A DNA stretch of 64,000 nucleotides, taken from IMG/VR virus record IMGVR_UViG_3300017991_000010, positions 1 through 64,000 of that record; one strand, written 5' to 3'. The stretch comes from a virus. The notes below the pieces were generated by a model. It had not been told where the DNA came from. It saw only the letters and a program-made list of their open reading frames with translations, and made no database searches. Position numbers and translations under genes: made by a program. Numbering within the stretch: position 1 is the stretch's first letter; every line of letters starts with the position of its first letter. Of this stretch, positions 1 through 64,000 are shown piece by piece.

Positions 1-838
1 CAGCACGGAAGTGGCCAATTGGAGCGTGTCCGATCTCACGCACCCAGTCCCCGACGCCGAAGGGATCTTCGTGGAGGTTCCCGGGATTGGCCTTGAAGAT
101 CCGATCGTCGCTGCCGCCCTCGCACTTCTCGTCCAGGAGGATGGGCAAAAACCCGTCGGTGTCGAGTAGGCCAACCAGGGTGCCCTTGCCGCCGCTGCAC
201 CACACGCGATCCCCGACACGATAGTCGTGATGGTCCATGTACCATTGTGGCGTGGGCTCGGCGCTGCCTGGGGCGACCTTGCGGAGGCCTATCTGGCCGT
301 CTTGGACGCCGATGTCGAGATAGTCGACGACCCAGCCGGCAGGCTCAGCGCGGAGCACCTTGCCTGGCTTGCCCTTCGGTGCGTGCGGGTGCCGCACCCA
401 GTCCCCCACGCCGAAGGGCTCGGGGGTGAGGTTACGGCTCCATGTTTCGCAGGAAAGCTGCGGTATGTTTGGGCGAGAGTCCCACTCGACCAAAGTATCG
501 TTGCCCCTAGACTCCGGTCTGAGGGCTACCTTTTGGACCGTCCCAGCCCACCGATCGTTTACCACCCGATCCCCCACCTGATACTCGCTCATTTGATCCT
601 CCTCTACTAGCTCGAGCCACTCGGGGGCCCAGCCGCATCTGTAGGCTCGCCCCGGACCGAAGCGCTCGCTCTTGGTCTCGACGTAGCGCCCTTGCCCTTC
701 ATCGAGCACATCGCACACGGTGGCGATCGCGCCCACGAACTTGTCGCGCCAGGGGTTCCAGGGGCATATGCCGTCGCCGCGCTTCACATCCCGCCCCTGG
801 ATGATGCACACCTTGTCGCCGATCTTGAACTCGCTCAT
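1..838 (-). CDS. Partial protein with repeated KOW/SH3-like (F/Y)x(V/I)GD(K/R/W)V modules; runs off the window edge
   Basis: Hand translation from ATG 838: MSEFKIGDKV...; in-frame internal ATG at 592 (MSEYQVGDRV) preceded by GAGGAG; further modules FGVGDWV, YRVGDRV, FGVGDWV; no stop before base 1. Not in the ORF track. Confidence 0.7.
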   Translation of the reverse strand, partial: MSEFKIGDKVCIIQGRDVKRGDGICPWNPWRDKFVGAIATVCDVLDEGQGRYVETKSERFGPGRAYRCGWAPEWLELVEEDQMSEYQVGDRVVNDRWAGTVQKVALRPESRGNDTLVEWDSRPNIPQLSCETWSRNLTPEPFGVGDWVRHPHAPKGKPGKVLRAEPAGWVVDYLDIGVQDGQIGLRKVAPGSAEPTPQWYMDHHDYRVGDRVWCSGGKGTLVGLLDTDGFLPILLDEKCEGGSDDRIFKANPGNLHEDPFGVGDWVREIGHAPIGHFRA

Positions 839-1233
839 GACTCGTTCTCGACCGGCTCGAGCCAGGCCACGGGCCACCAGTTGTCCTCCTCGCCGAGGAG
901 GCCCACCGCAGGGTAGCCAGCCGGATGCGCGTCATCGACCTCGAAGACTTGGCCGATGAGTTCGTCTCTATCTGACCACGGCCAGAAGTGGCACGCGCCC
1001 TCGGGCCTGATCCGGCGCCCGTCCAGGATGCGCACGCGCTGGCCTGTGCGAAGCCCCCCCGGCATGGGCCTCTCCTCGGGCTCGGACTCCGCTGGCTCGG
1101 GCTCTGGCATCTCGTCGACGAAGCGTGCTGCAGCCAGCCACGCGTGCTTGGCCGGGGCGCTCCAGTCCCGCTCGATCCCGACGACGTACAGCCGCATGGC
1201 GACCTCGAGCTTGATCTCGTCCTTGGTCTTCAT
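835..1233 (-). CDS. Hypothetical protein with a C-terminal SH3-like module similar to the first module of the adjacent gene
   Basis: LRTGQRVRILDG...W..WLEPV matches FKIGDKVCIIQG...WAPEWLEL; ATGA overlaps with neighbours. Confidence 0.6.
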   Translation of the reverse strand: MKTKDEIKLEVAMRLYVVGIERDWSAPAKHAWLAAARFVDEMPEPEPAESEPEERPMPGGLRTGQRVRILDGRRIRPEGACHFWPWSDRDELIGQVFEVDDAHPAGYPAVGLLGEEDNWWPVAWLEPVENES

Positions 1234-2619
1234 CTTTCGTCCTCCCCGCAGACGTGCAGGCAGCAGCGCTCGTGGACTGCCCACGGGCAAAAGTCTGGGC
1301 CTGGGTTTTCGCATGTGTGCTTGGGGCACATGTCGTGCCTTTTATCCTCGCACCAGTGGCACCCTGGATCTGGCACAGCGATCGCGTCCCAATATGCCTC
1401 CACCGTCTCGGCCAGCTCGTCCTGCAGCCTGATGACCCACGCCGCCCAGGCTAGGTCACCAGCCGTAGCCCACAGGAGATCCACCCCCTTGCGCAGCGCA
1501 GCCACTAGCGCGCGGTTGCCGTCGCCGATCGTGCTCGTCGTGACCTTGATGTTCATGGCCCGGCCTCCTTGACCTCTTCGATCTCGACGTCGCAGCAGTC
1601 CCCGATGTCGATCTCGCCCGAGCAGTGGTAGCACAGGCCCGCCCACCAGTCGCCTTCCTTGTAGGCCTTCTCGACCGCAGCTCCCTCGTCGTCGGCCTCG
1701 AAGGTGCCTATGAACTTGCTCGCGTAGTAGAGTCCGTAGATCCTGAACTTCGGCATCTTACTCTCCTTTCGGCAGCGCCCCGGCTGCGCGCAGAGCCTCG
1801 TTGATCGCCTCGCTTCTGGATGCAGCGCTGGCTGCGCCGACGTACCATCGGCCCCCAGCGCACCACATACGCAGCTCCGCTACGCCCGTGGGCGCGCGAA
1901 GGACGAGCACGCGGCACGCCTGCCGCTCGCAGCTCACGGTGCCTGGCGCGCGGTACGGCCCCATCATGACTCTCCTTTCGGTAGCGTCCAGCCGCGCCCG
2001 TTCGGGCCACGCGCTACAGCGCCCGTGGTGTGCAGGTCCACGAGTACAGAGCGCAGGCGCCGCATGCCCACACCCAAACGCTTGCGCAAGGTATGCGTCG
2101 CGATGGGCTCGTCCCTGGCTGCTAGCGCGTCTATCACGGCCTGCTCCAGTTCCTCTATGGTCTTGGTCGCTTTGGGCTTGTCGAAGCCCGTAGCGCGATC
2201 CGCGAAGGCGTCGGCAAACGCCCAGGCATCATCAGCAGCCTGCCACGGGCTAAGGCCCTGGTTCGCGCAGTCGATCATGACGGCCTTGGCCACCTGCACG
2301 CGCGCCTTCTCGAGGTCGCTCGGTTTCATGACTCCTCCAGCCGAGCCAAGCACTGTCGGCAGGTCAAGTAGTTGCCCCCGCTCAGCCCCTGCAGCGTGTT
2401 CACCAGGTGAGGGGCGATGCGGTCGACGTGCCTGGACAGGGCCGGACCCTCCATGTAGTCGTCCGCGTCGCTAGGTACCACTCGCCCGCAAAGGGTGAAG
2501 TAGCCCCCAAGCGCCGAAACGTCCACGGCGTCTGCGCCCACCACGTAGTGTCGCGTGCTCCAGCGCCCTTGGCGCTTCCACGACACATAGCCTCCGCTGA
2601 TTCGATCGTCCTCCGGCAT
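1230..2619 (-). CDS. Five small translationally coupled hypothetical genes (1230-1556, 1553-1756, 1758-1967, 1964-2329, 2326-2619); 1964-2329 has a C-terminal winged-HTH-like segment
   Basis: Overlapping start/stop codons, GGAG RBS, Cys-rich small proteins typical of phage early regions. Confidence 0.55.
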
Positions 2620-4094
2620 CAGTCGTCCTCCCCTAGCCAAGCGCGCAGCTCGGCCAGCACGGTCTCCTCGTCTCGCATCTCGTCCAGGGCAGCGCGCCCG
2701 GCGCCTCCGCCCTCGGTGTCGGCCCCGACGTCCTCGACCACCGCGAGCTTGTCGAGTAGTGAACGCCGAACCTGCTCGTCGATAGTCCCTTCGGCGACCA
2801 GATAGTGGATCGTGACGGGCTTGCCCCCTAGTCGTCCCACGCGCCCCTCCATCTGCACGAGGTCGTGGGGTGTCCACGGGAGCGCGCACCACACGAGCCC
2901 GTCGGCCTGGTGCAGGTCCATCGAGGTCCTGACGCTGTCCGCCGTGGCGATGAGCGCGGCCGGGCCCTCGTAGCGCTGGAACTCCTCGGCGATCGCGCTG
3001 CGCGGCCTCGAGTCGATGTCCCCGGTCACGCTGCGCAGCCACACGCCGTCGCGCACTGCCTCGCGGCACTCCTTCTCGACTACCTTGCCCAGGGCCAGCG
3101 TGAGGTGCGCCACGAGCTTCTTGCGCGAGGTCACGAGCACGACCTTGCAGCCCTGGTTGAGGTACTCGAGCGCCGTCTCGCACGCGAAGGGCTCCTTGGC
3201 CTCAGCAGCGCGCGAGATCGCCATCTCGACGCCCCCGCCCATGTAGCGGCACTGGCTGTAGTCCGGGGTCACGAGGCGTACGTCGCGCTGGACGGCAGGC
3301 AGCTCGTGCGCCACGTCCGCGCGGGACGCGACCATGAAGAGGTGCCCACAGCGCGTCCCCAGCTCGCCCAGGTTGCTCGAGCCCGTGGTGCAGAGGCCGC
3401 CCCAGTCGTTTCGGTAGGCGGCACAGTAGCGCTCGAGCCACTGGAGGCGCCCCAGGCGCTCGTCGCTCTTGCGCGTCCACATGGGGTAGCGTGACGGCGA
3501 GGCGATGTGCATCTGGGCCCAGAGGTCGCGGACGCGATCGCGCACCGGCGTGGCCGTGAGCTGGATCACGCGCCCCCTACGCCTGCGCACCTGACGCGCC
3601 AGCTCGACAGCGTGCTCGAAGCGGCGCTTCTTGTACCCGCCGCTCTGGAGCTTGCGGGGCGGCCTGTGCCCCATCTTCAGCTCGTGCGCCTCGTCGAGGA
3701 TGAGCCATTGCCAGGGCACGTGCGCCAGCTCTTGAGCGCGCCGTCCGATGACCTCATAGTTCGTGACGACCATCGAGGCGTTTTCCAGCGCGCGCTCGAG
3801 GCTCGAGAACGTGCCATCACGATGCACGCCCTTTTTGCTGTACTGCTTGCCGCCCCAGAGGACGGACACAGGCTGCTCGAGCATCCACTCCGCGTCCCTG
3901 GGCCAGACGTGGCGGCCGATCGCGCGCGTCACGATCAGCACGGGCGCGCGCTCGTCCTGAGACCACGCCGCGAGGGTCGTGGCTGTCTTGCCAAGGCCCG
4001 CAGCCCACCAGAGCCCTGCCCACCGCGGATCGGCCAACGCCAACGCGGCGCGCTCTTGGTAGGCACGTAGCTTATGCCAACCGGGGCAGGTCAC
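2619..4094 (-). CDS. SNF2-family (SF2) helicase/ATPase
   Basis: LRAYQ Q-motif, AGLGKT (I), TNYE, LILDEAH (II), TATP (III), QMEGRVGRLG (VI), IHYLVAEGTIDE; GTG start at 4094 overlaps the upstream stop. Confidence 0.9.
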   Translation of the reverse strand: MTCPGWHKLRAYQERAALALADPRWAGLWWAAGLGKTATTLAAWSQDERAPVLIVTRAIGRHVWPRDAEWMLEQPVSVLWGGKQYSKKGVHRDGTFSSLERALENASMVVTNYEVIGRRAQELAHVPWQWLILDEAHELKMGHRPPRKLQSGGYKKRRFEHAVELARQVRRRRGRVIQLTATPVRDRVRDLWAQMHIASPSRYPMWTRKSDERLGRLQWLERYCAAYRNDWGGLCTTGSSNLGELGTRCGHLFMVASRADVAHELPAVQRDVRLVTPDYSQCRYMGGGVEMAISRAAEAKEPFACETALEYLNQGCKVVLVTSRKKLVAHLTLALGKVVEKECREAVRDGVWLRSVTGDIDSRPRSAIAEEFQRYEGPAALIATADSVRTSMDLHQADGLVWCALPWTPHDLVQMEGRVGRLGGKPVTIHYLVAEGTIDEQVRRSLLDKLAVVEDVGADTEGGGAGRAALDEMRDEETVLAELRAWLGEDD

Positions 4095-4279
4095 CGATCC
4101 AGCTCCCTCCGCCCGACCACGTGTGAGATCCACGCTAGCAGCATGACGGCCGCGCCTATCAGCAGCCCGCAGATGAACGACGCTCCATCGTAGGTCTCGA
4201 TCGCGTTCATGGCGATGAGCGGCCCTGCGATGGCCAACAAGGTGTACGCGAGTCTGAGGACGATCTCTACACTCAGCAT
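4091..4279 (-). CDS. Small two-TM membrane protein
   Basis: Two hydrophobic segments in 62 aa. Confidence 0.55.
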   Translation of the reverse strand: MLSVEIVLRLAYTLLAIAGPLIAMNAIETYDGASFICGLLIGAAVMLLAWISHVVGRRELDR

Positions 4280-4285
4280 GGTCTT

Positions 4286-4843
4286 CTACTCCCCCGGCCA
4301 CTCCGGGATCACGCGCCGGATCTCTCGCGCTTGGAGCAGGCGTTCGTGCGCCAGCTTATCTATGGGCGCGGCAGCCTCGGCATGGTCCATGGCGGTCAGA
4401 GCGAAGCTGCTCGCTTCCTCTGGGGTTGCTAGGCACGGGGTTGCTAGGCACAATGTCTCCGCTGCGCGTGTGGCCCAGCCGACGCCAACGCGAGGCCCCT
4501 GGGCAACTGCAACCCACCGGGGATCGGGCATCTGGTGCTTGCCGTCCAGCCACTCACGCGCCCAGCGCCGCCAAACAGTAGCTCTCGGGTCGCGCACGCC
4601 CCGCATGATCTTCTGTGCGCGTCGGATCGCTCTCGCTACCGCACTTTGGGCCGCGCCAATCAGGACCTGCCCATGCGCAACGATCAACTCGTGCGACAGT
4701 CGCTCGAATTGCCAACCCATCCAGTCCCCGCGCTTGCACAGCCGCCACGCGTCTGCTTGCGTCGCTTTGGGCCCGAGCGACCTGCGCCACTCCATGGCCT
4801 CCTCGCACGAGCCGTGCTCCTCCCCGAACTCGACTGCTAGCAT
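4286..4843 (-). CDS. Ala/Trp-rich helical phage protein, paralog of 59805-60611
   Basis: CEEAMEW...AWRLCKRGDWMGW...GVRDP...WRRWAREW...QAREIRRVIPEWPG aligns with the 59805 ORF. Confidence 0.7.
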   Translation of the reverse strand: MLAVEFGEEHGSCEEAMEWRRSLGPKATQADAWRLCKRGDWMGWQFERLSHELIVAHGQVLIGAAQSAVARAIRRAQKIMRGVRDPRATVWRRWAREWLDGKHQMPDPRWVAVAQGPRVGVGWATRAAETLCLATPCLATPEEASSFALTAMDHAEAAAPIDKLAHERLLQAREIRRVIPEWPGE

Positions 4844-4844
4844 G

Positions 4845-5551
4845 CTACTCCTCCTTGATCCCCAGGGCTTCGGCGCAGGAGGTGCAGTAGGCCACGGCGT
4901 GCGTCTTGGGCAGCGTTCGTCGTCTGTAGTCCACCGGAGTCTCGTCCCACGAATAGAGGACTTCGGGGGCTTCACCACATTCGTGGCAGGCCTTCATGTG
5001 CTGGCTCAGGAACCGCGTCGGATCGATCCTGAGCGCCCGATACGTCCCCCGCTCTGGCGCCCAGCGCGCGGGGTCTAGAAGGGTGCCGTCGGTGGCGGTT
5101 GTGAGGGAATGGTGACGCCGCCGAGTGCTGTTCCCCTCAGCAGCGCGATCCCACAGGGCCTCCAGGCGCTCTTGCAGCTCGGCGTCGGTCTCGTCTCTCA
5201 TGCGTCTTGCCCTTCCCGGGCGCGCCACTGGGGGCAGCAGGATGTCTCGCCCCTGAGCCGACCGACGTGGCGGTTCCATCCAGCTCTGGCTGCATCCTGA
5301 TCGCGGCAGCGCCCGTACAGGCCGCCCGGCAACTTCCTCTCGTCGTACCAGGCGGCGCAGCCGATGCAGCGCTTTCCTGGCATCGCCTCCCTGAGGAACT
5401 CGTCCAGCCGGATGAATACGTCGTCGTGCAGGCGCGGGTCGCGTAACGTCTCCGCGTGCTCCTCGTCGGTCAACATCTCCATCTCTGGATCGTCATAGGG
5501 TCCGACCGACGGACAGTACAGTGTAGGCACCTTGGGCGGTGTGTCTCTCAT
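4845..5551 (-). CDS. Two hypothetical Cys-containing proteins (4845-5201, 5198-5551)
   Basis: CxxC pairs; coupled start/stop. Confidence 0.55.
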
Positions 5552-5674
5552 GTGTCTCTCCCGAAACTCAGCCTACGACAGCGCGATCGCCTGGGTCAAG
5601 CGAAATCGACCCCGAGCGCGAAAGCGGGATCACTCCCCTTGCGCCGCGCCCCCGCACCGTGGTATCACAGATCC

Positions 5675-6700
5675 ATGGGAGAAGATGGGGCGCTCTCGGC
5701 CGAAGAGCGAAAACGAAGACTAGCCCAACGCGCCAAGAGCCTACCGCGCATGGTTCAGGCGGCCACGCCCGTCGAGTGGCTGATCGAGGGCATGCTCGCC
5801 AAGGGTGCGCTGACCGTCGTTGCGGGGCCGGCGAAGAAGGGCGCGAAGTCGATCATCACGATGCAGCTTGCCGTGTGCACGGCCTACGGGCAGCCGTTCC
5901 TGGGCAGGCCAGTCCCTAAAGGTAAAGTGATCTACGCGAACCTTGAGGACGGCGCCGGACGCGTGGGCAGGCGGCTGAAGCTCCACGGCGTGACCGCAGA
6001 GAACCCCGAGGGCGGCGAGATGCTCGGGCTGTACTACCAGGAGGACGTCCGCACGATGCTCGAGGTCATGCCCCGGGACTCCGCGTGCGACCTCTTCGTA
6101 ATCGATCCCCTCGCGCACATCGCTGCTGCCTACGGCGTCGAGTCCGAGAATGACAGCGTGCAGATGACCCCGTTCATGGCAACGCTCCGCGAGTTCGCTC
6201 AGCGACAGCGCTGCGCCGTCGTGCTCGTGCACCACTACCGCAAGGCCGGGGACATGATGCGCGGCTCGACGGCCATCGAAGCGGGCTCAGACGGCTGGTG
6301 GGACGTGGCGCCAGACATCGAGGACCCGAACAAGAAGCTGATCAAGTGGACGCTGCGCGATGGCCCGCCGGGCGAGCAAGGCGCCCTAGTCGAGTTCGGC
6401 GAGGGGACGTCGCTCAAGGCGATCGACGCCGACGAGGTCAAGCCCAAGATCGAGAAGGAGAAGCGCAAGCGCGAGAGCGATGAGGAGCTGCAGGAGCGCC
6501 TCGCTGGGTGGTGGAAGGACAACCCCGGGTGTTACTCGCAGAGCAACCTCCGCGCAGTCATGAGCGTCGGCCAGGAGAAGATCCGGCGCGTACTGACCGC
6601 CATGGAGGTGGTCGGACTGGTAGTCCGGGGGGAGGACAAACAGGGCTGGCGCTTCGTGGGACATAACTCCTTCGAGGGAGATAACTCACATGAAGGGTAG
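5675..6700 (+). CDS. AAA_25/RepA-like (RecA-fold) replicative helicase with a probable C-terminal winged helix
   Basis: WLIEGML..GALTVVAGPAKKGAKS (Walker A variant), VIYANLED, LFVIDP (Walker B), VVLVHHYRK, RGSTAI. Confidence 0.85.
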   Translation: MGEDGALSAEERKRRLAQRAKSLPRMVQAATPVEWLIEGMLAKGALTVVAGPAKKGAKSIITMQLAVCTAYGQPFLGRPVPKGKVIYANLEDGAGRVGRRLKLHGVTAENPEGGEMLGLYYQEDVRTMLEVMPRDSACDLFVIDPLAHIAAAYGVESENDSVQMTPFMATLREFAQRQRCAVVLVHHYRKAGDMMRGSTAIEAGSDGWWDVAPDIEDPNKKLIKWTLRDGPPGEQGALVEFGEGTSLKAIDADEVKPKIEKEKRKRESDEELQERLAGWWKDNPGCYSQSNLRAVMSVGQEKIRRVLTAMEVVGLVVRGEDKQGWRFVGHNSFEGDNSHEG

Positions 6701-6860
6701 TCCGGACTGTTTGCGTAAGTATGCGAAAGCTGGGTCGGACCGGTCCGACGGACTGGTAGTCCGGACTGATAACGCCCGTACCCCGACCAGTCCGGACTGA
6801 TAGGGCCCCCTACGTAGTAGGGGCCCCAGTCCAGTCCGGTCTAGGGCAGGGGCAGTCCGA
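6613..6860. repeat. Cluster of palindromic AGTCCGGACT repeats; putative replication origin
   Basis: AGTCCGGACT at 6699, 6758 and 6789; 16-bp palindrome GTCGGACCGGTCCGAC at 6734-6749; CGGACTGGTAGTCCGG at 6613 and 6749; further CAGTCC half-sites to about 6858. Confidence 0.7.
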
Positions 6861-6943
6861 TGAGGGGAAGATGAGAGGCTCGAACAACATAACCCCGCTG
6901 AAGCCGCTGTCAAGCGTTACCGTATATATAAGGAGGAAGATCA

Positions 6944-7561
6944 ATGGGCAGTAACACGCAGTGGAGCGAGTACCGGGAGTTCGAGGCCGAGCCCGGAGCG
7001 ACGATCGCGTCGTGGTACGAGGCAGGCCTGGGCGTGGGCATGTCGAGCGGGTGGCGTGCGGCGCTACGCATCTCAGACGTCGTCCACGCCGAGAGCAATC
7101 TGATGCAGGACCGCACCAGCGCGATCGCAATGGTCGAGGCCGAGCTGCACATCATGCGCGAGGAGGGGCTGCGGGATCTGCCCAAGGGGCCGTCTGAGGA
7201 ATAGGCACGCGCCCCGAGGCGTAGACCATAGAGGAGGGACAGCATGAACAAGACAATCACGCGGGACCAGCTCCAGACCACGACCATCAGCAACCTGCTG
7301 ATCGAGTCGTACCGCGAGCGGCTCCAATGCGACCCGTGGATGTTCGACGGCGCCCCCGTGTCGGCCATCGACACAACTCGGTACCGAGCAGTCGCGTGGG
7401 TGTGCGGGTACGAGGTCGCGGTCGGTCGCGGGAGCACGCGCAAGGAAGCAGTGGACGTGGCAGCCCAACGCGCACTCAAGCGGCGCGAGGTCGATCGCGA
7501 GTGGCGCGCTAGCCTGAACATCGAGGAGGACGCGATCGAGGAGGGGCGCGATGACCGGTGA
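6944..7561 (+). CDS. Two hypothetical proteins (6944-7204, 7244-7561)
   Basis: Strong AGGAGG/GGAGG RBS before each ATG. Confidence 0.6.
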
Positions 7562-7934
7562 CGAGAAGAAGGTGCTGTGGGAGCTGTGCAAGCGCGCGAC
7601 GCCTGGGCCATGGGAGTGGGACGCGCAGTCGAAGTACATCACGGCTTACGCCGACGGCTCAACGGTCGCGGCTGTGGGCTGCGCTCCTGCCGACCGCGAG
7701 TTCATCGCCATGTCGCGCGAGGCCGTCCCCGAGCTACTCGAGGAGATCGCGCTGACACGCCAGATGTTCGCCGTCGCTGGTGCGCTCGCGCTGCTAGCCC
7801 TGGACGAGCTACCCCCGGCCACTGCGCTCCAGATCGCCAACCTGCCCCTGCGCGATCCCGAGGAGGCGATCAACGCGTACCGGCGGAAGATCCGCCAAGT
7901 GCTGGGCGACACGCCCGAGGAGGATGCGGGATGA
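7551..7934 (+). CDS. Ead/Ea22-like phage protein
   Basis: RATPGPWEW...DREFIAMSREAVPELLEEI fits the ATPGPW...FIA..R..VP.LL pattern. Confidence 0.65.
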   Translation: MTGDEKKVLWELCKRATPGPWEWDAQSKYITAYADGSTVAAVGCAPADREFIAMSREAVPELLEEIALTRQMFAVAGALALLALDELPPATALQIANLPLRDPEEAINAYRRKIRQVLGDTPEEDAG

Positions 7935-10900
7935 GTCCCTACCGAGGCAGCGCGCCGCCCGAGCCCCCAGCCCGCGAGCCGTTCCGCTTCGTCAAGGGGA
8001 CGTGGCTGTACTACCTGTGGGCGCTGGTGTCCCTGTGGCCCTCGATGATCGCTCGCGTCTACGGCAGGGGCGGCGAGCACCCGTGTTGGGCGCCGGCCAT
8101 GTGCGCCTGGGTGCACGCGCTCATGGGCGTAGGCATAGCGATCGCGTTCTGGGTGGATGGCGTCCCGGTGGCCGTCGCATTGATGGCCGTCGCTGTGGTC
8201 CTGTTCGACACAGGCTGGGCACTGATCGGATGGCCCAGAGGTGCGCCCTTGCTCTACGGCGTGAGAGCGCGTCCGGAGCCGAAGCCCTTGCCATGGGAGG
8301 ACGAGCGATGAGCCGGGGGATGTGGCTTGGCGTCGCTATGGTACTGGTGCCCCTGATTGTCACGATCGGGAGCATGGCATACATCGACACGTTCTGCATC
8401 AGGTCCTACCTGGCGGGAGGAGTGTCAACCGGGGCGTACGTCACGCTGCTGGCGTGGATGGGGAGGGAGCGATGACCGACGACATCTACCCCGTCCCCGC
8501 ACCAAAGCACAAGGTCATCGGCTCAATCCCAGCGACCATCCGGAGCGACGGCGAGGCCGAGGTGCCGGTGAACGTGGAGGCCGAGCGCCAGCGCAAGATC
8601 AAGCGGCGCATCGCAAGCCTCCTGGCCGAGGAGCGCGAGCTGTGGGCGTTCGTGCGCAAGCATGACGAGGTCGGCGACCTAGCGCGTGACTGGGGCGAGA
8701 CGGTCCAGGTGTTGCGCAAGGTGCTAGGCGCCCTGCGCGAGCACGAGTCGCCCGACATCGGCTCGCTCGCCGCTACGTGCTACCAGGACTTCGGGGACGA
8801 AATCGCGCTGCTCGAGGAGCACCTGGCGCGATACGAGAGGAGGGTACCGAGATGATCTGGCTCGTGACGAACGCCAAGGGGCAATCATCACGTGTGATCG
8901 CCGCCGATCGCAAGGCCGCGCGGGCCAACTCCCGGGTCACGAACCCGCACGGGAAGCGCTCCAACCTCGATGTGCGCCCGGTGAGTTGCGAGGCACCTGG
9001 ACACTACGACCGATGGGGGAATGGCGCAGCCAAGCCCCTGCGACAGGCGGTTGCGTACGTGCGTGACGTGCCCATGTGCCCCGTCTGCATAGCGCATCTG
9101 AGCAAGCCCTTGGACGAGCGCGTCGCCGAACTCGAGGCGCGTGTCGCGTCACTGGAGGATCAAGCATGAGACGCAACCTGTGCAGTACCGAGTGCTACTT
9201 CTGCGGGGACGAGCCCAAGCTGGTCGAGAAGCCTCGACTGATCACCCAGCGGGATGCAGGTCGGTTCTTCGACGAGTACGCCGGGATGCTCGTGGCCGAC
9301 GCCGAGTGCCCAAGCTGCCGCGCCCAGTACCTCGCGTGGGTTGACATGCGGGGGTGCAAATACCGCACGGTTGACCCCTACATCCACGGCGACCCCTACT
9401 TCGACCTGTCGTTCCGCAAGACGTTCAACGACGAGCCGGCCTGTGGCGATCAGCCCCCGTGGTACTGGTGGGAGGAGCGCGAGCGCAAGCTGCACGATGC
9501 ACTGGCCGTAGCGCTGGACTACATCTCGCCCTTCGAAGCACGGCGCGTCGGCTTGGAGAAGTACCGGAGGAACCAAGATGAGCGATAGACCGACCAAAGC
9601 GCCGCTACGCAAGATCGTGGAGCGGCACAAGCCCAAGGGCTGGTACGGACGAAGGCGTCCAGAGCGCCAGCGCGTCACTCTCGAGTGCGGGCACGACAGC
9701 GACATCCCGTACGGAGCCCCATCGATGCGGACGCGGTGCTACGGTTGCCTCCGCGAGGAGCAAGCGGCCTGGGAGGGCGAGCACACCTGCGCTCATGGCG
9801 TGCTCGTAGTCGATGGCCGCGTGTGCAAGGACTGCGAGATCGAGCGGCTGCGCGCTGCGCTGTTGAAGTACGGGGGGCACGAGCGACGTTGCCTACGCGC
9901 ACCCGACAGCACCATGACCGTGCTCAGCGGCCCTCCCCCGACGTGCGACTGCGGCTGGGAGGCGTTGTACCGAGAACTCGCGGGGGGATCGTGATGTCCG
10001 GCCCGCACCGCACGCTTGTAGGAGGCCAAACCGCTCGTGTACCAGAGCGCAACATACATCGGTTTGTGAAAGTCGGCGAGCTTGCCATAGGCGCGACAAT
10101 GTTCGCCGAGGAAGGCTCGCTATACGTAGACTCAAGACGCTGCTTGTACATAGCATCAGATGCCCTCTGCCGTCCGTACCGCTTCTATCGCGCCGACGGA
10201 CGCTGCATCCGCGTCGAGCGCCAAGAGCAGGGGATCGTCGTGGCGATCCGCCCCGGCGCCCGCCTCAAGACTGCCTCGCATGTCCCGGGCAGCGCGATCC
10301 CCGTGATCAAGATTTGGTGGGAAAAGCCCTGAGGGTGTGCTATTATCCCAAGCGGAGAGACCATGAGCCCCGAAGCAATCGCTGACCTGCTAGTCGCTGG
10401 CGCTCAGTACCTAGGCGCTGCGATGGCGCTCTACGCGCTTGTGAGCACGGGCGTGTGGGTCGCGAAAGTGTGGCTGGGACGAAGGAGAAGAGACGATGAA
10501 GGCTGACTACGGCTGCAGCGACATCCACTGTGTGCTCAGGGACAACCCCGTCGGCACCAATGGCGGATGCTCGTGCCTCCGGGGCCTCGAGCTGCGCGAC
10601 AGGGTCGTGGTGCGCCGGCGGCTGCTGGAGTGGCGACGGCTGCAGGATCTGCTGCGCACGATTGCCAAAGGAGAGGACGATGAAACCGCGTGAGTGCGAG
10701 TTTCGTAGCGAACGTGGCCTGTGTCCGCGTGTCACAGAGGGCGCACCGTGGCACCCCTGCCAGCAGGACGGCTGCCCGCGCCCCTCCATCGACTGGCCCG
10801 AGGCCGAGGGGGACGAGCGGGTGCGGAGGGCCCTGATCACGCTGAAGAAAACGCGCCCGCATGACCTAGCTCTCACCAATGAAATGGTGGACGCGCTGGA

Positions 10901-11288
10901 CGACATGCTGACAGTCCAGATCGTTTCCTGCGTGATGGAGCTGCAGCGGGAGGTGGCCAAACAGCTCTCCCTCCGAGACGTTGAGGCCGCTGCGTGGGCG
11001 GCCGAGCGGGAGGCGCTCAAGACCGAGGCGAAGCGGCTGCGGGCCGAGGTGGAGCGCATGAGTGGCGCCTGTCCTTGCGAGCACCGTAGGTCGGCGGAGG
11101 CCGACCGTGACCACTGGCAGGCCGAAGCCCGAGGCCTGCGGACGGCGCTGGACGAGGCGGAGGAGGACGCACTAGACGTCGCGGAGGCGCAGGCCCGGCT
11201 CGCAGATCCCGACCAGGTCACGATCCCCTACAGCGAGGCGCGGAGACTGCTCGGCCTGCGCCAGGAGAACGAGGACGATGAGCGATAG
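7931..11288 (+). CDS. Run of small coupled hypothetical genes, some membrane, several Cys/Zn-finger (7931-8311, 8308-8475, 8472-8855, 8852-9169, 9166-9588, 9578-9994, 9994-10332, 10363-10506, 10496-10693, 10680-11288)
   Basis: Continuous start/stop overlaps and RBS; CxxC motifs; no recognisable catalytic motifs. Confidence 0.55.
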
Positions 11289-11709
11289 GCGAGAGGTGGT
11301 GACAATCACGCGTGAGGACCTGGAGCGTGCGACCAGCCGGCGCATGGACGGCGACGAGCACGAGGTCCTCGAACTGGTACGCAAGCGGCTCGAGAAGGGC
11401 CACGTGGACTACGGCGACCTCGACGTGTGTGATGGGCGTGACTGGGAGGCCGAGGCACTAGACGAGGCGCTGGACGGCGTGGTGTACCTCGCGGCCGCGA
11501 TCTTGGAGATGCAGAAGCGGCGCGAGGCTCCGGAGAACTTCGCGACCCTGACCGCGGGCGCGCCGTTCTGCCCTCTGATGTCCTACGGTGGGTGGTGTCG
11601 GCACCCGCACCGCGCGGGGCACAGGTGCGACCGACGCCCGAACTACTGTCCCCTGCGCCAGGGCAAGAGCGTGCTCGTGAAGTGGAAGGAGATGAGCGAT
11701 GAGCAATAG
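11278..11709 (+). CDS. All-alpha NTP pyrophosphatase (MazG/dUTPase-like) with a Cys-rich tail
   Basis: RLEKGHVDYGD...DWEAEALDEALDGVVYL resembles the acidic helical metal-binding motif of phage MazG-like proteins. Confidence 0.6.
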   Translation: MSDRREVVTITREDLERATSRRMDGDEHEVLELVRKRLEKGHVDYGDLDVCDGRDWEAEALDEALDGVVYLAAAILEMQKRREAPENFATLTAGAPFCPLMSYGGWCRHPHRAGHRCDRRPNYCPLRQGKSVLVKWKEMSDEQ

Positions 11710-13769
11710 GTACTTGAGTTGCGACGAGATCGCTGAGTTGTTGGCGGAAGACAGCTCGATGTGCTGTAAGACGTGCATTTACGCCGACCCCACCAATGCG
11801 CTGTGCTGCTCGAAGGACGTGGAGTACGCCTACCCTACCGACGTGGGCTTCTGCCCCGAGTGGACGGGCGTCGCGTCGGATGGCTCCCGCGAGTGGGGCT
11901 ACCTCGACGAGCTGCTGCGCCTAGCGCAAGAGCGAGAGGCGGGCGTGTCTACGCTCGAGCAGAAGTACGAGTGCGCCCTGCGCGAGATCGCGGCGCTGAA
12001 GGACGGGTACGAGCGCCTGCAGGATGACTTGCGCTTCCTGAGCAGGCAGAAGCACGACGAGGGCACCGCGGAGCTTGAGCGAGTGCTGACGGACCTCATG
12101 CAGCCCGGACACATGAGCTGCGCCACCTGCTGCCACTGGCAGCGGGCGCACAACCACGCCTCGGGCGACATGAGCGTCGAGGAGCCCGTACCCGAGGGCT
12201 GGTGCGCGCTGATTGGCAAGGACCCGATGCCGCCGGCCACTGGCTGTGCGTCGCTCTGGCCGTACGAGGACAGCGAGATGGAGTTCATGTGCAGCGAGCG
12301 CTTCGGCTGCATCCGCTGGGAGGCGAAGACATGCAAGTCCAAGTAGCCGTGTGCCCCAAGTGCCTGCGCGTGTGGTACGTGCCTGACCAGGCGACGCACC
12401 CCGATCTGCACATTCGCAAGGGCGTGTGCTGTGACTGTAGTTTCGGTCAGGCCGTGCGCTACGTGGCGCTGCTCTTCCGCGACCTCGACCTCACCGACAA
12501 GCGCCGCGTCCCCCAGGACGTGATCGACCGGCTGTGCGCCATGGTCCGCGAGATCGTGGGGCCAGACAGGCGCATCGCGTACGGCTACGAGCCCGAGTAC
12601 AGCGACGCTCAGTACCCGGACGTCTTGATAGTGTGCTGGGAGGAAGAGGAGTTCAGCGAAGCCTCATGGGCGCGATGCGTAGCTGTCAAGGAAGCGCGGG
12701 TAGAGCAGGACTTCGAGCCCGAGTGGGCGTCGATCGTCGTGATGGCGCAGCACGGTATCGAGCACGTGCTCGAGAAGGGCTACACGCTCTATGAGCCGTA
12801 GGCCACTCACCCAGGGCATCGCTGCCGGCGTGCTCCTGTATCTCGGCTGCGTAGGCCTCATGGTCCAGCAGGTAGCAGCCTGGGCAGAGCTGCTCTCGCC
12901 CCTGTGGTGGGTCTTATCGCTCTCGGGCGTGGCTCTCTTCTGCGATGCCGTGCGGCGCACACTGGAGGACGAATGAGACTGGGTCAGCTATCAGAGGAGT
13001 GGCTCCTAGCGCTGCGGCGCCACTACCGGGGCGACGTCGATTTCAACGACCGCGTGGTCGAGCTAGCGGAGCGCGAAGAGATCGCTGACCTCGTCGCAGC
13101 CGTCGTGGTCGTCGCCAACCGCCTCATCGGGCGCTACAACCAGGTCGCTCGGGCGCGCACTTACGACGCGATCCTGACGCTCCAGTCGCTCGTGATGCTC
13201 GCCGAGCAGGACGAGGCCAGCTAGCGTGTGGCATGCACTCCAGGCCATCGCAGGCGCGTTCCTGGCAGCCATAGGCGCGACTGGCGTGTTCGTCTACATG
13301 ACCTGGGGGCACTACGGCCACCCCGCCCTGTGGTCCCTGGCGCTCGTGCTGGGCATCATCGCGTACGTGACGGCGGAGTCGTCGCGGCCGGCGGGCTAGG
13401 GCAGGTCGCACGTGGCCACCGTTGGTCGCCCGCTTTTGCCCCGCCGCGCGGAATGCTTATAATGTTAGTGATATGTCGGGTCGCAGACAGCTCGTTATCC
13501 TGCTCCGATCCTATCCAGCCATGGACGGGCTGGACAGCCGACTCGAGCGGGTAGTGGAGCTACGCAAAGCATCCGCGGCGGCTCTGGAAGCGTTTGCCGA
13601 CCTCGCTGCCGCGCTCCGGGAAGTCGACCCGGAAGTCGAGGTCGCTGATCTCAAGAACGCCATATCCCCCACCGTCATGGTGACAACCACCGACGCCGGC
13701 CAACGACTCATCGAGCAAGCCAATATCGTTGAGAGCGTCTCCCCCGCCGTAGAGGCACGCGCGAATTGA
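11699..13769 (+). CDS. Further small hypothetical genes (11699-12346, 12331-12801, 12791-12976, 12973-13224, 13473-13769)
   Basis: Coupled ORFs; 11699 has two CxxC clusters and a coiled coil; 12791 is hydrophobic. Confidence 0.55.
13435..13463 (+). promoter_or_regulatory. Sigma70-type promoter
   Basis: TTTGCC-17 nt-TATAAT with TG extension, 9 nt before ATG 13473. Confidence 0.6.
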
Positions 13770-13815
13770 GCATCTTCGCGAGGAACAGGTGCGTGCCAAA
13801 CACCCGAGCCGTCCC

Positions 13816-13992
13816 TCACACCCCCTCCCGCAGCACGCGCTCGTACTCCTCGACGGGGATCAGGACGCGCCGGCCGAAGCGCACGCTCTTGATCTTCTCG
13901 CTCCTAATCCAGCCGCGCACGGACGCGGTGCTCATGCCGAGGGCCTCGGCCAGCTCGGCGATGCTCCTGAACTTGATCTTCCTCTGGTCCAT
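13816..13992 (-). CDS. Excisionase-like MerR/HTH_17 DNA-binding protein (58 aa, not in the ORF track)
   Basis: Hand translation MDQRKIKFRSIAELAEALGMSTASVRGWIRSEKIKSVRFGRRVLIPVEEYERVLREGV; RBS GAGGAGG. Confidence 0.85.
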   Translation of the reverse strand: MDQRKIKFRSIAELAEALGMSTASVRGWIRSEKIKSVRFGRRVLIPVEEYERVLREGV

Positions 13993-14103
13993 CGCTTTAG
14001 TCCTCCTCTACTATGCCCATGCCAGGATTTGCGCCTGGAGCTGAAGCACCAGCTCTACCGCCGCAGTCGAGAGGACACCTGCGGCGGCCATGGGCGGTTG
14101 GGC

Positions 14104-15036
14104 CTAGTCCTCGTCGTCCACCACTGTAGCCACGCCGTCCACGTCCACGCTCACGCGGTCGCCGACATCGCCGAAGGGCAGGGCGACGATCCGGTCGGGC
14201 GTGGTGTCGGGGTACAGGGCGCGCAGGGCGCTGTCGTCCGTGTCGCAATGCAGCAGCACGATCTCGGTGACCATGTCCTGAGCGTCCAGGATCGCGTAGC
14301 GGCAGAGCTGGCACATCACGCTCTCGAGCGCCTCCTCGTCGCCGTCGATGGCGCGATCGATCAGCATGGCCTGCGCGAAGTCGAAGTGGTTGATGGCATC
14401 CTCACGCGCCCCCTCCAGCTCCTCGCCCTCGGCCGTGACGTCCAGCTCGTAGCGCTCGTCGTCGCGGAGCTGCCTCAGGTAGCTCTCGACGTCGTCCTGG
14501 TCCAGCACGACCTCGGCGTCCTCGACCGCGCGCTTGGCCTCGGACTCGATCTCGGCGTCTGTGCTGTAGGCCGTGAGGCCCAGCTCGGCGAGCACGTCCG
14601 AGACGGGCTCGTAGTAGTCGCAGGCAGCCCAGGGCTCGTAGACCTCGTAGGGCTCGGGCTGCAGGCCCTCGACCGTGCCGTAGACGTCCTCGGCGGCCTC
14701 GCGTGCGACGTAGCTCAGGCGTCCCACGCGATTGCTCCCGTCCCAGTCGACCGTGGCGCTGTCCAGGATGGCCTGGCAGGCGGGCGTGACCTTGCGCATC
14801 AGGTCGGCGAGCGGGGCCATGCGCAGCGGCGGGATCTCCCACTCGATGTCGCGGCCGTAGAAGGCTCGCATCGACTGGCCGCTACCAATGATCGAGGAGT
14901 AGTGCGCGCTCAGCTCTCCCGTCTCGAGGTCGAGGCACAGGAGCGCGGGCTGGCGCTCGGTCTGCCCCTGGTAGTGGCAGTACAGCGCGTCGTCGGACTC
15001 GGTCGCGATCGGCGTGACGGTGGTCTTGTCGGTCAT
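14104..15036 (-). CDS. Highly acidic hypothetical early-type protein
   Basis: 310-aa ORF, D/E-rich, GC3-biased codons, RBS GGAGAG. Confidence 0.7.
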   Translation of the reverse strand: MTDKTTVTPIATESDDALYCHYQGQTERQPALLCLDLETGELSAHYSSIIGSGQSMRAFYGRDIEWEIPPLRMAPLADLMRKVTPACQAILDSATVDWDGSNRVGRLSYVAREAAEDVYGTVEGLQPEPYEVYEPWAACDYYEPVSDVLAELGLTAYSTDAEIESEAKRAVEDAEVVLDQDDVESYLRQLRDDERYELDVTAEGEELEGAREDAINHFDFAQAMLIDRAIDGDEEALESVMCQLCRYAILDAQDMVTEIVLLHCDTDDSALRALYPDTTPDRIVALPFGDVGDRVSVDVDGVATVVDDED

Positions 15037-15124
15037 GTCGTCTCTCCCTCAGCCGGCGTTGCTCATCAGTGCAGGACTAGCCGGTGTACCTGCAGACGGG
15101 GCGCTGGGCCCCGTTTCGCACCGC

Positions 15125-15601
15125 CTACGGGACGACCCTCGCGGACGCGATGGCGTCGTCGTTGCCGTCCTCGTAGTACCGGGCATCCGGCCCGATGTCG
15201 TCGGCGGCGCATCCGGAGTCGTGGACGTCGAGGTCGGCCGGCTCCATGTGGCCGTCGGGGCGGACGGTCTCGAGCGTCTCGGGCAGTTCGTTGACGCCGT
15301 TGTAGACTTCGCGCGCCTCCTTGACGCCCCACCCTGCACCGGTCCACCAGTAGCCGCTCGTGGACTCGATGGCGAGGCGGTGCACCTCCGTGATGACGAG
15401 GTCGTCGCGGTACTCGTCGATGGCCATGATGTCGGCGTTGCTCAAGCACTGGGCGGGGCCCAAGTCGGTGATGACGCTGTGGTAGTAGTCCCGGTAGCCT
15501 GCCGCCTTCGCCATGGCGTCGAGGGCGTCGTCCTCGGTCTCGCCCTCGTAGACGCCGAGGTCCTGGCCGCTGGTCGTGTTTTCGATTCGATAGGGCTTCA
15601 T
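15125..15601 (-). CDS. Acidic hypothetical early-type protein
   Basis: MKPYRIENTTSGQDLGVYEGETEDDALDAMAKAAGY; RBS GGAGGG. Confidence 0.65.
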   Translation of the reverse strand: MKPYRIENTTSGQDLGVYEGETEDDALDAMAKAAGYRDYYHSVITDLGPAQCLSNADIMAIDEYRDDLVITEVHRLAIESTSGYWWTGAGWGVKEAREVYNGVNELPETLETVRPDGHMEPADLDVHDSGCAADDIGPDARYYEDGNDDAIASARVVP

Positions 15602-15699
15602 GGTGTCCCTCCGTGTTGCCCTAGGGTGATGCACTCTGCGTGCCACTTCCTGCGCTGTGTGATACTAGGCACTTACTCCTGCCACCCCCTGCGCCCTGT

Positions 15700-16085
15700 G
15701 TACTCCCGTTGACACACAGCGTGTCAAATTGTGTTCACACCCGCTCCCTGCGCTGTGTGTCGTGTCGTATACCTCTATAGCGCGTGGCGCGTGCTGGCGG
15801 GCGTAGGGCTCCGGGCGCGCGATGTCGGCGAGCGGTGACACTCCAGCCGATGTCACCGAGCGATGTCACTGCCGGGAGCTGCCGGAGGGTGCCGGATACT
15901 GCCACTGGATGGCCCGATTCGTGGCCGGATAGCCTCCTGACGCCCCTCAGAGCTGCCGAATCAGGCCATGATGGCCCGATTCGTGGCCGGATGGACGTTA
16001 TTCTGCCCACTGCGCCCCCCTAATGGGCAGAATATGATCCATGGGTCACTGGGGACCCGGAAATAGGTGACCAGTGGTCCCTTAT
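15700..16085. repeat. Divergent non-coding control region with direct and inverted repeats
   Basis: TTGACAC-5 nt-GTGTCAA near 15709-15727; 23-bp direct repeat at 15908-15930 and 15970-15992; near-palindrome at 15957-15983; ATTCTGCCCA...TGGGCAGAAT near 16000-16033. Confidence 0.7.
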
Positions 16086-16154
16086 TGCTCCCGTGTGCGC
16101 TCCCCTCTGCTACGCCCTCCAGGATGCCGGGGGCCGATCGTTAGTGACCGGCGG

Positions 16155-16183
16155 TTGACAAAGACCGTCGGCCGCGTTACTCT
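16155..16183 (+). promoter_or_regulatory. Sigma70-type promoter for a probably leaderless transcript
   Basis: TTGACA-17 nt-TACTCT-6 nt-ATG(16190). Confidence 0.7.
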
Positions 16184-16189
16184 CCTGTC

Positions 16190-17086
16190 ATGCCCGATAT
16201 CTCGCACCCCCCCGCAGCAGACGAGCGCGATGAGTTTGAGGAGGCCCGCGACGAGGCTGGTCTGAGCGTCCCGGCGTTCGTTATGGCCCCCGATGGCCTG
16301 CCCATGCCCGACGTCCCCCACGAGGTGCTCGAGGACGAGTCGCTGCCTCCGACGCTCGAGAACCTGATCTGCCAGGCCTGCCTCAACTACTGCGCCGTGC
16401 TCACGAGCAGCCAGGACCTCGGCGGAGGCCGCCAGCTCCGGCGCTACTGCACCCGGCTCCAGGCCGGCTCGGAGCTGATGGAGCTGACCGAGGCTTGCGT
16501 GTTCGCTTGCGACTACTTCGAGTTGGCCGAGTACAACCCGCTGGGCGTGGACCTGGACGAAGCGCGCGAGATCGTAGCGCGGTCCAGCGTGCTGTTGGAG
16601 GAGGCGCACAGGACGCTAGCCAAGCGCGCCAGCCCCGAAGACGCACGCGAGCCCAGCGACGGGATCGTGGAGCTATAGGAGGCAAGAGTGAGTAGCGAGG
16701 CGCAGAAGACCCTTCCGATCCCGAACGCCCTAGGCAACCGCGAGCGGTTCGATCGGAGCGACATCATCTATGACTGCCGCGAACGGCTGGTTCGCCAGCT
16801 CGTGTACGCCATCGAAACCGAGGACTCGGACCCGCACCTGGCTGGCGGCACCGTCTACGTCTGTCGCGAGAAAGACGTAGCGACGCTTGAGGAGTTGCTC
16901 CAGTTCCACATGCATCTGGACACGTGGCGCTACTTCCCGGGCTCTGGGACGCTCGGCAGGTACGTGCATGACACGGGACGCTACGTCATGCTCAGCACGC
17001 ACATCACCAGGGGGGACGGAGCCTGTGCGGACCTCTATCTCGACCCCGCGTGGCTGCTCGAGCCGGACGAGGCCGAAGAGGCCTGA
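16190..17086 (+). CDS. Two hypothetical proteins (16190-16678, 16688-17086)
   Basis: Promoter or RBS upstream; typical codon bias. Confidence 0.65.
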
Positions 17087-17158
17087 TGCTCTACCGCATC
17101 CTAGACGCCATACTCTGCTGGCTCCACACCACGTGGCGCCGGCTCGTGCCCGTGAGGC

Positions 17159-19346
17159 GTGAGGGCCTGGACGTGCCCCCACCGGAGGAGACCGATGAAG
17201 TTTGACCGGGAGGGCTGGAAGCGCGCCAGCGACTCGAAGGTCCTGAAGCACGTTTACCTCCAGCTGGAGAACATCTTCCTGCGTCACGAGGAGCGTGCCG
17301 ACGCCTCCGGCCCCTTCAACCCCGACTCTGGCCCCATGCGCGATCTGATGTTCATCATCAACGGGCTTCACGAGCGCGCCGACGAGAAGGGCTGGAAGCG
17401 TAGCCTCGAAGAGCGCAGCGCGCTGCTGGTGGGGCGCTGCAACGGGCTGGGACTCATGATCGAGGTGCCCTGCGCTGTGGGCCTTCGCTGGCTGTGGGAG
17501 GGGCACCACTCCGAGCTGGCCGAGGAGATGGCCGGGTACCTCCTGGACGAGGGCGCCGAGGTCCGCGTAGAGAAGTTCGACAGCCCCAGCCACGAGGCCG
17601 CCGCCGTATCGGGTGCAGGGGGACCCTACCGTAGCGCTCCCGAGGAGGCGCCTCGTGAGAGCTGGGAGGGCAACTACCGGCTCGTTGTGCGTGACGTGGA
17701 CACCGAGGACTTCGTCACGATCTTCGAGTGGGAGCGGTACATGCGCAAGGGACGCAAGGGGACGACGGCGGGGCAGTCCTCTCAGTTTGTGCTCCGCGCG
17801 CTGGGGCTAGCTGACTGGCTGGGCCCCCTCGACGACCCGCACCGAACAGACCACGAGTTCTCTCGCTGCTACGAGGAGCGTGATAGCGACGCACTCGGCA
17901 AGTGGCCAGGCCTGGGAGGGTCTACGGAATGATCCAGGTCCTGCGAGAGTGGGCGAAGCGGCGCGTGGGCGTCCTGATAGATGCTGCCGTGGACGCGATA
18001 GCAGACCGAGTCGAGCAGCGGCAAGCAGCGCGAGAGGACCCCATCGAGGTCGCGCCTGTAGACGCTTGGGAGCCCTCGCTCGACGAGCGGTGGGAGAGCC
18101 TGAACACGCTGATCGAGGACGAGGAGGGCGTGGAGTTCTACTCGTACGGCACGCACGTGGTCGCTTGGCTGGTCCAGCGGGACAACTACGACTTGGCAGC
18201 TCGTGCAGCGGCGCTTGTCATGGAGGCCGGAGGCGAGGCTCGCGTGGAAAGCGACCACGGCGTCAGCCTACACATGCGCGACACGTCAGAGGACAAGTTC
18301 GAGTTCGTCTGCGGCTGGGACCGTTGCCTATCGGTGCCGGACGTGCAGCGGGAGGGCCAGGAGCCCTACTGGTGGTCGCCCAACGCTCCCGCCGGCCTGC
18401 TAGACGCAGTAGGCATTGTGGAGTACTGCGACCAGTGCCCGAAAGTGGAGGAGGCCGAGGGCAGGTGGGGGACGTTCACCCGCTGCTCAGTGACAGGCCA
18501 GAAGATACAAGACCGCGCTATCTGCACAGAGAAGGGACTGACGGAATGACCGTGTTTGGATTTGACGACGACAGAGCGATCCTCCCCGAGTTCGAGGCAT
18601 CCTTCGGTTGGATCGAGGACGACGAGGGCGATCCTGAGGTCCCTTGGGCCGAGCTGTCGCCTGGCGAGGCTATGGCACGCATGCGTGATCGGCTAGACGC
18701 CATCTTGCGTCCAGCGCCAGTAACGCTCTGTGGCACGCCTATCGAGCCGGTCGACGATGCCGTCCGGCTGCGCGCAGCAATCGCAAGTCTATCCGAAGAG
18801 CTTCCATGTGGCGTGCGGGACTTCACCCAGCGCTGGGAGCTTCTCGCCCGCGAAATCGAGCACGAGGAGCACATTGACGTCGACCGGCCTGCTGCCTACT
18901 ACGTCGGGTGGCTGATGGACCGAGCGCAGGATGAGATGGCCTGTGAGATGGCACGCCTCGTCCTCGAGAGCGGCGGCATGGCGCGCATCGGGTTCGTGCG
19001 CAGCCCGATGACGGGTGTGGTGGTGATGGGCCTCCAGATGCGCGACCACGACGACACGGAGTTCGAGACCGTGTTCGAGTGGAAGCGCACCTTCGCCCAG
19101 TACCCTTACGAGTTCCAGCGTGAGCGAGACCCCACGCCCTTCTGGCAAGAGCGGGGCGCGCCCCATGAGCTGCTAGCAGCTGTAGGGCTATCCGAGGGGT
19201 GTCGACACTGCCCCCACACGAAGGAGGAGCCGCGCGAGTGGAAGCATAGCGGCGGCTCCGGGACGTACAACGCGACCGTCTGCGCCAAGACGGGGCAAGT
19301 GATCCGCGACTACGCGACGTGCACAGAGAAGGGACCAACGGAATGA
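17159..19346 (+). CDS. Three tandem paralogous hypothetical proteins (about 17194-17932, 17929-18549, 18546-19346)
   Basis: Shared L.(M/V)RD....F.....W.R and (L/V)L.A(V/L)G(L/I) motifs; all three end in ACGGAATGA. Confidence 0.7.
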
Positions 19347-19882
19347 CAGAGCCGACCATCGACGACAACGAGCTGCTCACCCTGATCGGTGACATCGAGG
19401 CTGCAGGCAAGCGCGTGAGGGCCGCAGGCAAAGCCGGAGGCAAGGCGGTCAACCTGCCCATGCTGATCGGCGGCGACCTGATCCCGATCCTGCTCCAGCT
19501 GGCCAAGCAGCTGCACGAGCGCGACGCAGACCACGACGAGCGGCTCGAGGCGATCGAGGACGCCCTTGGCTACGCGCTCGAGGACGACGAGCAGGGCCAC
19601 CCCTTCGCGGAGGTCCCGGCCCTCGCGGCGCGTGAGCTGCTCCAGATGCTCCAGAGCGTGCTCGGCAAGGTAGCGGCGCTCAAGGGGGCTCCCGACGAGC
19701 AGCTCCTGTACGAGGTCGCGTCCGTCAAGGACATGGTCGAGCACGTGCTCACCGGCGGCGAGTCTTCGACTCCCCAGGCGCCGCCCGAAGAGCCCGAGCC
19801 TGAGCCAGAGGCTGCTGAGCCCGAGGAGACCAAGCCAGAGCCCGAAGATCCCCAGACGGAGGACACAGATGGCGGGAGCTGA
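19343..19882 (+). CDS. Helical protein with an acidic Pro/Glu tail
   Basis: ATGA overlap; EPEPEPE tail. Confidence 0.65.
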   Translation: MTEPTIDDNELLTLIGDIEAAGKRVRAAGKAGGKAVNLPMLIGGDLIPILLQLAKQLHERDADHDERLEAIEDALGYALEDDEQGHPFAEVPALAARELLQMLQSVLGKVAALKGAPDEQLLYEVASVKDMVEHVLTGGESSTPQAPPEEPEPEPEAAEPEETKPEPEDPQTEDTDGGS

Positions 19883-21659
19883 GACCCTAGTACCAGGCGG
19901 CGATGTCGAGGAGGTCTTCGGCGAAGGCGCCTTCATCAACGACGATGACGAGCTGGATCAGTCCGAGGTAGACGACGAGCCCAGGCACGAGGCGTCTGCC
20001 TCCGAGAAACTCGACAGGGCCATGGCGTCGGTCGAGTGGGAGACGGGCGAGTACCACGCTGAGATCAACCGCAAGCAGCCTAGGCAGTACAAGGGGCAGT
20101 CGTGCGGCGGGCAGGTGGCGCAAGTCGATCACCCGGTCGACGTCGCGTGGATCGCCAAGTACTTCGGCGGCGGGACCTACTCGGTCTCGATCAAGGGTCC
20201 AGGCAAGACGGCCAAGTCGCGCAACATGACGAACGTGATCCACAAGAGCGTGTTCGGCATCGTGATCGCAGGCCCGCCGAAGCTTACGGAGCCCTGGCGC
20301 GGCCCCGGCGACGAGCCCGAGGAGGCCAAGGACTCCGCGCCTGAGGCCGGCGGTAACGGCGTGACGCCTCACGTCCTCGAGAAGTTCGTCGACAACTCCA
20401 TTGAGGAGGGGCGCTGGGCGCGCCGCAAGCTCATGGAAGGCCCCAAGCAGGAGAGCGACACGCGGACGCTGCTCGAGTTCCAGCACAAGCAGGCCGCGCT
20501 CGCCCAGAAGCAGAACAGCGAGCTGATGCAAGCAATGCTCATGGGAGCCCAGCGAGACGACGGCACGGGCGCGATTATCGAGAACATGCGCTCGGCCATG
20601 GACCAAGCCACGCGGGATCACGCCCGCGAGGTGCGCGAGCAGGCGGAGCGCCACCGCGACGAGGTCAACCGCCTCCAGCAGGAGTACTCACGCGAGCGCG
20701 AACAGCAGCGTGACATCCTGGCCAAGGCGCAAGCCGACGCGCGTGACGAGATGGCCCGGCGCGAGCAGGCCGTGCGCGACAACATCGCGAGCCAGATCGT
20801 GTCGGTCAAGGAGAACGCCGAGGCGCGCGAGAAAGCGCTCCAGGACCTGATCGCCGACCTGCGCGAACGCTTGCGCTCTGCCGAGGGCAAGCTCGAGGCG
20901 GCCGGCCGTGCCGAGCAGGACGCACGCTTGAAGGCCGTGGGGCTCGAGGCGACGCTGCAGAACCGGCCCGAGCCGAAGGAGCCGCTGACGCACTTGCAAG
21001 AGTTCATCACGCTCGGCACGGAGGTGTCGAAGCTCACTGGCAACGCGCCTGCCGAGCCCACCGTGATCGACCAGGTCACGGGCATCCTCGCCTCCCCCGC
21101 CGCCTCGCGCGTGGGAGAGGGCATCGCAGGCCTGCTGGGCAACCTCGGCTCCCGACTGGGTGGCGGCGGTGCGGCGGCCCCTCCGCCCCCGAGCGTGGGC
21201 ATGGAGGCTTGGCAGCAGCACGTAGGCGCGGGACAGCAGGTCCAGCAACTGCCCCAACCGCCTGCAGCCCCGCCCAAGCGCCGCCGTCGGCGCGTGAAAG
21301 TGGCCCCGGGCTCGGAGCCAGAGCAAGAGGTCGAGCCCGAGATCCCCGAGGGCGTCGAGCAAGAGCCCCCGGTCGAGCAGCCCAGCGAGTTCGACCCGAA
21401 CCAGGTGCTACAGGCTATCGAGCAGGCGGCGATGGAGGAGATGGACCACGACGTGTTCATCGGCCAGTTCGTCGAGATGCAAGGCGTAGAGCCGGCCATC
21501 GCCGACGCCCAGCTCATGATGCTGGCGAGCGCGCCCGCCGACCAGGTCATCGCCGAGATCGAAGGCGCGCTAGGGCAGATGTCCTCGGGCGCGAGGATGT
21601 ACATCCGACACGTGCGGGCGCACCTGCGCCAGCGCTTTCAGCTACCGGCGGAGGAGTAA
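19869..21659 (+). CDS. Large coiled-coil protein; possible scaffold or membrane-shaping morphogenesis factor
   Basis: Long R/E/Q/A heptad-like region followed by an amphipathic Gly-rich helix and Pro-rich linker; function is inferred. Confidence 0.6.
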   Translation: MAGAETLVPGGDVEEVFGEGAFINDDDELDQSEVDDEPRHEASASEKLDRAMASVEWETGEYHAEINRKQPRQYKGQSCGGQVAQVDHPVDVAWIAKYFGGGTYSVSIKGPGKTAKSRNMTNVIHKSVFGIVIAGPPKLTEPWRGPGDEPEEAKDSAPEAGGNGVTPHVLEKFVDNSIEEGRWARRKLMEGPKQESDTRTLLEFQHKQAALAQKQNSELMQAMLMGAQRDDGTGAIIENMRSAMDQATRDHAREVREQAERHRDEVNRLQQEYSREREQQRDILAKAQADARDEMARREQAVRDNIASQIVSVKENAEAREKALQDLIADLRERLRSAEGKLEAAGRAEQDARLKAVGLEATLQNRPEPKEPLTHLQEFITLGTEVSKLTGNAPAEPTVIDQVTGILASPAASRVGEGIAGLLGNLGSRLGGGGAAAPPPPSVGMEAWQQHVGAGQQVQQLPQPPAAPPKRRRRRVKVAPGSEPEQEVEPEIPEGVEQEPPVEQPSEFDPNQVLQAIEQAAMEEMDHDVFIGQFVEMQGVEPAIADAQLMMLASAPADQVIAEIEGALGQMSSGARMYIRHVRAHLRQRFQLPAEE

Positions 21660-21660
21660 G

Positions 21661-22297
21661 ATGATGGAGTACCGATGTAAGGTCGAGAAGGTGCATGCGC
21701 TTTCGACTGACGTGACCGTGAACGGCGAGGGGACCATCCTGCCCGTGAGGTTTCCTAACGAGGCAGAAGGTGCAGCCTTCTACTTCAGACACGAACCTGG
21801 TGAAGAGGAGACGGCCATTTTGCTTGCTGGCACGCTCCCAGGGCAGCTATCGATAGACGACGTCTTGCGTGTCTTCCGTGCGATGCAGGCGGCCATCCAG
21901 GCGGCGCCCGGCCCAATGCGCGCAGTGTGTGAGCAGAGCGATGGATGAGGAGGGCACTTGGAATGCTCTCGTCTACGCTGTCGGCGAGGCGATCCGGGGC
22001 GAGTTCCCCGACAACTTTCGCATCAACATGAGCGTGGAGCGCGGGGACAGCCACGTGACCTACACTCTAGCTATCGACGGTGACGAGGTCCTGACGAGGT
22101 CTGTGCCTAGGCACGAGGGGTCGATGCCTGATGGTTCTGGCGGCAAGATATCGCGATCGATCAGCGAGGACGGGACGCGCGTGCGGCTGGAGATACGTCC
22201 GTCCCCGAGCCCCGGGCCCCTCGCGCTCCCAGGAATGCACCACGTGGTCGAGATGATCACGCATGCGCTCTTGACACTCACCCGTCCCTCGGGGTAG
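21661..22297 (+). CDS. Two hypothetical proteins (21661-21948, 21941-22297)
   Basis: Coupled ORFs downstream of the coiled-coil gene. Confidence 0.5.
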
Positions 22298-22350
22298 TCT
22301 AATACCATCGGCCAGAGCTTCATAGCTCATCTCGATCTCCTTCTTCCAAC

Positions 22351-22390
22351 GAGGCCCCCCGCTGCCCCGTCTCTCCCGGCGGGGGGCCTC
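22351..22390. terminator. GC-rich hairpin, possible terminator
   Basis: GAGGCCCCCCGC...GCGGGGGGCCTC 12-bp perfect stem; no clear U-tract. Confidence 0.45.
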
Positions 22391-22407
22391 ACCTCCTTCA
22401 ACCGCCC

Positions 22408-22437
22408 TTGACACGCGCACGTAAGACCTGGTACTAC
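22408..22437 (+). promoter_or_regulatory. Probable promoter of the morphogenesis operon
   Basis: TTGACA-18 nt-TACTAC with a TG extension. Confidence 0.45.
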
Positions 22438-22486
22438 TAGAGAGCAGTCTCGTGTACCCGGCCGCCTGCCTGCCAGGAGTCTGTGC

Positions 22487-23017
22487 ATGAGACTAGCGGC
22501 GGTCCCCTCGTACCATACCCAGCGATATCAGGGCACAACCAATACCGTCCGTCACATGGACCAGCTGGCGCGAGGGCCCAGGGGCGAGCGCTCCATGAAG
22601 CTGCGCATGACCGTCGAGGACATCGTCTCCGGCGTCGAGCCACGTGATCGCGTCAGCCAGCTCGCGGCCATCTACGCTTGGTTCAACGATCACTTCCACT
22701 ACATCAACGACCCCGTCGAGGTCGAGCTGGTCAAGGACCCTGAGCGCCTGCTCGAGGAGATCGAGCGCCGCAACGTGGCCATGGGCGACTGCGACGACGC
22801 AGCCACCTTTCTGTTCGCCGCGCCGCGCACCATTGGCATCCCTACCGAGTTCCTTCGGGTTGGCTTCAAGGCCAACGCGCCGATGGGGGGGCGCCTGACG
22901 CACGTGCTCGTGTGCGCCACCGACCAGTACGGCCGGCGCGTTCTCCTGGACCCAGTGGCGGGCAAGCGCGTGCCCAACATGGTTGAGCGCGTCAAACACG
23001 CCGTGAGGGGGTACTGA
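22487..23017 (+). CDS. Transglutaminase-like (papain-fold) Cys-His-Asp enzyme; candidate virion maturation protease
   Basis: HYINDP..VE, GDCDD (catalytic Cys), THV (His), LDP (Asp). Confidence 0.8.
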   Translation: MRLAAVPSYHTQRYQGTTNTVRHMDQLARGPRGERSMKLRMTVEDIVSGVEPRDRVSQLAAIYAWFNDHFHYINDPVEVELVKDPERLLEEIERRNVAMGDCDDAATFLFAAPRTIGIPTEFLRVGFKANAPMGGRLTHVLVCATDQYGRRVLLDPVAGKRVPNMVERVKHAVRGY

Positions 23018-23928
23018 TGCCCACGCTGCTCCGCACCACTGCTGCGCCCGTCGTCCCCGTCCACAAGCCCGAGAAGGCCGAGGCGCCGCCGGACGTGCGC
23101 CAAGTCCGCAGGCCCAAGGTCACCTCGCGCTTTTCAGTCGCGCCAGTAGTCGCGCCAATCCACAAACTGAAGTCCTCCGCGGCGTTGGCTCCGGTCGCGC
23201 CAGTAACCGCGCCAGTTCAGCGAGCGCCGGCCAAGTCGCCCGACCCGCTGCCGCCGGCGATCACGACGAGGACGGCGCTCATGCGAGCGGCACGCGCCGC
23301 GCGCCCCGCTGCCGCGCCCGACCCGCTCCCGCCTGCGATCAGCGTCCAGGCGCCAGCGCGCAAGATCTTTGCCAGAGAGGAACGAGAGATGGTCCCATTC
23401 ATCAGCCAGACCCCGCCGCGCGAGCAGATGGCCCGTGAGGAGCAGTACGCCACCGAGCGCATGCAGAAGGTCCCGGCCACCCCATTCGTCAGCAAGAAGC
23501 AAGCGGCGGCGGCCAAAGCCGAGCGCGAAACGATGCTCGAGAAGCCGCCGGAGGTCTCCCCGGGCGAGAAGGTCCCGATCGTCGAGGTCGAGAAGGCCGA
23601 CCCGGTCCCCGCTGATGTCACGCCGATCAAACAGCCCGTGTACGTCCCGGCGGCGACGATGACCCCCCGCGAGGTGGCGATGGACGCGGCCCGACAGGCT
23701 GCGGCGCGCGGCGAGGGCCTGTTGCAGCAGCCCGAGGCTCCCGTGCAGCGTCGCGGATTCCAGCTCATGCACCTCTTGCCCTTTGCCCTGGGTGGCCTGG
23801 GCGGCTACCTCGGGCATCGTTACGCCAAGAAGCGAAAAGTGGCGGGCGCGGCCGTAGGGGCCGTTGCCGGTCTTGCGCTCCCAACGATCGTGCTGTACCT
23901 GCTGATGACCATCGGCCACCGGCAGTAG
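23017..23928 (+). CDS. Pro/Ala-rich protein with two C-terminal TM helices
   Basis: PDPLPPAI twice and APV repeats; LLPFALGGLGGYLG-KKRK-VAGAAVGAVAGLALPTIVLYLL. Confidence 0.7.
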   Translation: MPTLLRTTAAPVVPVHKPEKAEAPPDVRQVRRPKVTSRFSVAPVVAPIHKLKSSAALAPVAPVTAPVQRAPAKSPDPLPPAITTRTALMRAARAARPAAAPDPLPPAISVQAPARKIFAREEREMVPFISQTPPREQMAREEQYATERMQKVPATPFVSKKQAAAAKAERETMLEKPPEVSPGEKVPIVEVEKADPVPADVTPIKQPVYVPAATMTPREVAMDAARQAAARGEGLLQQPEAPVQRRGFQLMHLLPFALGGLGGYLGHRYAKKRKVAGAAVGAVAGLALPTIVLYLLMTIGHRQ

Positions 23929-23943
23929 GAAAGGAACAGAGTC

Positions 23944-24171
23944 ATGAAGAAGCAGTTTGAGCTGGGCATCTTCCAGCCCCACCGCAAGAACGGCCCCAAG
24001 TGCGCCATCTGCTACGAGCCCCTCCAGGGCGGCGAAGAGGCAGAGGGCCCGCCCGAGGAGCCCGCCCCCGTCGTGCAGCAGGCTGGCTTCGGCCTGCCGA
24101 GCTGGTCGGTTTGGATCGCCCTGGGCATCGCCGGCTACTTCGGCCTGAAGCACTTCAAGGTGATCAAGTAG
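23944..24171 (+). CDS. Small C-terminally anchored membrane protein
   Basis: CAIC motif; GFGLPSW-TM-KHFKVIK. Confidence 0.7.
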   Translation: MKKQFELGIFQPHRKNGPKCAICYEPLQGGEEAEGPPEEPAPVVQQAGFGLPSWSVWIALGIAGYFGLKHFKVIK

Positions 24172-24172
24172 C

Positions 24173-24400
24173 GTGGCCACTCTCGACCAGATCGCCTCGA
24201 CCCTCGAGCGCATAGACGCACGCCTGGACCGGCTCGACGCGCGCCTCCTGGTGATGGAGTCCAACATCACCATGATCCGTGAGGCGTACGTCAAGTGGGG
24301 CCAGCGCATCGCGTCGCTCGAGGTCGAGGCAGAGAAGAGAGCGGACAGGCTCACGCCCGTCCCCGAGCCGGAGGTGCTAGATGTTCGCGCGATTCGCTAA
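24173..24400 (+). CDS. Short coiled-coil protein
   Basis: LERIDARLDRLDARL heptads. Confidence 0.6.
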   Translation: MATLDQIASTLERIDARLDRLDARLLVMESNITMIREAYVKWGQRIASLEVEAEKRADRLTPVPEPEVLDVRAIR

Positions 24401-26489
24401 CCGCAACGCGCCCTGGAAGCGCTGCTCGCTGTGCGGGCCCTCCTCGGGCATGGGGCTGATCCCGCCGCTCACGAGCACGTCCGACCTGACGCGCATGATC
24501 CGCGACCGGATCGCCATCTACCGCAGCGCCGAGGGCGCCGAGTGGTCGGCGGCGCACGCGTCCTTGCGCGAGGCGGTCCTCGCCGGACGCTCCCGCGTCG
24601 AGGAGGGGCAGCCCCCCGTCGTGCCCGACCAGGAGTGGGCCGCACTCAACGCAGCCCTGCGTGAGGCCTACGCGGCCGGGCGCGAGCAGATGGGCCAGAA
24701 GGGTGAGGCGCCGGGCGTGCAAGCCTACGTCCCGCCCATCCCGGAGCCGCCCGGAGGGGCTGCCGAGGGGGGGAGCGTGACCGGCAGCTCGAGGGCCTGG
24801 ATGCTGGGCGGCGGCCTTGCGCTTGGTGCGCTCGCGCTCGTGTTCCTTGCGACGAGAGGAAAGTGACATGCGACGAGGATGGCAGAAATACCCGCGCCGG
24901 CACGTGTTCAGTACGCCGGGACTGAGCGACCTCCCGGCTGCGCTGGCGACTCTGCAGCAGCAGATGAACGGGCGGGCGCACACCGTGACGACGCGCCTTG
25001 CGGCACTGCGCGCAGGCTCGGGCACAGAGGCCTCGGTCGTGCAGGCGCTCCAGAGCCTCGCGTCCGTGCTAGGTCAGGCCCAGACGGCCGCAGACGGGCC
25101 GGCTCCCGCGGGCGCGACTCCGGCCGAGTGGCAGGGCTTCAAGGACACGCTCCGACGCAAGCGCTACACGTACACGTCGGCCTCGGCCGAGCTGGGACGC
25201 ATCTCGGCAGGGCGCCAGGCGGCTGCGGGCGTGACCCCAGCACAGGCGACCGTGACCTCGCCGACCACGGGCAAGCAGGCGACCGTCACGACTCGGACCT
25301 CTGCCGGCGCCGCGATCCCGCCCGAGATCCAGCAGGCAGCTGCCGAGCACCAGACCGCGGGCGTGTTCGCTGGACTCCAGGGCTTGCCCTCGTGGGCGTT
25401 GCCCGTGGGCGCGGGCCTCGCTGTTGCGGCCGTGGCGTACTTCGCGACGAAGAAGAGGTAGCAAATGGCCACCGCTGCGTCATGCAAGACGAACATTCAG
25501 GCTGGGATTCTATGGCTCGAGGCAAAGCGCAACGAGTTCATGGAACAGGTGAGCGACTTTGCGCGTCGCACTGGCCGCGTGCTCTCCTACGCGACGATCT
25601 TCCAGTCCCAGAGCTTGGCAGCCGGCCTGGTGGACTACTACACGCGGCTTGAGGCAGCCCGCACCCGACTCTACAACGATGCACAGGCATGCGTGCCTCT
25701 GGCTGGGTCGGACCCAGATGTGGCTGGACTCGTGCGCAGCGCCGTCACGGCAATCCGCGAGGCCGAGACCATCATGGAGGCGTACCGGGGCTCGGCGCTC
25801 TACCAGGGGCGCGCGGATCGCGTGTCAGAGGTAGCTCAGTACGCCATTGAGCGCCCGCAGGAAGTGGCAGCAGCCACAACGGCACGCATCGAGCGCGCCC
25901 GGGTGTACCTTGACGCAGCTGGGAGCGTGTACGGGGGCGTGCAGGACATTGTGCGCGGCGAACAGCCGGAGCCGTCAGGCTGGGACCTGCCAACAAGCGC
26001 GCGCATGGCTCTCATGATCGCAGCCGGCGGCGGCCTCGGGCTCGGTGCGATCTACGTGATGAAGCGATTCGGGCTCCTCGGGGCCTAGAGAGGAATACGG
26101 CAATGATACCGAGATGGGCAAGTGCTCACATCCTGTCCAGGCCAACCGAGGAGCTGATCTACACGATGACGCAGGGCGCGTTGGAGATCAACGCTGGGTT
26201 CGATGGCCCGGTCACTTACACAGCTGGGGGCCGATCGGCGGCTGTACCGAAGGTGGAGCTGGAACGCGCTCGCTACCGAGCACTACGGTCACGAGGAGTC
26301 GACGTGGACGCGGCGCTACGCAGCGGGCTGAGGGCGTCGGGCAGTTTTCAGCAAGGGCCGGTTGACCCAGCGATCCTGCGCCAAGCGGGCATTGTCGCAG
26401 GTCCACTGGGCATCCCGACCCGCTACTACCTGTACGGTGGGCTGGGTCTGGCGGGCCTGGCGCTGTTGCACATGATAACGAGGAGATAG
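24381..26489 (+). CDS. Four consecutive C-terminally anchored membrane proteins (24381-24866, 24868-25461, 25465-26088, 26103-26489)
   Basis: Each ends in a Gly-rich TM helix plus basic tail: ...VFLATRGK, GLPSW...YFATKKR, ...IYVMKRFGLLGA, ...LHMITRR. Confidence 0.75.
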
Positions 26490-26491
26490 GT

Positions 26492-28553
26492 ATGCCAGGG
26501 ATCACGGACGTACTCAGCCAGGGACCGATCGCGTTCCTGCAGACCTACCGCGGGCCATGCACCGACACTGCCCAATGCTGTGCGTTGGTACGCGCCGCCT
26601 CGGAGGGCGGGCTGCAGCAGATCCTGTCGGGCGAGGCGTCTCCCTCGTTGCCTCCGATCTTCTCTTGCCACACGGCTGCCCGAGAGGCGTTGACAGAGCG
26701 GCAGACCAACAGGAGCATCCGCAACGCCATGATGATCGGGGGGGTTGCTGGCGCGGTTGTTGGCGAGCGTTTGGGCGGCGGGTGGATGCTCGCGATCTGT
26801 GGGATCGCCGGATCACTCGTCGGGCGGGCTCTGGCGTGGCCTAGGGGCTGATGATGAACTACGCAGAGCTGATTTGGCGCGCGGCTGGACTCGGTGTGGG
26901 GGCCCTTGCCGGTTGGCTGGTTGCTGGTAGAACGGGCGCTCTAGTGGTAGGCGGCGCGGGGGCGCTCTTTACCCCAGAGTTGATTGCTTACGGAGCACGC
27001 GCGAGTCGTGCGGCTCGCACGATCGCACGATAGAGAGGAATACGATGCCACAGTACGTAAACGGGAAACTCTACAACATGCACGGCGAGGGCTCGGTCCC
27101 GATCGGCCCGGCCATCCCCTGGCGCGGGGGCGTCTTCGGACAGCCGCCGCTCCCCCAGCCGCGCGCGGGCATCTTCACCGCCCACTGGCCCCTGCCCTGG
27201 CAGGCCCAGACCGACAACACGATCGGTCCGCGGCACAACCTCCTGCCCGATCGCTACATGCGCTCGAGCGGCTGGCCCGTCTACGGCTTGGGCGACAACC
27301 AGAACGTCGAGTACGGCGCGGGGCGGGGCATGATCTCGCGTCTCGTCGCAGGTGGCGTGGCGCCCCTGCGCACGGCCATGTCTGTCGAGGGAGCGACCTC
27401 GATGGCCGCAGCCAACCCGGCGATCCTCGGTGCGCTCATCGGCGCGATCGGCGCGGGCAAGGGCAAGCGCCTCAAGGGCGGTCTGCTCGGCGCGTTGCTG
27501 GGCATCGGCGGCAAGATGACCGCGCAGGCGGTCTCGGGCCCCACAGCCATGGGCGCGCAGGCGGGCGGCGCTGCCACGGGCGGCCTCGCTGCGGCGCTGT
27601 TCCTGCGGAGGTAGTCATGCCCAAGATCACGGCAGGCTCGAACCTGTACAACGCGGACCCGCCGCGCCAGCCCGGCCCAGGCGGCCGTAGCTACCCGGCG
27701 TACGGGCGTGAGTGCCCCCCGGCGGCCCTGCGTCCCATCTCGAGCGGCTACAACACGATGATGTCCACCGGCTACCCCACGCGCTCGGCGTGCCTGAAGT
27801 GCGGCCCTCCTACGGTCGCGCCATACTGGTCGGGCGGGGGGATGGCAGGCATGGGCGTGGGCACGACGATCGCTGCGTTGCTCTTCACGGGCATCGGAGG
27901 CGTGATCGCGGCCTACATGGCCCCAGACGGCCGCCGGCTCGTCGGCGCGCTTGCGGGTGGCATCCTCGGGTGGGGCACCTCCTATGCCGTCAACGAGATG
28001 ACGGGCAGCGTGGGTGCAGCGGCCGTGTCCCAGGTTCCGGCAGGCATCCTGGCGGGCATGCTCGCGAGAAAGCTATGAACCGCGCCCTCTACAACCCAGC
28101 CCTGAGCGATGGCTTCCGCATCGGAGGAGGCTTCGGCGCAGGCATGATCGCTTTCCTCGTCATCGGAGGCGTGGTAGTCTTGTGGCTACTGGACCACGCG
28201 ATCGGCGATCAGTCGGTCGAGGCGAGATGGAGGAGGACCCACAGATGATCCTCTCAGCACGACGACCCGACGGCACGTACGTCTACTACCAGGCCGCCAA
28301 GCACCCTGGCCGCGCCAAGGGCCCCAGGCCCGGCGCTATCGGCCTCGGTGTCGAGCAGGCCGTGCCCACCTGCCCCTGGGGCGCGAAGCGTGTCGGCAGC
28401 GGCAGGCGCGCTCGTGGCGTGGTTTGTCGGCAAGGCGGCCTCGCGGGCCTGGGCGATCTCGCAGGCATGAGCGGCCCCATCGCGGGCATCCTTCTCACAG
28501 CGGCCCTGTTCGGTGCGGTCTGGCTGGCCGGGCCGATCCTGTCGGGGCGCTGA
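26492..28553 (+). CDS. Six small Gly-rich membrane proteins (26492-26851, 26851-27033, 27045-27614, 27617-28078, 28075-28248, 28245-28553)
   Basis: Glycine-zipper hydrophobic helices; tightly coupled starts and stops. Confidence 0.7.
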
Positions 28554-29041
28554 TGACCCTCGCCGCCGTCAAGAACCGCTGGTCGACCTTCCATCAGAAG
28601 GAGCCGCGCGAGCTGATCGAGATCGACGCGCCCTGGCCCAAGGCCTGGGGCTACGTTGGCGAGGCCGTGCGCGTCTACTACCTCAGCGACAAGTGGAACG
28701 AGGACGGCGACTTCATCCCGTACTACCACGACCACGACGGCGGGGTCGAGCTGTGGGAGCCCTGGGGCGCGCAGGACGGCATGACCGACAAGTGCAAGAG
28801 CCCCGCGCGCGGCATCCCCTGCAAGCAGGCAGCGGTCCTGGGCTACTGCCTGGGCTGGTGGCTGCTCGACGAGGACGACCCCAAGAAGGTCGACGCGGTC
28901 GAGTTCGATGAGGACGAGGCGCTCCTGTGCTCGACGGCATCGGGCAAGGCGCTCTTCGTGGTGAGCTTGAGCGATGGCAAGGTCATAGCGGCGTTTACTG
29001 GTGGCAACCTGTCCGTCGAGTCGGCGGGCATCGACGGCTAG
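28553..29041 (+). CDS. Hypothetical protein, probably virion-associated
   Basis: TFH..EP...GEAVRVYYLSDKW...YYHDH...GG.L.V...GI; located in the morphogenesis operon. Confidence 0.6.
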   Translation: MTLAAVKNRWSTFHQKEPRELIEIDAPWPKAWGYVGEAVRVYYLSDKWNEDGDFIPYYHDHDGGVELWEPWGAQDGMTDKCKSPARGIPCKQAAVLGYCLGWWLLDEDDPKKVDAVEFDEDEALLCSTASGKALFVVSLSDGKVIAAFTGGNLSVESAGIDG

Positions 29042-29051
29042 AGGTGATGAA

Positions 29052-29870
29052 ATGGCGTTCATGATCCCGGTGTATAGCAAGGCGGACTTCGTAGAGGTTG
29101 ATGGCAGCTACGGCGACACGTTCCTGGTTCCGTTCGAGTACTACGACGAGGATTCTGGCGAGATCGTGGAGGAGTACTCGGGCAAGTGGTTCTGTCAGCT
29201 GAGTGCCCCCGGCTACATGGACCAGACCGACTGGATGGGGCCCTTCGACACACTCAAGGAGGCGAAAGCCGAGCTGAGCGACGTCTACGAGGTCGACCCG
29301 GAGACGGGCGAGCAGTTGGAGTACTAGACGATGGCACGGCGATCCGACTATCAGTGGTCCCGCAACTCCTCGGTGGAGGCGCGCGAGCTGGCGATCTTCA
29401 TCGACAACGACGGGCAGCTCTACCGGCAGATGGTGGTGCCCATTCAGAAGAACCTCGTGACCAAGATGGCACGCGGGACGTACGACAGCGAGAAGGCCCA
29501 CAAGGCGTTCTACAACCTCGCCGTCGAGGGCGCCAAGCGCTACACCAATACGCACGGCGGACGAGGGGCCGTGTGGCACGAGATGTTCTCCGTAGCCGAC
29601 CGCAAGGCCGCAGCCGCCGAGCTGCTCGCGGGCTTCGAGGAGGAGGCCGAGCTGGGCAACTACGACGACCTCCTGCCGAAGAAGTACCGGCGAAATGCGG
29701 GCGGATCGGATATGGTCCCCCACCCCAACGTCAACTGGTGGGATCGTGAGGATCTGGAGCGCTACTTGGTGTGGCGTGGGTTTGCGGTGTACGCCAGAGA
29801 GACCGACGACGAGCTGCGGAACGCTGTGCGAGAGGATCTGCCCCAGGCTGAAGCTGACGGCTGGATCTAG
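29052..29870 (+). CDS. Two hypothetical proteins resembling phage early-gene families (29052-29327 acidic; 29331-29870)
   Basis: WFCQLSAPGYMDQTDWMGPFDT; ARELAIFIDNDGQLYRQ...GTYDSEKA; family resemblance from memory only. Confidence 0.6.
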
Positions 29871-30106
29871 CCCTCGATCGACCGCCCCTTCAGAGCAGCC
29901 CCCTTCACCTTCTTCGTCCGCGAGTAGCGTATCAGCGCGAGCAGGTCCTTGCGCATGATGCGTGTCGTCCCTCCCACGCGCACGCAAGGCAGCACGCGCT
30001 TCTGCAGCCAGCGCTTGACCGTCGAGACGTCCACGCGCATGTACTGGGCGACCTCGCCGATCGTGAGCAGGTGGTGCGGCGGGAGGCGGGTTTGCAGGGG
30101 GCGCAT
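29867..30106 (-). CDS. Excisionase-like HTH_17 DNA-binding protein
   Basis: LLTIGEVAQYMRVDVSTVKRWLQKRVLPCVRVGGTTRI. Confidence 0.85.
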   Translation of the reverse strand: MRPLQTRLPPHHLLTIGEVAQYMRVDVSTVKRWLQKRVLPCVRVGGTTRIMRKDLLALIRYSRTKKVKGAALKGRSIEG

Positions 30107-30114
30107 ATGGTAGC

Positions 30115-30242
30115 ATCATACTAGATCGTAGAGCGTCGGTCAACGCGCGAAGATCATTGCACCCGACCAAGAAGACCACCTTCCTTCTGGGCGCGCACGC
30201 CCGCGAGACGTATTGACTCCCTCCCTCCAGCGCGCGTACTCT
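30115..30242. promoter_or_regulatory. Back-to-back divergent promoters
   Basis: Minus strand: TTGACC(30143-30138)-17 nt-TATGAT(30120-30115). Plus strand: TTGACT(30213)-18 nt-TACTCT(30237). Confidence 0.65.
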
Positions 30243-30300
30243 TGATCGCGTACCCACCGATGCGCCGCCCGGCCTCATCGGCCAACGAAAGGGCGGCTCT

Positions 30301-31917
30301 ATGGCTCGAGTGACCTACCGCAGCAGGCGCCGGACGGCCAAACCCAACCCGGGCTTCCTGACCCTGGTCAATCCGGGCAAACCCCCCCGCAAGCGGAAAC
30401 GAGCCAAGCCCAAGAAGCGAACCACGGGGGCCAGCCGGCGCCCGAGAGCAAACAGCACTGGAGGAACAATGCTGAGAAGGAAAAAGCGGCGCGCAGCCCC
30501 GAAGCGTCGGCGCAAGGTCGCCAAGCGCAACCCGATGTCGGCTGCCAAGCGCAAGGCCGCAGCCAAAAAGGCTGCCCGGACCCGCGCTGCCAACAAGCGG
30601 AAGCGGTCCCTCGCGGCCAAGAAGGCCGCCCGGACGCGCAAGCGCAAGTCGCGCAAGCGTGCAGCCCCGAAGCGCTCGTACCGGCGCAATGCTTCCAAAA
30701 AGCGGAAGCTGACCGCGGCGCAGAAAAAGCGGCGCGCAGCTGCCCTCAAGGGCATCCGGCTCAAGAAGGGCCGCAAGGGCAAAAAGCGCAAGGTCACCAA
30801 GGGCGTCAGCCCCCGGCCCAACCGCAGGCGGCGCGTGACCCGTCGGCGTAGGAGCTACATGCGCAACAGGCCCGTCCGTAGGCGGCGCATCAGGCGCAGG
30901 GCCAAGCGGAACGTCGGGCTGGAGATGCTCAAGAGCGTGGGCGCTGGCTTCGCCGGCTTCCTGGCGGGTCGACTGACCGCCAACATGCTTGCTCGGGCGA
31001 CCTTCCTGCCCGCAGCTGTGCAGCCCTACGTGCCCCTCGTCGGAACCGTCGGCGCTGTGGCGCTGGCCTACTACCTCCCGAAGAAGGTCAAGGCCCTCAG
31101 GGTCAAGCCGGCCACGCACACCGCTCTGGTGCTCGGCACCGGCATCGCGGCTGCGGACGTGCTCTTCTCGTCCCTGGCCCCCGCCAGCGTGCGTCAGTAC
31201 GTCGGCGCTCCCCCGCCTGTGGCCATCCCCGGCCTCTCGGGCGACCTGAGCGTCTACGAGGCCTCGCTGCGCGGCTTCGGCACCCCGCCCGCCTTCCTCG
31301 ACGAGAGCGGCGACTGGGGCATGCAGCCCATGTTGCCCGGCCGGAGCTACCCCGTGGGCAAGTCCATGGCCGAGTACGTGCAAGAGCCCCTGGGCGCCAC
31401 CGTACACGAGGCGATGGCCGAGTACATCCAGGAGCCCGGCATGGGCGAGTACGTCGTGGACGAGGATGGCGCAGTCCTCTCCGGCCATGACGAGCTGGAC
31501 GCAGGCGTCGTGAGCGACGGCCTGTTCGGCGACGACGTGGACATCATGGCTCTCGATGGGGACGAACTCCCTTTTGAGGGTAGCGCAGCTGCCGGCGCCG
31601 CCGCGGCTGCAGCGCGTCGCATGGCTCAGATCGGCGCAGCCAACGGCCGCCCCGAGGCTGAGGTCCACCGTGCCGGCTACGGCGCAGCGTGCCAGGCCAT
31701 TGGCGCGGGTCAGCTCTCGAGCGCCCTGCGTGCGATGGTCGAGGCGGAGATCCAGAAGGCCATGGGCCGCGTGCAGGCGTTCACGCCCGTGCAGGACCCG
31801 GCCGCTGGCGCCCCGATGGCCGTCGGCCCGATCCGCGCCCCCCAGCCCGCCAAGTGGACCTACGGGTCCGTGAGCGAGGGCGGAGGCGTCTTCGGGAAGT
31901 CGAGCATCGGCGGCTAG
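30301..31917 (+). CDS. Extremely basic, membrane-linked putative core/DNA-condensing protein precursor
   Basis: N-terminal ~200 aa dominated by R/K (AAKKAARTR twice), then three hydrophobic helices, an acidic region with MAEY(V/I)QEP repeats, and C-terminal GGVFG. Confidence 0.7.
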   Translation: MARVTYRSRRRTAKPNPGFLTLVNPGKPPRKRKRAKPKKRTTGASRRPRANSTGGTMLRRKKRRAAPKRRRKVAKRNPMSAAKRKAAAKKAARTRAANKRKRSLAAKKAARTRKRKSRKRAAPKRSYRRNASKKRKLTAAQKKRRAAALKGIRLKKGRKGKKRKVTKGVSPRPNRRRRVTRRRRSYMRNRPVRRRRIRRRAKRNVGLEMLKSVGAGFAGFLAGRLTANMLARATFLPAAVQPYVPLVGTVGAVALAYYLPKKVKALRVKPATHTALVLGTGIAAADVLFSSLAPASVRQYVGAPPPVAIPGLSGDLSVYEASLRGFGTPPAFLDESGDWGMQPMLPGRSYPVGKSMAEYVQEPLGATVHEAMAEYIQEPGMGEYVVDEDGAVLSGHDELDAGVVSDGLFGDDVDIMALDGDELPFEGSAAAGAAAAAARRMAQIGAANGRPEAEVHRAGYGAACQAIGAGQLSSALRAMVEAEIQKAMGRVQAFTPVQDPAAGAPMAVGPIRAPQPAKWTYGSVSEGGGVFGKSSIGG

Positions 31918-31992
31918 CAACTGAAACGACCGGCGCCTCTCCTCGCCATGGAGGCTAAAGAAACGGCGTCGGCAAGCATAGAGGAGGCAGTA

Positions 31993-32604
31993 ATGCCTAA
32001 GATTCGCGGAGCAAGAGAGAAGCGCCACCAGCCGTTCTGGGATAGCCTGATTCGCGGCACGGCGGGCAGCTACACGTTCGCATCCGGCGCAAACGCGCTG
32101 GGCGCGACCAACAACCTGTTCCAGACCCAGTCGGGCGGGAACCTGGCGATCACCAACATGGAAGGCAGCGGCGTCTTCCCGTCGGATCAGACCTACCGAA
32201 TCCTCGCGATGCGCGTGGGACTGCACTTCCGCGGGATCACCGGCGGCGGCCTGACCGATCACATCATGTACCACCGAGCCGCCTGCCAGCTCTTCTGGGA
32301 GCTGTTCGTCGCCCAGAAGTCGGCGTTCCAGGCGTACACGCCCTACCTGCCCCTCGGCGGCGGGCTCTTCGGTGACGTCGGCAACGACACGACCGTGTAC
32401 TTCAACAACGGAAACCCGGGCATGGACGCGACCATGGTTCTCGCCCGCAGCATCGCCCTCCCGGCGAGGCAGAACTTCCGCGTCGTGAACACGATCGTGG
32501 CCTGCGGCGCCGCCAACTTCCTCACCGACATCGGCAGCGTGACCGGCGGGGAAATCTGGATCTGGTACACGGTGGACGGCTTGCACGTCCGCGACATCCT
32601 GTAG
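31993..32604 (+). CDS. Putative major capsid protein (single jelly-roll candidate)
   Basis: 203 aa, beta-strand pattern, strong GAGGAGG RBS, very high codon bias, directly after the basic protein; fold is inferred. Confidence 0.5.
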   Translation: MPKIRGAREKRHQPFWDSLIRGTAGSYTFASGANALGATNNLFQTQSGGNLAITNMEGSGVFPSDQTYRILAMRVGLHFRGITGGGLTDHIMYHRAACQLFWELFVAQKSAFQAYTPYLPLGGGLFGDVGNDTTVYFNNGNPGMDATMVLARSIALPARQNFRVVNTIVACGAANFLTDIGSVTGGEIWIWYTVDGLHVRDIL

Positions 32605-32740
32605 CAGCTGCTCCCACGCGGGAGTTTCGACTGCAGGATAGTTCGAGTTTCATACCCCCCACCGTCTGGCGTGACGCTGGGCGGTGGGGGAGTGCCCCTG
32701 CCAGGGGGCTACCCACTGCCCCGGGCAGTTAGGAGAAAGC
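32605..32740 (+). promoter_or_regulatory. Multi-hairpin intergenic element after the putative capsid gene
   Basis: CTCCC/GGGAG, CCCCACCG/CGGTGGGG, GCCCC/GGGGC and ACTGCC/GGCAGT stems. Confidence 0.5.
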
Positions 32741-32745
32741 AAAAG

Positions 32746-33384
32746 ATGACCATCCCCTCCCTCAACAACCTGGCCAAGGCCATCCGCACGATCGATGGTA
32801 GGTTCAAGGCGCTCCAGCAGAACATCCTCCAGCGCCAGGACAACCTCGACAAGCTCCTCGTAGGGCGCGAGCCCACCGAGTCAGATCGCTTGGTTGCGTG
32901 CGCGGCGAAGATCATCCCCTTCCACTACGTGATCGACATCGACTTCGACGCGGCAGACACGGCCAGAAGGCCCGGCACCGTGACCATCACACAAGAGGGC
33001 TACTTCTTGATGGATCGGCTGTACGCTTGCTGGCGCCCCACTGACGGCGCATTCATCGGTCGTTACCAGCCGATCTCGAGCGACAGTCCTGCTATCGCCA
33101 ACGCCGAGTTAGTCAGCGGTGGTCAGTTCGCAAACAAGGTCGACTTCACCTGGGAACTCGTCGAGGGCGCGGCCCAAAGGGGTCGTCAGGACTTCGCAGT
33201 CCCCGGCGCGATCCTCTACCGGACCGATGACGACGGCTACACCCAGAAGTGCAGCGACATCTTCATGCCGGCCTCGGTCGTCACGCTCTCCTGCACCCCG
33301 CTGTACGCGACGGCCACCGCAGGCACCTTCACCTTCGTGCTCGCTGGCCGCCAGCTCCTCAACGTCGTGGAGGGCGGAGCGTGA
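32746..33384 (+). CDS. Beta-rich putative capsid-related protein with an N-terminal coiled coil
   Basis: PFHYVIDIDF...TVTITQEGYFLM...FMPASVVTLS...FTFVLAGRQL. Confidence 0.45.
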   Translation: MTIPSLNNLAKAIRTIDGRFKALQQNILQRQDNLDKLLVGREPTESDRLVACAAKIIPFHYVIDIDFDAADTARRPGTVTITQEGYFLMDRLYACWRPTDGAFIGRYQPISSDSPAIANAELVSGGQFANKVDFTWELVEGAAQRGRQDFAVPGAILYRTDDDGYTQKCSDIFMPASVVTLSCTPLYATATAGTFTFVLAGRQLLNVVEGGA

Positions 33385-34019
33385 GTGTGACTCGCCCAAA
33401 CAGGCGGCTGCGCGCGGGAGACCCGGCGCCCGCTGTGGCCGGCAAGCCCTCTGCAGGCGGCATCATCCGCCCCGGCGCGCCCGAGGCGGAGGCATGCGGC
33501 TGCAACTGGAATCGCAACGTCTTCTGGGAGGACTTCCCCTGGGAGAAGGTAAGTTGGTTCAGTCGCGAGGCGCGCGTCAGTATAGCCGCCGGGCCTGGCC
33601 AGTATGTCGTCGACACATTCACGATCCCACGGGGACAAGTGCTTGCCCTGACGTCGGTCTTGTTCCGCGTGGTCGTCCAGCTGGGGGGTGTTGCGGGACC
33701 TTACTTCTTCCTGCCGGATGACGGTGTCTTGTTTCAGTGCGCCTTTGGGTTCATGATCGGCGGCACGTCTCCATTCGATCGCTACTTCAATATGGGGCTA
33801 GGCGACCAGAACCGCTGGGAGGTACTCAACCGGAACATTGCAACCGCTGGCGTTCCGTGGCGCACCTACGCTTTTGAGGGGCAGGATGTCGTCTCGGTCT
33901 TCGACGCGCCTCTCCTTCCAGCCAACGCAACATTTGCGCTTGTCGAGTACCAGGGCGTCTGGATTCCCAAGAGGACCTACGACATGTACCGAGAGAAGTT
34001 CACCGGGGGGCGTGGCTGA
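33381..34019 (+). CDS. Beta-rich putative minor capsid or vertex protein
   Basis: YVVDTFTIPRGQVLALTSVLF...AFEGQDVVSVF...VEYQGVWIP; GTGA overlap. Confidence 0.45.
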   Translation: MSVTRPNRRLRAGDPAPAVAGKPSAGGIIRPGAPEAEACGCNWNRNVFWEDFPWEKVSWFSREARVSIAAGPGQYVVDTFTIPRGQVLALTSVLFRVVVQLGGVAGPYFFLPDDGVLFQCAFGFMIGGTSPFDRYFNMGLGDQNRWEVLNRNIATAGVPWRTYAFEGQDVVSVFDAPLLPANATFALVEYQGVWIPKRTYDMYREKFTGGRG

Positions 34020-35287
34020 TGGCTGCTGCTGAACAGGTCGCCGGCCGAGCACCTACCGAAGTCGAGAAGCGCGATGTGGCCGCGCGCCTCGAGCGCCTGC
34101 GCAAGTCCATCAGCGCGTTCCATCGGGCGCGCCTGAAGACCGGCGAGTACCTCATGGGCATGCGCAAGATGCGCTACCCCCAGGCCCAAGGCATCGAGGT
34201 GGCGCGATCGCTCCGTAGCCCCGTGGACGAGGAGCGCGCCGTTGGCGGCCTGCGCTCGCTCAACCAGCTCTTGCTCGGGCGCGATCCTACGGTCGCCGAG
34301 ATGGAGGCTGGCGTAGCGGTCCAGGAGACAGGCCTCGGGATCATCCCTGCGCTGCCTGCCACTTGGGTCGCCGTCACGGCCATCGCAGGCGGGGCCTGGT
34401 CCCTGTCCTCGATCTTCGACGCCCTGACCGAGCGCGAGCGCCGCATCCAGCGCGAGCTGAACCCCTCGGCGGCATTCTGGTCGGACGTAGCCAACACCGC
34501 AGCGACCTGGGTCTTGCCCGTGCTCATCGTGGGGGGCGTGGTCGTGGGCGGCTGGTACCTCTGGTCCAGGATGAAGAAGGGCAAGGGCCGCAAGCGCAAG
34601 GGCAAGCTCCAGAGCAAGCGCCCTGCCAAGAAACTGCCGCCGAAGCCGGCGGAGAAAGAGAAAGAGGAGTAGCCAATGCAGACTCCTGTCAACGACTACA
34701 TCGCCCGGCTTGCGACGCGGCTGGCCAACAGGACCTTGCGCCGGCTCGCGACGATCCCCATGGCGCAGAAGCGCGCGCTCTCTCTCCGCGGCATCCTGCG
34801 CCAGCTGAACGTGGAGAAGGTCTACGAGGCGGCTGTCTCCGGCGGCATGAACCCCAAGACCGCCCTCGTCGCAGCCTACGCCGAGTACCTACGCAGACAG
34901 GGCGGCCTACCCCAAGGCGGCCTTGCTGACTTCGAGGAGGACATGGCCCAGGCCGAGCAGATCATGGGCGCCATCGAACAGGGCGCGGACACGCTGGAGC
35001 ACGTCGTCGACACGGGCACCTCCATCTACGGCTCGATCGCCGGGGCCATCCGCGGCGAGACCACGGGCGAGTCCCCGCCCCAGCTCACCGAGGAGGGCGC
35101 GCGGCGCCTGGCCCAGATCCGCGCGGGCGGTATCGCCGTGGGCCAGCCGGTCGCGGCGCCTGGCGTGCTCGATTCCATACTCGGCGGCGGCCCGGGAGGC
35201 ATGTCGACATCCATCCTGATCGGCGGGGCGGCGGCTGGCGCAGCGCTGCTCTACTTCCTCGCGACCAAAAAGAAGAAGCGGAAGTGA
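34019..35287 (+). CDS. Two membrane-anchored proteins (34019-34672, 34676-35287)
   Basis: TM helices followed by Lys-rich tails (...RMKKGKGRKRK; ...YFLATKKKKRK). Confidence 0.75.
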
Positions 35288-35293
35288 TCACCG

Positions 35294-36574
35294 ATGAACG
35301 CCGGCAACGCCCGCTCGCTCACGTGGCTCGAGTACTACGGCATCCTGCGCGCCCAGGGGAAGTCCCCTCGGGCCGCAGCCGTCTTCTGTGAGCAGCCCTC
35401 CGAGGAGGCAGCCGAGCGCTTCACCCAGCTCTCCGAGATCGCTAGCCTCATGCAGCAGTCGCGCTCGGCCGTCCGCGACGTAGCCTTCACCACCCAGGCC
35501 AACATCATCTCGGCCGTGCCTGTCGTGGGCAACTTTGCCGCGCGCGTGCTCGGCTGGATGCGCGACCTCGTCTCCGCCATCGAGAAGGTGCAGCGTCAGG
35601 CGTGCGAGGACGACTGCCCAGGCATCAACAGCTGGGCGCGACGCAACATCATTGGCATCAACCCGGGCCCCGGTGGCATGGAGGTCATGGGCACGCTCAT
35701 CTGGAGCCTGCACGACGGCCTCGTTGTCGACGGGCTCGGGGGCGGCGCCGACGCGCTGGGGCGGTACGTGGGCGTGATCACGCGCGTGGGCCCGGCCGAC
35801 TCCGGCAGGACGACCTCCGAGGGCGTGTGGTCCACCGACTCGCGCTATGCCTCCCTGCTCGACCCGCGGGTGGCGCGAGAGGGCCGCTACGCCAACTGGC
35901 CGCCGGCTGGCATCCCCGAGGGCAACTACGCCCACCCCGAGGCTGCCCCCGGCAACAACTTCTGGTACAGGGCCTGGCGCGTCCAGCAGATCCTGAACTG
36001 GATGGAGAACAAGATGAGCTGCCGGGACGCCTGGTGCTTCCGCGAGCAGCTGCGCACCTTCTCCATGGCGATCAAGGGCGCGCTCAAGGAGGAGGGCGTC
36101 GCCGCTGAGCAGGCCGACCGCGTCGCGGACCAGGCCACCCGCCGCAAGGGCTCGCGCTGGTACGCGTCGATGTGGCAGCTCCACAAGGACGTCTGGGACC
36201 TCGCCGCCGGCCGCCCCGAGGTCGCAGACGTGGCGCAGGCCCTCGGCGAGACGACCTTCGCGAGCGAGTACCGCGCGGCCATCGCCGGCAAGACGTACCC
36301 CGAGCGCGACCTGCGCATGTGGCCCTGGTGGCCCATCACGAAGAAGCTCTCGTGGGACGGGGCGCGCGCTCTGCTCCTCGAGATCGCTCCCGTGCCCCAG
36401 CTCACGGCAGCGGGCGCGGCGCGCCTTGCTCAGATCCGAGCAGGCGGCATTGCGCTCCAGCAGGCCCAGGCAGCGCGCCCCGTGGCCAGGGACCCCGGAC
36501 TACCCTCCTGGGCGCTCCCGGCCGGTGTGGTTGCCGCTAGCGGCCTTCTCTGGTACCTTCTGAAGGGAAAGTAA
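35294..36574 (+). CDS. 426-aa protein with a GLPSW-TM-basic C-terminal anchor
   Basis: Ends DPGLPSWALPAGVVAASGLLWYLLKGK. Confidence 0.75.
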   Translation: MNAGNARSLTWLEYYGILRAQGKSPRAAAVFCEQPSEEAAERFTQLSEIASLMQQSRSAVRDVAFTTQANIISAVPVVGNFAARVLGWMRDLVSAIEKVQRQACEDDCPGINSWARRNIIGINPGPGGMEVMGTLIWSLHDGLVVDGLGGGADALGRYVGVITRVGPADSGRTTSEGVWSTDSRYASLLDPRVAREGRYANWPPAGIPEGNYAHPEAAPGNNFWYRAWRVQQILNWMENKMSCRDAWCFREQLRTFSMAIKGALKEEGVAAEQADRVADQATRRKGSRWYASMWQLHKDVWDLAAGRPEVADVAQALGETTFASEYRAAIAGKTYPERDLRMWPWWPITKKLSWDGARALLLEIAPVPQLTAAGAARLAQIRAGGIALQQAQAARPVARDPGLPSWALPAGVVAASGLLWYLLKGK

Positions 36575-36582
36575 GAGGTAGC

Positions 36583-37497
36583 ATGCCTACGTTCGGAAAG
36601 AGTGTCACCGTACAGGCCGCCCCTGGGACGACCACGACCACCACGCAGGCGCCCACGACGGCAGCCGCGCAGTCGGCGTCACTGCCCACAACCTCGGGCA
36701 CCACGGCCCTGCTCGCAGGCGTGGTCACCGTGCCCGACAGCGAGCGCGGCGGCTACATCGCTTGGAAGGGGCGCTACAGCGGTAGGTGGCCGACCCCCGG
36801 CCCTGACGGCAAGGTCACGGCCCAGGCCATCGACCTCTCGGCCTATCGCGTGGCGCGTGATCGCGTCGCAGCCCTCCTGGCGCGCGATGGCGCCGTGGCG
36901 GGCCCTGCGGCTAGCGCCGAACGTGCTGCGCTCGAGGCCCTTTGGCGCGAGGCCGACCCGCACGGGCTGGCCGCCTTCGACCGACGCGTCGTGGCCGCTG
37001 CAACCTTCCAGGGCAACCGGGGCAAGGCGTTGACCTTCGCCCCCCGCGCCTTCAAACAGTGGTTCGACGGCGCCGTGCATCAGGAGGCCGAGCAGCTCGG
37101 GATCAACCGAGACGCCGCCCGCGCGAACATCGTCGCCAAGGGCGTGCCCAACACGGACAAGCAGCGCGTCTTCGGCTTCGACCTGACCGCGGCCCAGCGC
37201 TCCTTCGCTTCGGGCGGCGCGACCACGGGCGGCGAGCCCGAACCCCAGGTGTCGGTGGGCCGGCGCGAGATCTACTCGCCGACCGGGCGCGTGCCCTCGA
37301 CCACGCCCCCTGCCACGGACATGACGATCCCCCCTGGCGCGCCGGCGCCTGATTATGTAGGATACGGAATCTGGGGCGCCCTCGGGGGCGTTCTTGGCGG
37401 TGTGGGCGCAGCAGTGCTCAAACAAGACGCGAAGATCGGGGCGGGCCTGGGCGCGCTCCTTGGCCTCGGCGCGAAGTACGTGACCGGGAGGAGGTAG
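36583..37497 (+). CDS. Thr-rich protein with two C-terminal TM helices
   Basis: PGTTTTTTQAPTT N-terminus; glycine-zipper helices ending YVTGRR. Confidence 0.7.
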   Translation: MPTFGKSVTVQAAPGTTTTTTQAPTTAAAQSASLPTTSGTTALLAGVVTVPDSERGGYIAWKGRYSGRWPTPGPDGKVTAQAIDLSAYRVARDRVAALLARDGAVAGPAASAERAALEALWREADPHGLAAFDRRVVAAATFQGNRGKALTFAPRAFKQWFDGAVHQEAEQLGINRDAARANIVAKGVPNTDKQRVFGFDLTAAQRSFASGGATTGGEPEPQVSVGRREIYSPTGRVPSTTPPATDMTIPPGAPAPDYVGYGIWGALGGVLGGVGAAVLKQDAKIGAGLGALLGLGAKYVTGRR

Positions 37498-37500
37498 ATC

Positions 37501-37815
37501 ATGAACATCAGGAACTGGCTACTGTCGCAGGTCGACGAGACCGAGGAGCTTGAGGACCTCGCCTACCACGGCGCGGCCTCCGGCGCGTTCGGTCCACTGA
37601 CTTACTACAGGGACACGATCGCGTTCTACGACGAGCACGAGGACGAGATCTGGGAGCGCGCCTCCGAGATGGCAGACGACATGGGCGCCAGCAGCACGCT
37701 GGAGTTCATCGCGAGCCTCCAGGGCGCGCGGCAGGTAGAGGACGACGCCACCTTCAAAAACCTCATGGCGTGGCTCGCTGCCGAGGAGGTAGCGCGCGAG
37801 ATCGTGGAGGAGTAG
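37501..37815 (+). CDS. Small acidic phage protein, possible Ocr-like DNA mimic
   Basis: EDLAYHGAASG...LTYYRDT..FYDEHEDEI...KNLMAWLAAEE; strongly acidic and helical; function is inferred. Confidence 0.45.
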   Translation: MNIRNWLLSQVDETEELEDLAYHGAASGAFGPLTYYRDTIAFYDEHEDEIWERASEMADDMGASSTLEFIASLQGARQVEDDATFKNLMAWLAAEEVAREIVEE

Positions 37816-37819
37816 GATC

Positions 37820-38209
37820 ATGACCAAAGAAGAGCTACTCGAAAAGATCAGCCGCAACGACTTCATGTCGGGGTATTTCGAGGCGATCTTGTGGGCTGAG
37901 ACGGACGACGACGGGGAGCCCTTGGAAACCTACCATGGGATCGAGGACTTCTACGCAGGGGATCTCAAAGAGGCTCACTCCGAAGCGCTGGTGTTCTACC
38001 GTCAAGCCGAGCCCATCCTCGACGAGATCGACGGCGATGACGCGCAGGCTGGGCATGACTTCTGGCTCACGCGCGTAGGACATGGTGCAGGCTTCTGGGA
38101 TGGCGACTGGCCCGAGCCAGCAGCAACGAAGCTCACGGAGCTGGCCGAGGACTTCGGGGAGGTGTGGGTGTACGTAGGGGACGACGGTAAACTCGGATTC
38201 AGCCGCTAA
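37820..38209 (+). CDS. Acidic conserved phage hypothetical protein
   Basis: AGHDFWLTRVGHGAGFWDGDW motif, recalled from other phage genomes. Confidence 0.6.
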   Translation: MTKEELLEKISRNDFMSGYFEAILWAETDDDGEPLETYHGIEDFYAGDLKEAHSEALVFYRQAEPILDEIDGDDAQAGHDFWLTRVGHGAGFWDGDWPEPAATKLTELAEDFGEVWVYVGDDGKLGFSR

Positions 38210-38221
38210 CCAACGAGCCCG

Positions 38222-38251
38222 TTGCCAACGCCCCCGTTGGCGTGATATCCT
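38222..38251 (+). promoter_or_regulatory. Leaderless-type promoter overlapped by two CAACG...CGTTG inverted repeats
   Basis: TTGCCA-18 nt-TATCCT-6 nt-ATG(38258); inverted repeats within 38210-38240. Confidence 0.6.
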
Positions 38252-38257
38252 CCCCAC

Positions 38258-38713
38258 ATGCCTGGTCCTTTCGATCGATCCATTCTCGACGCGCTGACCG
38301 GCTCCCTGGTTGACACCGTCAAGGGCGCCGCCTACTCCGCCATCCCCGAGTGCAACTGCTGCGACCAGAAGGCCGTGCCCATCCCGTGCGTGGCCTGCGG
38401 CGAGTACTCCTGCATCGATCATGGGTTCTTCAACAAGCGCCTACAGGCGATCTGCGGCCAGTGCGCCATGGCGCTCGAGGTCGACCTCGACGAGGACGAG
38501 CCCCAGGTGGCCGACGTCGACGCCGAGCGCATCGACTGGGCGTTCTCGATCCTGGGCCTGAGTAAGAGCGCGACAAGCGACGAGATCAAGGCCGCGCACC
38601 GCAAGCTGGCCATGCAGTACCACCCCGACCGTGGGGGCAATGAGACGGACTTCTCGCAGGCGCAGAAGGCCTTCGAGGTCGCGTCGGAGTACGCAAAGCA
38701 GGAGGGACGATAG
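38258..38713 (+). CDS. J-domain (DnaJ-like) co-chaperone with an N-terminal Zn finger
   Basis: FSILGL...EIKAAHRKLAMQYHPDRGG..DF; CxxC/CxxH clusters. Confidence 0.9.
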   Translation: MPGPFDRSILDALTGSLVDTVKGAAYSAIPECNCCDQKAVPIPCVACGEYSCIDHGFFNKRLQAICGQCAMALEVDLDEDEPQVADVDAERIDWAFSILGLSKSATSDEIKAAHRKLAMQYHPDRGGNETDFSQAQKAFEVASEYAKQEGR

Positions 38714-38714
38714 C

Positions 38715-39119
38715 GTGCAGGACTCGTACAAGGGTGTCAACCAGGTCTCGCAGATAGCGCGCGTGCCCGGCCGCAAGGTCTACCTCTACTACCGCACGGG
38801 CCAGGTCTACCTCGAGTGCGAGCTATACGACAAGCCGCACCAGGACAGCGAGGGGAAGGTCCCCCCAGAGCTGCACATCCAGTGCCCGGCCTGCGGCGGC
38901 GAGTCCATCATCCCAGGCTCCAAGGTCAAGAAGACCATCCACGTCGAGTACCTCAAGCCCCCCCGTCGCCTCGAGATGCCCGACAACGGCGAGGTCGTCC
39001 AGCAGACGGCGCGCGTGACGGTTGACGAGGTCTGCCAGTGCGGCTATCCTGACCCGGCTGGAAAGGGGAAATGTGGATGGCGCTTCAAGCTGACGGACAA
39101 CGTGGTCGAGCGAGTGTAG
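38715..39119 (+). CDS. Zn-ribbon hypothetical protein
   Basis: CPAC and C...CGW motifs. Confidence 0.55.
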   Translation: MQDSYKGVNQVSQIARVPGRKVYLYYRTGQVYLECELYDKPHQDSEGKVPPELHIQCPACGGESIIPGSKVKKTIHVEYLKPPRRLEMPDNGEVVQQTARVTVDEVCQCGYPDPAGKGKCGWRFKLTDNVVERV

Positions 39120-39194
39120 AGGGTCGATGGGAGCCGGCGGAGGCGCGCCGGAAATACTGGTGGGGGCGCTTTGCGTTCCCGAAAGGAGAGACAC

Positions 39195-40793
39195 ATGATC
39201 TACTTCGTGGCGAGCATCCTAGGCAGGGGCGAGTGGGCGATCAGGGCGAGGGAGTGGGCGCGGGCCCTCTATCCACTCGCCGACTGCAGGCTCTACTCGA
39301 CCGATAGGCAGCCCCTCCAGTCCGCCATCCTGCCGCGCTACAACCCGACCATCACCAAGGAGCACCCCAACGGCAGCTCGCCCTACGACTTCCTGCTCGA
39401 GATGGCGACGCGCGAGCCCAAGGCGGCGCACTGCACGATCCGCTTCGGTCCCATCCAGACCCTGATGAACATCACCGATCGCGCGCCCTACGAGATCGCG
39501 ATCACGGACATCCCCGAGAACCTCACCGGGCGCCAGCGGCGCGTCCTCGAGCGCTTCGACGAGGTCTGGGTTCCCACTCTGGCGATGCAGGAGCTGTACG
39601 GGAGTGGGAACTGCGTGGCGTGGGCCGAGCCACACGCGGGCGGGGGTTTCTGGGGGGCGATCAAGCCGCTCAGCATCGACGACGAGGGGCGCGAGATCAC
39701 GGCCGCATTCGGGACGTGGGAGGAGATCGAGCCGCGTGCCGCGCGCTTCTTTGCTCAGCACCCGCCCGACGGGCCCCACCGCTTCTTGGCCGTGTGCCCC
39801 GACTGTCCGATCACGACCTCGGGGCAGCTCGTCAAGGCCTTTGGCCTGGGCGATGTGCGCCTGCCCTTCTCCCTCAGCCCAGCGCTGCCAACGGACATCG
39901 AGACCCTGATCGCGATCCGCAAGGCGTGCAACAACGTCTCTGAAGTGCCCCGCCCCATGGGCCCCTCCTACTGGGATCGCATGAGCTGCTACGCAACCCC
40001 GCCGGCCTGGAAGGTGCGCAACCGCCTCGCGGAGATCCCCAACGACACCGTCGAGCCCGAGCCTGTGCAGGCGAGCGGCCCGGCCTCGAGCGGCACCGAC
40101 ATCTGCTACGTGATCCCCTTCCGCGACCGGCCTCGGTACATGCTCGAGGACTGCCTGGCTGCGATCCGCGAGGGCGAGCTGCCCAAGGGCGATCGCATTG
40201 TGGTCTCCGACCAGTCGCCCGAATTCGACCCCGAGGTCCTCGCGCTGTGCGCCCAGTTCGATGCGACGCTCGTGCGCGACATGGCGCCTCCGCACCGCTG
40301 GAACGCAGCCAAGTGCCGCAACATTGGCGTCAGGGCGTGCCCCGAGGCGGACTACTATGCGCTCGTGGACGTGGACTGCACCGTGCCGCCCGACTATGGT
40401 GATCGCATCCGCGAAGAGCTGGCCTACGCGCCCGGCACGCCGATCACGCCCATGGTCTCCGACCTCGACGAGGAAGGTGCCCCTGCTGACTCGCGCCCGG
40501 CGCCCGGCTGCACGGTCTACCCGCACCACCTCTACTGGGCGGCGAGCGGCATGGATGAGGGCTTCGAGCGCTGGGGCTCCGAGGACATGGACTTGCTCTG
40601 GCGCCTGCGGCAGGGCGGGATCGAAGCGAGCCTGCTCGAGGACGTGATCCTGGAGCACGCCTACCACCCCCCTCAGGAGGGCAAGGCCGAGAGCGGCGAG
40701 GCGAACCTCGAGCGCATCAACAGGCGCCAGCGCGGCGAGCTAGGCGCAGCCAACCCCGACGGATGGGGCGAGGGCGGGGAGGTGGTGGCGTGA
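39195..40793 (+). CDS. Two-domain glycosyltransferase (degenerate GT-B-like N-terminus plus GT2/GT7C C-terminus)
   Basis: FDEVWVPT; YVIPFRDR, VVSDQS, RNIGV, VDVD (DxD), GMDEGFERWGSEDMD. Confidence 0.85.
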   Translation: MIYFVASILGRGEWAIRAREWARALYPLADCRLYSTDRQPLQSAILPRYNPTITKEHPNGSSPYDFLLEMATREPKAAHCTIRFGPIQTLMNITDRAPYEIAITDIPENLTGRQRRVLERFDEVWVPTLAMQELYGSGNCVAWAEPHAGGGFWGAIKPLSIDDEGREITAAFGTWEEIEPRAARFFAQHPPDGPHRFLAVCPDCPITTSGQLVKAFGLGDVRLPFSLSPALPTDIETLIAIRKACNNVSEVPRPMGPSYWDRMSCYATPPAWKVRNRLAEIPNDTVEPEPVQASGPASSGTDICYVIPFRDRPRYMLEDCLAAIREGELPKGDRIVVSDQSPEFDPEVLALCAQFDATLVRDMAPPHRWNAAKCRNIGVRACPEADYYALVDVDCTVPPDYGDRIREELAYAPGTPITPMVSDLDEEGAPADSRPAPGCTVYPHHLYWAASGMDEGFERWGSEDMDLLWRLRQGGIEASLLEDVILEHAYHPPQEGKAESGEANLERINRRQRGELGAANPDGWGEGGEVVA

Positions 40794-41848
40794 TCACCTT
40801 CTACGGCCACTTCAGCGGCTACTCGAGCTACCCGACGGTCTGCCGCGCGATCGCCAACTACTTGCACTCGATCGGCACGAAAGACTTGCAGCTGTGCGAC
40901 CTGCGGCCCCAGGGCGCGTACGACGGCGTCCCCGGCATCTCGCGCGTGCCTTCGAGCACGTGGCGTGCGGTGCAGGAGGGGCGGGCCGACCGATGGAACA
41001 AGCGCCCAGGCACTGCGCTCGTCTTCGGCTTCCCCGAGTGGGTGCGGCGCGTCGCCCAGCACGAGCGCATGGTAGGCTACCACGTGTGCGACGTGGACCG
41101 AATCCCCCGGCACTGGGCGCACATCATAAACACCGAGGACCTCGTCATCACGCCCTCGCAGTGGTGCCACGGCGTGTTCCGCAACTGCGGCGTGACGACC
41201 CCGATCGCGATTGTGCACCACGGCGTCGATGTGGCCTTCGGGGCGGTCAAGCGTCCGAAGCTCCCGCGCGAGCCCCTGACCTTCCTGCACACCTGCTCGG
41301 CGGGAGAGCCCGATCGCAAGGGCACCCTGCAGCTCGTCGAGGCGTGGGAGCGGCTGGCGTCGATGGGCGAGATCGACGCGAAGCTCACGATCCTGTCGTC
41401 CTTCCCCGAGGCGCACGCTCCCCTGGCCAAGAAGAGCTTAGGCATCAAGGTCATCAGCGGCAAGGTGGCCCGGACGCCTGCTGAGATGGCCCAGTGCGTT
41501 GCGGGCTTCCACGGCCTCGTACAGCCGTCCCGCGCCGAGGGCTTCGGCATGCTGCCCCTCGAGTGCGCCGCTGCAGGCCTCCCAACGCTCGCTACGGACT
41601 GCACGGGCCACGCAGAGCATGACAGGTACTCGACCTCCTGGAGCATTCCCACGGGCCCCTTGGCCCCCTGCGGAGGCGCCCAAGCACCTAGCCTTGACCT
41701 TGGCCACGTTGCCAACGCCCTCTTGTACATGATCGAGAACTACGATACACTCCAAGACGAGGCCAATGCCCGGCGCTCAACCATCATGGAGACGTGGGCG
41801 TGGCACAAGGTCCTCGAAAACCTGCCGGAATTGTTGACACCCTCCTGA
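40790..41848 (+). CDS. GT4-family glycosyltransferase
   Basis: ITPSQW, VHHGVD, RKG, PSRAEGFGMLPLECAAAGLP (EX7E). Confidence 0.9.
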   Translation: MITFYGHFSGYSSYPTVCRAIANYLHSIGTKDLQLCDLRPQGAYDGVPGISRVPSSTWRAVQEGRADRWNKRPGTALVFGFPEWVRRVAQHERMVGYHVCDVDRIPRHWAHIINTEDLVITPSQWCHGVFRNCGVTTPIAIVHHGVDVAFGAVKRPKLPREPLTFLHTCSAGEPDRKGTLQLVEAWERLASMGEIDAKLTILSSFPEAHAPLAKKSLGIKVISGKVARTPAEMAQCVAGFHGLVQPSRAEGFGMLPLECAAAGLPTLATDCTGHAEHDRYSTSWSIPTGPLAPCGGAQAPSLDLGHVANALLYMIENYDTLQDEANARRSTIMETWAWHKVLENLPELLTPS

Positions 41849-41898
41849 GCGTCAGCGCCGGTCTGCTCGCCCTCCTCCTCTTTCCTCAGAGGTAGTCA

Positions 41899-42453
41899 AT
41901 GCCCGGTGAGCAGGGATCGCATCCTATCCAGCAACTGGCGCCGATCGTAGCGCAGGAAACGTCCTACTCCGTCTCGGGCGTGGGCGCGAACGAGACCCGT
42001 ACGGTACTGTGTGACGCTACAGGCCGGCTGGTCGTCGTAGCGCCCGCGGCAGGCATCGGCGTCGACATCCAGTTCGTCGATGGCAACCCCGTCCAGAGCG
42101 ATGGCGCCGGCACCATGAACGTCGCAGTCCAGGGCGTCGAGGGCGACGACACGACCCTGACCCCAGTCCCCGCAGCGCGCTTCTCGCCCGTCGACAGCGA
42201 GGGCGGCTCGCAGGCCGTGACGAACGTGAGCGCGCGCATCGGTCCCTTGACGGTCAACAAGGCCATCCAGTTCTTCTGCGACGAGATTTGTTGGTGCGCC
42301 AAGGGGAACAACACCGTGGTAGCGACCAACAACGACACGCCCATCCAGGCTGGCGTGGTCTACGAGTACGTGCCCACGGCGGGGAACGACTATCTCGCGT
42401 TCATCCACGACGCGAACGACGGCGACCTCAAATACGGTCGGGCGGAGGCGTAG
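41899..42453 (+). CDS. Beta-rich putative virion surface or adaptor protein
   Basis: V/T/N/D-rich beta pattern; immediately upstream of the beta-helix genes. Confidence 0.45.
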   Translation: MPGEQGSHPIQQLAPIVAQETSYSVSGVGANETRTVLCDATGRLVVVAPAAGIGVDIQFVDGNPVQSDGAGTMNVAVQGVEGDDTTLTPVPAARFSPVDSEGGSQAVTNVSARIGPLTVNKAIQFFCDEICWCAKGNNTVVATNNDTPIQAGVVYEYVPTAGNDYLAFIHDANDGDLKYGRAEA

Positions 42454-42456
42454 ATC

Positions 42457-44097
42457 ATGGGCTCAACGCTCTGGGGCACGACGCTACCGAGGGGCGGTGG
42501 TGCTGGTGGTGCGCTTTCACTGCCCGACATCCAGCAGATCCTCATCGTGGACAAGACCGCAGGCACTTACGCGCCCGACGGCACGCAGCAGCGTCCCTTC
42601 AACTCGATCGGTGCGGCCGTGACTGCCGCAGTAGCGCTTGCGCCCACGACGACCAATCGCATTCTGATCTACATCCACCCGGGCATCTACGAAGAAGCCG
42701 TAGCCATCACCAACGACTTCATCTACCTCCAGGGCGAGGATCGGGACACGACGATCATCACGAGCGACACGGTGACCCTGGGGATCACGGCCGACGAGGT
42801 CTCGGTTTCGGACCTGACGATCCACAGCGAGGATGCGTTCTACGCGATCGGCCTCAATGGCTCCTTCAACGAGTTCGTCCGGTTCTTCAACTGCCTGATC
42901 GATGTTGGTGACCCTGACGGGTACGTGTTCATCGAGGGCGGCGCCTCTGCGTGGTTCGAGCGCTGCGATTGGATCGTGGACGATGGTGCAGGAGGCGACC
43001 CTGCGCTTGCAACAGACGATGACGCGTCCAACCGCGTGGTCCTCAACGACTGCACCATCTCAGGTGGCTATATCGACTTCGACGGCGGCGCGCTCACAGT
43101 CCGGGACGGCTCGATCTCGTCCGACTCCGCCAACGGCTGTGTGCGCCTGACTGACGCCAACGTAGGCGTAGTCACGCTCGACAGCGTACACTTCATTGGC
43201 TTGGCTGCTGGGGCGCGCAAGATCTACGTGACCGCGGCGCCCACTCAGGGAATCGTGCGCAACTGCCTCTTTGACTCGGGCGCGAACAACCCCGACATCG
43301 ACTCGACCGTAGCACTCACCGGCTGGATCATTGAGGGCAACGTGATGGAGGCAGGGATCGACTCCAATGTCTCGCACGTGGCCCCGACGCGCTACGTGGG
43401 TGCGGCAGGGGACGTCGACTTTTATGCAGCCATCCAGGACGCTCTCGACGCGTGCACCTTCGACGACATCACCGTGCACCTGCTGCAGGACTTCACGATC
43501 GCCGCAGCGCTGACTCCGCCTTCAAGGCCCGTGATCATCGATGGCCATGGGTTCACGATAACGCGCGCGGCAGGCTCTCCGGCCATAACGATCGGCTCCA
43601 GTGACGACCTCGAGACACGGGACGTGAACATCGTTGGCAGCATCGACTTTGCTCCCGCGCAAGGAGGCGCTACGCTGCTCCTGGGCCCCGGCACGGTTCT
43701 TACGGGCATGCTTGACGTGCAGAGCGGTGACGCTACAGCCACAGTTGACCTGGACGGAGCTACCGTGAACGGCGACGCGAGCGACAACTACTGCATCCGT
43801 CTCGCCGACGCAGACCCGGTCGTGACGATCAAGCGCTCCTACCTGAAGGGCAATAGCGGCAACGTGGCCATCTACTGGGATACGGTCACGAACGACGACC
43901 TACAGCTCGCGTGGTCTACGGTGATCCACGGGAGCGTGGGCGCCAACAACCCTTTCGGGAGGTCGGGTGCGCAGACGCCAGACTACAAGTCGCACCACGA
44001 CGCGTACAACAGCGATCCCGAAGCAGGGGCGATCTGGACCAACCTGGTGGCTGCTGGGCAGCGGTTTGACAGCCTAGACGTGAACACGGACTACTAG
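42457..44097 (+). CDS. Pectin-lyase-like beta-helix protein, putative spike/receptor-binding protein 1
   Basis: DGTQQRPFNSIGAAV...IYIHPGIYEE...YLQGEDRDTTII; repeated F.NC.I rungs. Confidence 0.75.
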   Translation: MGSTLWGTTLPRGGGAGGALSLPDIQQILIVDKTAGTYAPDGTQQRPFNSIGAAVTAAVALAPTTTNRILIYIHPGIYEEAVAITNDFIYLQGEDRDTTIITSDTVTLGITADEVSVSDLTIHSEDAFYAIGLNGSFNEFVRFFNCLIDVGDPDGYVFIEGGASAWFERCDWIVDDGAGGDPALATDDDASNRVVLNDCTISGGYIDFDGGALTVRDGSISSDSANGCVRLTDANVGVVTLDSVHFIGLAAGARKIYVTAAPTQGIVRNCLFDSGANNPDIDSTVALTGWIIEGNVMEAGIDSNVSHVAPTRYVGAAGDVDFYAAIQDALDACTFDDITVHLLQDFTIAAALTPPSRPVIIDGHGFTITRAAGSPAITIGSSDDLETRDVNIVGSIDFAPAQGGATLLLGPGTVLTGMLDVQSGDATATVDLDGATVNGDASDNYCIRLADADPVVTIKRSYLKGNSGNVAIYWDTVTNDDLQLAWSTVIHGSVGANNPFGRSGAQTPDYKSHHDAYNSDPEAGAIWTNLVAAGQRFDSLDVNTDY

Positions 44098-44098
44098 C

Positions 44099-45700
44099 AT
44101 GCCTGGAATGCACATCTCGACACTCCCCCGCGGCGCAGTCGGCCTTGGGCGCCTCTCCCTGCCCGACATCACAAACGTTCTCTTCGTGGACAAGTCCTCC
44201 GAGGTGGGCTCGCAGGACGGCACGCAGCAGAACCCCTACCACACGATCCAGGCGGCCATCACGGCAGCCAACGCGCTCGCCGCTGTGGCTACGCCGTACC
44301 TGGTCTACGTGTATCCAGGCATCTACGACGAGGCGATCACGCTCTCGACCGACTACGTGTACCTCGCTGGCGCGAACCGGGACACGACGATCGTAGAGAA
44401 CTCGGGGGCGAACGTCGTCACGATCACCTCTGACCTGACGAGCATCAACGACCTCACGATCAGGGCAAGCAGCACGCGCCGCACGATCAGCATGGGCGTG
44501 GCTGCCAGCAACTACGTCCCGGTCTTCAACTGCATTCTGGCTGGCGCGACAGCGAACAACTACGTCGACGCTTCCCTTGGCGCGATGCTGCGGTTTGTTG
44601 ACTGCGCCTTCGTCAGTGACGTAGACGGCGTGGTCCTCCTGACTCTTACGGCTACTACTGACGTGCTGGTCGAGAACTGCGCCATCACAGGAGGTCTGCA
44701 CCACAGGCAAGGGAGCTTGCTCGTACAGGACTCCAGCATCCTTGCAGAGGCAGTCGACGGCATCCTGATGAACACTGCCGCGGCTTCTTTGTCCGTGCGA
44801 AATAGCCACATTGTGAGCACAAACAACTCGGCGATCATGGTGAACTTCGCGCCGGTGTCGATCGTGCTTCAGAACAACCTGATGTCAGCCAACGCGGCAT
44901 CCTACGCGATCGGAGCGGGGGTAGCGGTCACGGGTGCCGTAGTCGAGGACAACATCCTGACCACAGGGCTCGGCATCGACCCGGACGTCTCCCATGTGGC
45001 GCCCCACCGGAACGTAGGATCTAACGGGATGCGGGACTGGTACGCAACCACACAGAACGCGCTGGACTCCTGCACCTTCGACGGGATCACGGTGCACCTC
45101 CTAAAAGATGAGGCTACTGCTGCGCTGCTTAGGCCGCCTGACTTCTGTGTGATCGTCGACGGACACAACCACACGATCTCGCGCGCTGGGGGCGTGCTCA
45201 CCATACTGTCGGGAGAGTGCATAATAACCAAGCGTTTGGGTTTGGTCGGTAAGATCGTCGTAGCTGGCACCAACGGCCAGTTGTATCTGACAGATAGGAG
45301 TTCAGTTCTTGGTGGGATTCAGTTTGCTGTGACGTCAGCAGGCGCGATGCTAATACAAGACACCGAAATAGTGGGCTCTGCAGTGTGGAACTACCCCGTG
45401 CAGATTGACACTAACCCAGGCTTCTCCATCCTGATCAACCGCTCGAGGCTCGAAGGGGTATCTGGGTCCCCTGCAGTCTACTGGACGAGCGCGAACGACG
45501 ACCTATCGATCAAGTACAGCACACTGTGGCACGGCTCTGGCGCGGGAAACAACCCCTTTGGGCGTAGCGCTGCTCAGACGCCCGACTACAAGAGCTACCA
45601 GAGCGCCTACAACTCAGACCCCGAGGCTGGAGGCATCTGGACAAATCTGGTTGCGGCCGGGCAGCGCTGTGACTCGCTCGACGTCAACACGAACTACTGA
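44099..45700 (+). CDS. Pectin-lyase-like beta-helix protein, putative spike/receptor-binding protein 2 (paralog)
   Basis: DGTQQNPYHTIQAAI...VYPGIYDE; near-identical C-terminus to 42457-44097. Confidence 0.75.
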   Translation: MPGMHISTLPRGAVGLGRLSLPDITNVLFVDKSSEVGSQDGTQQNPYHTIQAAITAANALAAVATPYLVYVYPGIYDEAITLSTDYVYLAGANRDTTIVENSGANVVTITSDLTSINDLTIRASSTRRTISMGVAASNYVPVFNCILAGATANNYVDASLGAMLRFVDCAFVSDVDGVVLLTLTATTDVLVENCAITGGLHHRQGSLLVQDSSILAEAVDGILMNTAAASLSVRNSHIVSTNNSAIMVNFAPVSIVLQNNLMSANAASYAIGAGVAVTGAVVEDNILTTGLGIDPDVSHVAPHRNVGSNGMRDWYATTQNALDSCTFDGITVHLLKDEATAALLRPPDFCVIVDGHNHTISRAGGVLTILSGECIITKRLGLVGKIVVAGTNGQLYLTDRSSVLGGIQFAVTSAGAMLIQDTEIVGSAVWNYPVQIDTNPGFSILINRSRLEGVSGSPAVYWTSANDDLSIKYSTLWHGSGAGNNPFGRSAAQTPDYKSYQSAYNSDPEAGGIWTNLVAAGQRCDSLDVNTNY

Positions 45701-45710
45701 GAGGACTCTG

Positions 45711-46355
45711 ATGGCCAACGCTTTCTCCGATTCGTACACCGCGATGATCGATCAGCTGCGCGACATCGAGGAGGCGCTGCGCGGCGTGCAGGAGGTCTGG
45801 GACGACCTAGTAGATGAGCAGGTCCCGCACCTGGCGGCGCTGGACATGGACGGAGACCCCAGCCCCTTCGACGCCAAGCTCGCTGAGATGGGCACGTGGA
45901 CGAACGGAGTAGAGCTACGCCCTGCGGATCTTGCCGCGTCTGCGCGTTCGCGCTTTGCTTCCGAGGCGCTAGGCATTCGCGCAGCGTCGATCGAGGTGAT
46001 GCGAAAGCGCGCTCGCAGCATGGCAGAACGTCTAGCGCGGACGGCGCGGGAGCAAGCAAGAGGCGTCAGCCTTGTGACGCGCGCTCATGCGGACGCAGTA
46101 AAGGACCCGCACGATCTTGCTTGGGTGGCCAAGCTCCTGCTAGGCCTCCACGCGCTTGACCAAACGGGCGTGCCGAAGGGCGTCGAACCTACTGCGGCAG
46201 CCTTGATCGACGACGGGATGAAGCTGTGCGTGACGCGCGGGGCTACCTTGGCTCGCGTGGTCCGCACTCTGCTCCGCCAGTACCCGGATCACGTGCAGTC
46301 CCACGAGGTGCTGAAGGCCGCGCGCTACGCAGCGGGGTTGCAGGATGGTAGCTAA
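45711..46355 (+). CDS. Helical hypothetical protein
   Basis: RBS GAGGA; overlaps the next gene. Confidence 0.55.
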   Translation: MANAFSDSYTAMIDQLRDIEEALRGVQEVWDDLVDEQVPHLAALDMDGDPSPFDAKLAEMGTWTNGVELRPADLAASARSRFASEALGIRAASIEVMRKRARSMAERLARTAREQARGVSLVTRAHADAVKDPHDLAWVAKLLLGLHALDQTGVPKGVEPTAAALIDDGMKLCVTRGATLARVVRTLLRQYPDHVQSHEVLKAARYAAGLQDGS

Positions 46356-47262
46356 GCTCAACCACCACATCGGAGCGCATGCGGGAGATGCAGCAGCCAA
46401 CGCGTTCATCGCGGCAGCTGGTTGGACTGTCGAGAGCGGCTGGATGTACGACGACACGTCTTCAGGAAAGCTCAAGACCTGGGACGACCAGCAAAACGCT
46501 TGGCTCTTCTTCGGCGGCGCGTCGGGCGAGTCTGGACAAGAAACGCTTTGGGAGTGGAACGGCAACGACATCTCGCAGTTCGATAGTCCGCTGTCATACG
46601 GCGGAGGAAACGGCACACTCTCGGTGGCGACCTATCCTGCAGGTCTAGACGTGCCGCGCCGCAACCGCTTGGTGTACACCCATGACGGAAGCCCTGCAGT
46701 GCGCGCCGGCCGCCTGTACTGGATCAACGACCTCCCCACGCTGCCTGATGCCTACGTAGTGGAAGCCACGCTGGGCCCGCGCAACGAGCTAACCCTCGGC
46801 GCCAACACGGCCCCAGGTGTAGCTGTCCTGGGGCAGGATACGGCGCACTTCTTGCTGTTTGGCCGAGGGGGTGCCGGCTTCCAGGACGACCTCAACCTGG
46901 AGATCACCAACGGGGTGACATACGACGTTGGCGCACGGTGGACTACCATGCTGACCGGCGCGATGGATCGCACGGACGAAGGGTACCGAGTTCGGATGCT
47001 TGTCGATCTCCGAGACCCCACGGGCTCGACAGACCCTGGCATCAGCCTGTACCTGCTTCGCCCTGGCATGGAGGCCGTAACACGCGCCAGCTCGGTCGGC
47101 TGGACTGGATCTGGCGGTTCTCCGCCCCCAGACCCCTCGTCGTCCTGGGATGCGGGTTGGCAGTCCGGCGGCACATGCAAGAACGTAGGGCTGAACTTCC
47201 TGCATGACGCCACCGCCGCCGGCTCTGCGTACATCACAGACTTCCGTGTTCTAACCGTCTAG
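46345..47262 (+). CDS. Beta-rich (lectin-like?) putative surface protein
   Basis: W/G/T-rich beta pattern ending YITDFRV. Confidence 0.45.
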   Translation: MVAKLNHHIGAHAGDAAANAFIAAAGWTVESGWMYDDTSSGKLKTWDDQQNAWLFFGGASGESGQETLWEWNGNDISQFDSPLSYGGGNGTLSVATYPAGLDVPRRNRLVYTHDGSPAVRAGRLYWINDLPTLPDAYVVEATLGPRNELTLGANTAPGVAVLGQDTAHFLLFGRGGAGFQDDLNLEITNGVTYDVGARWTTMLTGAMDRTDEGYRVRMLVDLRDPTGSTDPGISLYLLRPGMEAVTRASSVGWTGSGGSPPPDPSSSWDAGWQSGGTCKNVGLNFLHDATAAGSAYITDFRVLTV

Positions 47263-47348
47263 GAGCAGATCATGTCAGGACTCATTCCACACTACCTCGG
47301 GCCCTTCGACCGGCACCACCTGGGTCGCGACGGGGTTCTGATGTCCCC

Positions 47349-47378
47349 TGGACAGCGCCTCGCCTAGCGTGATATCAT
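47349..47378 (+). promoter_or_regulatory. Leaderless-type promoter of the glycan-modification operon
   Basis: TGGACA-18 nt-TATCAT-6 nt-ATG(47385) with TG extension. Confidence 0.6.
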
Positions 47379-47384
47379 CCCCCC

Positions 47385-48152
47385 ATGCCTGGTTTGACTT
47401 ACGGCGTCATCATCCCTACCAGCGGCAACCGATACGTCCCCTACCTCCAGAACACCCTGGGCGCGATCCGGCGCCAGCGCTCCGAGGTCGGGATCAAGGT
47501 CGTGTGCCTCTACGACGAGCTGGAGGACTTCAAGCCGCTGGCCGACGTGTGCTGCGAGCACGACGCCGACCTGATCGTCACCGCGGGCAAGCACCCCGCC
47601 TTCTGCGCCCCCCGCGCGCGCAACATCGGAACGCGCGCGTCAGAGGCCGACGTGCTCCTCCACATCGACAGCGACATCGTGCTCCACCCGTCCACTTTCG
47701 ATGAGCTGGACGCGCTCTTCACTGCCGAGCAGGGCATCGCGGTCATCCTGTCCGTGTACCTGATGACGGGCTGCTGGCCCGCCGACCCGATCTTCCAGAT
47801 CACCGACCCCGCCGCCTTCGACTCGGTGTGCCGAGGGGGCAAGTTCACCCCTACGGGCTACGGCGCCGTGGCGGTCAAGCGTGCGGACGTTGAGCACATG
47901 CGCGGCCATGACGAGCGCTTCTACGGGCCCTGGGCCGACGACGTGGACTTCGTCCGGCGCCTCGAGCGCATGGGCCGGCGCGTCGTGCGTACGCAGGACG
48001 AGTGCAGGATGAGCATGATGCACCAGCACCACAGCTACCCCGGCGGCAAGATCCCCAACGCCTCGAACCCCTTCACGGCGCGCAACCGCAAGATCCTTGC
48101 CGAGTCGACCGACATCATCCGCAACCCGGACGGGTGGGGGGACCAGGACTGA
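47385..48152 (+). CDS. GT2/GT7C glycosyltransferase
   Basis: VIIPT, ARNIG, IDSD, GHDERFYGPWADDVDF, HQHH. Confidence 0.9.
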   Translation: MPGLTYGVIIPTSGNRYVPYLQNTLGAIRRQRSEVGIKVVCLYDELEDFKPLADVCCEHDADLIVTAGKHPAFCAPRARNIGTRASEADVLLHIDSDIVLHPSTFDELDALFTAEQGIAVILSVYLMTGCWPADPIFQITDPAAFDSVCRGGKFTPTGYGAVAVKRADVEHMRGHDERFYGPWADDVDFVRRLERMGRRVVRTQDECRMSMMHQHHSYPGGKIPNASNPFTARNRKILAESTDIIRNPDGWGDQD

Positions 48153-49012
48153 TGCATCCCACAGTGGCCCGGCGCATCCAGAGCGGCGAGATGAAGGACC
48201 CGCGCACCGGGGGCTTTTGGACCTTCGTACCCTACATGCCCAACCGGCCCGTGAGCTGCCTGACGCGCGCGCTCATCGCGCTGGACCGCGCCGTCGTGGA
48301 CGCACGCCACAGGGTCGAGGTCGTCGTCCAGGGCCCCTGCAAGCACGAGCTGCCCGACCCCGACGTGTTCGACTTCGACCTGCACTACGTCCACAACGAG
48401 CGCAACGAGGGCAACGCCAAGCCCCCCGCGGACTCCATCCGACGCTTCCTCGACAGCGACTGCGCCTGGTGGTGCCGCCTGCAAGACGACATCATCCTCG
48501 CCGATCGCGCTTGGCACCAGCTCGTGCTGATGATCCAGCAGGAGGCAGACAGAGGCGTGCGCATCGCCTGCGCGCAGGTCTCCACCGGCAACGCCAAGTG
48601 GATGAAGCCCTGGTGCTTCGAGATCAAGCCCGTGCCCGGCGGCGTCCCGCATCTAGCCCTCGTCGAGCACGCGCACGCCACCCACTCGGGCGGCTGGATG
48701 CAGTGGCACGTGGCTGAGTGCGTCGGCTTTGGTTCCACCGTGATCCGTCGCGAGCCTCTCGAGGAGGGTTGCATCCCGGACGAGCGCTATTTCGTCGGCG
48801 GCGTTGACACCGACCTCGCGCTGCAGTTCCACGCGGCGGGCTATCGGTCGATCCTGACGGTCGACCCCGTCTGCAAGCACATCCACAGCCAGTGCTCCAC
48901 CGAGGCCTACGACAACGCGCGCTACTCGAAGGAGCGGCACATGGAGGCGTGGCGCGTCTGGCGCGACAAGTGGGGCATGGACTTCGAGTTCCTCAGGACC
49001 TTCGGGAGGTAG
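48152..49012 (+). CDS. GT2-like glycosyltransferase
   Basis: RNEGNA, LQDDI, GFGSTVIRRE, DERYFVGGVDTDL. Confidence 0.75.
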   Translation: MHPTVARRIQSGEMKDPRTGGFWTFVPYMPNRPVSCLTRALIALDRAVVDARHRVEVVVQGPCKHELPDPDVFDFDLHYVHNERNEGNAKPPADSIRRFLDSDCAWWCRLQDDIILADRAWHQLVLMIQQEADRGVRIACAQVSTGNAKWMKPWCFEIKPVPGGVPHLALVEHAHATHSGGWMQWHVAECVGFGSTVIRREPLEEGCIPDERYFVGGVDTDLALQFHAAGYRSILTVDPVCKHIHSQCSTEAYDNARYSKERHMEAWRVWRDKWGMDFEFLRTFGR

Positions 49013-49014
49013 GA

Positions 49015-49683
49015 ATGAACCGCAAGACCCTCGAGTTCGATCGCAGGACGGTCGAGACCAACCAGCGCGAGTGGACCGGCGAAGGCCTCTGGGAGGCGAT
49101 CTGGAGGGACCTGCTGCCCCCCGGCGCCGACGGCCATCTCCTCGACATCGGCTGCGCCGTGCATTGCTGGTCCTGCAGCGACTACAAGGTGATCCGCTGC
49201 GACCAGTACGCCACGCGCGATCAGGGCGGCTGGACCCACTTCAAGACGGGCGACATCAACGGCCGCTGGCCCTACGGAGATCAGTCTTGCGAGGGCGTGA
49301 TCGCTGTCGAGGTGCTCGAGCACATCGAAAACGTCTGGCACTTCTACCGCGAGGCAGCTCGGGTCGCGCGCCGCTTCGTGCTGGTGACCACGCCCAACGT
49401 CGAGTGCCAGATCAGCCGCCGCCTCTTCGCCAAGACCGGACACTTGTTCAACTTCTCGCCCGAGGAGCGCGAACGCCACCGCCACATCAGCCCGATCTTC
49501 GGCTGGCAGATCGAGCACGCGGCCGAGGCTGCAGGCTGGCGGATCGAACACATCGGCTACGAGAGCCCCGACCTCGCGAAGGAGCCCCTCGTCAAGTCGA
49601 CCGTCGATGCGCACCCTGAGCTGTCGCACCTCGCGCCGGCGGGCATCAACCAGAGGACCCTCGTTGCCCTATGCGTACGCTAG
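49015..49683 (+). CDS. Class I SAM-dependent methyltransferase
   Basis: LLDIGC, EVLEHIEN, VTTPN. Confidence 0.85.
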   Translation: MNRKTLEFDRRTVETNQREWTGEGLWEAIWRDLLPPGADGHLLDIGCAVHCWSCSDYKVIRCDQYATRDQGGWTHFKTGDINGRWPYGDQSCEGVIAVEVLEHIENVWHFYREAARVARRFVLVTTPNVECQISRRLFAKTGHLFNFSPEERERHRHISPIFGWQIEHAAEAAGWRIEHIGYESPDLAKEPLVKSTVDAHPELSHLAPAGINQRTLVALCVR

Positions 49684-50513
49684 CGATCATCGGACAGGAC
49701 CGCTGCGGCAGCACGATCCTGGCGCGCATGCTCGACCGAGTCCCGGGCCTAGCGTCCGCGGGCGAAGTCCACTGGCTTGTCGACGCGCCCCCTCACCGCC
49801 CCCTAGCAACGCGCATTCGGGGCTGGCACATCTCGCGACGCTGTATGCGGCACGGCGCGTCCTGCCCCGTCTTCGATGAGCCTTTCATCACGCAGCGCTT
49901 TCCCGAGGGGGACTTGTATGCGATCGTGGCCAAACGGCTCGGGTGCGACACGCTCGTAAGCGCCGACAAGTCGCCCCAGCACTTCGAGCGCTTTACCGAG
50001 CGGGGGCAGCCCTTCGGCGTGATCTTGTACAAGCGGCCCCAGCGCGCGATCTACTCGCACATGGTCGGCGAGGCGAAGACCTTCGAGGAGGCGCTCGAGG
50101 CCTGGCACCGATTCTACGCGCTCGCGATCCGCTGGGCGCCTCAGTGGTGTAAGGAGTACGTCGCGCTCTCCTACGAGGACATCGTGCGGTCGCCGGGCTG
50201 GAGCGTCTACGCGATCACGCGCATGCTGGGCGCGCCCCGCACCGAGATCCCCCTCGCGCTCCCCGACGAGTACCACTTCATCGGCGGCAATCGCAACGCG
50301 CACCTCTGGGGGCGCATCAGCGAGGACCGCCGGTGGGAGAAGAACCTGGCCGCGCATCTGCAGGCCCAGGCAGACAAGGACCCCAGGACCAAGCGGATAC
50401 TGCGCCACCTCGAGCCCCTGCGACGAGAGAGTCTGCATGGCTGGCGACGCGCACAGGAGGAAGCTGATGCTACCGGGCGTGACGATCGTGATCCCGATCA
50501 CGCGACTGACTGA
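49671..50513 (+). CDS. PAPS-dependent sulfotransferase
   Basis: IIGQDRCGSTIL (5'-PSB loop), GEVHW, DKSP, RPQRAIYS, LSYEDIVRSP. Confidence 0.8.
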   Translation: MRTLAIIGQDRCGSTILARMLDRVPGLASAGEVHWLVDAPPHRPLATRIRGWHISRRCMRHGASCPVFDEPFITQRFPEGDLYAIVAKRLGCDTLVSADKSPQHFERFTERGQPFGVILYKRPQRAIYSHMVGEAKTFEEALEAWHRFYALAIRWAPQWCKEYVALSYEDIVRSPGWSVYAITRMLGAPRTEIPLALPDEYHFIGGNRNAHLWGRISEDRRWEKNLAAHLQAQADKDPRTKRILRHLEPLRRESLHGWRRAQEEADATGRDDRDPDHATD

Positions 50514-51330
50514 GGACTATGCGACGCGCCTGGGCTGCTGCCTGCGCTCGATCTCGCGCCAGACGCTAACCCGCGAGCGACGCGACACGATCATCTCGCT
50601 CTGCCTGCAGCCCAGGTCGATCGAGGAGAAGGCAGACGTGCTATCGGCGCTCCTAGGCGAGGCGATCATCCACCAGGCCTCGATCGTCTGCACCAAGCAC
50701 ATGCTCAACACGGACTACCCCACCGCGCTCGTGCGCAACATCGGGGGCAGGTGGGGCCGGCGCGAGTACCTGACCTTCGCCGACGTAGACGGCGTGCTCC
50801 ACCCTGAGGCACTCGAGGTTTCGCTGGAGCGCCTGGACGCAGCCCCCGAGACGTCGCCCCCCGCCGTGACGTGCATCCAGACGGCGATGACCAACTGGCC
50901 CCTGGGCTCGGCTAACTACGAGACGAGCGACCCTGAGGTCTTCGAGCACCGCTGCAACCAGTTCCCTCTAGCCATCGGCACGGGCTGCTGTACCGTGACG
51001 ACCCAGCGCGTCTTCGAGTACGTCCGCGGCTTCGACGAGCGCTACACCTGGTATGGCGCGTCCGACGTCGACTTCACCGACCGACTCGTGCGTGGGGGCT
51101 ACAGAGTCGAGAACCTGACCGAGACCTGTGGCTTGATGAACATGCACCAGCACCATGACAGAGGCGATCGCGACAAGGGCCACAGGCTCAGCGAGAAGCG
51201 CCGGGCCATGCACGACATCCTCGAGTCCTCGAAGGGCCAGCTCGTCCGCAACGAGGGCGAGCCCTGGGGCGGGATCGATTTGGCCGCGGATGCGCTTGAT
51301 GGCTGGCCAAATCCAACGGAAGGATCATGA
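50467..51330 (+). CDS. GT2/GT7C glycosyltransferase
   Basis: TIVIP, RNIGG, FADVD, RGFDERYTWYGASDVDF, HQHH. Confidence 0.85.
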   Translation: MLPGVTIVIPITRLTEDYATRLGCCLRSISRQTLTRERRDTIISLCLQPRSIEEKADVLSALLGEAIIHQASIVCTKHMLNTDYPTALVRNIGGRWGRREYLTFADVDGVLHPEALEVSLERLDAAPETSPPAVTCIQTAMTNWPLGSANYETSDPEVFEHRCNQFPLAIGTGCCTVTTQRVFEYVRGFDERYTWYGASDVDFTDRLVRGGYRVENLTETCGLMNMHQHHDRGDRDKGHRLSEKRRAMHDILESSKGQLVRNEGEPWGGIDLAADALDGWPNPTEGS

Positions 51331-52475
51331 GAGTCTACATCCTAGGCATCGACGGGTACATCGGCTGGGCGCTGGCCCAGTACCTCTCCTACCACGGGCA
51401 CGACGTCCACGGCATGGACAACGGCGCCAAGCGACGCTGGGCTGCGGGCCTAGGCGCGCGCTCAGTGCTCAAGACGCCGCTAATGTCAGAGCGATTCGCC
51501 GCTCTCGAGAGCGCCACGCAGAACCGCGGCATGCGTCCCTTCTCCGCGCTGAGCTATCACATCCTGCGCAACGAGCTGGCAGCCTTCGCCCCCGACGCGA
51601 TCGTCAACCTCGCGCAGCAGCCGAGCGCGCCCTATTCGATGAAGGGGCCCGAGGAGTGCGCCGAGACCAAGCGCAACAATGAGATCGGCATGACCAACGT
51701 GCTGTGGGCGATGCGCGAGGCCTGCCCCGACGCGCACCTGGTCGCGATCGGAAGCATGGGGGAACTCGGCACCCCTCCCTGCCCGATCCCGGAGCCCCCT
51801 TTCTCGCTCAGCGTCCACGGTGTGGACTGGGAGCCTCAGCACTTCCCGCGCTGTCCCTCGAGCCTGTACCACAGCGCAAAGGTGGCGAGCACCCACGACA
51901 TCGAGCGCGCCTGCGAGTGGTGGGGCCTGAGCGCGACGGACATCATGCAGGGCGTGGTCTACGGCGTCGATCACCCGGGCAGGTTCGGGGGGCTCTCGGG
52001 CAACCCCTCCATCTGGGCAGACGAGTGCTTCGGCACCGCGCTCAACCGCTTCTGCGCCCAGGCTGCGATCGGGATGCCGCTCACCGTCTACGGCGCCGGG
52101 ACGCAGCGGCGCGGCTTCTTGCCCCTGCGCGACAGCCTGCAGTGCCTGCGGCTCGTCCTCGAGAACCCCGCTGAGGGCTACCGCTGCATCCACCAGTTCG
52201 ATCGGGCCTACCATGTCCTCGAGCTGGCCGAGGCGGTCCAGGGCGTAGGCAGGCCGATGGGCCTCAACGTCCGCATCGAGCACCTCGACAACCCCCGCTA
52301 CGAGGCCGAGGAGCACGTCTACTCGCCCGAGGTGCGCTGGCTCCCCGAACACGGCTACGACCCCGCGGGGGACCTGCACGGCGAGATCGAAGAGATGCTG
52401 CGCGTCATGATCGCCAACCGCGAGCGTATCGAGGGGATGCGCGGCGTGCTGGCTCCGACGACGCGCTGGCGCTAG
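51327..52475 (+). CDS. sqdB: UDP-sulfoquinovose synthase (SqdB/SQD1/Agl3 family)
   Basis: LGIDGYIGW, PDAIV.LAQQPSAPYSM, HLV.IGSMGE.GTP, SLYHSAK (YxxxK), WGL..TDIMQGVVYG, FGTALNRFCAQAAIG.PLTVYG.G.Q.RGFL, NPR.EAEEH.Y. Confidence 0.92.
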   Translation: MRVYILGIDGYIGWALAQYLSYHGHDVHGMDNGAKRRWAAGLGARSVLKTPLMSERFAALESATQNRGMRPFSALSYHILRNELAAFAPDAIVNLAQQPSAPYSMKGPEECAETKRNNEIGMTNVLWAMREACPDAHLVAIGSMGELGTPPCPIPEPPFSLSVHGVDWEPQHFPRCPSSLYHSAKVASTHDIERACEWWGLSATDIMQGVVYGVDHPGRFGGLSGNPSIWADECFGTALNRFCAQAAIGMPLTVYGAGTQRRGFLPLRDSLQCLRLVLENPAEGYRCIHQFDRAYHVLELAEAVQGVGRPMGLNVRIEHLDNPRYEAEEHVYSPEVRWLPEHGYDPAGDLHGEIEEMLRVMIANRERIEGMRGVLAPTTRWR

Positions 52476-52499
52476 CCGCCTTTCACGCGCACGACACCT

Positions 52500-52528
52500 T
52501 TCGTGATCACGAACAGTCGTGGTACACT
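52500..52528 (+). promoter_or_regulatory. Leaderless-type promoter with a 14-bp palindrome
   Basis: TTCGTGATCACGAA at 52500-52513; TGG-TACACT-6 nt-ATG(52535). Confidence 0.55.
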
Positions 52529-52534
52529 CGGAGC

Positions 52535-53466
52535 ATGGGCGAGCGCCGACTAGCCGTCATCATGATCTACGCACGCAAAGGCGAAGTCCAGGAGGTGCGC
52601 GGGATCGTTGGGCGTGCGATCCGCTCGTCGCTGGGCGTGCGCCGGTGGCTCGAGGACGACCACTGGGTGGCGTACCATCGGCGCGAGGGCGATCAGTCCC
52701 CACGCTACACGCTCTACGTGACCGACGCAGAGATGGATCGACTGGTGGGCGAGATCGAGGACCTGGAGGTCGGGCTGGGCTGGCGCCTCCCCATCGAGAT
52801 CTTCCACGACTGAGGTAAGCGATGGCCAAGTACATCTTTCCGAAGGAGAAGAAGTTCCCCGTCGGGGACAAGGAGCACGAGCGGCGGGCCTACGCCTACG
52901 CGCTCGCTGGCCGCATCTCCGAGGACCAGATCATGCCCGTGTTCCGCTACCTTGCCAAGCACGCCAAGGACGAGGACACGAAGCTCCGGGCCTTGGGCGC
53001 GCTGCTCCAGTGGCGCAACTACCAGACCGGCGACGTCGCCAAGGCCTACGGGGTCGTGCGGCGGAAGGGGGCGCGGCGGAATAGCAGCAAGACCGACTAC
53101 ATGAACTACAAGGCGCGCCTGTGGGACGGCGTAAGAGCCGCGCAGGAGCTGGATCGCTTCACCTTCATCGTCCTGTTCGTCGCTCGCATGACGCGGCGCA
53201 AGGTAGATCGGGACGTGACCGAGGGCTACATGGTGCACCGGACTCGCGGCGGCTGGGTCTACGGTTGGGGCACGCGCCCCGACGATTGGCTCAACCGCCC
53301 CACCAAGGACGCCTACCGCCTGTACGATATGATCCGTAGGACCCCGCTGAACTTCTACGTGCGACAAGCCGAGGAGTTCAGGATCGATGTTCACGAGAGG
53401 CAGCCGTTTGGCACGGCTGACGCGCGGAAGCGGCGCGCGGTCGAACAGGGAACGGAGGGCTGGTGA
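52535..53466 (+). CDS. Two hypothetical proteins (52535-52813, 52822-53466)
   Basis: 52822 has an N-terminal FP.EKKFP..D..H.R.A module and an RRKGARRNS linker. Confidence 0.6.
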
Positions 53467-54044
53467 AACTCCTCTACTCCCTAGGCCTGGGCGCCCTCGT
53501 AGCGGCTTTGCTCTCGCGCCTGCACCGAGCCCGCGTGTCCATCAACAACGGCATCATGGCAGGCCCTGGGGACGTCCGCTACCGCATCACGCCCACGGAC
53601 CTGCTCTGGACCAAGCGCATGCTCGCAGGCGAGGTGGGCGAGAGCCCCCCCGAGCGCTCTGCCGCCGCGTGCCTCTGGGCCATGACCAACTACCACATGC
53701 TCGTGATCGGGCCCCGCGGCGCCCGGCCCAAGTTCAGCACCTTCACCGAGCTGCTCCGCGCGTACTCGCAGCCCATCAACTCCGCTTGGGACTCCGCCTC
53801 CGACAGCAAGTGCCAGGCCTACCCCTCGAGCTGCACGCCCGAGCGCCTGGCCCGGCGCGCCCGTATCACGAGAATGACATTGTTTAGTTCTGTGATAGAG
53901 AGGGTCGTGTCCGAGTGGTACGCTGGCCGCCTGGCCAACCCGGTCCCGGGCTTGACCGACTGGCACGCGCGCCACTGGGAGGGGGCGACGGTCGAGGTCG
54001 GCGGCAACTGGTTCGGCGTCGGATCGACCCGGAGGCTTGCGTGA
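53463..54044 (+). CDS. SleB/Hydrolase_2-like cell wall hydrolase with an N-terminal membrane anchor
   Basis: RMLAGEVGE...AACLWAMTN (catalytic Glu context), NPVPGLTDW, VGGNWF. Confidence 0.6.
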   Translation: MKLLYSLGLGALVAALLSRLHRARVSINNGIMAGPGDVRYRITPTDLLWTKRMLAGEVGESPPERSAAACLWAMTNYHMLVIGPRGARPKFSTFTELLRAYSQPINSAWDSASDSKCQAYPSSCTPERLARRARITRMTLFSSVIERVVSEWYAGRLANPVPGLTDWHARHWEGATVEVGGNWFGVGSTRRLA

Positions 54045-54533
54045 CCGAGCTGCAGCACTACCGCTGCCTGACGTGCAGCCACGAATGGGACTGGGCCCCG
54101 CAGAGCGGCGATCCAAAACAGGTCCTCCTGCCCTCTTGCTCCCGGTGTGGCGCCATCTACATCCTGTGGGTGGACTCCGACGGGTGGCGCGAGCGCAACC
54201 CACTCAGGTACTAGTGCTTGCGTAGCTGTCTCACCTGGTGTATCATCCTGTCTCAGGAAAGGAACCGTGTACATGCCCGAATCGCCCCTCGTCCCAACCC
54301 TGCGAGCCAACCTCGGAAAGCGCGTCATGATCATGATGCCTGGAGCGCCGCCGGTCGACGTCCTTGTGCTGGAGGAGACGCCAAGTGGCGCCTGGGTCCT
54401 CGAGCTTCAGATCGCAGGCCCCCAGGGCGTCAACAAGACCGCCATGACCTTCGACCCGACATTCATCGGGGGGATCAGCACCAAGGATGACGAGCTGATC
54501 CAAGCCCCTACGGCCCCGCCCCTCATCCAATAG
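54041..54533 (+). CDS. Small Zn-ribbon protein (54041-54214) and a hypothetical protein (54273-54533)
   Basis: CLTC..CSRC; TTGCGT-17 nt-TATCAT promoter and AAAGGA RBS before 54273. Confidence 0.55.
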
Positions 54534-54558
54534 CACGCCCCCGGGCCCCGTGGTCTGG

Positions 54559-54623
54559 AGGGGGCGTCGATTTGGCCTGCCGAGAGAAACCGGTAGGCGC
54601 CGGGCATGAGATCGACGTCCCCT
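54559..54623. terminator. Nested inverted repeat between convergent transcription units
   Basis: AGGGGGCGTCGAT / ATCGACGTCCCCT arms enclosing GCCTGCCG / CGGTAGGC. Confidence 0.5.
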
Positions 54624-55748
54624 TCAGGCCCCGGGGTCCTCCTCGCCCTCCCCCAAGTCCCATAGATCTCCAGCACTTGTAGAGCGGTCCAGCTTGTCCC
54701 CGTGGTACAGGAGCGTCGTCTGGACGTCCCGGTGGCCGTGGTAGCGCTGGACCGAGGGCAGGGGCGCCCCGGCGTCGAGGGCCTCGGTGATGGAGGTCGC
54801 TCGGAGCGCATGGGGCCCGACAGGCCGCCCCAGGGCCGCTGAGACGCGCTTGCGGACGATCTTGGTGACCGAGGACGTCGAGAGCGGGAGCGCTCTGTGG
54901 ACCTTCCCAGCGCCACGGATGACGGGGAACAGCACGTCGTCGAGGTCGAGGGTGGCCATGTACTCCGAGAGGGCTCGCTCGAGGTCGCGGGGGACGAGCA
55001 CGATCTGGCGCTTGTCGCCCTTGCGCCTGAGCGTGACCTGGAGCCCCCCGTCTGGCGCGCGATCGAAGTCGCCCACGGTCATTTCGGCCGCCTCCTCGCG
55101 TCGCAGGCCCATGCGCACGATCGTTCGGATCAGCATCCAGTCGCGGTAGCCGATGGGTGTCGTGCGGTCGATCGCGTCCAGGACCTCGCGCACCTGCTCG
55201 AGCGGGAGCGGCGGCTGGTGGTAGGCGCGATCGGGGCGCTTGCGCGTGATCTTCTCGGTGGGCTCGTCGGTGCGCTTGCCTAGCTCGATAGCCTGGAGGA
55301 ACAGCGAGCGCAGGGCCGAGAGGCGGTTGTTGATCGTCGAGCGCTCGAAGCCAACCTTCTTGTTGCCCCGCTTGTCGACCATGGGCTTGTTCAGCAGCGC
55401 GTTCTCGTAGGCTTGGATCTCGACGGTCGTGATGTCGCCGACGTGATCGTCCAGCCACGCCAGCGCCTGCTCGGTGACCTCGATGCGGAAGGCGCGCTCG
55501 GTGTTGGCCCAGTCGGCCAGGGGGCGCTCCTCGCGGAAGGCCTGCAAGAACAGCGACGCGTCGACCCAGTTGCGCCGGTAGCGCGCCGCGGTGCCCGCGG
55601 GCGCCTGGCCCGTCATGGCCTCCCGGCGCGATCTGCGGCCCACCTGGGCGTGCTCGGCCTGCTTGGTAGCGCTCTCGCGCAGGGGCTTGCGCCGGACGAT
55701 CGCGCCCTGGGCTGGGGCAAGCTTGTCTGTCACTCGGGGAACCTGCAT
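54624..55748 (-). CDS. Tyrosine recombinase/integrase (XerC/D-like); start uncertain
   Basis: STINNRLSALRSLF (core-binding domain), GLRREE (R), RKGDK (K), HALR (HxxR), GH, TTLLY (Y). Confidence 0.93.
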   Translation of the reverse strand: MQVPRVTDKLAPAQGAIVRRKPLRESATKQAEHAQVGRRSRREAMTGQAPAGTAARYRRNWVDASLFLQAFREERPLADWANTERAFRIEVTEQALAWLDDHVGDITTVEIQAYENALLNKPMVDKRGNKKVGFERSTINNRLSALRSLFLQAIELGKRTDEPTEKITRKRPDRAYHQPPLPLEQVREVLDAIDRTTPIGYRDWMLIRTIVRMGLRREEAAEMTVGDFDRAPDGGLQVTLRRKGDKRQIVLVPRDLERALSEYMATLDLDDVLFPVIRGAGKVHRALPLSTSSVTKIVRKRVSAALGRPVGPHALRATSITEALDAGAPLPSVQRYHGHRDVQTTLLYHGDKLDRSTSAGDLWDLGEGEEDPGA

Positions 55749-55974
55749 GGGGTCTTCTTGACGACGGGGCGTCCGCTGTGGCGCGCTTGTCGGCTGTTGG
55801 TGACCAGGTTCGGCATCGCCTGAACGTGCCCGGACCAGCGCGCATTCACCCTGGGGCCATCGTTCGGTAGGCATCTACGATCGCGAAGGCCCTTGTAATT
55901 GGGCGATCGCGCAACTGTAACGGCCCGCCGCACCTCTGCTGTGTCCTCCGCCAGCTCCTCGATCTCGTCGAACA

Positions 55975-56262
55975 TCAGCAGTCCTCCAGCATCACGTCGG
56001 TCTCGTCCGAGCACCACTCCACAGCGGACCAGGCGCAGTTGGGCAAGGCCTCGACGCAGTTGTAGTAGTCCATCGTGGCGTTGCGGCATTGCCAGCTGGC
56101 GGCCTCACGGTACTCCTCGGGGCAGCGTCCGACGCAGCGCGCCTCGTCGATCAGGCCGCAGCTCGCGTCGCGCCTGCAGCGGTCCTCGCACGCGTCGATG
56201 AACGCGGCCTCTGATGCGCACCCCGTGAGCGCGGCTACTAGCAGCAGACTAAAGGCTTTCAT
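55975..56262 (-). CDS. Cys-rich small lipoprotein
   Basis: MKAFSLLLVAALTG-C lipobox; ten further Cys. Confidence 0.75.
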   Translation of the reverse strand: MKAFSLLLVAALTGCASEAAFIDACEDRCRRDASCGLIDEARCVGRCPEEYREAASWQCRNATMDYYNCVEALPNCAWSAVEWCSDETDVMLEDC

Positions 56263-56788
56263 GATACATCTCCTCAATGATCTCGCGATCGTGATCGGTC
56301 ACCTCGCCCAAAGAGTCAAGCGGACTCGACATGATACTGCGCAGATCGACTGTCACGGGCGGTCCAGGATCGTCGTCGAGGCCGAGGGGGCAGTGGCCCA
56401 GTTCGTGACGCAAGGCCTGCAGGGCCGTTGCGCGATCATACGCGTAGTCGGACGCGATGGTAATGACACACCCGAGGATGGCGCCATCGCGAGCGTAGTC
56501 GATGTCTGCCCGACCCAGCGCGTCCGGGTTGGGAATGTACCCCACACCCACGACAACGTCGGAGGCACCCAACGGGGTGTACTCCATGAGGGGCAGACCT
56601 ACTTGGTCGTTCCACCACTCGGCTGCTTCCTCCGCAAGGGCGTCCGACATCGTGCCGTCGGTAGTTACGTAGCGCGGGAACGTGCCTGAATGTAACTCGA
56701 CACCGTCCCGCACAAGGAGTCCGTTGTCCATCCAGTCGGGGGCACATCCCGCGAGCGCGACGGCTAGAATGATGGCGGCGGTTCGCAT
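56249..56788 (-). CDS. Lipoprotein metzincin (matrixin-like) Zn metalloprotease
   Basis: LAG-C lipobox; AAEWWN; HELGHCPLGLDD; SIM Met-turn. Confidence 0.75.
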   Translation of the reverse strand: MRTAAIILAVALAGCAPDWMDNGLLVRDGVELHSGTFPRYVTTDGTMSDALAEEAAEWWNDQVGLPLMEYTPLGASDVVVGVGYIPNPDALGRADIDYARDGAILGCVITIASDYAYDRATALQALRHELGHCPLGLDDDPGPPVTVDLRSIMSSPLDSLGEVTDHDREIIEEMYHESL

Positions 56789-59700
56789 GGCTTTGCCTCC
56801 TCCTCTTTGCGCGGGTCCTCGGCGAGTTCGAGCAGCGCGCGCAGCACATCGGCCAGGTACCCGGCCTTCTGCTTGAAGATCGCTTCCACGCCGTGGCGCT
56901 CGTTGTGCTCGTCGCACATGCCGAGCGCTTGGGTCCACTCCTCGGTCTCCAGGAGCAGCGTGCAGTGCCCCTCCTCCTCGCGGCGGAGCGTGATCGTCCC
57001 GCCCACCCTAGTCCGGCTCATCCTTGGCTCCTTTCACAGCGCAGCTCCTTCCTGATCTCGGCCTGCAGCAGCTTCCAGTTGCACCAGTCCTTCTTGTCCG
57101 CCTCGAGCACCTGCTGCAGGAGCGCCTGTCGCGTCCCTGCGCACGCCTTCCAGGCTGCAGCGGCCCACCGTGCGCTGTCGGTCTCCGTGCCGTCGGGCAG
57201 CTTGTAGATCATCCCTCGTCCTCCTTGATCAGCCACTCGTCGGCACTGGCCCGAATGGCCCTCGAGATGTTTTTGGTGATCGCGACGTCACGCATGATGA
57301 GGGTGGCGTCCCGAACAAGCCCGGTCAACGCGCGCACCTTGGCGAGGTCCTGGTCATGCCGCTCCAGCAGCGTCCTGCACAGATCTATGGCGTCTCCCCA
57401 CGGACCGGAAGCCCCGAGGCTCGTCTCCAGTCCTCGTAGGACGCGTAGCGTCGGGCGTGCGAGGCGCGCTTCGTTACCGCCGCGAGCCTCCACGAATGCT
57501 ATGCAGTCCCGAACGGCCTCCAAGGCCTGCATGCGCTCTTCTTGCTCTCGGGTCATGTCTGGCTTGCTCATCTCCCCTCCAGTCCCTTCTTCGCCTGAAT
57601 CAGGGCGCGATACTCCGGCGCCCCGCCAGCGAGAAACGCGGCCAGCTCGGCCACGGTCGAGTCCTCCTTGAGTAGGCGCTCGATCAGGCGGCGCCGTGCC
57701 CGGTTGACGATCTCCTTGGCGCGCTTGGTCGGGTAGTAGCGCATCAGCACGCGGTCGACGAAGCTCGTGACGCGCAACTCGATCGCCAAGTCAGTCGCCC
57801 TGAGCAGCATCGCTCCCCTCCTCTTGCTTGCCATGCACGGGACAGTCGCCTCTGACGTCCCAGCCGTACTTGGTGCCATCGCCCCAGTACCCGCGGCCGT
57901 AGTGGTTGTCCCACACAGCGCAGATGCACCCGGCCTCTACCGCCTCCTGCGAGCCTGGCGCGCCCCTGGGCCACTGCGTCTCAGGCATCGCGCACCTCGA
58001 TCACGCCGCTCAGGCCGCGCGCTTGCGTCAGCTCGTCGATGGCGCGTGCCATGCCCTTGTCGACCTCGACCCACACGCCGCGCTTGAGCTTCTCGACACA
58101 CACGCGATCGCGCCCGTAGCGCAGCCGCCGCCGGCCCTCGCCGCGTGTCTTGTCGACGTAGTCGGCCATGGCGTTGACGATGCCCTCGACGTAGTCCATG
58201 GTGCGGTAGGTGCTGCCCTCCCATCTGAGTCCGCGCGTGACGTCGTAGGGGGCCATGTCGCCCGCGTGATGGCAGTCGAAGCCCTCCCAGTTGTACTCGC
58301 AGTCCTCCTCACAGACACCTGCGCCGGGCTTGAGACGGCCGCCGTAGGTGAGCCCCCCATGCGCGATCTCCTCCAGCCCATTGCTGTCGTAGCGCACGCC
58401 CTTGGGGATGCCCACGTAGCCGCAGAGGTGCCCGCCCTTAGGCATGCGGAGGATCAGGCACACCAGCCCGTGACGCACCCACTCCTTGCGGTCGGGCTCG
58501 TCGTCCCAGGGCCCTGCGATCCACTTCCTGGCTTTCTTGACGTTCATTGGCTCTCTCCCTTCCCCCCGAGCATACCAGCCAGGGCGGCGAGCGTCGAGGG
58601 GCCCAGCTCGATCACCTTGGCGTTGCGCTGCGTCGCTAGCGCCTTGTACTCCTGGCCCCAGCGCGAGAGCAGAGCCAGCGCCTTCTCGACCGTGACCTCC
58701 TTGGCGCCCTCGCACGCGGGGCAGGGCGCGGCGTCGAGGGGCTCGGGGGCCTTGGGCGCGCTTCCCGGCTCGTCGATGATCCAGGGCTGGAACACGGCGT
58801 AGTGCTCGCCCGTGCCGTGGCACCGGGGGCAGGCGATCTTCTGCTTGGCGAGGGGCGTGGCCGCAAGCGGCGCGCTAGGCGGCCCGGAGTGCTCGTCGCA
58901 CTGCATGCAACGGTCCGGCGTGGCCGTGTGCCCCTTCTCGCAGACGCCGTTGTCGGGGCAGTAGTGCGCGCAGCTCTCGGTCCCCGCGTCGAGCGGCAGC
59001 TGCGGCTGGAGCATCGGGTGCTCGGGCTTGAGGTAGAGGAACATGGCGTGCTTGCGCAGGGGGCAGTCCTCCTGGGGCGGATCGCCGGGCTTGATGTCCG
59101 TGTCGTCCCAGGCGCAGTCACACAGCGGGCACTCCCCGCACTTCACGATCTCAATGCTCTTCGTCTTCATCACTGACCTCCTCCAGCTCGACAGCCGTTG
59201 CTTCGCCGCATTCGATGTTGACCATTGGCGGGCCTCCGAAGTAGGTCATGTGCGCCAGTTCCTCCCCGGCCACCAGCTCCGCATCGGCCCGGCTCCGCGC
59301 CCAGACTCTGACCTGCACGGTGACGGTGCCCCGGAACTTCCTGAAGCCTCGCTTCCGCCACTCCGTCGCACAGATTGCCATCTCTAGCCTCCTTTCAAAA
59401 GGTGGGCCCCGGGCATCGAGGCGTGAGCGCCCTGCGCGCTATGAACACACGCCGCTCGACCTCGATTCGTCAGGCACTGCGCGAAGGATGGGCACGCAGC
59501 CTGAAGCCCGGGAGCCCTGGGCGCGTCTACTCGCCGTCCTCCGCGTACTCCATGATCGTGACCACGATGCGCTCTTCCCCGTCCTGCACCCACACGCGCG
59601 CTGGACCAAGGACGCAGATCTCCTTTCGTGAGCCGCGCTGCACGAACTCGTGCCGGGGCAAGCCCGTCGGCCCGTCGAGTTGGCGCTGGATCTTCTCGAG

Positions 59701-59808
59701 CGCGTCGGCGATGTGGCAGTACACGGGCGTGACCGGGAGCGTCTCGGCGAGGCGCCTGATCTCCTGGCAGTGCTCGATGACCTTCTGTCCTGTCGGTGTG
59801 CGGATCAT
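56764..59808 (-). CDS. Run of small coupled hypothetical genes, including 57981-58547 (GHLCGYVGIP..HGGLTY..GFDCHHAGD phage family) and 58544-59173 (Cys-rich, CxxCxGxG zinc finger)
   Basis: Start/stop overlaps, RBS, motifs as quoted. Confidence 0.55.
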
Positions 59809-60611
59809 TTCGTCCCTCCCGGCCACTCGGGCAGCTCGCGCCGGGTGTCTCGGGCCTGGAGGCGTAGCTCCGCCGCCGCCGCCGCCGCCCTCGCCGCCGC
59901 CCACGCCGCCTCCCTCGCCGCCCACGCTGCCTCCGCCGCCCACGCCGCCCTCGCCGCCCGCGCCGCTGCCTCCGCCGAGCGGTCCTCGCCGCTGATCCAG
60001 CGCTTAGCCCAGCGCCGCCAGTCAGCAGCCCAAGGCTCACGGACGCCGCAGATCGCGCGCACGCCGCGCTCGATGGCCCGCTCCACGATCCTCTCGATGG
60101 CCACTTTGGGGATCGAGATCCCCTCAGCTCGAAGGGCCCAGATCATCCAATCCCCGCGGGGACAGACTTTCCAAGCGGAGGCCGTCTCGTAGCTCTCCAG
60201 CCACTCGACGGCCTTGCGGCAGGGCTTCCTACCATTGAGGCGAGCAGTTGAGATCCAGTCACTCGGTTTCATCGTCCGCCTCCCGTTCCAGCTCGGCAAC
60301 TCGCGCCGGATGTCACGGGCCTGGAGGCCCAGCTCCGCCTCCCTCGCCGCCCTCGACGCCGCCCACGCCGCCCACGCCTCCGCCTCCCACGCCGCCGCCG
60401 CCGCCGCCGCCCTCACCGCCCACGCCGCCCCCGCCGCCCTCGCCTCCGCCCTCGCCTCTGCCGCCGAGCGGTCCTCCCAGCGACGGGCCCACCGCCGCCA
60501 CTCCGTGGCCCAGAGCTTGCGGACACCGCGCAGCGATTTCAGGCCTCGAGCTACGATCCGCTCGACTGCTGCGGGGGGCACTTCCAGCCCCTTCCACTCG
60601 CTCGGTTTCAT
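59805..60611 (-). CDS. Ala/Trp-rich protein made of two in-frame tandem homologous units
   Basis: MKPSEW...QARDIRRELPSW then MKPSDW...QARDTRRELPEW; GCCGCCCAC low-complexity repeats. Confidence 0.7.
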   Translation of the reverse strand: MKPSEWKGLEVPPAAVERIVARGLKSLRGVRKLWATEWRRWARRWEDRSAAEARAEARAAGAAWAVRAAAAAAAWEAEAWAAWAASRAAREAELGLQARDIRRELPSWNGRRTMKPSDWISTARLNGRKPCRKAVEWLESYETASAWKVCPRGDWMIWALRAEGISIPKVAIERIVERAIERGVRAICGVREPWAADWRRWAKRWISGEDRSAEAAARAARAAWAAEAAWAAREAAWAAARAAAAAAELRLQARDTRRELPEWPGGTK

Positions 60612-61314
60612 CGCCACGCCCCCATCCGCTTCAGCTGCAGCTGCGCGAGAGCGCGATCGAGCCGCTGGGCGACCTTGCGCGCCTCCACTGGCCCCTGCCC
60701 GGGGTAGTGCAGCGGGACGTAGTCGCCCTCGGTGTAGTACTGCCCACAGACGCACAGCACAGCTCCGCCGGCTGGGATGCGCGAGCCCGAGCCCGCGCAG
60801 ATGTCCTTGTTCCTGTTGCTCATACCTCCATCCTCCTTATGGACACAGGCGGGCCCCCACGCAGGTTCTGCTGGGACTGGCTCTCGTGCCCCAACTGCAA
60901 CGCAGTGAGCGCCGCTGTCTTGCCCCCATGTCCGTTGAGTCGGTAGAAGTCCCACTCGAGGTTCTGCTGCAGGAGAAGGCGCAAGGTGACGAAGTGGTCC
61001 GTGGAGTCGAGGGCAAACCAGCACTCGGCATACTCCCGCAGGCGCTCCTCGGAGATGGTCGACGGCTCGTAGCACTCGAACACGAGCCACCAGCGCTCCG
61101 CCTCGTCCTGCTCCCACACCGGGCGGAAGTCCTTCGGCTCGGGCACGTGGTGGGGCATCTCGTCATCGACGAAGGCCTCCCACTCCTCCGGCGTCGTGCC
61201 TTCTTCGATGGGCTCCTGGCGGCAGCACGCTTCGATCGCGCACCAGAGCGCTTCCTCGAGCGTGTCGGCATCCAGGATGGCGTCCACGGTCTTGTCATCA
61301 TCAAGTGGGTTCAT
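60608..61314 (-). CDS. Two hypothetical proteins (60608-60823, 60820-61314)
   Basis: RBS and coupled overlaps. Confidence 0.55.
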
Positions 61315-61404
61315 CTCGTCTCTCCTCTCTCTGATCTACGCCCGGGGGGTGGCGTGGTATTCCCAAAGGTGAAGTGAAACTGGGTTTTTCAGAGCCTACA
61401 CGTG

Positions 61405-61417
61405 TAAGTACTTGAAA
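61405..61417 (-). promoter_or_regulatory. IHF-like binding site in a short non-coding gap
   Basis: Minus strand TTTCAAGTACTTA versus consensus WATCAANNNNTTR (one mismatch). Confidence 0.4.
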
Positions 61418-61690
61418 TCATTGAGGAATCCCACAATCCGCGTGTGAGATCCCCCTGCAACCTCCCGTAATCACTCAACCGCCGTTCTCGACGGCAGATC
61501 ACCCCCGATCCGCGTGCCGTATGCACACCGGAACGTACTCTCTCAGGCTCGCCAGCATCTGTCGGCGAGCCCGCTCGACAACGCCCTGCGTGGTCTCCGG
61601 ACGCTCCGACGGCCACCTCCCCCCAGGAAGAGGCGCCACAACAGGGCTCGGGCAGCTCGCCCCACATGCCTTCCACGCTACCCCAGCTGA

Positions 61691-62147
61691 TCATGCTTCG
61701 ATCCTCTCCCGCTCGAGGTCGACTCGGTACGTGTGGCGCTCTCCCGTCTCCGGGTCGACATACGCGACCTGGCGATCGATCAGCGGCGTGCGGGCCTCCC
61801 ACAGCTCGTTGTAGTCGCGGCACGCCCGGCCGTACATGTGGATCGCCTCGATGGTCATGGCGCGCCAGTGCACCCTCGCGTGGGCGTAGCCGTAGGCGAA
61901 GCCTATCAGGAGCGCCGCTACGACGAAGATGGCGCTGATCAGCAGTGTCATCTCACTCCTCCTCGCAGATCACGTGGTACTCGGCGCCGTCGGGCAGCAG
62001 GCACACGAGGTGCCCGTCGCACGTCTCGACGACCTCGCCGACGCAGTCCAGCTCGCAGGGCTCGCGGGTCTGCGCCACGCAGTAGCCGAAGCCGAACGCG
62101 GGCGCGAGCAGGACGAGCACGGACGCGATGGCCCTGGCCCAGGTCAT
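61691..62147 (-). CDS. Two small membrane-anchored proteins (61691-61951, 61953-62147)
   Basis: N-terminal hydrophobic helices ending GFAYGY / GFGYC. Confidence 0.55.
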
Positions 62148-63103
62148 GACACTCCCCCCACGATCTTGCGCAGCAGGCTCCTGTCCTGCATCTCCTGGGC
62201 GATGACCGCGTCGACCATCACCTGATCGATCAGGTCCCCCAGGCGAGCCTCGATGAGACGCTGGAGCACCTCAGGCCGCAGCGCGTCGACCTCCCAGGAG
62301 TGGTGCCCGTGCTCGGCGATGTACGCCGCCGCGCGCGAGTCCTTGAGCTTGGTCGGGTTGGGAGGCGGCCCATACTTCGCGACCTGCTCGGGCGTGATCG
62401 CGATCTTCTCCACGCGCACCTGGACCGGGAGTGCGTCGCTCACGTCGATGAACCATCCCGTAGGCGAGATGCGCTCGTCGCCGTCCTGGTAGCCCCACAG
62501 GAAGTCGTTCAGCCGGCTGCGCACGTCGCGCACCATGTCCTCGCCCGACGGGTCCAGGTCGCCCAGGTAGAGGATGATGGGCTCAGCCTGCGGCACGCCG
62601 TCTGCGTTGCGGCAGGCGTGGTCGATTCGGCACGCGGCCTCGTACATGGCCGACTGCGAGGAGTACCCCCGGTTGACCATGAGGGTGATGTGCCAGTGCT
62701 TCGCGATGGGGGCGAGCACGCCAGCCAGCGCGTCCTTCTCGACCCACAGCTCGACGTAGTTGGGCTGCCCCTCCATGCGTGGGCGCCGGTAGGAGTCCAG
62801 CGCCACCTTCACAAGCTCGTCGAGGTCGGCGAACTCGTTCGGGCGCTCTGGACGCCTGATGCGATCCTCGATCGCGTCCCAGTCGGTCAGCCCGGCCAGG
62901 CGCGCCTTCGACAAGAGTGACGAGAGCCGCTTGTACTCGCGCTCCTCGTTGGCGATGATGTTCTGTGTCACGAGCTGGTAGTAGAGCTGCCGGAGCGTGA
63001 GCCGCAGCCCCTGCTTCTGGTAGTGCTCCACGACCTCGTTGACCTGAGCCAAGCGCGCGAGCGTGTCCAGGCGCATCCTGGGCGGCTTGTAGCACTGCTT
63101 CAT
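62144..63103 (-). CDS. Topoisomerase VI-A/Spo11-like protein (winged helix plus TOPRIM)
   Basis: LTLRQLYYQLV (candidate catalytic Tyr), VELWVEKDAL, RGYSS, YLGDLDPSG (DxD), WEVDAL. Confidence 0.8.
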   Translation of the reverse strand: MKQCYKPPRMRLDTLARLAQVNEVVEHYQKQGLRLTLRQLYYQLVTQNIIANEEREYKRLSSLLSKARLAGLTDWDAIEDRIRRPERPNEFADLDELVKVALDSYRRPRMEGQPNYVELWVEKDALAGVLAPIAKHWHITLMVNRGYSSQSAMYEAACRIDHACRNADGVPQAEPIILYLGDLDPSGEDMVRDVRSRLNDFLWGYQDGDERISPTGWFIDVSDALPVQVRVEKIAITPEQVAKYGPPPNPTKLKDSRAAAYIAEHGHHSWEVDALRPEVLQRLIEARLGDLIDQVMVDAVIAQEMQDRSLLRKIVGGVS

Positions 63104-63703
63104 GACACGGCCTCCAACGTCTTCTTCTTGATCGACAGAGCCTTGCCCTCCCAGATCGCGCCCTTGGCCCACGCGGCGCAATCCTCGGTGCGTGCCCACG
63201 GCTTCAGAGGCATGTAGTCGGCGCGCCGCCTGCGCTCGCGCGTCACGCTCTTGTCCTTGTGCTCGGTCTCGACGATCTCCGTGAACCGCTCCCGGTGGGC
63301 ACGGCGCAGGACCTTCATGTTCACGATCAGCAGCATTGTCTCTCCTCCTTTGCTCGGCGCGAGCATGCGGGACAGTAGTCCGTGACCTTGCCGTCCACTT
63401 TGCTGCACGTCCACCCAAACCTTTTGAGTTCCTGTCTCACATCAGCTACGCGGCTTCCAGAACGCTGCTCCCACCGCCAGCATCCAGAGGCGTCGCACCA
63501 GATGGTTGTCTCTCTGGACCAGCTCATTCCGTGACCTTGTCCCGCAGCGCGTCACGCACCAGCGCGCCCATGATGTGGAGTGCATCCTCGGCGTCACACA
63601 GCTCTTCCTCCGTCATCTCCGCTAGGCCCTTGTTCTGGACCATGACCATGGCGGATAGCACGTCGTTGAGTGTGGCGACCTCTTTCGGGGTGCGGCTGTT
63701 CAT
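63100..63703 (-). CDS. Three small hypothetical genes (63100-63336, 63327-63527, 63524-63703)
   Basis: Coupled ORFs with RBS; 63327 has CD..C and CPAC. Confidence 0.5.
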
Positions 63704-64000
63704 GTCGTCCCTCCTACAGCAGCGTCCAGTCGCCCACGTACACCTCCTCAAGGATCTCGTGGACCATCTGTCGGGCGCGCCGGGCAAACGTGACTTCCGC
63801 CTCGGCCTCGGAGTACTTCGCTTGCATCCGCAACTCCTCGTCGAGGCTCTGCAGGGCACCGAGCAGGTGGCGTCCGCGCATCAGGAGCAGCATCAGGTCG
63901 TCGTTGCTCCCGTCCTGGGGCAGGTCGAGCGTGACGCGTTTGTCGATGCCCTCGAGACGCGCTAGGCGCTCTTCGAGGTCAGCCAGCTTGGCTGTGATCT

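What the first reader, a model, noticed from the sequence alone, without database searches (positions are those of the whole stretch)
19869..47262. Candidate new lineage of tailless, membrane-containing bacterial virus with no visible packaging ATPase
Seen: a ~27-kb co-oriented block with about 15 membrane-anchored proteins, a very basic protein, three adjacent ~200-aa beta-rich proteins, a Cys-His-Asp enzyme and beta-helix proteins. I recognised no terminase, portal, HK97 capsid, tail or A32/FtsK-HerA ATPase anywhere in 64 kb; the only P-loop NTPases seen are the two helicases. Established: Halopanivirales use single jelly-roll capsids, an inner membrane and an ATPase, while archaeal Portogloboviridae use single jelly-roll capsids, a membrane and a nucleoprotein core without a packaging ATPase. 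Inference: this is a large bacterial virus built on the nucleoprotein-plus-membrane plan.
Basis: partly seen in the sequence, partly recalled or inferred. Interest (0 to 1): 0.92.

Follow-up and report, generated by a model that had tools for sequence, protein, structure and literature searches.

The report
Large tailless jelly-roll-capsid virus lineage
This 94-kb circular viral genome from marine sediment, and its 82-182 kb relatives, lack every hallmark gene of tailed phages. They carry two adjacent jelly-roll capsid-type genes behind a giant membrane-anchored, protamine-like protein, so they probably form an undescribed group of very large tailless, membrane-containing viruses.

Summary

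- **Genome:** the window is the first 64 kb of a 94,028-bp IMG/VR virus contig. It closes on a 123-bp terminal repeat.
- **Missing hallmarks:** the other 30 kb is a replication and recombination module. Terminase, portal, HK97 capsid, FtsK and A32 HMMs find nothing in this genome or in four relatives, three of them DTR-closed (82-112 kb).
- **Capsid candidates:** AlphaFold models of g061 (31993-32604) and g062 (32746-33384) are jelly-rolls. Their best structural matches are capsid proteins of membrane-containing icosahedral viruses: SPV1, HHIV-2, HCIV-1, SH1, P23-77 and PBCV-1.
- **Conserved core:** every relative has the order giant basic protein (net +47 to +197, then a hydrophobic helix) → g061 → g062, and four complete genomes share a Cys-His-Asp enzyme with an invariant triad.
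- **Breadth:** the g061 family has 391 diverged representatives and no Pfam name.

Caveats:
- Jelly-rolls also occur in tailed-phage accessory proteins.
- The membrane, the tailless shape, ATPase-free packaging and a bacterial host remain inferred.
- The host is unidentified.

The scan noted this only on this same genome, not on other DNA.

The parts
19869..21659 (+). g040, a 596-aa acidic protein with weak coiled-coil-type hits, conserved in the lineage. Candidate scaffold or size-determining protein (inference).
   Evidence: It has no Pfam or PHROG family apart from a weak LAMB1 helical hit. Homologs occur in G002 and G004 and in loci L005, L011 and L012.
22487..23017 (+). g042, a transglutaminase-like (papain-type) Cys-His-Asp enzyme. 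Candidate maturation protease (inference).
   Evidence: It matches Transglut_core at E 8.4e-6. It is present in all four complete genomes, and the DCDD...SHV...DPVA residues are invariant.
23017..28553 (+). Cluster of about 12 small genes (g043-g055), most with a single, mostly C-terminal hydrophobic helix. Candidate virion membrane proteins (inference).
   Evidence: The helices come from hydropathy scans. None of these genes has a Pfam or PHROG hit. g055 is conserved in L004, L008 and L012.
28553..29041 (+). g056, a 162-aa acidic protein conserved in both sub-lineages. Function unknown.
   Evidence: It forms a cluster of 8 members across the related loci. The atlas search gave no usable hit.
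30301..31917 (+). g060, a tripartite protein: a protamine-like N-domain (aa 1-205, net +94), hydrophobic helices (about aa 210-300) and a neutral to acidic C-domain. Candidate membrane-tethered DNA-condensing core protein (inference).
   Evidence: The sequence and charge profile show the three parts. The same architecture sits directly upstream of the g061 homolog in all 9 relatives examined (471-863 aa, net +47 to +197).
31993..32604 (+). g061, a single jelly-roll protein and the best-conserved gene of the lineage. Candidate major capsid protein.
32746..33384 (+). g062, with an N-terminal long helix (aa 6-39) followed by a jelly-roll (aa 51-212). Candidate second capsid protein.
33381..34019 (+). 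g063, a 212-aa beta-rich protein. Its fold was not established here. Candidate vertex or minor capsid protein (inference).
   Evidence: Homologs appear only in close relatives. The atlas's own low-confidence model gives beta-sandwich rows at TM about 0.5. There is no profile similarity to g061 or g062.
34076..37497 (+). g064-g067, proteins of 198-426 aa with hydrophobic helices. g065 and g066 share a C-terminal anchor segment.
   Evidence: The helices come from hydropathy. g065 aa 135-195 and g066 aa 368-422 are 47% identical. The genes have no family hits and are syntenic in L003 and L004.
37501..39119 (+). g068 (DUF7222), g069, and the lineage-conserved g070 and g071.
   Evidence: g068 matches DUF7222 at E 2.7e-20. 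g070 and g071 have homologs in G001 and G004.
39195..41848 (+). g072 and g073, glycosyltransferases of families GT2-like and GT4.
   Evidence: They have Pfam and PHROG hits. g073 is conserved in G001 and G004.
41899..47262 (+). g074, the paralogous g075 and g076 (546 and 533 aa, likely beta-helix), g077 and ORF 46345-47262. Candidate vertex spikes or receptor-binding proteins (inference). This stretch has lower G+C (0.61-0.63).
   Evidence: The Pectinesterase hits are sub-threshold (E 3.9e-5 and 1.1e-3) and there is one weak PHROG tail-protein hit. g075 and g076 are 43% identical.
54624..55748 (-). g091, a tyrosine integrase. It lies outside the finding but belongs to the same element.
   Evidence: It matches phrog_1 at E 2.8e-36. 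An excisionase-type HTH_17 protein is also present in the scanned set.

Best explanation
The block is the virion (morphogenesis) module of a complete, circularly closing 94-kb dsDNA virus of a prokaryote, probably a bacterium. The virus belongs to an undescribed lineage with genomes of 82-182 kb.

Shown here:
- The lineage has no detectable terminase, portal, HK97 capsid, or A32/FtsK-type ATPase.
- Its only shared core is this module.
- Two adjacent core genes, g061 and g062, fold as jelly-rolls most like the capsid proteins of membrane-containing icosahedral viruses.
- A giant basic protein with a hydrophobic helix always precedes them.
- A Cys-His-Asp enzyme is conserved with an intact triad.

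Inferred:
- g061 and g062 build an icosahedral shell of vertical single jelly-rolls over an internal membrane. That membrane is studded with the many small, mostly C-terminally anchored membrane proteins of the block.
- The protamine-like N-domain of g060 condenses the genome against the inner face of that membrane. A second basic protein outside the window (contig 65602-67398) may help.
- g042 processes virion precursors.
- The beta-helix paralogs g075 and g076 are vertex spikes, possibly glycosylated by the neighbouring transferases.
- The genome is enclosed by co-assembly or condensation, as proposed for Portogloboviridae, rather than pumped in by a dedicated packaging NTPase.
For: 1. **Complete genome.** The contig has a 123-bp DTR and CheckV rates it 100% complete. 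Relatives G001, G002 and G004 also have DTRs.

2. **Hallmark HMMs.** Terminase_6N, TerL_ATPase, Phage_capsid, Phage_portal, FtsK_SpoIIIE and Pox_A32 gave no hit on G000 at E<=0.1, searched in six frames, and none over cut-off in any of the five records. The single sub-threshold match is an 11-bit FtsK_SpoIIIE hit (E 0.0106) in G001. The control genomes did give hits. The P23-77 packaging ATPase is detected by Pox_A32, AAA_22 and Zot, and it has no phmmer hit in the four genomes.

3. **Protein-by-protein scans.** Every predicted protein of 60 aa or more except g112 and g113 (split by the window end) was scanned against Pfam and/or PHROGs. No head, tail or packaging family turned up.

4. **Walker A motifs.** Six-frame motif scans find only replication-module proteins plus g158. 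The closest complete relative, G001, has no unassigned canonical P-loop.

6. **g062 fold.** The model is a jelly-roll. Two programs put membrane-virus capsid proteins on top: PBCV-1, EhV-201, Orf D13, SPV1, HCIV-1, HHIV-2, faustovirus, ASFV p72 and PRD1 P3 by VIA-align, and HHIV-2, SPV1, HCIV-1 and SH1 at probability 0.96-1.00 by Foldseek.

7. **Synteny.** The order basic protein → g061 → g062 is conserved in every relative examined, including those with only 28-32% g061 identity.

8. **Shared core.** The four complete genomes share almost only this module, as expected of a virus hallmark module.

9. **Loop insertions.** Long g061 homologs are the same barrel with large insertions at two loops. 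One insertion is a whole Ice-binding-like domain. This is the behaviour of outward-facing capsid tower loops.

10. **Virus and bacterial-host signs:**
   - An M23 peptidase with an N-terminal anchor next to a 2-TM protein.
   - A Tad3 anti-Thoeris gene.
   - An integrase.
   - SD motifs before 70% of starts against 13% at random positions.
Against: - Against predicted viral structures, g061 matches small jelly-roll proteins of uncultured tailed phages as well as it matches SPV1 VP4, which ranks 47th. The fold alone therefore does not prove a capsid role.
- There is no sequence or profile similarity to any known capsid family.
- g063 and a penton protein are unresolved.
- Several large unknowns were never modelled and could hide a divergent fold: g040, g066, g067, g032, g158, g160 and g165.
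- g158 (409 aa, GCSAIGKT at aa 170) and the AAA protein g149 could in principle act in packaging.
- The membrane is inferred from hydropathy only.
- The host is unknown. MAG bins span Gemmatimonadota, Ignavibacteriaceae, Kiloniellales, Pirellulales and Methanomicrobiales. Only the original MAG among 401 genomes of its phylum holds the gene.
Confidence: 0.6

Rival explanations
1. It is a highly divergent tailed phage (Caudoviricetes). Its terminase, portal and HK97 capsid have drifted beyond HMM detection, and g061 and g062 are jelly-roll decoration, cement or fibre proteins.
For: Jelly-roll accessory proteins are common in tailed phages. The BFVD search puts small proteins of uncultured Caudovirales at the top, and PDB hits include tail fibres and cement proteins. 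The replication genes are of tailed-phage type. g075 has a weak 'tail protein' PHROG hit. Several large proteins remain unmodelled.
Against: - TerL is usually the most detectable phage gene, yet five records, four of them DTR-closed, show nothing at E<=0.1 in six frames.
- No unassigned protein of 400 aa or more has a Walker A placed as in TerL.
- No tape-measure, sheath, tube or baseplate family was found.
- The most conserved genes of the lineage are the two jelly-rolls and the basic protein, not a head-tail set.
Confidence: 0.13
2. It is a virus of another, non-icosahedral architecture, for example an enveloped or pleomorphic particle with a nucleoprotein core. In that case the jelly-roll proteins are envelope-associated or spike components rather than an icosahedral shell.
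For: The block has a huge basic protein with a membrane helix and many membrane proteins. Glycosyltransferases are abundant. No packaging ATPase was found. The fold matches are only moderate.
Against: Two different adjacent jelly-roll proteins give their best matches to shell proteins of icosahedral membrane viruses, by two aligners. Tower-like loop insertions occur in homologs. No similarity to any pleomorphic or spindle virus family was seen in PHROGs or Pfam.
Confidence: 0.17
3. It is a non-viral mobile element, such as a large plasmid or integrative element. Its jelly-roll and membrane proteins would then serve a cell-surface or secretion function.
For: The element has an integrase and a circular genome. 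No classical virion gene was recognised by sequence.
Against: - No conjugation, partition or plasmid replication family was seen.
- Lysis-type M23 peptidase and holin-like genes, a Tad3 anti-defence gene and a phage-type replication module are present.
- IMG/VR and CheckV class it as viral.
- The basic protein plus jelly-roll core is conserved while everything else varies.
Confidence: 0.07

Closest known systems
Portogloboviridae (Sulfolobus polyhedral virus 1, SPV1)
   Same: - SPV1 also has two single jelly-roll capsid proteins, an inner lipid layer, a nucleoprotein core made with a dedicated protein (VP1), a circular genome, many membrane-protein genes and a glycosyltransferase (PMC8459092).
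- That profile lists no packaging ATPase among SPV1's nine ORFs with an assigned function.
   Different: - SPV1 has a 20-kb genome, infects hyperthermophilic Sulfolobales, encodes no polymerases and is non-lytic (PMC8459092).
- Here the genomes are 82-182 kb with their own PolA-based replication module, a lysis-type M23 peptidase and an integrase, and they come from marine sediment and seawater.
- No sequence similarity was found.
- The basic protein here is giant (471-863 aa) and carries a membrane helix.
Halopanivirales / kingdom Helvetiavirae, realm Singelaviria (HHIV-2, HCIV-1, SH1, Thermus phage P23-77)
   Same: - These viruses have two adjacent genes for vertical single jelly-roll capsid proteins and an internal membrane with many small membrane proteins.
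- Some members infect bacteria and some are temperate.
   Different: - Their conserved core is ATPase plus two MCPs, as seen in P23-77 ORF13-VP16-VP17. Here no such ATPase exists, and a basic protein occupies the upstream position.
- The Pfam VP16-like and VP17 models do not match and hhalign finds nothing.
- Their genomes are 16-31 kb (PMC12642351, PMC12643093), against 82-182 kb here.
Adenovirus-type core organisation: basic core proteins processed by a virion cysteine protease. This is a functional analogy drawn from general knowledge, not tested here.
   Same: Both have strongly basic DNA-condensing proteins encoded with the capsid genes and a conserved cysteine protease in the morphogenesis module (g060 and g042).
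   Different: Adenoviruses have a double jelly-roll hexon, a packaging ATPase (IVa2), no membrane and eukaryotic hosts. No homology was detected, and cleavage of g060 by g042 is conjecture.

Membership tests
Halopanivirales (Helvetiavirae, Singelaviria) | Two adjacent genes encoding single jelly-roll major capsid proteins | tested here: met
   The g061 and g062 models are jelly-rolls, and HHIV-2, HCIV-1, SH1 and P23-77 MCPs are among their best hits. The vertical orientation in a shell cannot be tested with these tools.
Halopanivirales (Helvetiavirae, Singelaviria) | A32/FtsK-HerA-type packaging ATPase encoded next to the capsid genes | tested here: not met
   Pox_A32 and FtsK_SpoIIIE HMMs gave no hit over cut-off in any of the 5 records; the only match at E<=0.1 is an 11-bit FtsK_SpoIIIE hit (E 0.0106) in G001. 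No P-loop lies in or near the module. As a positive control, the P23-77 ATPase is detected by these HMMs and has no phmmer hit in the four genomes.
Halopanivirales (Helvetiavirae, Singelaviria) | Sequence membership in the MCP families (Pfam VP16-like, VP17_central_barrel) | tested here: not met
   There is no hit at E<=1 in six frames of the 5 records. hhalign probability is below 1%.
Halopanivirales (Helvetiavirae, Singelaviria) | Internal lipid membrane | not testable with these tools
   The only evidence is 10-15 predicted membrane-helix proteins in the module.
Portogloboviridae | Single jelly-roll capsid proteins resembling VP4 and VP10 | tested here: met
   [not shown]
Portogloboviridae | Nucleoprotein core formed by a dedicated DNA-binding structural protein, with no packaging ATPase | tested here: inconclusive
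   A conserved giant basic protein lies upstream of the capsid genes, and no ATPase was detected. Presence in virions and DNA binding are untested.
Portogloboviridae | Genome of about 20 kb without its own replication genes; hyperthermophilic Sulfolobales host | tested here: not met
   The genome is 94 kb with PolA, helicases, primase and SbcCD-like genes. It comes from sediment and seawater metagenomes and carries an M23 peptidase and Tad3.
Caudoviricetes (tailed phages) | HK97-fold capsid, portal and large terminase | tested here: not met
   No hit for any of the four HMMs (Terminase_6N, TerL_ATPase, Phage_capsid, Phage_portal) in the 5 records. Pfam and PHROG scans of the proteins found none. 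These are sequence-level tests only; the folds of several unknowns were not modelled.
Double jelly-roll viruses (Bamfordvirae, e.g. Tectiviridae, Corticoviridae) | Double jelly-roll MCP plus A32-type ATPase | tested here: inconclusive
   The g061 and g062 models are single barrels. Double-length homologs are one barrel with loop insertions, not tandem barrels. No ATPase was found. A DJR protein among the unmodelled unknowns is not excluded.

The most novel reading that the evidence does not exclude
These contigs represent a new high-rank group (family to realm level) of bacterial viruses. They would be by far the largest tailless prokaryotic viruses, at 82-182 kb. They would build a single jelly-roll shell over a membrane and enclose their DNA without any packaging motor. 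Instead they would use a giant membrane-anchored protamine-like protein, matured by a virion cysteine protease. That is a bacterial counterpart of the SPV1 and adenovirus core strategies, and a possible link between Singelaviria and Portogloboviridae.
Probability: 0.4. Interest if true: 0.92.

Novelty: new variant of a known kind. Interest (0 to 1): 0.8.

Why it matters
- **Genome size.** From general knowledge, known tailless membrane-containing prokaryotic dsDNA viruses have genomes of roughly 10-45 kb. Large prokaryotic virus genomes are thought to be the preserve of tailed phages with terminase motors.
- **Packaging.** A lineage of 82-182 kb genomes with jelly-roll capsid genes and no packaging ATPase would break that size limit. 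It would also raise the question of how about 100 kb of DNA is enclosed without a motor.
- **Evolution.** It would add a deep branch relevant to the origin of vertical jelly-roll capsids, for which the realm Singelaviria was split off only in 2025 (PMC12714852).
- **Virome surveys.** The g061 family has 391 diverged representatives and no Pfam name, so it gives a ready marker for finding these viruses. Marker-based virus classifiers tuned to terminase and HK97 genes would mis-handle them.

Tried and rejected
- Complex prediction of g061 with g062 returned 'no answer'. It is not evidence either way.
- hhalign between the g061, g062 and g063 families, and against P23-77 VP16 and VP17, found nothing. 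The 'divergent paralogs' idea is therefore unsupported, though it is not excluded at fold level.
- phmmer against PDB sequences found nothing for g158, g160, g066 and g040.
- The ESM atlas gave no usable hit for g056. For g063 it gave only TM about 0.5 beta-sandwich rows from a low-confidence model.
- Foldseek against BFVD for g061 was unspecific.
- Foldseek against PDB gave no hit below E 1e-3 for either model.
- A Pfam scan of 69 distant g061-family members found no bridging family. The only real hit is an inserted Ice_binding domain in one member.
- Host search: only the original MAG among 401 genomes of its phylum holds the gene. The six MAG hits are binned in five unrelated groups, so no host was assigned and no integrated copy was seen.
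- No RNA holder was listed among sequencing runs.
- A 207-aa ORF in G001 with a Walker A motif (AGSCVGKT) proved to be a junk frame, and the short GAPGKGKT ORF at window 5226 appears spurious (frame check only). Both were dropped.
- The literature searches found no described group of this kind. The library is incomplete, so prior description cannot be excluded.

Full report
**What the window is.** The 64-kb window is the first two thirds of a single 94,028-bp contig, the only contig of the 'genome'. Its two ends repeat exactly over 123 bp. IMG/VR holds it as a virus record with direct terminal repeats, and CheckV rates it 100% complete. G+C is 66% with no tRNA. I called 165 genes from GC3 and frame statistics. 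Shine-Dalgarno-like motifs precede 116 of the 165 starts, against 13% at random positions, so the host is a prokaryote.

**The observation.** The stretch 19869-47262 is a co-oriented + strand array.
- It contains a 538-aa protein, g060 (30301-31917), of net charge +85. Its first 205 residues carry +94. Hydrophobic helices and a neutral to acidic C-domain follow.
- It contains three adjacent genes of about 200 aa: g061, g062 and g063.
- It contains a transglutaminase-like Cys-His-Asp protein, g042.
- It contains two 43%-identical large paralogs, g075 and g076, with sub-threshold pectinesterase-type hits.
- Ten to fifteen proteins have a single, mostly C-terminal hydrophobic helix, depending on the threshold.
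- Apart from glycosyltransferases, DUF7222 and the g042 hit, nothing in the block matches Pfam or PHROGs.

**Refutation test 1: hallmark genes outside the window.**
- The remaining 30 kb is a replication and recombination module. It holds a UDG-exonuclease-PolA fusion, an SbcC-like ATPase, an Mre11-like phosphoesterase, an AAA protein, a Sak4-like ATPase and a PD-(D/E)XK nuclease.
- It also holds a second small virion- and lysis-like cluster, described below.
- Within the window there are also a helicase, a primase-helicase, a tyrosine integrase and a topoisomerase.
- Every predicted protein of 60 aa or more, except g112 and g113 (split by the window end), was scanned against Pfam and/or PHROGs. 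No head, tail, portal or terminase family appeared.
- Six-frame HMM searches were run for Terminase_6N, TerL_ATPase, HK97 Phage_capsid, Phage_portal, FtsK_SpoIIIE and Pox_A32. They gave no hit on G000 at E<=0.1 and none over cut-off on four relatives' full records; the only match is an 11-bit FtsK_SpoIIIE hit (E 0.0106) in G001. Three of those relatives are also DTR-closed, at 82, 104 and 112 kb. Control genomes did give hits.
- As a positive control, the packaging ATPase of Thermus phage P23-77 is picked up by Pox_A32, AAA_22, Zot and AAA_10. It has no phmmer hit in the four genomes.
- Canonical Walker A motifs in six frames occur only in replication-module proteins and in one unknown, g158 (409 aa). 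g158 is not conserved in relatives. The nearest complete relative, G001, has no unassigned canonical P-loop.

**Refutation test 2: jelly-roll folds.**
- g061 has 43 close metagenomic homologs at 40-82% identity. Its AlphaFold2 model has pLDDT 77 and pTM 0.76 and is a beta-barrel.
- g062 was aligned with 15 homologs taken partly by synteny. Its model is a long N-terminal helix plus a jelly-roll, with pLDDT 75.5.
- Foldseek independently lists HHIV-2, SPV1, HCIV-1 and SH1 first, at probability 0.96-1.00.
The atlas's own weak model gives only beta-sandwich rows.

**Cautions on the fold evidence.**
- No Foldseek hit is below E 1e-3.
- Against predicted viral structures, g061 resembles small jelly-roll proteins of uncultured tailed phages as much as it resembles SPV1 VP4.
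- The fold by itself is therefore not proof of a capsid role.

**Comparative evidence.**
- Relatives were found in IMG/VR (contigs of 61-182 kb) and in MAGs.
- In all of them, including those with only 28-32% g061 identity, the gene directly upstream of the g061 homolog encodes a huge basic protein of 471-863 aa and net +47 to +197. It has the same layout: a long basic N-domain, a hydrophobic helix, then a neutral or acidic C-domain. The g062 homolog follows downstream.
- I fetched three complete relatives. The four genomes share almost nothing except g040, g042, g056, the basic protein, g061, g062, g070, g071 and a glycosyltransferase. Their replication modules differ. That is the signature of a virus hallmark module.
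- The catalytic Cys, His and Asp of g042 are invariant.
- A profile search over 1.84 billion cluster representatives finds 391 g061-family members at E<=1e-3, of which 99 are at E<=1e-10. None of 69 distant members scanned has a Pfam family.
- The double-length members are the same single barrel with large insertions at two loops. One insertion is a complete Ice-binding-like domain. This is how outward-facing tower loops of capsid proteins behave.
- Profile comparisons find no relationship between the g061, g062 and g063 families, nor to P23-77 VP16 and VP17. The Pfam VP16-like and VP17 models do not match.

**Most likely mechanism.**

Shown:
- A complete circular viral genome.
- A lineage-wide absence of detectable tailed-phage and A32/FtsK hallmark genes.
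- Two adjacent jelly-roll proteins.
- A conserved basic, membrane-helix protein.
- A conserved Cys-His-Asp enzyme.

Inferred:
- g061 and g062 form an icosahedral shell over an internal membrane. That membrane holds the many small anchored proteins of the block.
- The basic domain of g060 condenses DNA on the inner face of the membrane.
- g042 matures virion precursors.
- g075 and g076 are spikes.
- Egress uses the M23 peptidase and the adjacent 2-TM protein.
- DNA is enclosed by condensation and co-assembly rather than by a motor, as described for the SPV1 nucleoprotein core (PMC8459092).

I put 0.6 on this reading as a whole. The rivals are a very divergent tailed phage (0.13), a non-icosahedral enveloped or pleomorphic architecture (0.17) and a non-viral element (0.07).

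**Comparison with known groups.**
- The thing works most like Portogloboviridae: single jelly-roll capsid proteins, an inner lipid layer, a nucleoprotein core and no packaging ATPase among the assigned ORFs. It fails membership on genome size, replication genes, host and sequence.
- It resembles Halopanivirales in the paired jelly-roll capsid genes. It fails their defining ATPase-MCP-MCP core and their sequence families.
- I therefore file it as a new variant of the known kind 'membrane-containing icosahedral viruses with single jelly-roll capsids', not as a member of either group.
- Literature searches found no description of such large members.

**Host and ecology.**
- The DNA recurs in sediment and seawater metagenomes from several independent studies.
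- A bacterial host is suggested by the peptidoglycan-type M23 peptidase, which is conserved in G001 and G002, and by a Tad3 anti-Thoeris gene.
- MAG bins disagree, and a search of 401 genomes of one candidate phylum found only the original, evidently composite MAG.
- The host is unknown, and no integrated copy was seen despite the integrase.

Noticed in passing
L001:5977-6585 (contig 69977-70585, + strand): g124 is a 202-aa paralog of the capsid candidate g061 (30% identity over the full length). It is encoded 37 kb away, next to the lysis-type genes. G001 has no separate copy.
   Followed up: partly
L001:1602-3398 (contig 65602-67398, + strand): This is a second giant basic protein, 598 aa with net +102 when read from the likely true start. 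It has internal repeats and a C-terminal HExxH-type motif (ILHELGHAL). The upstream 190 codons of the long ORF look like a wrong-frame artefact, with GC1 0.86. A homolog exists in G001.
   Followed up: partly
L001:4953-5911 (contig 68953-69911, - strand): This looks like a lysis cassette: a 102-aa protein with two hydrophobic helices (g122) followed by an M23 peptidase with an N-terminal anchor (g123, Peptidase_M23 E 1.7e-27). The peptidase is conserved in G001 and G002.
   Followed up: partly
L002:2568-2936 (contig 82568-82936, - strand): A homolog of the Type I Thoeris inhibitor Tad3 (Pfam E 4.6e-40). This is an anti-defence gene aimed at a bacterial immune system.
   Followed up: partly
window 47385-52475: A glycan-modification operon lies just downstream of the block. 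It holds three GT2-type glycosyltransferases, a methyltransferase and an NAD-dependent epimerase/dehydratase.
   Followed up: partly
window 42000-47000: G+C drops to 0.61-0.63 over the beta-helix paralogs g075 and g076 and the following ORFs, against 0.66-0.69 elsewhere. This fits exchangeable receptor-binding genes.
   Followed up: no
P0069 (482 aa, g061-family member from the representative library): A complete Ice-binding-like beta-solenoid domain (PF11999, E 1.4e-36) is inserted in the loop that is disordered in the g061 model (profile positions 134-139).
   Followed up: partly
L002:8757-9986 (contig 88757-89986, - strand): g158 is a 409-aa acidic protein with 20 cysteines and a canonical Walker A (GCSAIGKT at aa 170). 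It has no Pfam, PHROG or PDB relative and is not conserved in relatives. It is the only unassigned P-loop protein of the genome.
   Followed up: partly
window 34676-36574: g065 and g066 share a 47%-identical C-terminal segment that includes their hydrophobic helix. This looks like a common membrane-anchor module on different ectodomains.
   Followed up: no
window 14104-15601 (- strand) and 16190-19882 (+ strand): This is a run of very acidic proteins (for example g032, 310 aa, net -50) and the paralog pair g037/g038, all without any family hit, just upstream of the block.
   Followed up: no

Follow-up and report, generated by a model that had tools for sequence, protein, structure and literature searches.

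Prohead proteases of large tailed phages, such as T4 gp21 and phiKZ gp175, cut targeting peptides off the N-termini of proteins at short motifs; they are serine proteases with the herpesvirus assemblin fold and cut after Glu. C-terminal sorting signals are known for sortase (LPXTG), exosortase (PEP-CTERM), and rhombosortase (GlyGly-CTERM). The cysteine proteases adenain, ASFV pS273R, and poxvirus I7L process many core and membrane proteins of the virion, including A17, at GG-X or AG-X (PMC1198262). LapG and DvhG cut at [T/A/P]AAG, a short motif of small residues, thereby freeing a protein from its membrane-associated anchor, and have calcium-site residues flanking the catalytic Cys (PMC13090378).

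We analyzed a stretch of 64,000 nucleotides (the window; positions 1 to 64,000 of IMG/VR record IMGVR_UViG_3300017991_000010) from a viral genome that is complete, circular, and 93.9 kb long. Its lineage, which is undescribed, comprises large, uncultured, and apparently tail-less viruses with genomes of 94-179 kb. Tailed-phage hallmark genes were not detected in these viruses, nor were an HK97-type capsid, portal, or terminase in the source genome.

A transglutaminase-fold enzyme and its gene block

The gene g22487 (22487..23017, + strand) encodes a soluble, 176-residue cysteine enzyme with a transglutaminase fold. The first-pass annotation had recognized a GDCDD/H/D enzyme here, and this was borne out: the protein matched Pfam Transglut_core (PF01841; E=8.4e-6, 26.5 bits, cutoff 23), as did 17 of its 18 homologs, and Cys102, His139, and Asp155 (codons 22790-22792, 22901-22903, and 22949-22951) are invariant in all 18. 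Acidic residues lie on either side of the Cys in the GD-C-DD motif, and D101-C102-D103 is likewise invariant, a counterpart to the calcium-site residues around the catalytic Cys of LapG/DvhG. The AF2 model (pLDDT 86.6) has a confident transglutaminase/papain-like core; its best VIA match was the putative protease 3KD4 (Z=15.1), with LapG, PeiW/P, and transglutaminases scoring lower. Profile matches in the PDB were to LapG only (4FGO, E=0.002; 4U65), and the sole NCBIfam match was 'cysteine protease LapG', at 20.9 bits versus a 320-bit cutoff. None of the 18 homologs matched Pfam PF06035, and g22487 is not a LapG family member at the Pfam/NCBIfam level. We conclude that g22487 is an intact Cys-His-Asp transglutaminase-fold enzyme whose nearest characterized relatives are the site-specific, LapG-type proteases among the bacterial transglutaminase-like cysteine proteinases (BTLCP).

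The enzyme gene was found in all related genomes, ahead of the same gene block each time. The proposal that it heads an operon found no support: the gene is embedded in a long array of co-directional genes, and the upstream sequence revealed no promoter- or terminator-like site. Its conserved upstream neighbor in most related loci, g19869 (19869..21659, + strand), encodes a 596-residue coiled-coil protein that may be scaffold-like; tblastn placed the two genes together in 15 related loci (among them L005, L006, L007, L009, L010, L011, L019, L022, L023, L030, L033, L034, and L035). The region from 22.5 to 37.5 kb is a membrane-protein and structural module of the source virus, and from this context its products are plausibly virion proteins. 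Three beta-rich proteins, g31948, g32671, and g33249 (31948..34019, + strand), are candidate capsid proteins and are conserved in G001, G002, G003, G005, L001, and L023; AF2 modeled g31948 as rich in beta structure, at a pLDDT of only 49.

A short motif on the proteins of the block

The block carries a protein-level, positionally conserved motif that is narrower than first described. The first-pass annotation had reported recurring G-[LMF]-[GSA]. With TM helices masked, this pattern occurred 21 times in the window versus 15.8 expected (P=0.09), and G[LMF]G occurred 12 times versus 6.4 expected (P=0.03, uncorrected); about one third of all motif matches in the window sit within Gly/Ala/Leu-rich TM helices. 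The window by itself therefore does not establish enrichment. In eight related blocks (the source virus and seven others), GLG was found 63 times versus 22.1 expected (P~1e-12) and in 48 of 120 block proteins, ranking first among all tripeptides with TM helices masked and repeats collapsed. GFG and GMG were likewise enriched across structural blocks, and G[LMF]G reached 85 versus 31 expected in the same eight blocks.

The comparison of structural with other genes, which the first-pass annotation had suggested as a check, came out in favor of the motif: four structural blocks had 64 G[LMF]G versus ~21 expected, and the remainder of the same genomes had 92 versus 82. The enrichment recurred in G001, G003, G005, and L032 when each was taken separately. 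Among four genomes tested, that of the window had the weakest enrichment, which counts against the cleavage reading discussed below. GLS, GLA, GMS, GMA, GFS, and GFA were not enriched in the related structural blocks, so the motif as first written, with Ser or Ala at the third position, was too broad. The controls GIG, GVG, GAG, and A[LMF][GSA] were also flat. The middle residue of what we call G-Phi-G follows the preference L>F>M and is strict against I, with V in one clade only; no extended consensus beyond G-Phi-G was found.

Site positions were conserved in orthologs at 30-60% identity and the sites were encoded by varied codons. Eight of 14 sites were kept at aligned ortholog positions, above the control patterns (median 25% or 14%; P~0.04 or 0.007). 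The annotation's placement of the motif at domain boundaries was only partly right. Typically a soluble domain is bracketed by one site near the N-terminus and another 8-12 residues before a C-terminal anchor (a TM helix and a basic tail), and the series of motif, spacer, helix, and tail is present on many block proteins. Deep families retain both bracketing sites. There was a ~2x bias of sites toward the first 60 residues and toward the 6-15 residues ahead of a TM helix, and some sites are at residues 3-5. Gene calls in relatives were crude (GC3-based), and positions of N-terminal sites hinge on the start codons chosen.

All of the motif strings listed in the first pass were present in the genes named, although AGLQGL (g24868) reads GLQ and falls outside the pattern. 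The genes are on the + strand. The 75-residue product of g23944 (23944..24171) has GFG (24085-24093) just ahead of its C-terminal anchor (AGFGLPSW), with AGMGLP at the aligned position in L011. The anchored protein g24381 (24381..24866, 161 residues) has GMG at 24447-24455 (residues 23-25), after a CxxC; the site is GLG in L010 and GMG in L011. In g24868 (24868..25461, 197 residues, anchored) the N-terminal site is PGLSD (24919-24927), and this protein has a GLPSWALP anchor module in common with g23944 and g35294. GLG in g27045 (27045..27614, 189 residues) is at 27285-27293, where a conserved N-terminal portion gives way to a Gly/Ala-rich membrane portion that varies; the aligned residues are GLG in L010 and GLS in G001/L004. 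The 153-residue membrane protein g27617 (27617..28078), for which no ortholog was found among related viruses, has GMAGMG (27839-27856) at the edge of its first TM helix. Of the sites in g28245 (28245..28553, 102 residues, anchored), the first GLG (28341-28349) is not retained in the eight-member family, being IGV[PA] in orthologs; the pre-anchor cluster of GLAGLG (28437-28454) and GMS (28464-28472) is kept as GLG, GLS, or GLD in G003, G005, and L009.

The protein g30301 (30301..31917, 538 residues) has a basic domain, TM helices, and an acidic tail. Its three sites are GLS (31231-31239), GFG (31273-31281), and GMG (31438-31446), the last being part of a G-Phi-G-E-Y-Phi repeat; G001 has GMG, GMA, and GMG at these positions. 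In g34019 (34019..34672, 217 residues, two TM helices), GLG (34331-34339) lies immediately ahead of the first TM helix and is GLG in L001, GLS in L023, and GLP in G001. The anchored g34676 (34676..35287, 203 residues) has GLA(DF) at 34919-34927, and its L001 ortholog has GMGDI, off register by one residue. GLG in the anchored g35294 (35294..36574, 426 residues) is at 35732-35740; the site is GFG in L023 and lost in L001. The three candidate capsid proteins have no G-Phi-G sites within the window.

The motif is also found on the enzyme. Of the eight membrane-anchored homologs of g22487, all have G-L-[GSA] in the stretch that separates catalytic domain from anchor, seven of them exactly at the junction, and many short homologs terminate right at this position. 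The L023 ORF joins the enzyme, at the aligned site, to a domain like g24868, of the candidate substrate family; the junction (ALGD) aligns with the N-terminal site of g24868.

Possible roles of the enzyme and the motif

The best-fitting explanation, which we hold tentatively, is that the enzyme recognizes G-Phi-G and cuts there. The g22487-type enzyme would recognize the motif on block proteins and cleave at it during assembly, trimming N-terminal peptides and/or freeing soluble domains from their anchors. The first-pass annotation had proposed such processing, and the triad, the kinship to LapG/BTLCP, the conserved position at the front of the block, and the specificity, conservation, and architecture of the motif agree with it; we infer both the action of the enzyme on the motif and its proteolytic nature. 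Counting against cleavage, the G-L-G where the enzyme's own domain closes could simply mark a strand giving way to a linker, and the chemistries compatible with a transglutaminase fold include those of isopeptidases, acyltransferases, deamidases, and N-acetyltransferases.

The main rival, possible but rather unlikely, is that G-Phi-G is a real short linear motif that is not cleaved and that the substrate of the enzyme is elsewhere. A capsid, scaffold, or membrane partner could then dock on the motif, or the motif could form a conserved hinge or turn beside soluble domains. Tandem G-Phi-G-E-Y-Phi repeats are confined to the g30301 family (GxGEY repeats there in 5/5 genomes), and G-Phi-G-E-Y-Phi also occurs at extreme N-termini (e.g., MNNGLGEYF), a pattern typical of multivalent binding motifs; the repeats and the sites at residues 3-5 look more like docking than cleavage. 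However, Glu directly follows only 11 of 121 G[LMF]G instances in the blocks (TM helices unmasked), so the repeat type accounts for a minority of sites. The absence of an extended consensus leaves little for a specific protease to recognize and would suit docking or a hinge, as would a link between enzyme and motif that is one of co-occurrence; domain ends commonly carry Gly-x-Gly turns. The strict choice of L, F, or M over I suggests a reader that senses the side chain more than it suggests a generic flexible hinge, and the motif ahead of the anchor in all eight anchored enzyme homologs argues against this rival.

We regard as improbable a sortase-like transpeptidase or transglutaminase that would form a thioester at the motif and pass the domain to an amine (a capsid Lys or lipid head group) instead of water. 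Acyl transfer is compatible with the fold (VIA Z ~10-11 to factor XIII and TG3) and the tripartite layout is like that of C-terminal sorting signals, but by sequence the closest relatives are hydrolytic proteases, no acceptor was identified, and the 8-12 residue spacer and N-terminal sites misfit sortase-type signals. With neither Gln nor Lys in G-Phi-G, there is no indication of classical transglutaminase chemistry, and cross-linking, the alternative first suggested, gains no support from the motif. There is similarly little chance that the enzyme serves, in the manner of PeiW/PeiP, as a peptidase for the cell wall or for entry/exit and is unrelated to the motif. Wall hydrolases are common on virions of membrane-containing phages, and the model matches PeiP (Z 8.8) and PeiW (Z 8.6); against this, the 176 residues include no signal peptide or wall-binding domain, PHROG lysin families gave no match, the sequence-level relatives are LapG and not the Pei enzymes, some homologs are anchored like the membrane proteins of the block, and the genome already encodes a strongly matching M23 wall peptidase (genome 69258-69911). 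M23 enzymes cut beside Gly, and cleavage of G-Phi-G by this or another viral or host protease is a further, very unlikely reading: M23 is absent from the complete genome G005, the most strongly enriched, reaches only sub-threshold scores in G002 and G003, and in no case lies near the block, and two 'caspase-like' candidates have no Pfam family. Least credible is the view that the motif arises by chance or from the composition of membrane proteins rich in Gly, Ala, and Leu. Such an artefact would fit the window result for the broad motif and the many listed matches in or beside TM helices, but was largely refuted by the lineage-wide rank of GLG (P=1e-12) and its replication, the flat controls and remaining genome, the codon diversity, and the positional conservation.

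Comparison with known systems

A conserved G-[LFM]-G tag in the soluble parts of most small, C-terminally anchored proteins of the block, together with an ever-present enzyme at the front of their block, looks like a new candidate virus maturation system, in which a LapG-like cysteine-protease-fold enzyme would cleave tagged membrane-anchored proteins. The archaeal-virus pseudomurein endoisopeptidases PeiW/PeiP are also virus-encoded transglutaminase-fold cysteine enzymes, but they act in lysis, carry wall-binding repeats, and have no sequence-level similarity to g22487. C-terminal sorting signals share the short motif, TM helix, and basic tail with many block proteins, which differ in the spacer and in often having a second site near the N-terminus; an enzyme of the sortase type was not identified, and the associated enzyme fold differs. 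T4 gp21 and phiKZ gp175 resemble the proposed system in that one protease acts on many virion proteins at a short recurring site, often near the N-terminus, but they differ in fold and belong to a type of virion whose hallmark genes were not detected here.

The comparison with adenovirus and poxvirus proteases made in the first pass survives as a functional analogy at most. Like the proposed enzyme, adenain, pS273R, and I7L are virus-encoded cysteine proteases that act on many virion proteins at short Gly-containing sites, but they are SUMO-protease-like with the order His-Asp-Cys, in contrast to Cys-His-Asp on a transglutaminase core in g22487, and the hosts differ. LapG/DvhG act on one or two giant adhesins, whereas g22487 has many candidate substrates and no LapD-like regulator, a candidate motif of G-Phi-G versus [T/A/P]AAG, scores far under the LapG family thresholds, and is virus-encoded without a secretion signal. 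LapG/DvhG (BTLCP, Peptidase_C93) nonetheless share with g22487 the transglutaminase-like fold, the Cys-His-Asp triad, and acidic flanks of the catalytic Cys (D-C-E in LapG/DvhG, D-C-D in g22487).

The enzyme gene and its genome

The product of g22487 (22487-23017, 176 aa) is a transglutaminase-fold enzyme, confirming what the first-pass annotation had proposed for this gene. It scored 26.5 bits against Pfam PF01841 Transglut_core, above the curated cutoff of 23, and 17 of 18 homologs matched the same family (best E=8.4e-11). There were 40 homologs (41-68% identity), all on metagenomic or viral contigs. The catalytic triad has the order Cys-His-Asp, and Cys102, His139, and Asp155 were invariant in an 18-sequence alignment, as was the entire G-D-C-D-D-A stretch. 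The protein atlas groups g22487 with small transglutaminase-core proteins that form many clusters restricted to viruses, and the BTLCP signature is present in some of these clusters.

The predicted fold of g22487 is certain to have a transglutaminase/papain core, and its chemistry is not certain, because the structural matches run from proteases to transglutaminases and N-acetyltransferases. The AF2 model was confident (pLDDT 86.6, pTM 0.83), with a Foldseek match at E=2.5e-5. The best match in VIA-align was the putative protease 3KD4 (Z 15.1, rmsd 5.3, 153 residues aligned), followed by factor XIII (FXIII) and TG3, 3ISR, TglA, PNGase, PeiP/PeiW, LapG, and arylamine N-acetyltransferases; Z was 10-11 for FXIII, TG3, and 3ISR. 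At the sequence level, the only matches of known function, in a PDB profile search and in NCBIfam, were to LapG. The profile search found LapG structures 4FGO (E=0.002) and 4U65 (E=0.03), with the GDCED of LapG aligned to the GDCDD of g22487, and the sole NCBIfam match was 'cysteine protease LapG' (NF045674, E=1.7e-4), at 20.9 bits versus an equivalog cutoff of 320. None of 18 homologs matched Pfam PF06035 Peptidase_C93, even at E<=1, and we therefore consider g22487 a distant relative of LapG and not a member of its family.

The enzyme gene is a core gene of the lineage that fronts the structural block, and not an accessory gene, as its position is kept across relatives. Scans with the enzyme alignment found 47 metagenomic contigs as well as six viral ones of 54-179 kb, three of which have terminal repeats. 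By tblastn, the kept order was g19869 (an upstream coiled-coil protein), the enzyme, small anchored proteins, g28553, g30301 (a basic domain, TM helices, and an acidic tail), g31948/g32671/g33249 (beta-rich candidate capsid proteins), g34019, g34676, and g35294. The earlier claim that the enzyme heads an operon is not established, since neither a promoter-like nor a terminator-like site was seen in the 190 bp between g22487 and the gene before it.

The window covers the opening 64 kb of a virus record of 94,028 bp. The ends of the record repeat exactly over 123 bp (direct repeat, window 1-123 and genome 93906-94028), indicating that the genome is circular and complete at about 93.9 kb. GC content is 66%, and a long array of co-directional genes occupies the + strand between about 16 and 54 kb. 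Pfam and PHROGs identified replication and repair genes, glycosyltransferases, and an integrase; the named matches include an AAA_25 protein, an SNF2 helicase, an SMC-like ATPase, a PD-(D/E)XK nuclease, a topoisomerase, and a family-A DNA polymerase fused to a 3'-5' exonuclease domain and, at its N-terminus, a uracil-DNA-glycosylase-superfamily domain (L002:15130-17697, in the later part of the genome, = genome 79130-81697, – strand). A DnaJ (J-domain) protein lies just past the structural block (38258-38713, + strand, E=4e-13), and the related locus L023 also has a relative of it. The integrase is of the tyrosine type (54624-55874, – strand, Phage_integrase, E=9e-16), which suggests that the virus is temperate, yet a scan of GTDB representative genomes with the enzyme alignment found no provirus with the enzyme gene, and hence no clue to the host.

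A tail-less, membrane-containing virus fits the data. Neither Pfam nor PHROGs detected a terminase, portal, HK97-type capsid, or tail module in the genome. The proteins encoded at 19.8-37.5 kb are nearly all orphans; most are small and end in a hydrophobic helix and a Lys/Arg tail. Block proteins had no matches in PHROGs, and blastn of 30301-36574 against phage records found nothing. For the capsid candidate g31948, AF2 with six homologs gave a beta-rich model with a pLDDT of only 49, which was unusable. In the literature searched there was no account of this virus lineage, nor of a transglutaminase-fold virion protease.

A short motif in the structural proteins

The motif G-Phi-G (G-[L/F/M]-G) is real and is enriched in the structural block throughout the lineage. 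The first-pass annotation had listed strings of the broader form G-[LMF]-[GSA] at apparent domain boundaries; every string is present, but one (AGLQGL) does not follow that pattern. The window by itself provides weak evidence. Its 19 proteins had 27 occurrences versus about 16 expected, many of them inside Gly/Ala/Leu-rich TM helices, and with TM helices masked there were 21 versus 15.8 for G[LMF][GSA] (P=0.09) and 12 versus 6.4 for G[LMF]G (P=0.03).

Related genomes gave support well beyond what the window could give. Outside TM helices in eight related blocks, G[LMF]G occurred 85 times versus 31 expected, and control patterns were not enriched: G[IV]G (29 versus 25), G[IVA][GSA] (138 versus 152), and A[LMF][GSA] (109 versus 110). 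We compared the block with the rest of the genome in G000 (the virus under study) and three more complete or near-complete genomes, each taken whole. Observed/expected counts of G[LMF]G, block versus rest, were 9/5.1 versus 18/18.3 in G000, 9/3.5 versus 13/16.2 in G001, 21/6.8 versus 27/21.8 in G003, and 25/5.4 versus 34/25.7 in G005, so the contrast was present in each of the four.

The motif was sharpened by scanning every tripeptide without bias, after masking TM helices and collapsing identical copies of repeats. GLG was the top tripeptide in the block, with 63 occurrences versus 22.1 expected (Poisson P=1e-12) spread over 48 of 120 proteins; GFG was at 2.2x and GMG at 1.8x. In 482 non-block proteins GLG was at 1.16x. 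GLS, GLA, GMS, GMA, GFS, and GFA were not enriched in the block (0.5-1.06x), nor was GIG (0.47x). The enrichment of structural over other proteins with TM segments masked therefore holds lineage-wide for G-[L>F>M]-G, and we dropped Ser and Ala from the third position, even with GLG-to-GLS swaps at some conserved sites. The motif is confirmed in this sharpened form. For the lineage, chance and composition are all but ruled out as explanations. A repeated DNA-level word was rejected as the source, since the sites are spelled by many different 9-mers, indicating that it is the protein sequence that is under selection. GVF came next to GLG in enrichment (22 versus 5.0, spread over 15 proteins). 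It is a second short motif that recurs in block proteins of all the genomes, often within G-[GN]-G-V-F-[DG], for example at 27120-27140 and in 'QGNGVFD' proteins of the related loci L007 and L032.

Sites persist at aligned positions in orthologs of 30-60% identity, with substitutions within the class. Among small or membrane-anchored proteins, GFG of g23944 is GMG in the ortholog; GMG of g24381 is GLG or GMG; GLG of g27045 is GLG or GLS; GLG of g34019 is GLG, GLS, or GLP; and GLA of g34676 is GMG. The GLS/GFG/GMG series of g30301 is GMG/GMA/GMG. Conservation in homologs thus held for 8 of 14 non-TM sites, each kept in at least one ortholog, but two of the sites listed earlier failed. The corresponding medians were 25% among random G-x3-[G+2] controls (P~0.04) and 14% among random ones (P~0.007), and the best-scoring controls were M/L/F variants of the motif itself. 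We rejected IGLGV of the small block protein g28245 as a site: seven orthologs have IGV[PA] there.

Retention of the sites was clearer still in two deep families of block proteins. In the G003a_10549 family, G-[LF]-G follows a conserved G-R-x-Phi-x in six of eight genomes, and the aligned site before the anchor is G-[LVF]-G in four of seven (GLG in three, GVG in L033); the L009 member has SGLG just before its anchor, further downstream than the aligned site. The G003a_11651 family showed the same behavior. L033 (JABAHQ010004556.1) has G-V-G at orthologous pre-anchor sites that are G-L-G in other genomes, which hints at a clade-specific preference that may covary with the enzyme pocket.

The motif is concentrated near N-termini and ahead of membrane anchors. 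Outside TM helices, 61 of the 120 block proteins had 98 instances of G[LMF]G between them (65 with Leu, 20 with Phe, and 13 with Met). Of these, 48 fell within 60 residues of the N-terminus, versus 24.5 expected, and 8 preceded a TM helix by 6-15 residues, versus 3.7 expected. A typical small protein of G003 or L032 has an N-terminal peptide, GLG, a soluble domain, a second GLG, a D/A/P/T-rich spacer (8-12 residues), a TM helix, and a K/R tail. The otherwise unrelated proteins g23944, g24868, and g35294 have in common an anchor module (24085-24171, 25380-25461, and 36490-36574, respectively) of G-L-P-S-W-[AS]-[LV], a TM helix, and a basic tail; the likeness of these sequences suggests shuffling or duplication. 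Separately, g34676 and g35294 have a near-identical A-R-[RL]-L-A-Q-I-R-A-G-G-I-A shortly before their anchors (about 35090-35130 and 36440-36480).

Possible roles of the enzyme and the motif

The enzyme may be a LapG-like, site-specific protease that reads G-Phi-G; this reading fits best, and we hold it tentatively, at a little under even odds. It would read the motif on virion membrane and core proteins during assembly, and cutting there would remove N-terminal peptides and detach soluble domains from the anchors. The link between enzyme and substrates is plausible and unproven, and the observations that connect them are all circumstantial. The enzyme gene and the motif block co-occur, adjacent, in all related loci. 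Eight of the 40 enzyme homologs have their own C-terminal TM anchor, and all eight have G-L-[GSA] between catalytic domain and anchor, in seven directly after the domain; many short forms, including g22487, end at that junction (...MGY*, ...RGY*). In L023 (9962-11050, + strand) the enzyme frame runs on without a stop, for 363 residues in total, into a domain like those of g24868 and g24381, and the junction ALGD aligns with the N-terminal PGLSD site of g24868. This is either a natural fusion of enzyme and substrate family or a sequencing frameshift; a search for longer homologs found no fused forms, which is weak evidence. An uncontrolled complex prediction for the enzyme and residues 300-400 of g30301 scored 0.00, and we do not use it as evidence for or against.

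The main alternative, to which we give a smaller but appreciable chance, is that G-Phi-G is a docking or hinge motif that is not cleaved. The acidic tail of the g30301 family has 2-5 tandem repeats of G-[IVLMF]-G-E-[YF]-[FIV] (G-Phi-G-E-Y-Phi) in all five genomes (31400-31460 in the window; L065, L066, L067, and L068), and EYF is enriched 9.5x among block proteins. These GEY repeats favor docking, as do sites at residues 3-5 of some proteins and the lack of an extended consensus around the 98 instances, which have weakly biased flanks (A/R/S/N before, A/E/G/L/S/Q after). We doubt that the enzyme catalyzes a sortase-like transfer. The fold would allow it, and so would the layout of many proteins, in which G-Phi-G precedes a TM helix and basic tail; the spacer is 8-12 residues, there are N-terminal sites too, and nothing specific supports such a reaction.

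A wall-lytic role like that of PeiW/P is similarly improbable. The enzyme has no targeting domain and the genome has a separate Peptidase_M23 gene (L002:5258-5911 = genome 69258-69911, outside the window, – strand, E=5e-26), which probably encodes a wall hydrolase. This M23 protein is the only other recognizable peptidase. It is strong in G001 and sub-threshold in G002 and G003, missing from the complete genome G005, where motif enrichment was strongest, and never near the block in the genomes checked, and was rejected as a lineage-wide partner of the motif; this counts as one more circumstantial link of the motif to g22487.

The protease reading can be extended, with less confidence, to the lineage as a whole. 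An undescribed lineage of 94-179 kb, apparently tail-less, membrane-containing prokaryotic viruses could have its own maturation system, in which a LapG-like transglutaminase-fold enzyme reads G-[L/F/M]-G on virion membrane and core proteins by the dozen, trims their N-termini, and releases, or transfers in sortase-like fashion, their anchored soluble domains; we regard this full picture as somewhat unlikely. A statistically robust short linear motif marks structural membrane proteins across a whole uncultured virus lineage. With it come one conserved candidate enzyme, whose catalytic residues can be named, and a set of candidate substrates that are small and easy to express. Were the motif a docking tag and not a cut site, it would still be a handle for virion proteins in a lineage of mostly orphan genes.

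Comparison with known proteases and transglutaminases

LapG and DvhG are Ca2+-dependent proteases that cut adhesins at [T/A/P]AAG, and the Ca-site residues D316/E318 of DvhG lie on either side of the catalytic C317 (PMC13090378). Judged from sequence, the acidic D101/D103 around C102 of g22487 appear to have the same D-C-E-like arrangement; G-D101-C102-D103-D104 is invariant in enzyme homologs. We saw no obvious signal peptide at the N-terminus by eye. The enzymes differ in their sites, [T/A/P]AAG for the LapG type and, as a candidate, G-Phi-G here. For crosslinking transglutaminases such as FXIII and TG3, the structural similarity leaves the chemistry unfixed, and the recurring motif contains neither Gln nor Lys. 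Adenain-like enzymes (clan CE) have His-Asp/Glu-Cys on an Ulp1-like fold, in contrast to the Cys-His-Asp of g22487, and there were no adenain or Ulp1 entries among the fold matches listed for g22487, which were predominantly transglutaminase- or papain-like.

Dedicated maturation proteases that cut at short recurring tags occur in tailed phages, where they are serine enzymes, and in large DNA viruses of eukaryotes, where they are cysteine enzymes like adenain. We know of none described in membrane-containing, tail-less prokaryotic viruses, and of no transglutaminase-fold enzyme that serves as a virus maturation protease. In its proposed role, g22487 would be functionally similar to the prohead proteases of large tailed phages and to Gly-site maturation proteases of adenovirus, ASFV, and poxvirus. 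The adenovirus and ASFV proteases cut GG-X and the poxvirus protease cuts AG-X, including in the membrane protein A17 (PMC1198262). The fold and catalytic order of g22487 differ from those of the viral enzymes and are those of the transglutaminase/BTLCP group. If the lineage does have such a maturation system, it would parallel the Gly-site proteases of adenovirus, ASFV, and poxvirus by convergence, on a different fold.

Follow-up and report, generated by a model that had tools for sequence, protein, structure and literature searches.

A conserved polycationic protein encoded beside the putative capsid gene of a large tailless bacterial virus: a candidate genome-condensing membrane tether

Introduction

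What is the function of a viral protein that joins an arm of some 200 Arg- and Lys-rich residues to hydrophobic helices and acidic repeats, and whose gene lies directly before a putative capsid gene? The gene in question was found in the window, a stretch of 64,000 nucleotides from the complete 94-kb genome (G000; 66% GC) of an uncultured tailless bacterial virus. A sequence-only reading of this DNA had proposed that the protein condenses the genome and tethers it to the viral membrane in place of a packaging motor. To our knowledge, all the well-studied dsDNA phages, tailed or membrane-containing, build an empty shell first and then drive naked DNA into it by means of an ATPase. Genomes condensed by proteins occur in eukaryotic viruses (adenovirus, baculovirus, ascovirus) and in some archaeal viruses. 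The analysis presented here suggests, from the architecture of the protein and its position beside the putative capsid gene, a protein-assisted condensation of DNA on the viral membrane, a process that we do not know to have been described for phages.

Results

The reading frame and its parts

The gene and the segments of its product are the following.

30301..31917, + strand: full-length gene, long isoform, 538 aa, ~59 kDa (open reading frame, high in-frame GC3, conserved N-terminal motif)
30301..30912, + strand: polycationic arm, residues 1-204 (composition, AF2, family charge range)
30913..31176, + strand: hydrophobic module with predicted helices 205-232, 241-262 and 272-292 (AF2, hydropathy, loop charges)
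31216..31575, + strand: acidic disordered region, residues 306-425, with three [ML][GA]EY[VI] repeats (nt 31366-31458) and an LDAGVxxDGLFG motif
31576..31914, + strand: three-helix bundle, residues 426-492 (pLDDT ~80), then a Gly-rich tail ending in GGVFGKSSIGG

GC at codon position 3 lies between 0.75 and 0.91 in all segments of the frame, residues 1-56 included, and the basic region is conserved in relatives, so that the basic, hydrophobic and acidic parts of the gene as first described all belong to one coding sequence. The Arg/Lys domain, previously put at about 200 residues, spans 204, with 38 Lys, 58 Arg and neither Asp nor Glu, for a net charge of +96 (47% Lys plus Arg; 28% Arg, 19% Lys). 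Residues 81-120 of the arm form a confident AF2 helix (pLDDT ~90), the model of the whole protein being poor (pLDDT 50.7). All the acidic repeats were located (MAEYVQEP at residue 356, MAEYIQEP at 372, MGEYV at 381); they are kept family-wide under the consensus [ML][GAS]EY[VI], and Y375 is present in all 18 relatives aligned. The C-terminal bundle and tail segment is missing from the P0008, P0015, P0019 and P0026 lineages; P0008 is carried on an 87-kb ENA contig, and the contigs behind the other family members measure 87-179 kb. Tandem Repeats Finder detected no DNA-level repeats beneath the basic or acidic peptide repeats, and an Rfam scan of positions 29800-32100 matched no family.

AF2 does return three hydrophobic helices. 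Their insertion into a membrane is a prediction and not a certainty, because the helices are only moderately hydrophobic (KD is at least 1.4 in two windows of 19 residues, with maxima of 1.48 and 1.75) and helix 1 contains the polar residues R224 and N228, the former nearly invariant. A topology check based on loop charge (loop 1, 0; loop 2, KKVKALRVK, +5) predicts that the three helices are arranged N-in/C-out. Relatives display the same pattern: loop 1 is close to 0 and loop 2 carries +2 to +6 in 17 of 18, P0033 having a loop 2 of 0. The net charge of the C-terminal part is -17 in the window protein and ranges from -9 to -35 across the family. The idea that the acidic half serves as an intramolecular chaperone is not supported, because -17 is little against the +96 of the arm and because the loop charges place the two on opposite faces of the membrane. 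A capsid-facing or scaffold-like role is possible for this half of the protein.

Conservation of charge and of Asn-Pro

With a cut-off of E <= 1e-3, a profile search gathered no fewer than 69 sequence clusters; 27 pass E <= 1e-10. Architecture and motif counts were taken from an alignment of 18 diverse family members. Common to these and to the window protein are the element NPxLLTLVNPGKP, the polycationic arm, an R[RK]NP junction, a GFxGFLxGRLxAN helix, a KKVKxL loop and the acidic repeats. Family arms are 162-390 aa long with net charges of +69 to +121; in the close clade, lengths range from 162 to 305 aa, yet net charge varies only from +92 to +105. As judged from these alignments, what is preserved in the arm is its charge, with sequence and length both varying. 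Two short elements flank the arm.

30340..30384, + strand: N-terminal motif, residues 14-28, KPNPGFLTLVNPGKP (conservation in 18 family sequences)
30910..30915, + strand: Asn204 junction, KRN-V here and R[RK]NP in most relatives (N204 in 17/18, P205 in 11/18)

Within the N-terminal motif, N24 and P25 are found in 18 of 18 sequences, V23 in 17, and L20 and L22 in 15 each. The Asn-Pro dipeptide occurs 75 times across the 18 family arms against an expectation of 10.5, an approximately 7-fold enrichment; the enrichment in the interior of the window protein's own arm is not significant. These figures bear on the eight Asn-centred motifs said to punctuate the basic domain. All eight exist, but conservation is limited to N16-P, N24-P and N204, and does not extend to RANS, RRNA, RPNR or MRNR. 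The Asn-centred motifs were an over-reading, the true signal in the alignment being the Asn-Pro dipeptide.

Searches of the protein against Pfam (E <= 0.01), PHROGs and NCBIfam matched no family, and none of the three holds a model for this one. A PDB sequence search gave only chance-level matches, with either the profile running from the hydrophobic helices to the C-terminus or the arm alone. No match was obtained by tblastn among INPHARED phages, and the close-clade alignment found no related loci in IMG/VR or GTDB genomes. The ESM Atlas gave an uninformative result: the top feature score was 0.88, to unnamed viral clusters, with structural TM scores all below 0.3. A literature search turned up no paper on the family or the lineage. 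The N-terminal motif LLTLVNPGKP picks out these viruses sharply in searches, and through it a second complete genome came to light, G001, of 104 kb.

Expression signals and two possible starts

The region upstream of the gene and the first part of the arm contain the following candidate signals.

30213..30242, + strand: candidate promoter, TTGACT (30213-30218), 18-nt spacer, TACTCT (30237-30242); layout conserved
30264..30297, + strand: 5' leader hairpin (MFE -23.6 kcal/mol, z = -2.1)
30460..30471, + strand: internal Shine-Dalgarno GGAGG (30460-30464), 4-nt spacer, ATG at 30469 (Met57); homologous arrangement in L002 and L003

Public gene calls use the Met57 start, and those for this clade, by beginning at the internal Met, omit the best conserved motif of the protein. 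Relatives with a later start in the public annotation keep the N-terminal motif too, and by this measure of conservation the start at 30301 is genuine although those calls miss it. Starting from Met57 would give a short isoform of 482 aa with an arm of net +77. The internal GGAGG and ATG, already pointed out as a potential second start, are kept in two close relatives: a strong Shine-Dalgarno sequence precedes the homologous Met (AGGAG in L002, AGGAGG in L003) in spite of differences in the encoded peptides, the joint chance of this being ~1.7e-5. Because of this conservation, the protein is likely made as two isoforms in the close clade. No internal Met was found in the arm of G001, so the internal start is not universal.

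According to the sequence-only reading, the gene has a promoter of its own. A strict sigma-70 scan detected none on the + strand upstream of the gene; the alignable counterparts TTGACC-18-TAGTTT in L002 and TTGACG-17-TAGCGT in L003, separated by unrelated spacers, nonetheless define a conserved layout, TTGAC[TCG]-17/18-TAnnnT. The 3' arm of the leader hairpin covers a weak Shine-Dalgarno-like AAGGG and stops 3 nt before the first ATG. L002 and L003 carry an equivalent hairpin with changed bases (z = -3.2 in L003), a comparison of three sequences that is suggestive of conservation. RNAalifold missed the hairpin in the upstream region owing to misalignment, and single-sequence folds recovered it. 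The sequencing runs that contain the sequence are DNA only, from sediment and seawater metagenomes, with no RNA run listed.

Genomic setting

Two genes adjoin the polycation gene.

31993..32604, + strand: candidate single-jelly-roll major capsid protein (MCP), 203 aa (43 homologue clusters, AF2 model, structural match)
29867..30106, - strand: divergent HTH_17/excisionase-like gene with its own sigma-70-like promoter, 30143-30115 (Pfam, PHROG, promoter scan)

The capsid candidate does lie directly downstream, as had been noted, and the adjacency is retained in L002, L003, L004 and G001; in these loci and in G000 the order is a gene resembling that at 28424, the polycation gene, then the MCP gene. 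The AF2 model of this highly conserved capsid candidate is a jelly roll (pLDDT 70, pTM 0.71). Its top structural match is the SPV1 MCP, 6oj0 (Z 8.5, 135 aligned residues, rmsd 3.3), a score to be read with caution in that best hits commonly reach Z 7-8, and at 8.5 the best hits of unrelated models are often found too; further viral jelly rolls match at 5.5-7. Two beta-rich proteins are encoded after the capsid candidate. The HTH_17/excisionase-like gene is present in L002 and absent in L003. A transglutaminase-core Cys protease-like gene (22487-23017) has a counterpart of 48% identity in G001. The genome also encodes many predicted membrane proteins.

The notion that the protein acts in place of a packaging motor was examined by searching all 94 kb of the complete genome. 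At E <= 1, nothing there matched FtsK/HerA (PF01580) or A32 (PF04665), models that do match control genomes, and nothing matched the large terminase (PF03237, PF03354). Walker A motifs are confined to replication-type ORFs. The notion is consistent with these results, but it depends on negative HMM and motif searches, which cannot prove that a motor is absent: a divergent ATPase is possible, an AAA ATPase is encoded at 83957-85180, and several of the large ORFs of the genome carry no annotation.

Discussion

A genome-condensing membrane tether is a plausible reading of these conserved features. More specifically, we propose a structural protein that tethers the condensed genome to the viral membrane of a large tailless bacterial virus during concerted assembly, a proposal to which we give an even chance. 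In this picture, a late-type promoter belonging to the gene would drive both it and the jelly-roll capsid gene. The weak start behind the leader hairpin would yield the 538-aa form with LLTLVNPGKP and the strong internal start the 482-aa form, and the two isoforms may fix the proportion of copies with the motif to copies that lack it. The arm would stay on the cytoplasmic face and bind viral dsDNA non-specifically; some 2,000 copies would neutralise the charge of the genome wholly, and some 1,000 would neutralise half of it. The hydrophobic helices would anchor this nucleoprotein to the viral membrane, and on the far side of that membrane the acidic repeats and the bundle would touch the capsid shell or sub-capsomer proteins. 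In this scenario, the genome would be condensed on the membrane while the particle is being built, rather than pumped into an empty shell. Because a cytoplasmic arm would lie outside a vesicle pinched off the cell membrane in the PRD1 style, the model calls for the membrane to arise in some other way, for example as open sheets or as sheets formed de novo. Formation of a vesicle in the PRD1 manner would place the arm between membrane and capsid, away from the DNA. We know of no bacterial virus for which a route through open or de novo sheets has been proven.

The features that flank the arm invite a different interpretation, unlikely in our judgement. The protein might be a polyprotein cut after N24 and at N204, autolytically or by a viral cysteine protease, freeing a protamine-like core peptide of ~180 aa and leaving a membrane/capsid-linker protein, in the manner of adenovirus pVII/pX. 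Reovirus mu1 provides a known case of autocleavage at Asn-Pro. The invariance of N24-P25 and near-invariance of N204, which mark both ends of the arm, would fit such processing, as would the 7-fold Asn-Pro enrichment of family arms and the conservation of the protease-like gene in G001. However, N204-P205 abuts helix 205-232, where it could just as well cap the N-terminus of the helix at the membrane interface. In addition, residue 205 of the window protein is Val rather than Pro, and the interior Asn-Pro sites vary in position.

A PRD1-type topology, with the arm sandwiched between capsid and membrane, would make the protein a membrane-shaping cement or tape that acts on anionic lipid head groups and capsomer bases and never contacts DNA. 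The positive-inside prediction, which puts the arm on the cytoplasmic side with the soluble capsid proteins, is in keeping with this arrangement, and SPV1 has a sub-capsomer protein array between membrane and shell (PMC8459092). We nevertheless consider it improbable. The acidic EY-repeat part (net -17) would then share the lumen with the DNA; the MCP candidate, at +2, is close to neutral and thus offers no obvious counter-charge for the arm; and lipid binding needs far less than about +96 per copy.

Polar R224 and N228 inside helix 1 raise the thought that the hydrophobic module is a conduit or membrane remodeller acting at infection, with the arm escorting DNA into the host; membrane-containing phages such as PRD1 are reported to deliver DNA through virion membrane proteins (PMC4267777). 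An entry device of this kind strikes us as quite improbable, as a charge-conserved arm of 160-390 aa better fits stoichiometric DNA neutralisation than a pilot role, a preference shared by the position beside the MCP, and the Pfam, PHROG and NCBIfam searches found no fusogenic or lytic domain. Very improbable, in our estimation, is a non-structural tether of replicating viral DNA or of the host nucleoid to the cell membrane: the design of a polycation plus an anchor would suit that role too, and a divergent HTH regulator adjoins the gene, but the gene sits within a conserved virion block, fixed beside the MCP in five loci, and the HTH gene is missing in L003. Finally, the basic region might be an artefact, with GC-rich DNA read out of frame as Arg-rich sequence and the true gene beginning at Met57 or later. 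This view, prompted by a 66% GC genome with many spurious Arg-rich ORFs and by the public gene calls at Met57, is refuted by the conservation data and keeps a negligible chance at most: the arm has 38 Lys, unlike spurious ORFs, in-frame GC3 is 0.75-0.85, 18 diverse relatives keep the motif that precedes Met57, and the frame is open in all loci.

If membrane-anchored condensation is the correct reading, it would represent a second genome-encapsidation route in bacteria, and the family would mark a large virus lineage missed by current annotation. It is tempting to go further and imagine an undescribed, widespread lineage of tailless bacterial viruses of ~90-180 kb that dispense with a motor and enclose their genomes by concerted assembly, the DNA being condensed on a viral membrane by an anchored polycation of about +100, made as two isoforms and perhaps cleaved at Asn-Pro in an adenovirus-like maturation, whose EY-repeat tail recruits single-jelly-roll capsomers; we offer this composite picture as a doubtful guess.

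Among tailless bacterial viruses, PRD1, PM2 and P23-77 (Tectiviridae, Corticoviridae, Matshushitaviridae) have genomes of 10-20 kb and an FtsK/HerA-type packaging ATPase. The present virus resembles them in its jelly-roll capsid candidate and its many small predicted membrane proteins, and differs in that HMM searches found no FtsK/HerA-type packaging ATPase; we know of no polycationic membrane protein from PRD1, PM2 or P23-77. In small viruses, the capsid protein itself may include an Arg-rich arm, as the hepatitis B core protein includes a protamine-like tail. Such segments, disordered or helical, have a charge of about +10 to +20 and neutralise the packaged nucleic acid, and it is their charge, not their sequence, that is conserved. 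The same mode of conservation is seen here, in an arm of about +96 fused to a membrane module. Protamines and baculovirus P6.9 are tens of residues long, more than half Arg, and have no further domains, whereas the present protein has 538 aa, an arm with 28% Arg, and membrane, acidic and helical modules added to it. The adenovirus core proteins VII, V and mu are soluble Arg-rich proteins that neutralise and condense dsDNA in a jelly-roll-type capsid and undergo maturation by the viral protease at the motif (M/I/L)XGX-G; adenovirus also has a packaging ATPase, IVa2. Shared with them are the Arg-rich composition, a possible origin from a precursor whose boundaries are marked by conserved motifs, and a cysteine protease-like gene in the viral genome. 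Unlike VII and mu, the window protein has no Pfam match (Adeno_VII included), contains three hydrophobic helices and has Asn-Pro at its boundaries.

SPV1 (Portogloboviridae) combines a single-jelly-roll shell, an inner membrane and a nucleoprotein core of VP1 (PMC8459092). It infects an archaeal host and has a 20-kb circular genome, and its VP1 is a separate, filament-forming nucleocapsid protein for which no membrane anchor is mentioned (PMC8459092). Its MCP is the nearest fold to our capsid candidate, in a match little above background, and a plan of shell, membrane and condensed DNA would be common to both, an inner membrane and a nucleoprotein core of the present virus being suggested by its many predicted membrane proteins and by the polycation itself. 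By description, the present polycation is set apart from VP1 by its fusion to a predicted membrane anchor. A further parallel is P64 of the ascovirus SfAV-1a, a large cationic virion protein for which condensation of a 100-200 kb genome has been demonstrated (PMC6163548). No sequence relation between the two proteins was apparent. The description of the insect virus protein mentions neither membrane helices nor an acidic EY-repeat tail, whereas ours has predicted membrane helices and such a tail, and its condensing of DNA is a prediction. The two proteins are alike in their size of ~60 kDa, in being very basic, in belonging to dsDNA viruses of ~100 kb or more, and in having a long basic domain, instead of a small protamine, that condenses the genome in the case of P64 and is proposed to do so here.

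Coding status and layout of the polycationic protein

The open reading frame at 30301-31917 (+) encodes a 538-residue protein laid out as follows, the helices, disorder and bundle being AF2 predictions from a full-length model of low overall confidence (pLDDT 50.7):

residues 1-204, basic arm: 58 Arg, 38 Lys, no acidic residue, net charge +96
residues 205-232, 241-262 and 272-292, hydrophobic helices
residues 306-425, acidic stretch, disordered
residue 356, acidic repeat MAEYVQEP
residue 372, acidic repeat MAEYIQEP
residue 381, acidic repeat MGEYV
residues 426-492, three-helix bundle, fairly confident

The Arg/Lys domain of about 200 residues, the hydrophobic helices behind it and the acidic repeats, all described in the sequence-only reading, are thus recovered. 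An artefact frame is rejected for the basic region, since GC3 in this frame is 0.75-0.91 in all segments and the arm is Lys-rich as well as Arg-rich, unlike the genome's many spurious Arg-rich frames.

A word-based search yielded four relatives (45-58% identity); three related loci are available as DNA (L002, L003 and L004). A profile of the hydrophobic-to-C-terminal part, searched against 1.8 billion representatives, retrieved 69 clusters at E <= 1e-3, 27 of them at E <= 1e-10; no relatives were found in Pfam, PHROG, NCBIfam or PDB. An 18-member alignment of diverse sequences, with column counts, defined these family features:

N-terminal motif: [RK]xNPxLLTLVNPGKP, N24 and P25 invariant
arm: 162-390 aa, net +69 to +121
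junction: R[RK]NP, N204 in 17/18
helix 1: GFxGFLxGRLxAN
loop 1: neutral
loop 2: KKVKxL, positive (+2 to +6 in 17/18; 0 in the relative P0033)
helix 3: ends in DVLFS
acidic repeats: two to five [ML][GAS]EY[VI], Y375 invariant
further motif: LDAGVxxDGLFG
terminal motif: G[IV]F..g.F, in many members

In the window's clade the arm measures 204, 304, 162 and 305 aa, with net charges of +96, +98, +92 and +105, respectively, and can scarcely be aligned beyond a few blocks. Judged from these sequences, it is the charge of the arm that is conserved and not its sequence, a pattern expected of a nucleic-acid-neutralising polyelectrolyte. Given the ~188,000 phosphates of the 94-kb genome, roughly 2,000 copies are calculated to achieve complete neutralisation. 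In some relatives an aromatic, less basic insert, PxxGW[NY][WY]V...[HY][WY]R[FY], lies in the arm after the N-terminal motif and before the internal Met (residues ~130-165 in L002, ~140-185 in P0008); the window protein has none. Several lineages represented by protein sequence only (P0008, P0015, P0019 and P0026) stop just past LDAGVxxDGLFG...VLD, without the helical bundle at the C-terminus.

Start codons and promoter

Public gene calls start at Met57, giving 482 aa, and those of relatives at the equivalent Met. In L002 and L003 the frame stays open upstream of the called start, and nowhere is the arm better conserved than in the N-terminal motif of this upstream stretch; on these grounds the ATG at 30301 is genuine. 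The internal GGAGG and ATG near 30469, proposed earlier as a second start, belong to an arrangement kept in the window, L002 and L003: each has the Met, with a strong Shine-Dalgarno (SD) sequence 4-10 nt before it (GGAGG, AGGAG or AGGAGG). The SD bases themselves encode differing peptides (TGGT, EGDD, RRKNT), the joint chance of the three sites is ~1.7e-5 given the 5-mer density per arm, and SD-ATG pairs in this genome are mostly gene starts. Ahead of the first ATG there is just a weak AAGGG, which lies inside the 3' arm of a hairpin:

30264-30297 (+), leader hairpin, also present, with altered bases, in L002 and L003

We infer that two isoforms are made from the two starts, the hairpin possibly limiting the long one. 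The internal start is specific to this clade: in G001, a second complete virus genome, the arm of the distant relative lacks any Met. An 8-bp inverted repeat at 30453-30474, flagged on the minus strand by a terminator scan, surrounds the internal GGAGG and ATG.

A strict promoter scan near the gene found only the divergent promoter of an HTH gene. TTGACT-18-TACTCT at 30213-30242 aligns with TTGACC-18-TAGTTT in L002 and TTGACG-17-TAGCGT in L003; because these TTGAC/TAnnnT elements align across three loci with unrelated spacers, the suggestion that the gene has its own promoter gains support.

Neighbourhood and capsid candidate

The sequence-only reading had the target gene sitting directly before a putative capsid gene. 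This holds: the homologue of 31993-32604 (+) directly follows the target gene in L002, L003 and L004, and local gene order in G001 is the same. At 74-84% identity in the three loci, its product is conserved better than any other protein of the block, and it has 43 homologue clusters on contigs of up to 179 kb. Its AF2 model is a jelly roll (pLDDT 70, pTM 0.71), with the SPV1 major capsid protein as top structural match (Z 8.5, 135 residues, rmsd 3.3), followed by satellite panicum mosaic virus, STIV, HCIV-1, P23-77 VP17 and HHIV-2. SH1 appeared only in the Foldseek list, where no match reached E <= 0.001. The product is likely a single, capsid-like jelly roll; likeness to SPV1 is a lead, as Z 8.5 only marginally exceeds what best hits commonly reach.

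The homologue in L004 contains a full-length group I intron (1617-1853, +; RF00028, 85 bits, E 2.5e-22) between ...GAFPS and DQTYR..., and L003 is broken at the same point, near 3171; the window gene, unlike this relative, is uninterrupted. Upstream, the target gene is always adjoined, bar the optional HTH gene, by 28424-29041 (+), which encodes 205 aa (41-54% identity in L002, L003 and G001; no Pfam or NCBIfam match). Its homologue precedes the target gene in L002 and L003; L004 begins inside the target gene, so this neighbour is out of its range. A J-domain protein (DnaJ, E 4e-13) is encoded at 38258-38713 (+), inside the virion block, with a 52% identical copy in L002, and may recruit host Hsp70 during assembly.

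Topology, maturation and the place of the arm

An arm of +96 cannot plausibly cross a membrane. Because loop 1 is neutral, loop 2 positive and the C-terminal part net -17, the positive-inside rule predicts an arm-in, tail-out topology. The suggestion that the acidic half is an intramolecular chaperone is not borne out: with one sixth of the arm's charge, and predicted on the opposite face, it could not shield the arm, which argues for a part facing capsid or scaffold.

Among the Asn-centred motifs noted in the basic domain, the Asn-Pro ones proved conserved and the rest of the eight did not. The 18 family arms contain 75 NP where 10.5 are expected (31 against 6.2 in arm interiors); in the window, the pattern takes in just the pair of N-terminal NP, KRNP (77) and the Asn of the junction. 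These dipeptides may serve as helix caps or turns of a DNA-binding arm; alternatively, they may mark cleavage sites. As two invariant sites bracket the arm exactly, adenovirus-like maturation, in which the arm would be cut at both ends, is kept alive. A transglutaminase-core (Cys protease-like) gene at 22487-23017 (+), 48% identical to 71030-71521 (-) of G001, encodes a candidate maturation enzyme.

The viral membrane of PRD1 has been proposed to pinch off the cell membrane. Such pinching would leave the arm, along with the cytoplasmic face, outside the vesicle, as fits an arm between shell and membrane; that location is less attractive, however, since the capsid candidate is near-neutral (+2) and the protein's own tail acidic. 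A DNA-condensing membrane protein would for the same reason call for a different membrane route, for example open sheets or sheets formed de novo. Such a genome-condensing function is the main, plausible reading of the target gene.

Packaging, genome and host

The sequence-only reading dispensed with a packaging motor. Searches of the complete genome with FtsK/SpoIIIE, Pox_A32, Terminase_6N and TerL_ATPase models gave no match at E <= 1, which is consistent with that view and does not prove absence. Walker A motifs were confined to the SbcC-like, AAA_24 and AAA (PF00004) ORFs, one unannotated ORF and, by chance, the target's own C-terminus. The classic AAA ATPase, at 83957-85180 (-) of the complete genome (L015:2-1180) in the replication-side arm, is the only P-loop protein without an obvious replication or repair tie, and a possible unconventional packaging factor.

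The IMG/VR record, of which the window is bases 1-64000, is complete at 94,028 bp, with a 123-bp direct terminal repeat (DTR) and ~66% GC. Its gene content includes a family A DNA polymerase with a fused UDG-like domain, an SbcC-like ATPase, an SNF2 helicase, a PD-(D/E)XK nuclease, an AAA_24 protein and an M23 peptidase. This gene set, with SD sites and sigma-70-like promoters, points to a bacterial host. Metagenomes from six studies, of sediment and seawater, contain near-identical DNA. Back-translated LTLVNPGKP matched one further IMG/VR record, G001, a complete DTR genome (104,264 bp, 62.8% GC) sharing transglutaminase-like, AAA_25, polymerase and glycosyltransferase genes. Contigs carrying capsid-protein homologues measure 87, 104, 114, 140 and 179 kb, which suggests a lineage range of roughly 90-180 kb. 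Literature searches turned up no account of large tailless bacterial viruses forming such a lineage.

Comparison with known systems

By analogy, the functionally closest systems are ascovirus P64, the adenovirus core proteins and the SPV1 nucleoprotein core, none of them sequence-related to the target protein or, to our knowledge, membrane-anchored. DNA condensation has been demonstrated for P64 (PMC6163548), and SPV1 combines a jelly-roll shell and an inner membrane with a DNA core condensed by protein (PMC8459092). On this analogy, the target gene may be filed as a putatively membrane-anchored variety of a known kind, the viral genome-condensing basic protein.

Follow-up and report, generated by a model that had tools for sequence, protein, structure and literature searches.

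What glycan would be made by six overlapping viral genes that combine a predicted UDP-sulfoquinovose synthase with a sulfotransferase, a methyltransferase and three glycosyltransferases, and on what would it be placed? The genes lie at 47385-52475 of the window, the 64,000-nucleotide stretch analyzed here (positions 1 to 64,000 of IMG/VR record IMGVR_UViG_3300017991_000010), from the 94,028-bp genome of an uncultured sediment virus. We read them as a virus-owned, cytoplasmic kit for building and tailoring a glycan, which most likely goes onto surface proteins of the virion, and give this reading about an even chance of being right.

The operon and its viral genome

All six genes are on the + strand and form one unit by their ORF layout; the junctions, 5' to 3', are a 1-nt overlap, a 2-nt gap, and overlaps of 13, 47, and 4 nt.

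47349..47378, + strand: promoter-like site TGGACA-18-(TG)ATATCAT (10/12 matches, TG extension)
47385..48152, + strand: GT2a, predicted soluble GT-A (GT2-like) glycosyltransferase with DSD motif and C-terminal MHQHH motif (Pfam PF10111, 35.9 bits, cut-off 27.3; also PF13641)
48152..49012, + strand: second, divergent GT-A fold glycosyltransferase (predicted) with QDD motif (ESM Atlas GT2 clusters)
49015..49683, + strand: predicted class I SAM-dependent methyltransferase (Pfam PF13489, 31.9 bits, cut-off 27; PF08241, 27.5 bits, cut-off 21.2)
49671..50513, + strand: predicted PAPS-type sulfotransferase (Pfam PF13469, 34.5 bits, cut-off 27)
50467..51330, + strand: GT2b, predicted soluble GT-A glycosyltransferase with DVD and MHQHH motifs (Pfam PF02709, 32 bits, cut-off 23)
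51327..52475, + strand: extended SDR of the SQD1/SqdB/Agl3 family, predicted UDP-sulfoquinovose synthase, with N94, P99, S143, and L147 (Pfam PF01370; SQD1 and NCBIfam alignments)

The promoter-like site is sigma-70-like (pattern observed at 2 sites, 0.6 expected from shuffles) and ends 6 nt before the GT2a ATG, so the transcript would be leaderless. An earlier note on this DNA had proposed an overlapping six-gene operon with its own promoter, which the gene layout and this site bear out. Its gene content (SqdB, sulfotransferase, methyltransferase, three glycosyltransferases) also stands, five of the six products passing Pfam cut-offs and the second GT-A being assigned through the Atlas.

GT2a and GT2b are paralogous (29% identity, E 1e-18), and a profile over cut-off together with a DxD-type motif identifies each as a probable GT-A enzyme. 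The second GT-A gene, which probably starts at the ATG at 48152 overlapping the preceding stop codon, had no match in Pfam or NCBIfam; its resemblance to ESM Atlas GT2 proteins (feature score 0.98, structure TM 0.73, residues 17-286) suggests a GT2-like enzyme on features and fold. Ribosome-binding sites precede the methyltransferase ATG at 49015 (GGGAGG) and GT2b at 50467 (AGGAGGA; alternative start, 50437). The predicted sulfotransferase carries a 5'-phosphosulfate loop (DRCGST) and a 3'-phosphate motif (KRPQRAIYS), and G8, C12-G-S-T15, K100, P123, and S129 are invariant across its subfamily. The best match of its family profile was the CurM sulfotransferase (4gbm, E 9.5e-6, residues 5-229), followed by OLS ST, cytosolic STs, and TPST. 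No transmembrane helix was predicted in any of eight enzymes (the six operon products, plus a GT2-like and a GT4 enzyme encoded upstream).

Terminal repeats (123 bp, direct), a capsid-like family, and replication and anti-defence genes identify the record as a bacterial virus rather than a plasmid or host island. CheckV rates it 100% complete, and the genome encodes a Tad3 anti-Thoeris gene, an M23 peptidase, a phage-type replication module, and many membrane-anchored proteins. The conserved capsid-candidate family recurs on 10 further viral records that also have syntenic modules, and its fold suggests a single jelly-roll-like capsid (SPV1 capsid match, Z 7.1; model pLDDT 67). The reading of a mis-assembly that brought host DNA into the contig, or of a nonviral element, gains something from a genome of mostly ORFans in which neither a terminase nor a portal or HK97 capsid protein was recognized. 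Against this, besides the viral features above and an integrase, codon usage of the operon follows that of the remaining genome (r 0.946), depth is even, and contigs of another sample span both operon junctions (46184-47464 and 50330-52872) with zero differences. Mis-assembly, which the earlier note had named as a possible refutation, is hardly credible on these data and is essentially excluded.

The SqdB-like enzyme

The last product of the operon aligns end to end with Arabidopsis SQD1 (residues 2-381, E 7e-73) and matches the NCBIfam UDP-sulfoquinovose synthase family NF041015 (E 8e-108, 360.8 bits), the next-best NCBIfam family reaching E 7.5e-5. Retained are the G7-x-x-G10-x-x-G13 NAD motif, the S143/Y181/K185 triad, H182 beside the catalytic Tyr, and M144, E146, and S179 (Agl3 Met145, Glu147, and Ser180). 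With the SQD1 alignment, the motifs GSMG and YHSAK agree with the earlier description of a full-length SqdB with intact YHxxK and Ser for Thr in GTMG; Ser occupies this triad position in 18 of 279 homologs.

Sulfolobus acidocaldarius Agl3 is a biochemically proven UDP-sulfoquinovose synthase. Its activity needs His95, Arg101, Met145, Glu147, Tyr148, Ser180, and Thr185; mutant H95A is inactive, Y148A has 15% activity, and T144A is fully active (PMC4388408). In the viral enzyme, the Tyr148 (GEYG) position is Leu (L147), unique among the 279 homologs (Phe in two), and the His95 (VHxAE) position is Asn (N94), a residue also seen in other natural homologs. Both substitutions had been passed over in the earlier note. 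The Arg101 position is Pro (P99), the majority state (189/279), and the Thr185 position is Ala. The enzyme sits on a long branch within a small, divergent, unannotated clade of eight members, which has Asn, Cys, or Met at the His95 position throughout, and is only 45-58% identical to anything known.

Its NF041015 score lies under the strict equivalog cut-off (360.8 versus 575 bits) and is the lowest of the viral copies tested, the five others scoring 450-557 bits. The cut-off is cleared by one (unnamed) of the 12 control genomes giving matches, S. acidocaldarius being among the 12, so the sub-cut-off score alone is no argument against function.

The unique Leu, the clade-wide state at His95, the Agl3 mutant activities, the long branch, and the lowest score would all fit an enzyme whose reaction has shifted, for example one that halts at UDP-glucose-5,6-ene or 4-keto-6-deoxyglucose or uses another nucleophile, with sulfate added via the sulfotransferase only. 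We regard this as unlikely given the end-to-end alignment, the distant next family, the retained catalytic residues, the natural homologs with Phe at Tyr148, Asn at His95, or Pro at Arg101, and a cut-off that most matching controls fail. Because Tyr148 and His95 are both important in Agl3, sulfoquinovose synthesis is probable, not certain, and we annotate the enzyme as a probable UDP-sulfoquinovose synthase. The C-sulfonated, O-sulfated, methylated glycan suggested in the earlier note is still the most economical reading, tempered by these two substitutions at Agl3-critical positions. A natural SqdB variant without two residues thought important in Agl3 is a concrete enzymological test case.

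Candidate acceptors

The surroundings of the operon bear on where the glycan would go.

36583..37497, + strand: protein with N-terminal Thr/Ala/Ser-rich tract, Pro/Thr linker, and hydrophobic C terminus (sole Ser/Thr run in the proteome)
38222..38255, + strand: twin promoter TTGCCA-18-(TG)ATATCCT, then leaderless ATGCCT (shared 16-mer GCGTGATATCMTCCCC)
39171..40793, + strand: 540-aa protein, its C-terminal half a GT-A paralog of GT2a and GT2b (25% identity, E 6e-10)
40763..41848, + strand: predicted GT4 (GT-B) glycosyltransferase (Pfam PF13692, 47 bits; phrog_2170, E 9e-24)
42457..45700, + strand: two adjacent, approximately 540-aa beta-helix-like proteins, candidate spikes/depolymerases (weak profile matches)
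54624..55874, - strand: tyrosine recombinase (integrase) (PDB XerA/XerD/XerH matches, E 3e-10)

The 16-mer occurs at 38240 and 47367 only (0.11 expected by chance). At 38240 it belongs to a promoter nearly identical to that of the operon, which heads a block of GT2-like, GT4, and spike-like genes (38258-47262); the twin promoters tie block and operon together. The earlier note had passed over the upstream copy. The 540-aa glycosyltransferase is conserved in the relative G006 (32% identity) and the GT4 in G006 and another relative, G015; the GT2-like and GT4 genes of the block fall within a syntenic structural module of G006. The two beta-helix-like proteins have an N-terminal, sub-cut-off pectinesterase-like match and match phrog_4577 ("tail protein"; E 4e-4 and 3e-3), which hints weakly at spikes or depolymerases. 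As a speculative candidate for an O-glycan acceptor, we point to the Thr-rich protein at 36583..37497.

Virion surface proteins are the most likely acceptor because the operon and the spike-like block have this nearly identical promoter in common and because the virus lacks membrane-embedded export or lipid-carrier enzymes. Across the whole genome, no protein has more than 2 transmembrane segments, and a scan of the proteome turned up neither a flippase nor an oligosaccharyltransferase or initiating phosphoglycosyl transferase family. Related cassettes are consistent with a virion role. The closest relative, G006, has adjacent methyltransferase and sulfotransferase genes at a different genomic place and without SqdB; an unrelated 54-kb tailed phage (L004, IMG/VR record G001) has methyltransferase, sulfotransferase, and SqdB in the same order directly upstream of a tail tube gene. 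Counting against virion proteins are the single Ser/Thr-tract protein, spike matches of E about 1e-3, an integrase 2 kb away, and an own promoter as in morons; the reading as a whole is also weakened by the Leu and Asn substitutions, the sub-cut-off score, and the lack of SqdB in all ten related viruses (0/10), which makes the gene dispensable for the lineage.

As we picture it, the SqdB-like enzyme would turn host UDP-glucose and sulfite into UDP-sulfoquinovose or a close 6-modified analogue. The three soluble GT-A transferases and the upstream GT2-like and GT4 enzymes would assemble a short oligosaccharide, to which the sulfotransferase may add an O-sulfate from host PAPS, and the methyltransferase may cap a hydroxyl with SAM as donor. 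Virion surface proteins, candidates being the beta-helix spikes and the Thr-rich protein with its membrane anchor, would be modified in the cytoplasm during assembly.

The integrase, the one Phage_integrase match in the proteome scan, lies 2.1 kb downstream of the operon on the opposite strand and had also been passed over in the earlier note. O-antigen-modifying genes are often found near the integrase in temperate phages. Together with the operon's own sigma-70-like promoter and an accessory cassette that is missing from the ten relatives and sits elsewhere in G006, this would suit a moron expressed in lysogens, which would put sulfoquinovose, sulfate, and methyl groups on a host envelope glycan or glycolipid and so block superinfection or evade other phages. 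Such lysogenic conversion is a serious contender, though somewhat unlikely: all the enzymes are soluble; the virus has neither a membrane-embedded transferase nor a flippase or GtrA/GtrB-like protein; the promoter has its twin at a spike-like block adjoining the structural module; and the L004 cassette abuts a tail tube gene.

SQDG synthesis is the classical role of SqdB, and transfer of sulfoquinovose from UDP onto diacylglycerol could yield an SQDG-like lipid in a viral internal membrane or the host membrane. Like internal-membrane viruses, this one has many membrane-anchored proteins along with capsid candidates of single jelly-roll-like type; these features, a sub-threshold Pfam Glyco_transf_21 match of GT2a, and GT21/GT2 genes beside cellular sqdB in two loci are in keeping with that route. 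Yet in 240 loci (cellular, metagenomic, or viral), no glycosyltransferase adjoining sqdB resembles any of those encoded here (E 1e-4), no transmembrane or amphipathic anchor is predicted, and three glycosyltransferases plus a sulfotransferase and a methyltransferase far exceed the needs of SQDG; sulfolipid synthesis is very improbable. Among the acceptors put forward in the earlier note, virion proteins are thus favored by the twin promoter, the lysogen surface stays in play through the integrase, and the sulfolipid route is unsupported.

Extending the virion-protein reading, we tentatively propose, with more doubt than confidence, that a lineage of bacterial viruses without tails, with single jelly-roll-like capsids and probably a membrane, covers its spikes or membrane proteins in a glycan that is wholly the product of its own soluble enzymes. 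The glycan would combine a C-sulfonated sugar with O-sulfate and O-methyl groups; that sugar would be sulfoquinovose or else a new analogue, the product of an SqdB clade that is specific to viruses and has an altered active site. The methyltransferase-sulfotransferase(-SqdB) core would be a cassette mobile between unrelated virus lineages.

Comparison with known systems

Experiments have established virus-encoded glycosylation in chloroviruses, mimiviruses, and a few mycobacteriophages, and sulfoquinovose is known from sulfolipids and Sulfolobus N-glycans. We know of no sulfonated sugar in any of these viral systems and, for mycobacteriophages, of no reported sulfo-sugar, sulfotransferase, or methyltransferase. 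With an SqdB-like enzyme joined by a sulfotransferase, a methyltransferase, and five glycosyltransferases, the surface of particles or lysogens would become strongly anionic and unusual, which could influence host recognition, particle stability in sediment, evasion of glycan-binding defences, and the organosulfur cycle. The coat on spikes or membrane proteins proposed above, if real, would be without precedent as a sulfoquinovose glycoconjugate, both among viruses and in the setting of bacterial glycoproteins.

The viral enzyme shares full-length homology, NAD motif, and triad with plant SQD1 (PDB 1qrr, 1i24), bacterial SqdB, and Sulfolobus Agl3; it differs in being virus-encoded, in Asn at His95 and the unique Leu at Tyr148, and in scoring below the equivalog cut-off. 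No SqdX/SQD2, SqdD, or AglB-type partner was found for its gene. G006 and L004 have, like the operon, a homologous sulfotransferase subfamily (24-30% identity overall; 30% in G006, approximately 25% in L004), the same methyltransferase-sulfotransferase(-SqdB) order, and glycosyltransferases alongside. What sets them apart is a large radical-SAM enzyme and a methyltransferase homologous between the two, neither of which is present here, where three paralogous GT-A enzymes are found instead. That this core turns up again in unrelated viruses suggests a mobile module that merits definition as a family.

The earlier note knew of no such viral system, which is too strong a claim. A putative UDP-sulfoquinovose synthase on a Mu-like viral contig from the Cariaco Basin has been read as glycosylation-related; it is described there as a lone auxiliary gene in a tailed phage, not as part of an operon with a sulfotransferase, methyltransferase, and glycosyltransferases (PMC7785012). 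At least 137 IMG/VR contigs carry SqdB relatives, with GT2 and Methyltransf_23 among the commonest neighbors of viral sqdB. Giant-virus precedents also exist: Megavirinae (Moumouvirus australiensis, Cotonvirus, Tupanvirus) have clade-specific glycan clusters with sulfate-metabolism enzymes, and sulfated fibril glycans have been suggested (PMC9614988). These clusters likewise combine glycosyltransferases, methyltransferases, and nucleotide-sugar and sulfate-related enzymes, but they provide sulfate activation (SAT/APS kinase), whereas the operon has a sulfotransferase and a C-sulfonating SqdB-like enzyme instead and would depend on host PAPS and sulfite.

Chlorovirus PBCV-1 glycosylates its capsid with A064R (two glycosyltransferase domains and a methyltransferase) and A061L (a methyltransferase) (PMC9614988). 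There, too, virus-encoded soluble glycosyltransferases and O-methyltransferases are combined; they modify a structural protein of the virus itself within the cytoplasm, without host export machinery. PBCV-1 differs in being a eukaryotic giant virus whose sugars are neutral and which has neither a sulfotransferase nor a sulfonated sugar donor. For mycobacteriophages of the Che8, Corndog, and Myrna type, two sources cite capsid/tail proteins glycosylated by phage-encoded glycosyltransferases adjoining structural genes (PMC11256854, PMC12363180), an arrangement like the role proposed here, in tailed phages. A search of GenBank phages gave no sequence match to the virus. Set beside these systems, the operon is a further variety of virus-encoded glycosylation, with a putative acceptor.

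Operon layout and viral ownership

Six genes, all on the + strand and with almost no intergenic space, lie at 47385-52475 (the operon); five of the six passed their Pfam gathering cut-offs.

Genes of the operon (coordinates in the window, strand, product)
47385-48152, +, GT2a, a GT-A glycosyltransferase (PF10111, 35.9 bits against a cut-off of 27.3)
48152-49012, +, second GT-A glycosyltransferase (start ATG overlapping the TGA before it by one base)
49015-49683, +, methyltransferase (2-nt gap before it; GGGAGG ribosome-binding site; PF13489, 31.9 bits against 27)
49671-50513, +, sulfotransferase (13-nt overlap; PF13469, 34.5 bits against 27)
50467-51330, +, GT2b, a GT-A glycosyltransferase (47-nt overlap; AGGAGGA site; PF02709, 32 bits against 23)
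51327-52475, +, SqdB-like SDR gene (ATGA overlap; PF01370)

Just 6 nt separate the first ATG from the end of a sigma-70-like promoter (TGGACA-18-TATCAT plus a TG extension), so the transcript is probably leaderless. The next gene downstream starts at 52535 with its own extended -10, which places the end of the unit at 52475. The earlier note had described an overlapping six-gene operon with its own promoter, and the same-strand genes, near-zero gaps and sigma-70-like site bear this out.

The window covers bases 1-64000 of a 94,028-bp IMG/VR record that CheckV rates 100% complete and that carries direct terminal repeats, which we measured at 123 bp. Codon usage of the operon correlated with that of the remaining genome at r = 0.946 (single operon genes, 0.85-0.92; median of the other genes, 0.83). 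The stretch turned up in several sediment metagenome studies and one seawater study, and contigs of another sample, with zero differences and even depth, spanned both the left (46184-47464) and the right (50330-52872) junction, making mis-assembly or host contamination very unlikely. The scenario of mis-assembled host DNA, raised in the earlier note, is thus contradicted by both the bridged junctions and the codon usage.

Elsewhere, the genome encodes an SbcCD-like pair, an AAA_24 ATPase, a PD-(D/E)XK nuclease, a primase-helicase, an M23 peptidase, a tyrosine integrase, a transglutaminase-like protein, DnaJ and an SNF2 helicase; no tRNA genes were found within the window. Among 72 ORFs scanned was a Tad3-family anti-Thoeris protein (E 2e-38), an indication that the host is a bacterium with Thoeris defence.

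Further genes of the virus
31993-32604, capsid candidate (203 aa; conserved family with 43 homolog clusters, mostly at 51-82% identity and on contigs up to 179 kb; large viral contigs carrying the family span 78-182 kb)
69977-70585 of the whole record, diverged second copy of the capsid candidate, behind its own leaderless extended -10
79130-81697 of the whole record, -, UDG-PolA fusion (family A polymerase with an N-terminal uracil-DNA-glycosylase-like domain and 3'-5' exonuclease; closest GenBank phage matches at just 22-26% identity)

The capsid candidate is present on ten other IMG/VR records. Its AlphaFold model (pLDDT 67) best matched the SPV1 capsid in VIA-align (Z 7.1, within the range of common folds), followed by HCIV-1, HHIV-2 and the STIV turret, with SH1 via Foldseek, where nothing reached E <= 0.001; these scores are no more than suggestive of a single jelly-roll-like capsid protein.

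The SqdB-like enzyme and its relatives

The SqdB-like protein aligned to Arabidopsis SQD1 from residue 2 to 381 (E 7e-73) and matched the NCBIfam UDP-sulfoquinovose synthase model over its full length (E 8e-108, 360.8 bits), the next-best NCBIfam family reaching just E 7.5e-5. Its score is below the NCBIfam equivalog cut-off of 575 bits. In a control search, this cut-off was passed by 1 of 12 matching genomes; one of the 12 was Sulfolobus acidocaldarius, whose genome carries the biochemically proven UDP-sulfoquinovose synthase Agl3. The cut-off is therefore strict, and a score beneath it is not decisive.

The NAD motif (G7/G10/G13), S143-Y181-K185, H182, M144, E146 and S179 are kept; together with the SQD1 alignment, the retained Y181, H182 and K185 uphold the claim of a full-length SqdB with an intact catalytic motif. 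The Ser-for-Thr change noted at the S143 position is present and shared by 18 of 279 homologs; since the T144A mutant of Agl3 is fully active (PMC4388408), we regard it as harmless. The position of Agl3 H95 (His of VHxAE) is Asn in the viral enzyme and Asn, Cys or Met across the whole small clade that holds it; that of R101 (Arg of EQRSAP) is Pro, the majority residue (189/279; Arg in 16/279); and that of Y148 (Tyr of GEYG) is Leu, unique among the 279 sequences, two others having Phe. In Agl3, H95A and R101A are inactive and Y148A retains 15% activity (PMC4388408). Family match and conserved residues make the product a probable UDP-sulfoquinovose synthase; that the enzyme makes something other than sulfoquinovose, whatever the acceptor, we regard as unlikely.

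The earlier note had proposed an SqdB phylogeny and a survey of viral contigs. A FastTree phylogeny of 279 sequences placed the protein within a clade of 8 unannotated metagenomic proteins (50-58% identity), sister to two low-GC IMG/VR loci that otherwise have nothing in common with the present virus. Homologs among the matches listed in a metagenome scan were 38-47% identical. The nearest named cellular homologs reached 45-48% identity at most and came from Chloroflexota, Desulfobacterota, Spirochaetota, Acidobacteriota, Actinomycetota and archaea, a spread from which neither a donor nor a host can be inferred. A profile scan of IMG/VR identified at least 137 contigs encoding an SqdB relative, whereas a scan with the single SqdB protein found nothing; four of five such records tested were complete, with terminal repeats and lengths of 46-54 kb, and the fifth was a linear fragment. 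Searches of GenBank phages at the DNA and protein level found nothing matching the operon, SqdB, GT2a or the second GT-A, and in 240 viral, genomic and metagenomic sqdB loci searched by BLAST, only SqdB and the sulfotransferase of the operon had relatives.

Among 57 dereplicated viral loci, 22 had sqdB adjoining PolA in a replication context. A recurring gene order there was AAA_24, sqdB, a ParB-DNA methylase fusion and PolA (loci L056, L075, L061, L065, L011 and others). In the other 35, the most frequent immediate neighbours were dCMP deaminase (8), GT2 (7), SDR epimerases (6), Methyltransf_23 (5), GT9 (4) and NeuB (2). This suggests that those phages put the sulfo-sugar to a different use, possibly on DNA. 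A DNA-modification role was considered for the present operon as well, given the viral loci in which sqdB adjoins PolA, ParB-methylase or dCMP deaminase, and rejected: the operon lies at a distance from the replication genes, and neither dCMP deaminase nor any other family of nucleotide-modifying enzymes turned up in the proteome scans.

Partner enzymes and related cassettes

The second GT-A gene had no match in Pfam, NCBIfam or PDB sequences; in the ESM Atlas, its product was placed among GT2 clusters (features 0.98; predicted structure TM 0.73, residues 17-286), with a QDD motif at the expected place. GT2a is paralogous to GT2b (29% identity, E 1e-18), and the C-terminal half of a GT2-like 540-aa protein (39171-40793) is a paralog of both (E 6e-10), the three having RNIG, DxD, G-DE, D-D and H-x-x-H positions in common. 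An AlphaFold model of GT2a built from the three paralogs (pLDDT 47) was too poor for a fold search.

In the sulfotransferase, DRCGST is the 5'-phosphosulfate loop and KRPQRAIYS the 3'-phosphate motif. A profile built from this protein and three relatives best matched the CurM sulfotransferase (4gbm, E 9.5e-6, residues 5-229), followed in order by OLS sulfotransferase, cytosolic sulfotransferases and TPST. Its subfamily carries no name and is large (4973 cluster representatives at E <= 1e-3; 96 at E <= 1e-30). Pattern scans of IMG/VR gave no record beyond two found beforehand, and a wider alignment held no stretch conserved enough to serve as a search pattern.

An SqdB homolog was absent from ten related viruses, including four complete genomes. 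The closest complete relative, G006 (104 kb, terminal repeats, GC content 62.8%), has replication genes and a syntenic structural module in common with the present virus, and is the only one of the ten with the sulfotransferase (30% identity). Its cassette (radical-SAM enzyme, GT4-like, Methyltransf_23 and sulfotransferase) is at a different genome position from the present operon; its structural module keeps the GT2-like and GT4 genes, and two more relatives have glycosyltransferases. L004, from an unrelated complete tailed phage (54 kb, GC content 50%), holds a longer cassette in the order GT9-like, GT2+GT4 fusion, radical-SAM enzyme, Methyltransf_23, sulfotransferase, SqdB and SDR epimerase, with a tail tube gene ~1.5 kb downstream. 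Its SqdB is 48% identical to ours and its sulfotransferase belongs to the same subfamily. The two cassettes are homologous (radical SAM, 34%; methyltransferase, 29%; sulfotransferase, 24% identity). The homologous sites are G006:C1:5970-10219 (L262) and L004:3988-11197, and the radical-SAM enzyme is ~580 aa long. As judged from gene order, the recurrence of methyltransferase-sulfotransferase(-SqdB) in unrelated viruses marks a recurring viral module, apparently mobile.

Twin promoter, glycan acceptor and known systems

The 16-mer GCGTGATATC(A/C)TCCCC has just two occurrences in the window, at 47367 and 38240 (chance expectation 0.11). It belongs to twin leaderless promoters, nearly identical to each other, at 47349-47382 and 38222-38255 (-35, 18-nt spacer, GTGATATC(A/C)T, ATGCCT), and the similarity reaches from the -35 region to the opening ATGCCT codons. 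The twin at 38240 heads an upstream block.

Members of the upstream block, 38258-47262
39171-40793, GT2-like 540-aa protein
40763-41848, GT4 (phrog_2170, E 9e-24)
45558-46355, ORFan
46345-47262, ORFan
Also two small genes, a 184-aa protein and two proteins of ~540 aa, these two with weak pectinesterase/beta-helix and 'tail protein' matches

From the promoters, operon and block are probably co-regulated. The three genes just upstream of the operon (44099-47262) have a GC content of 0.61 versus 0.66 and a codon-usage r of 0.79, consistent with recently exchanged host-recognition genes.

No transmembrane helices were predicted in the six operon enzymes or the upstream GT2-like and GT4 proteins, and hydrophobic segments number at most two in any protein of the genome. 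Genome scans found no flippase, oligosaccharyltransferase, initiating transferase, PAPS-reductase or sulfate-activation family. The operon enzymes must draw on the host for UDP-glucose, sulfite, PAPS and SAM, and must work in the cytoplasm. The most economical reading of the operon would be a cytoplasmic glycan kit: the SqdB-like enzyme would produce UDP-sulfoquinovose, the GT-A paralogs, joined by the GT2-like and GT4 enzymes of the upstream block, would assemble an oligosaccharide, and the sulfotransferase and methyltransferase would tailor it.

We give about even chances to virion surface proteins as the acceptor, a reading favoured by the twin promoter common to the operon and a block with spike-like genes, the position of the operon at the end of the structural module, and the lack of export machinery together with the nearness of the L004 cassette to a tail tube gene. 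Lysogenic conversion, in which the operon would alter a host envelope glycan, draws on the operon's own promoter, the tyrosine recombinase gene 2.1 kb downstream on the opposite strand and the accessory nature of the operon in its lineage; we regard it as plausible and the less probable of the two. A sulfolipid role is unlikely. The only Ser/Thr tract in the genome is in a 304-aa protein (36583-37497) with a Thr-rich N-terminus (six Thr, then QAPTT), a Pro/Thr linker and a Gly-rich hydrophobic C-terminus, a predicted mucin-like, membrane-anchored layout.

Virus-encoded glycosylation with methylation has been demonstrated in PBCV-1 (A064R and A061L), and sulfate-metabolism genes were noted in Megavirinae glycan clusters (PMC9614988). 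Mycobacteriophage virion glycosylation is established, as cited in PMC11256854 and PMC12363180. The earlier note knew of no such viral system: this does not hold for a lone synthase, a putative UDP-sulfoquinovose synthase having been reported in a Mu-like virus (PMC7785012). Our literature search found no paper on a viral operon combining SqdB, sulfotransferase, methyltransferase and glycosyltransferases. This operon contributes its occurrence in a putatively non-tailed, jelly-roll-type lineage (capsid type from weak model scores), the twin promoter, an SqdB with an unusual active site and a connection to the cassettes of G006 and L004.
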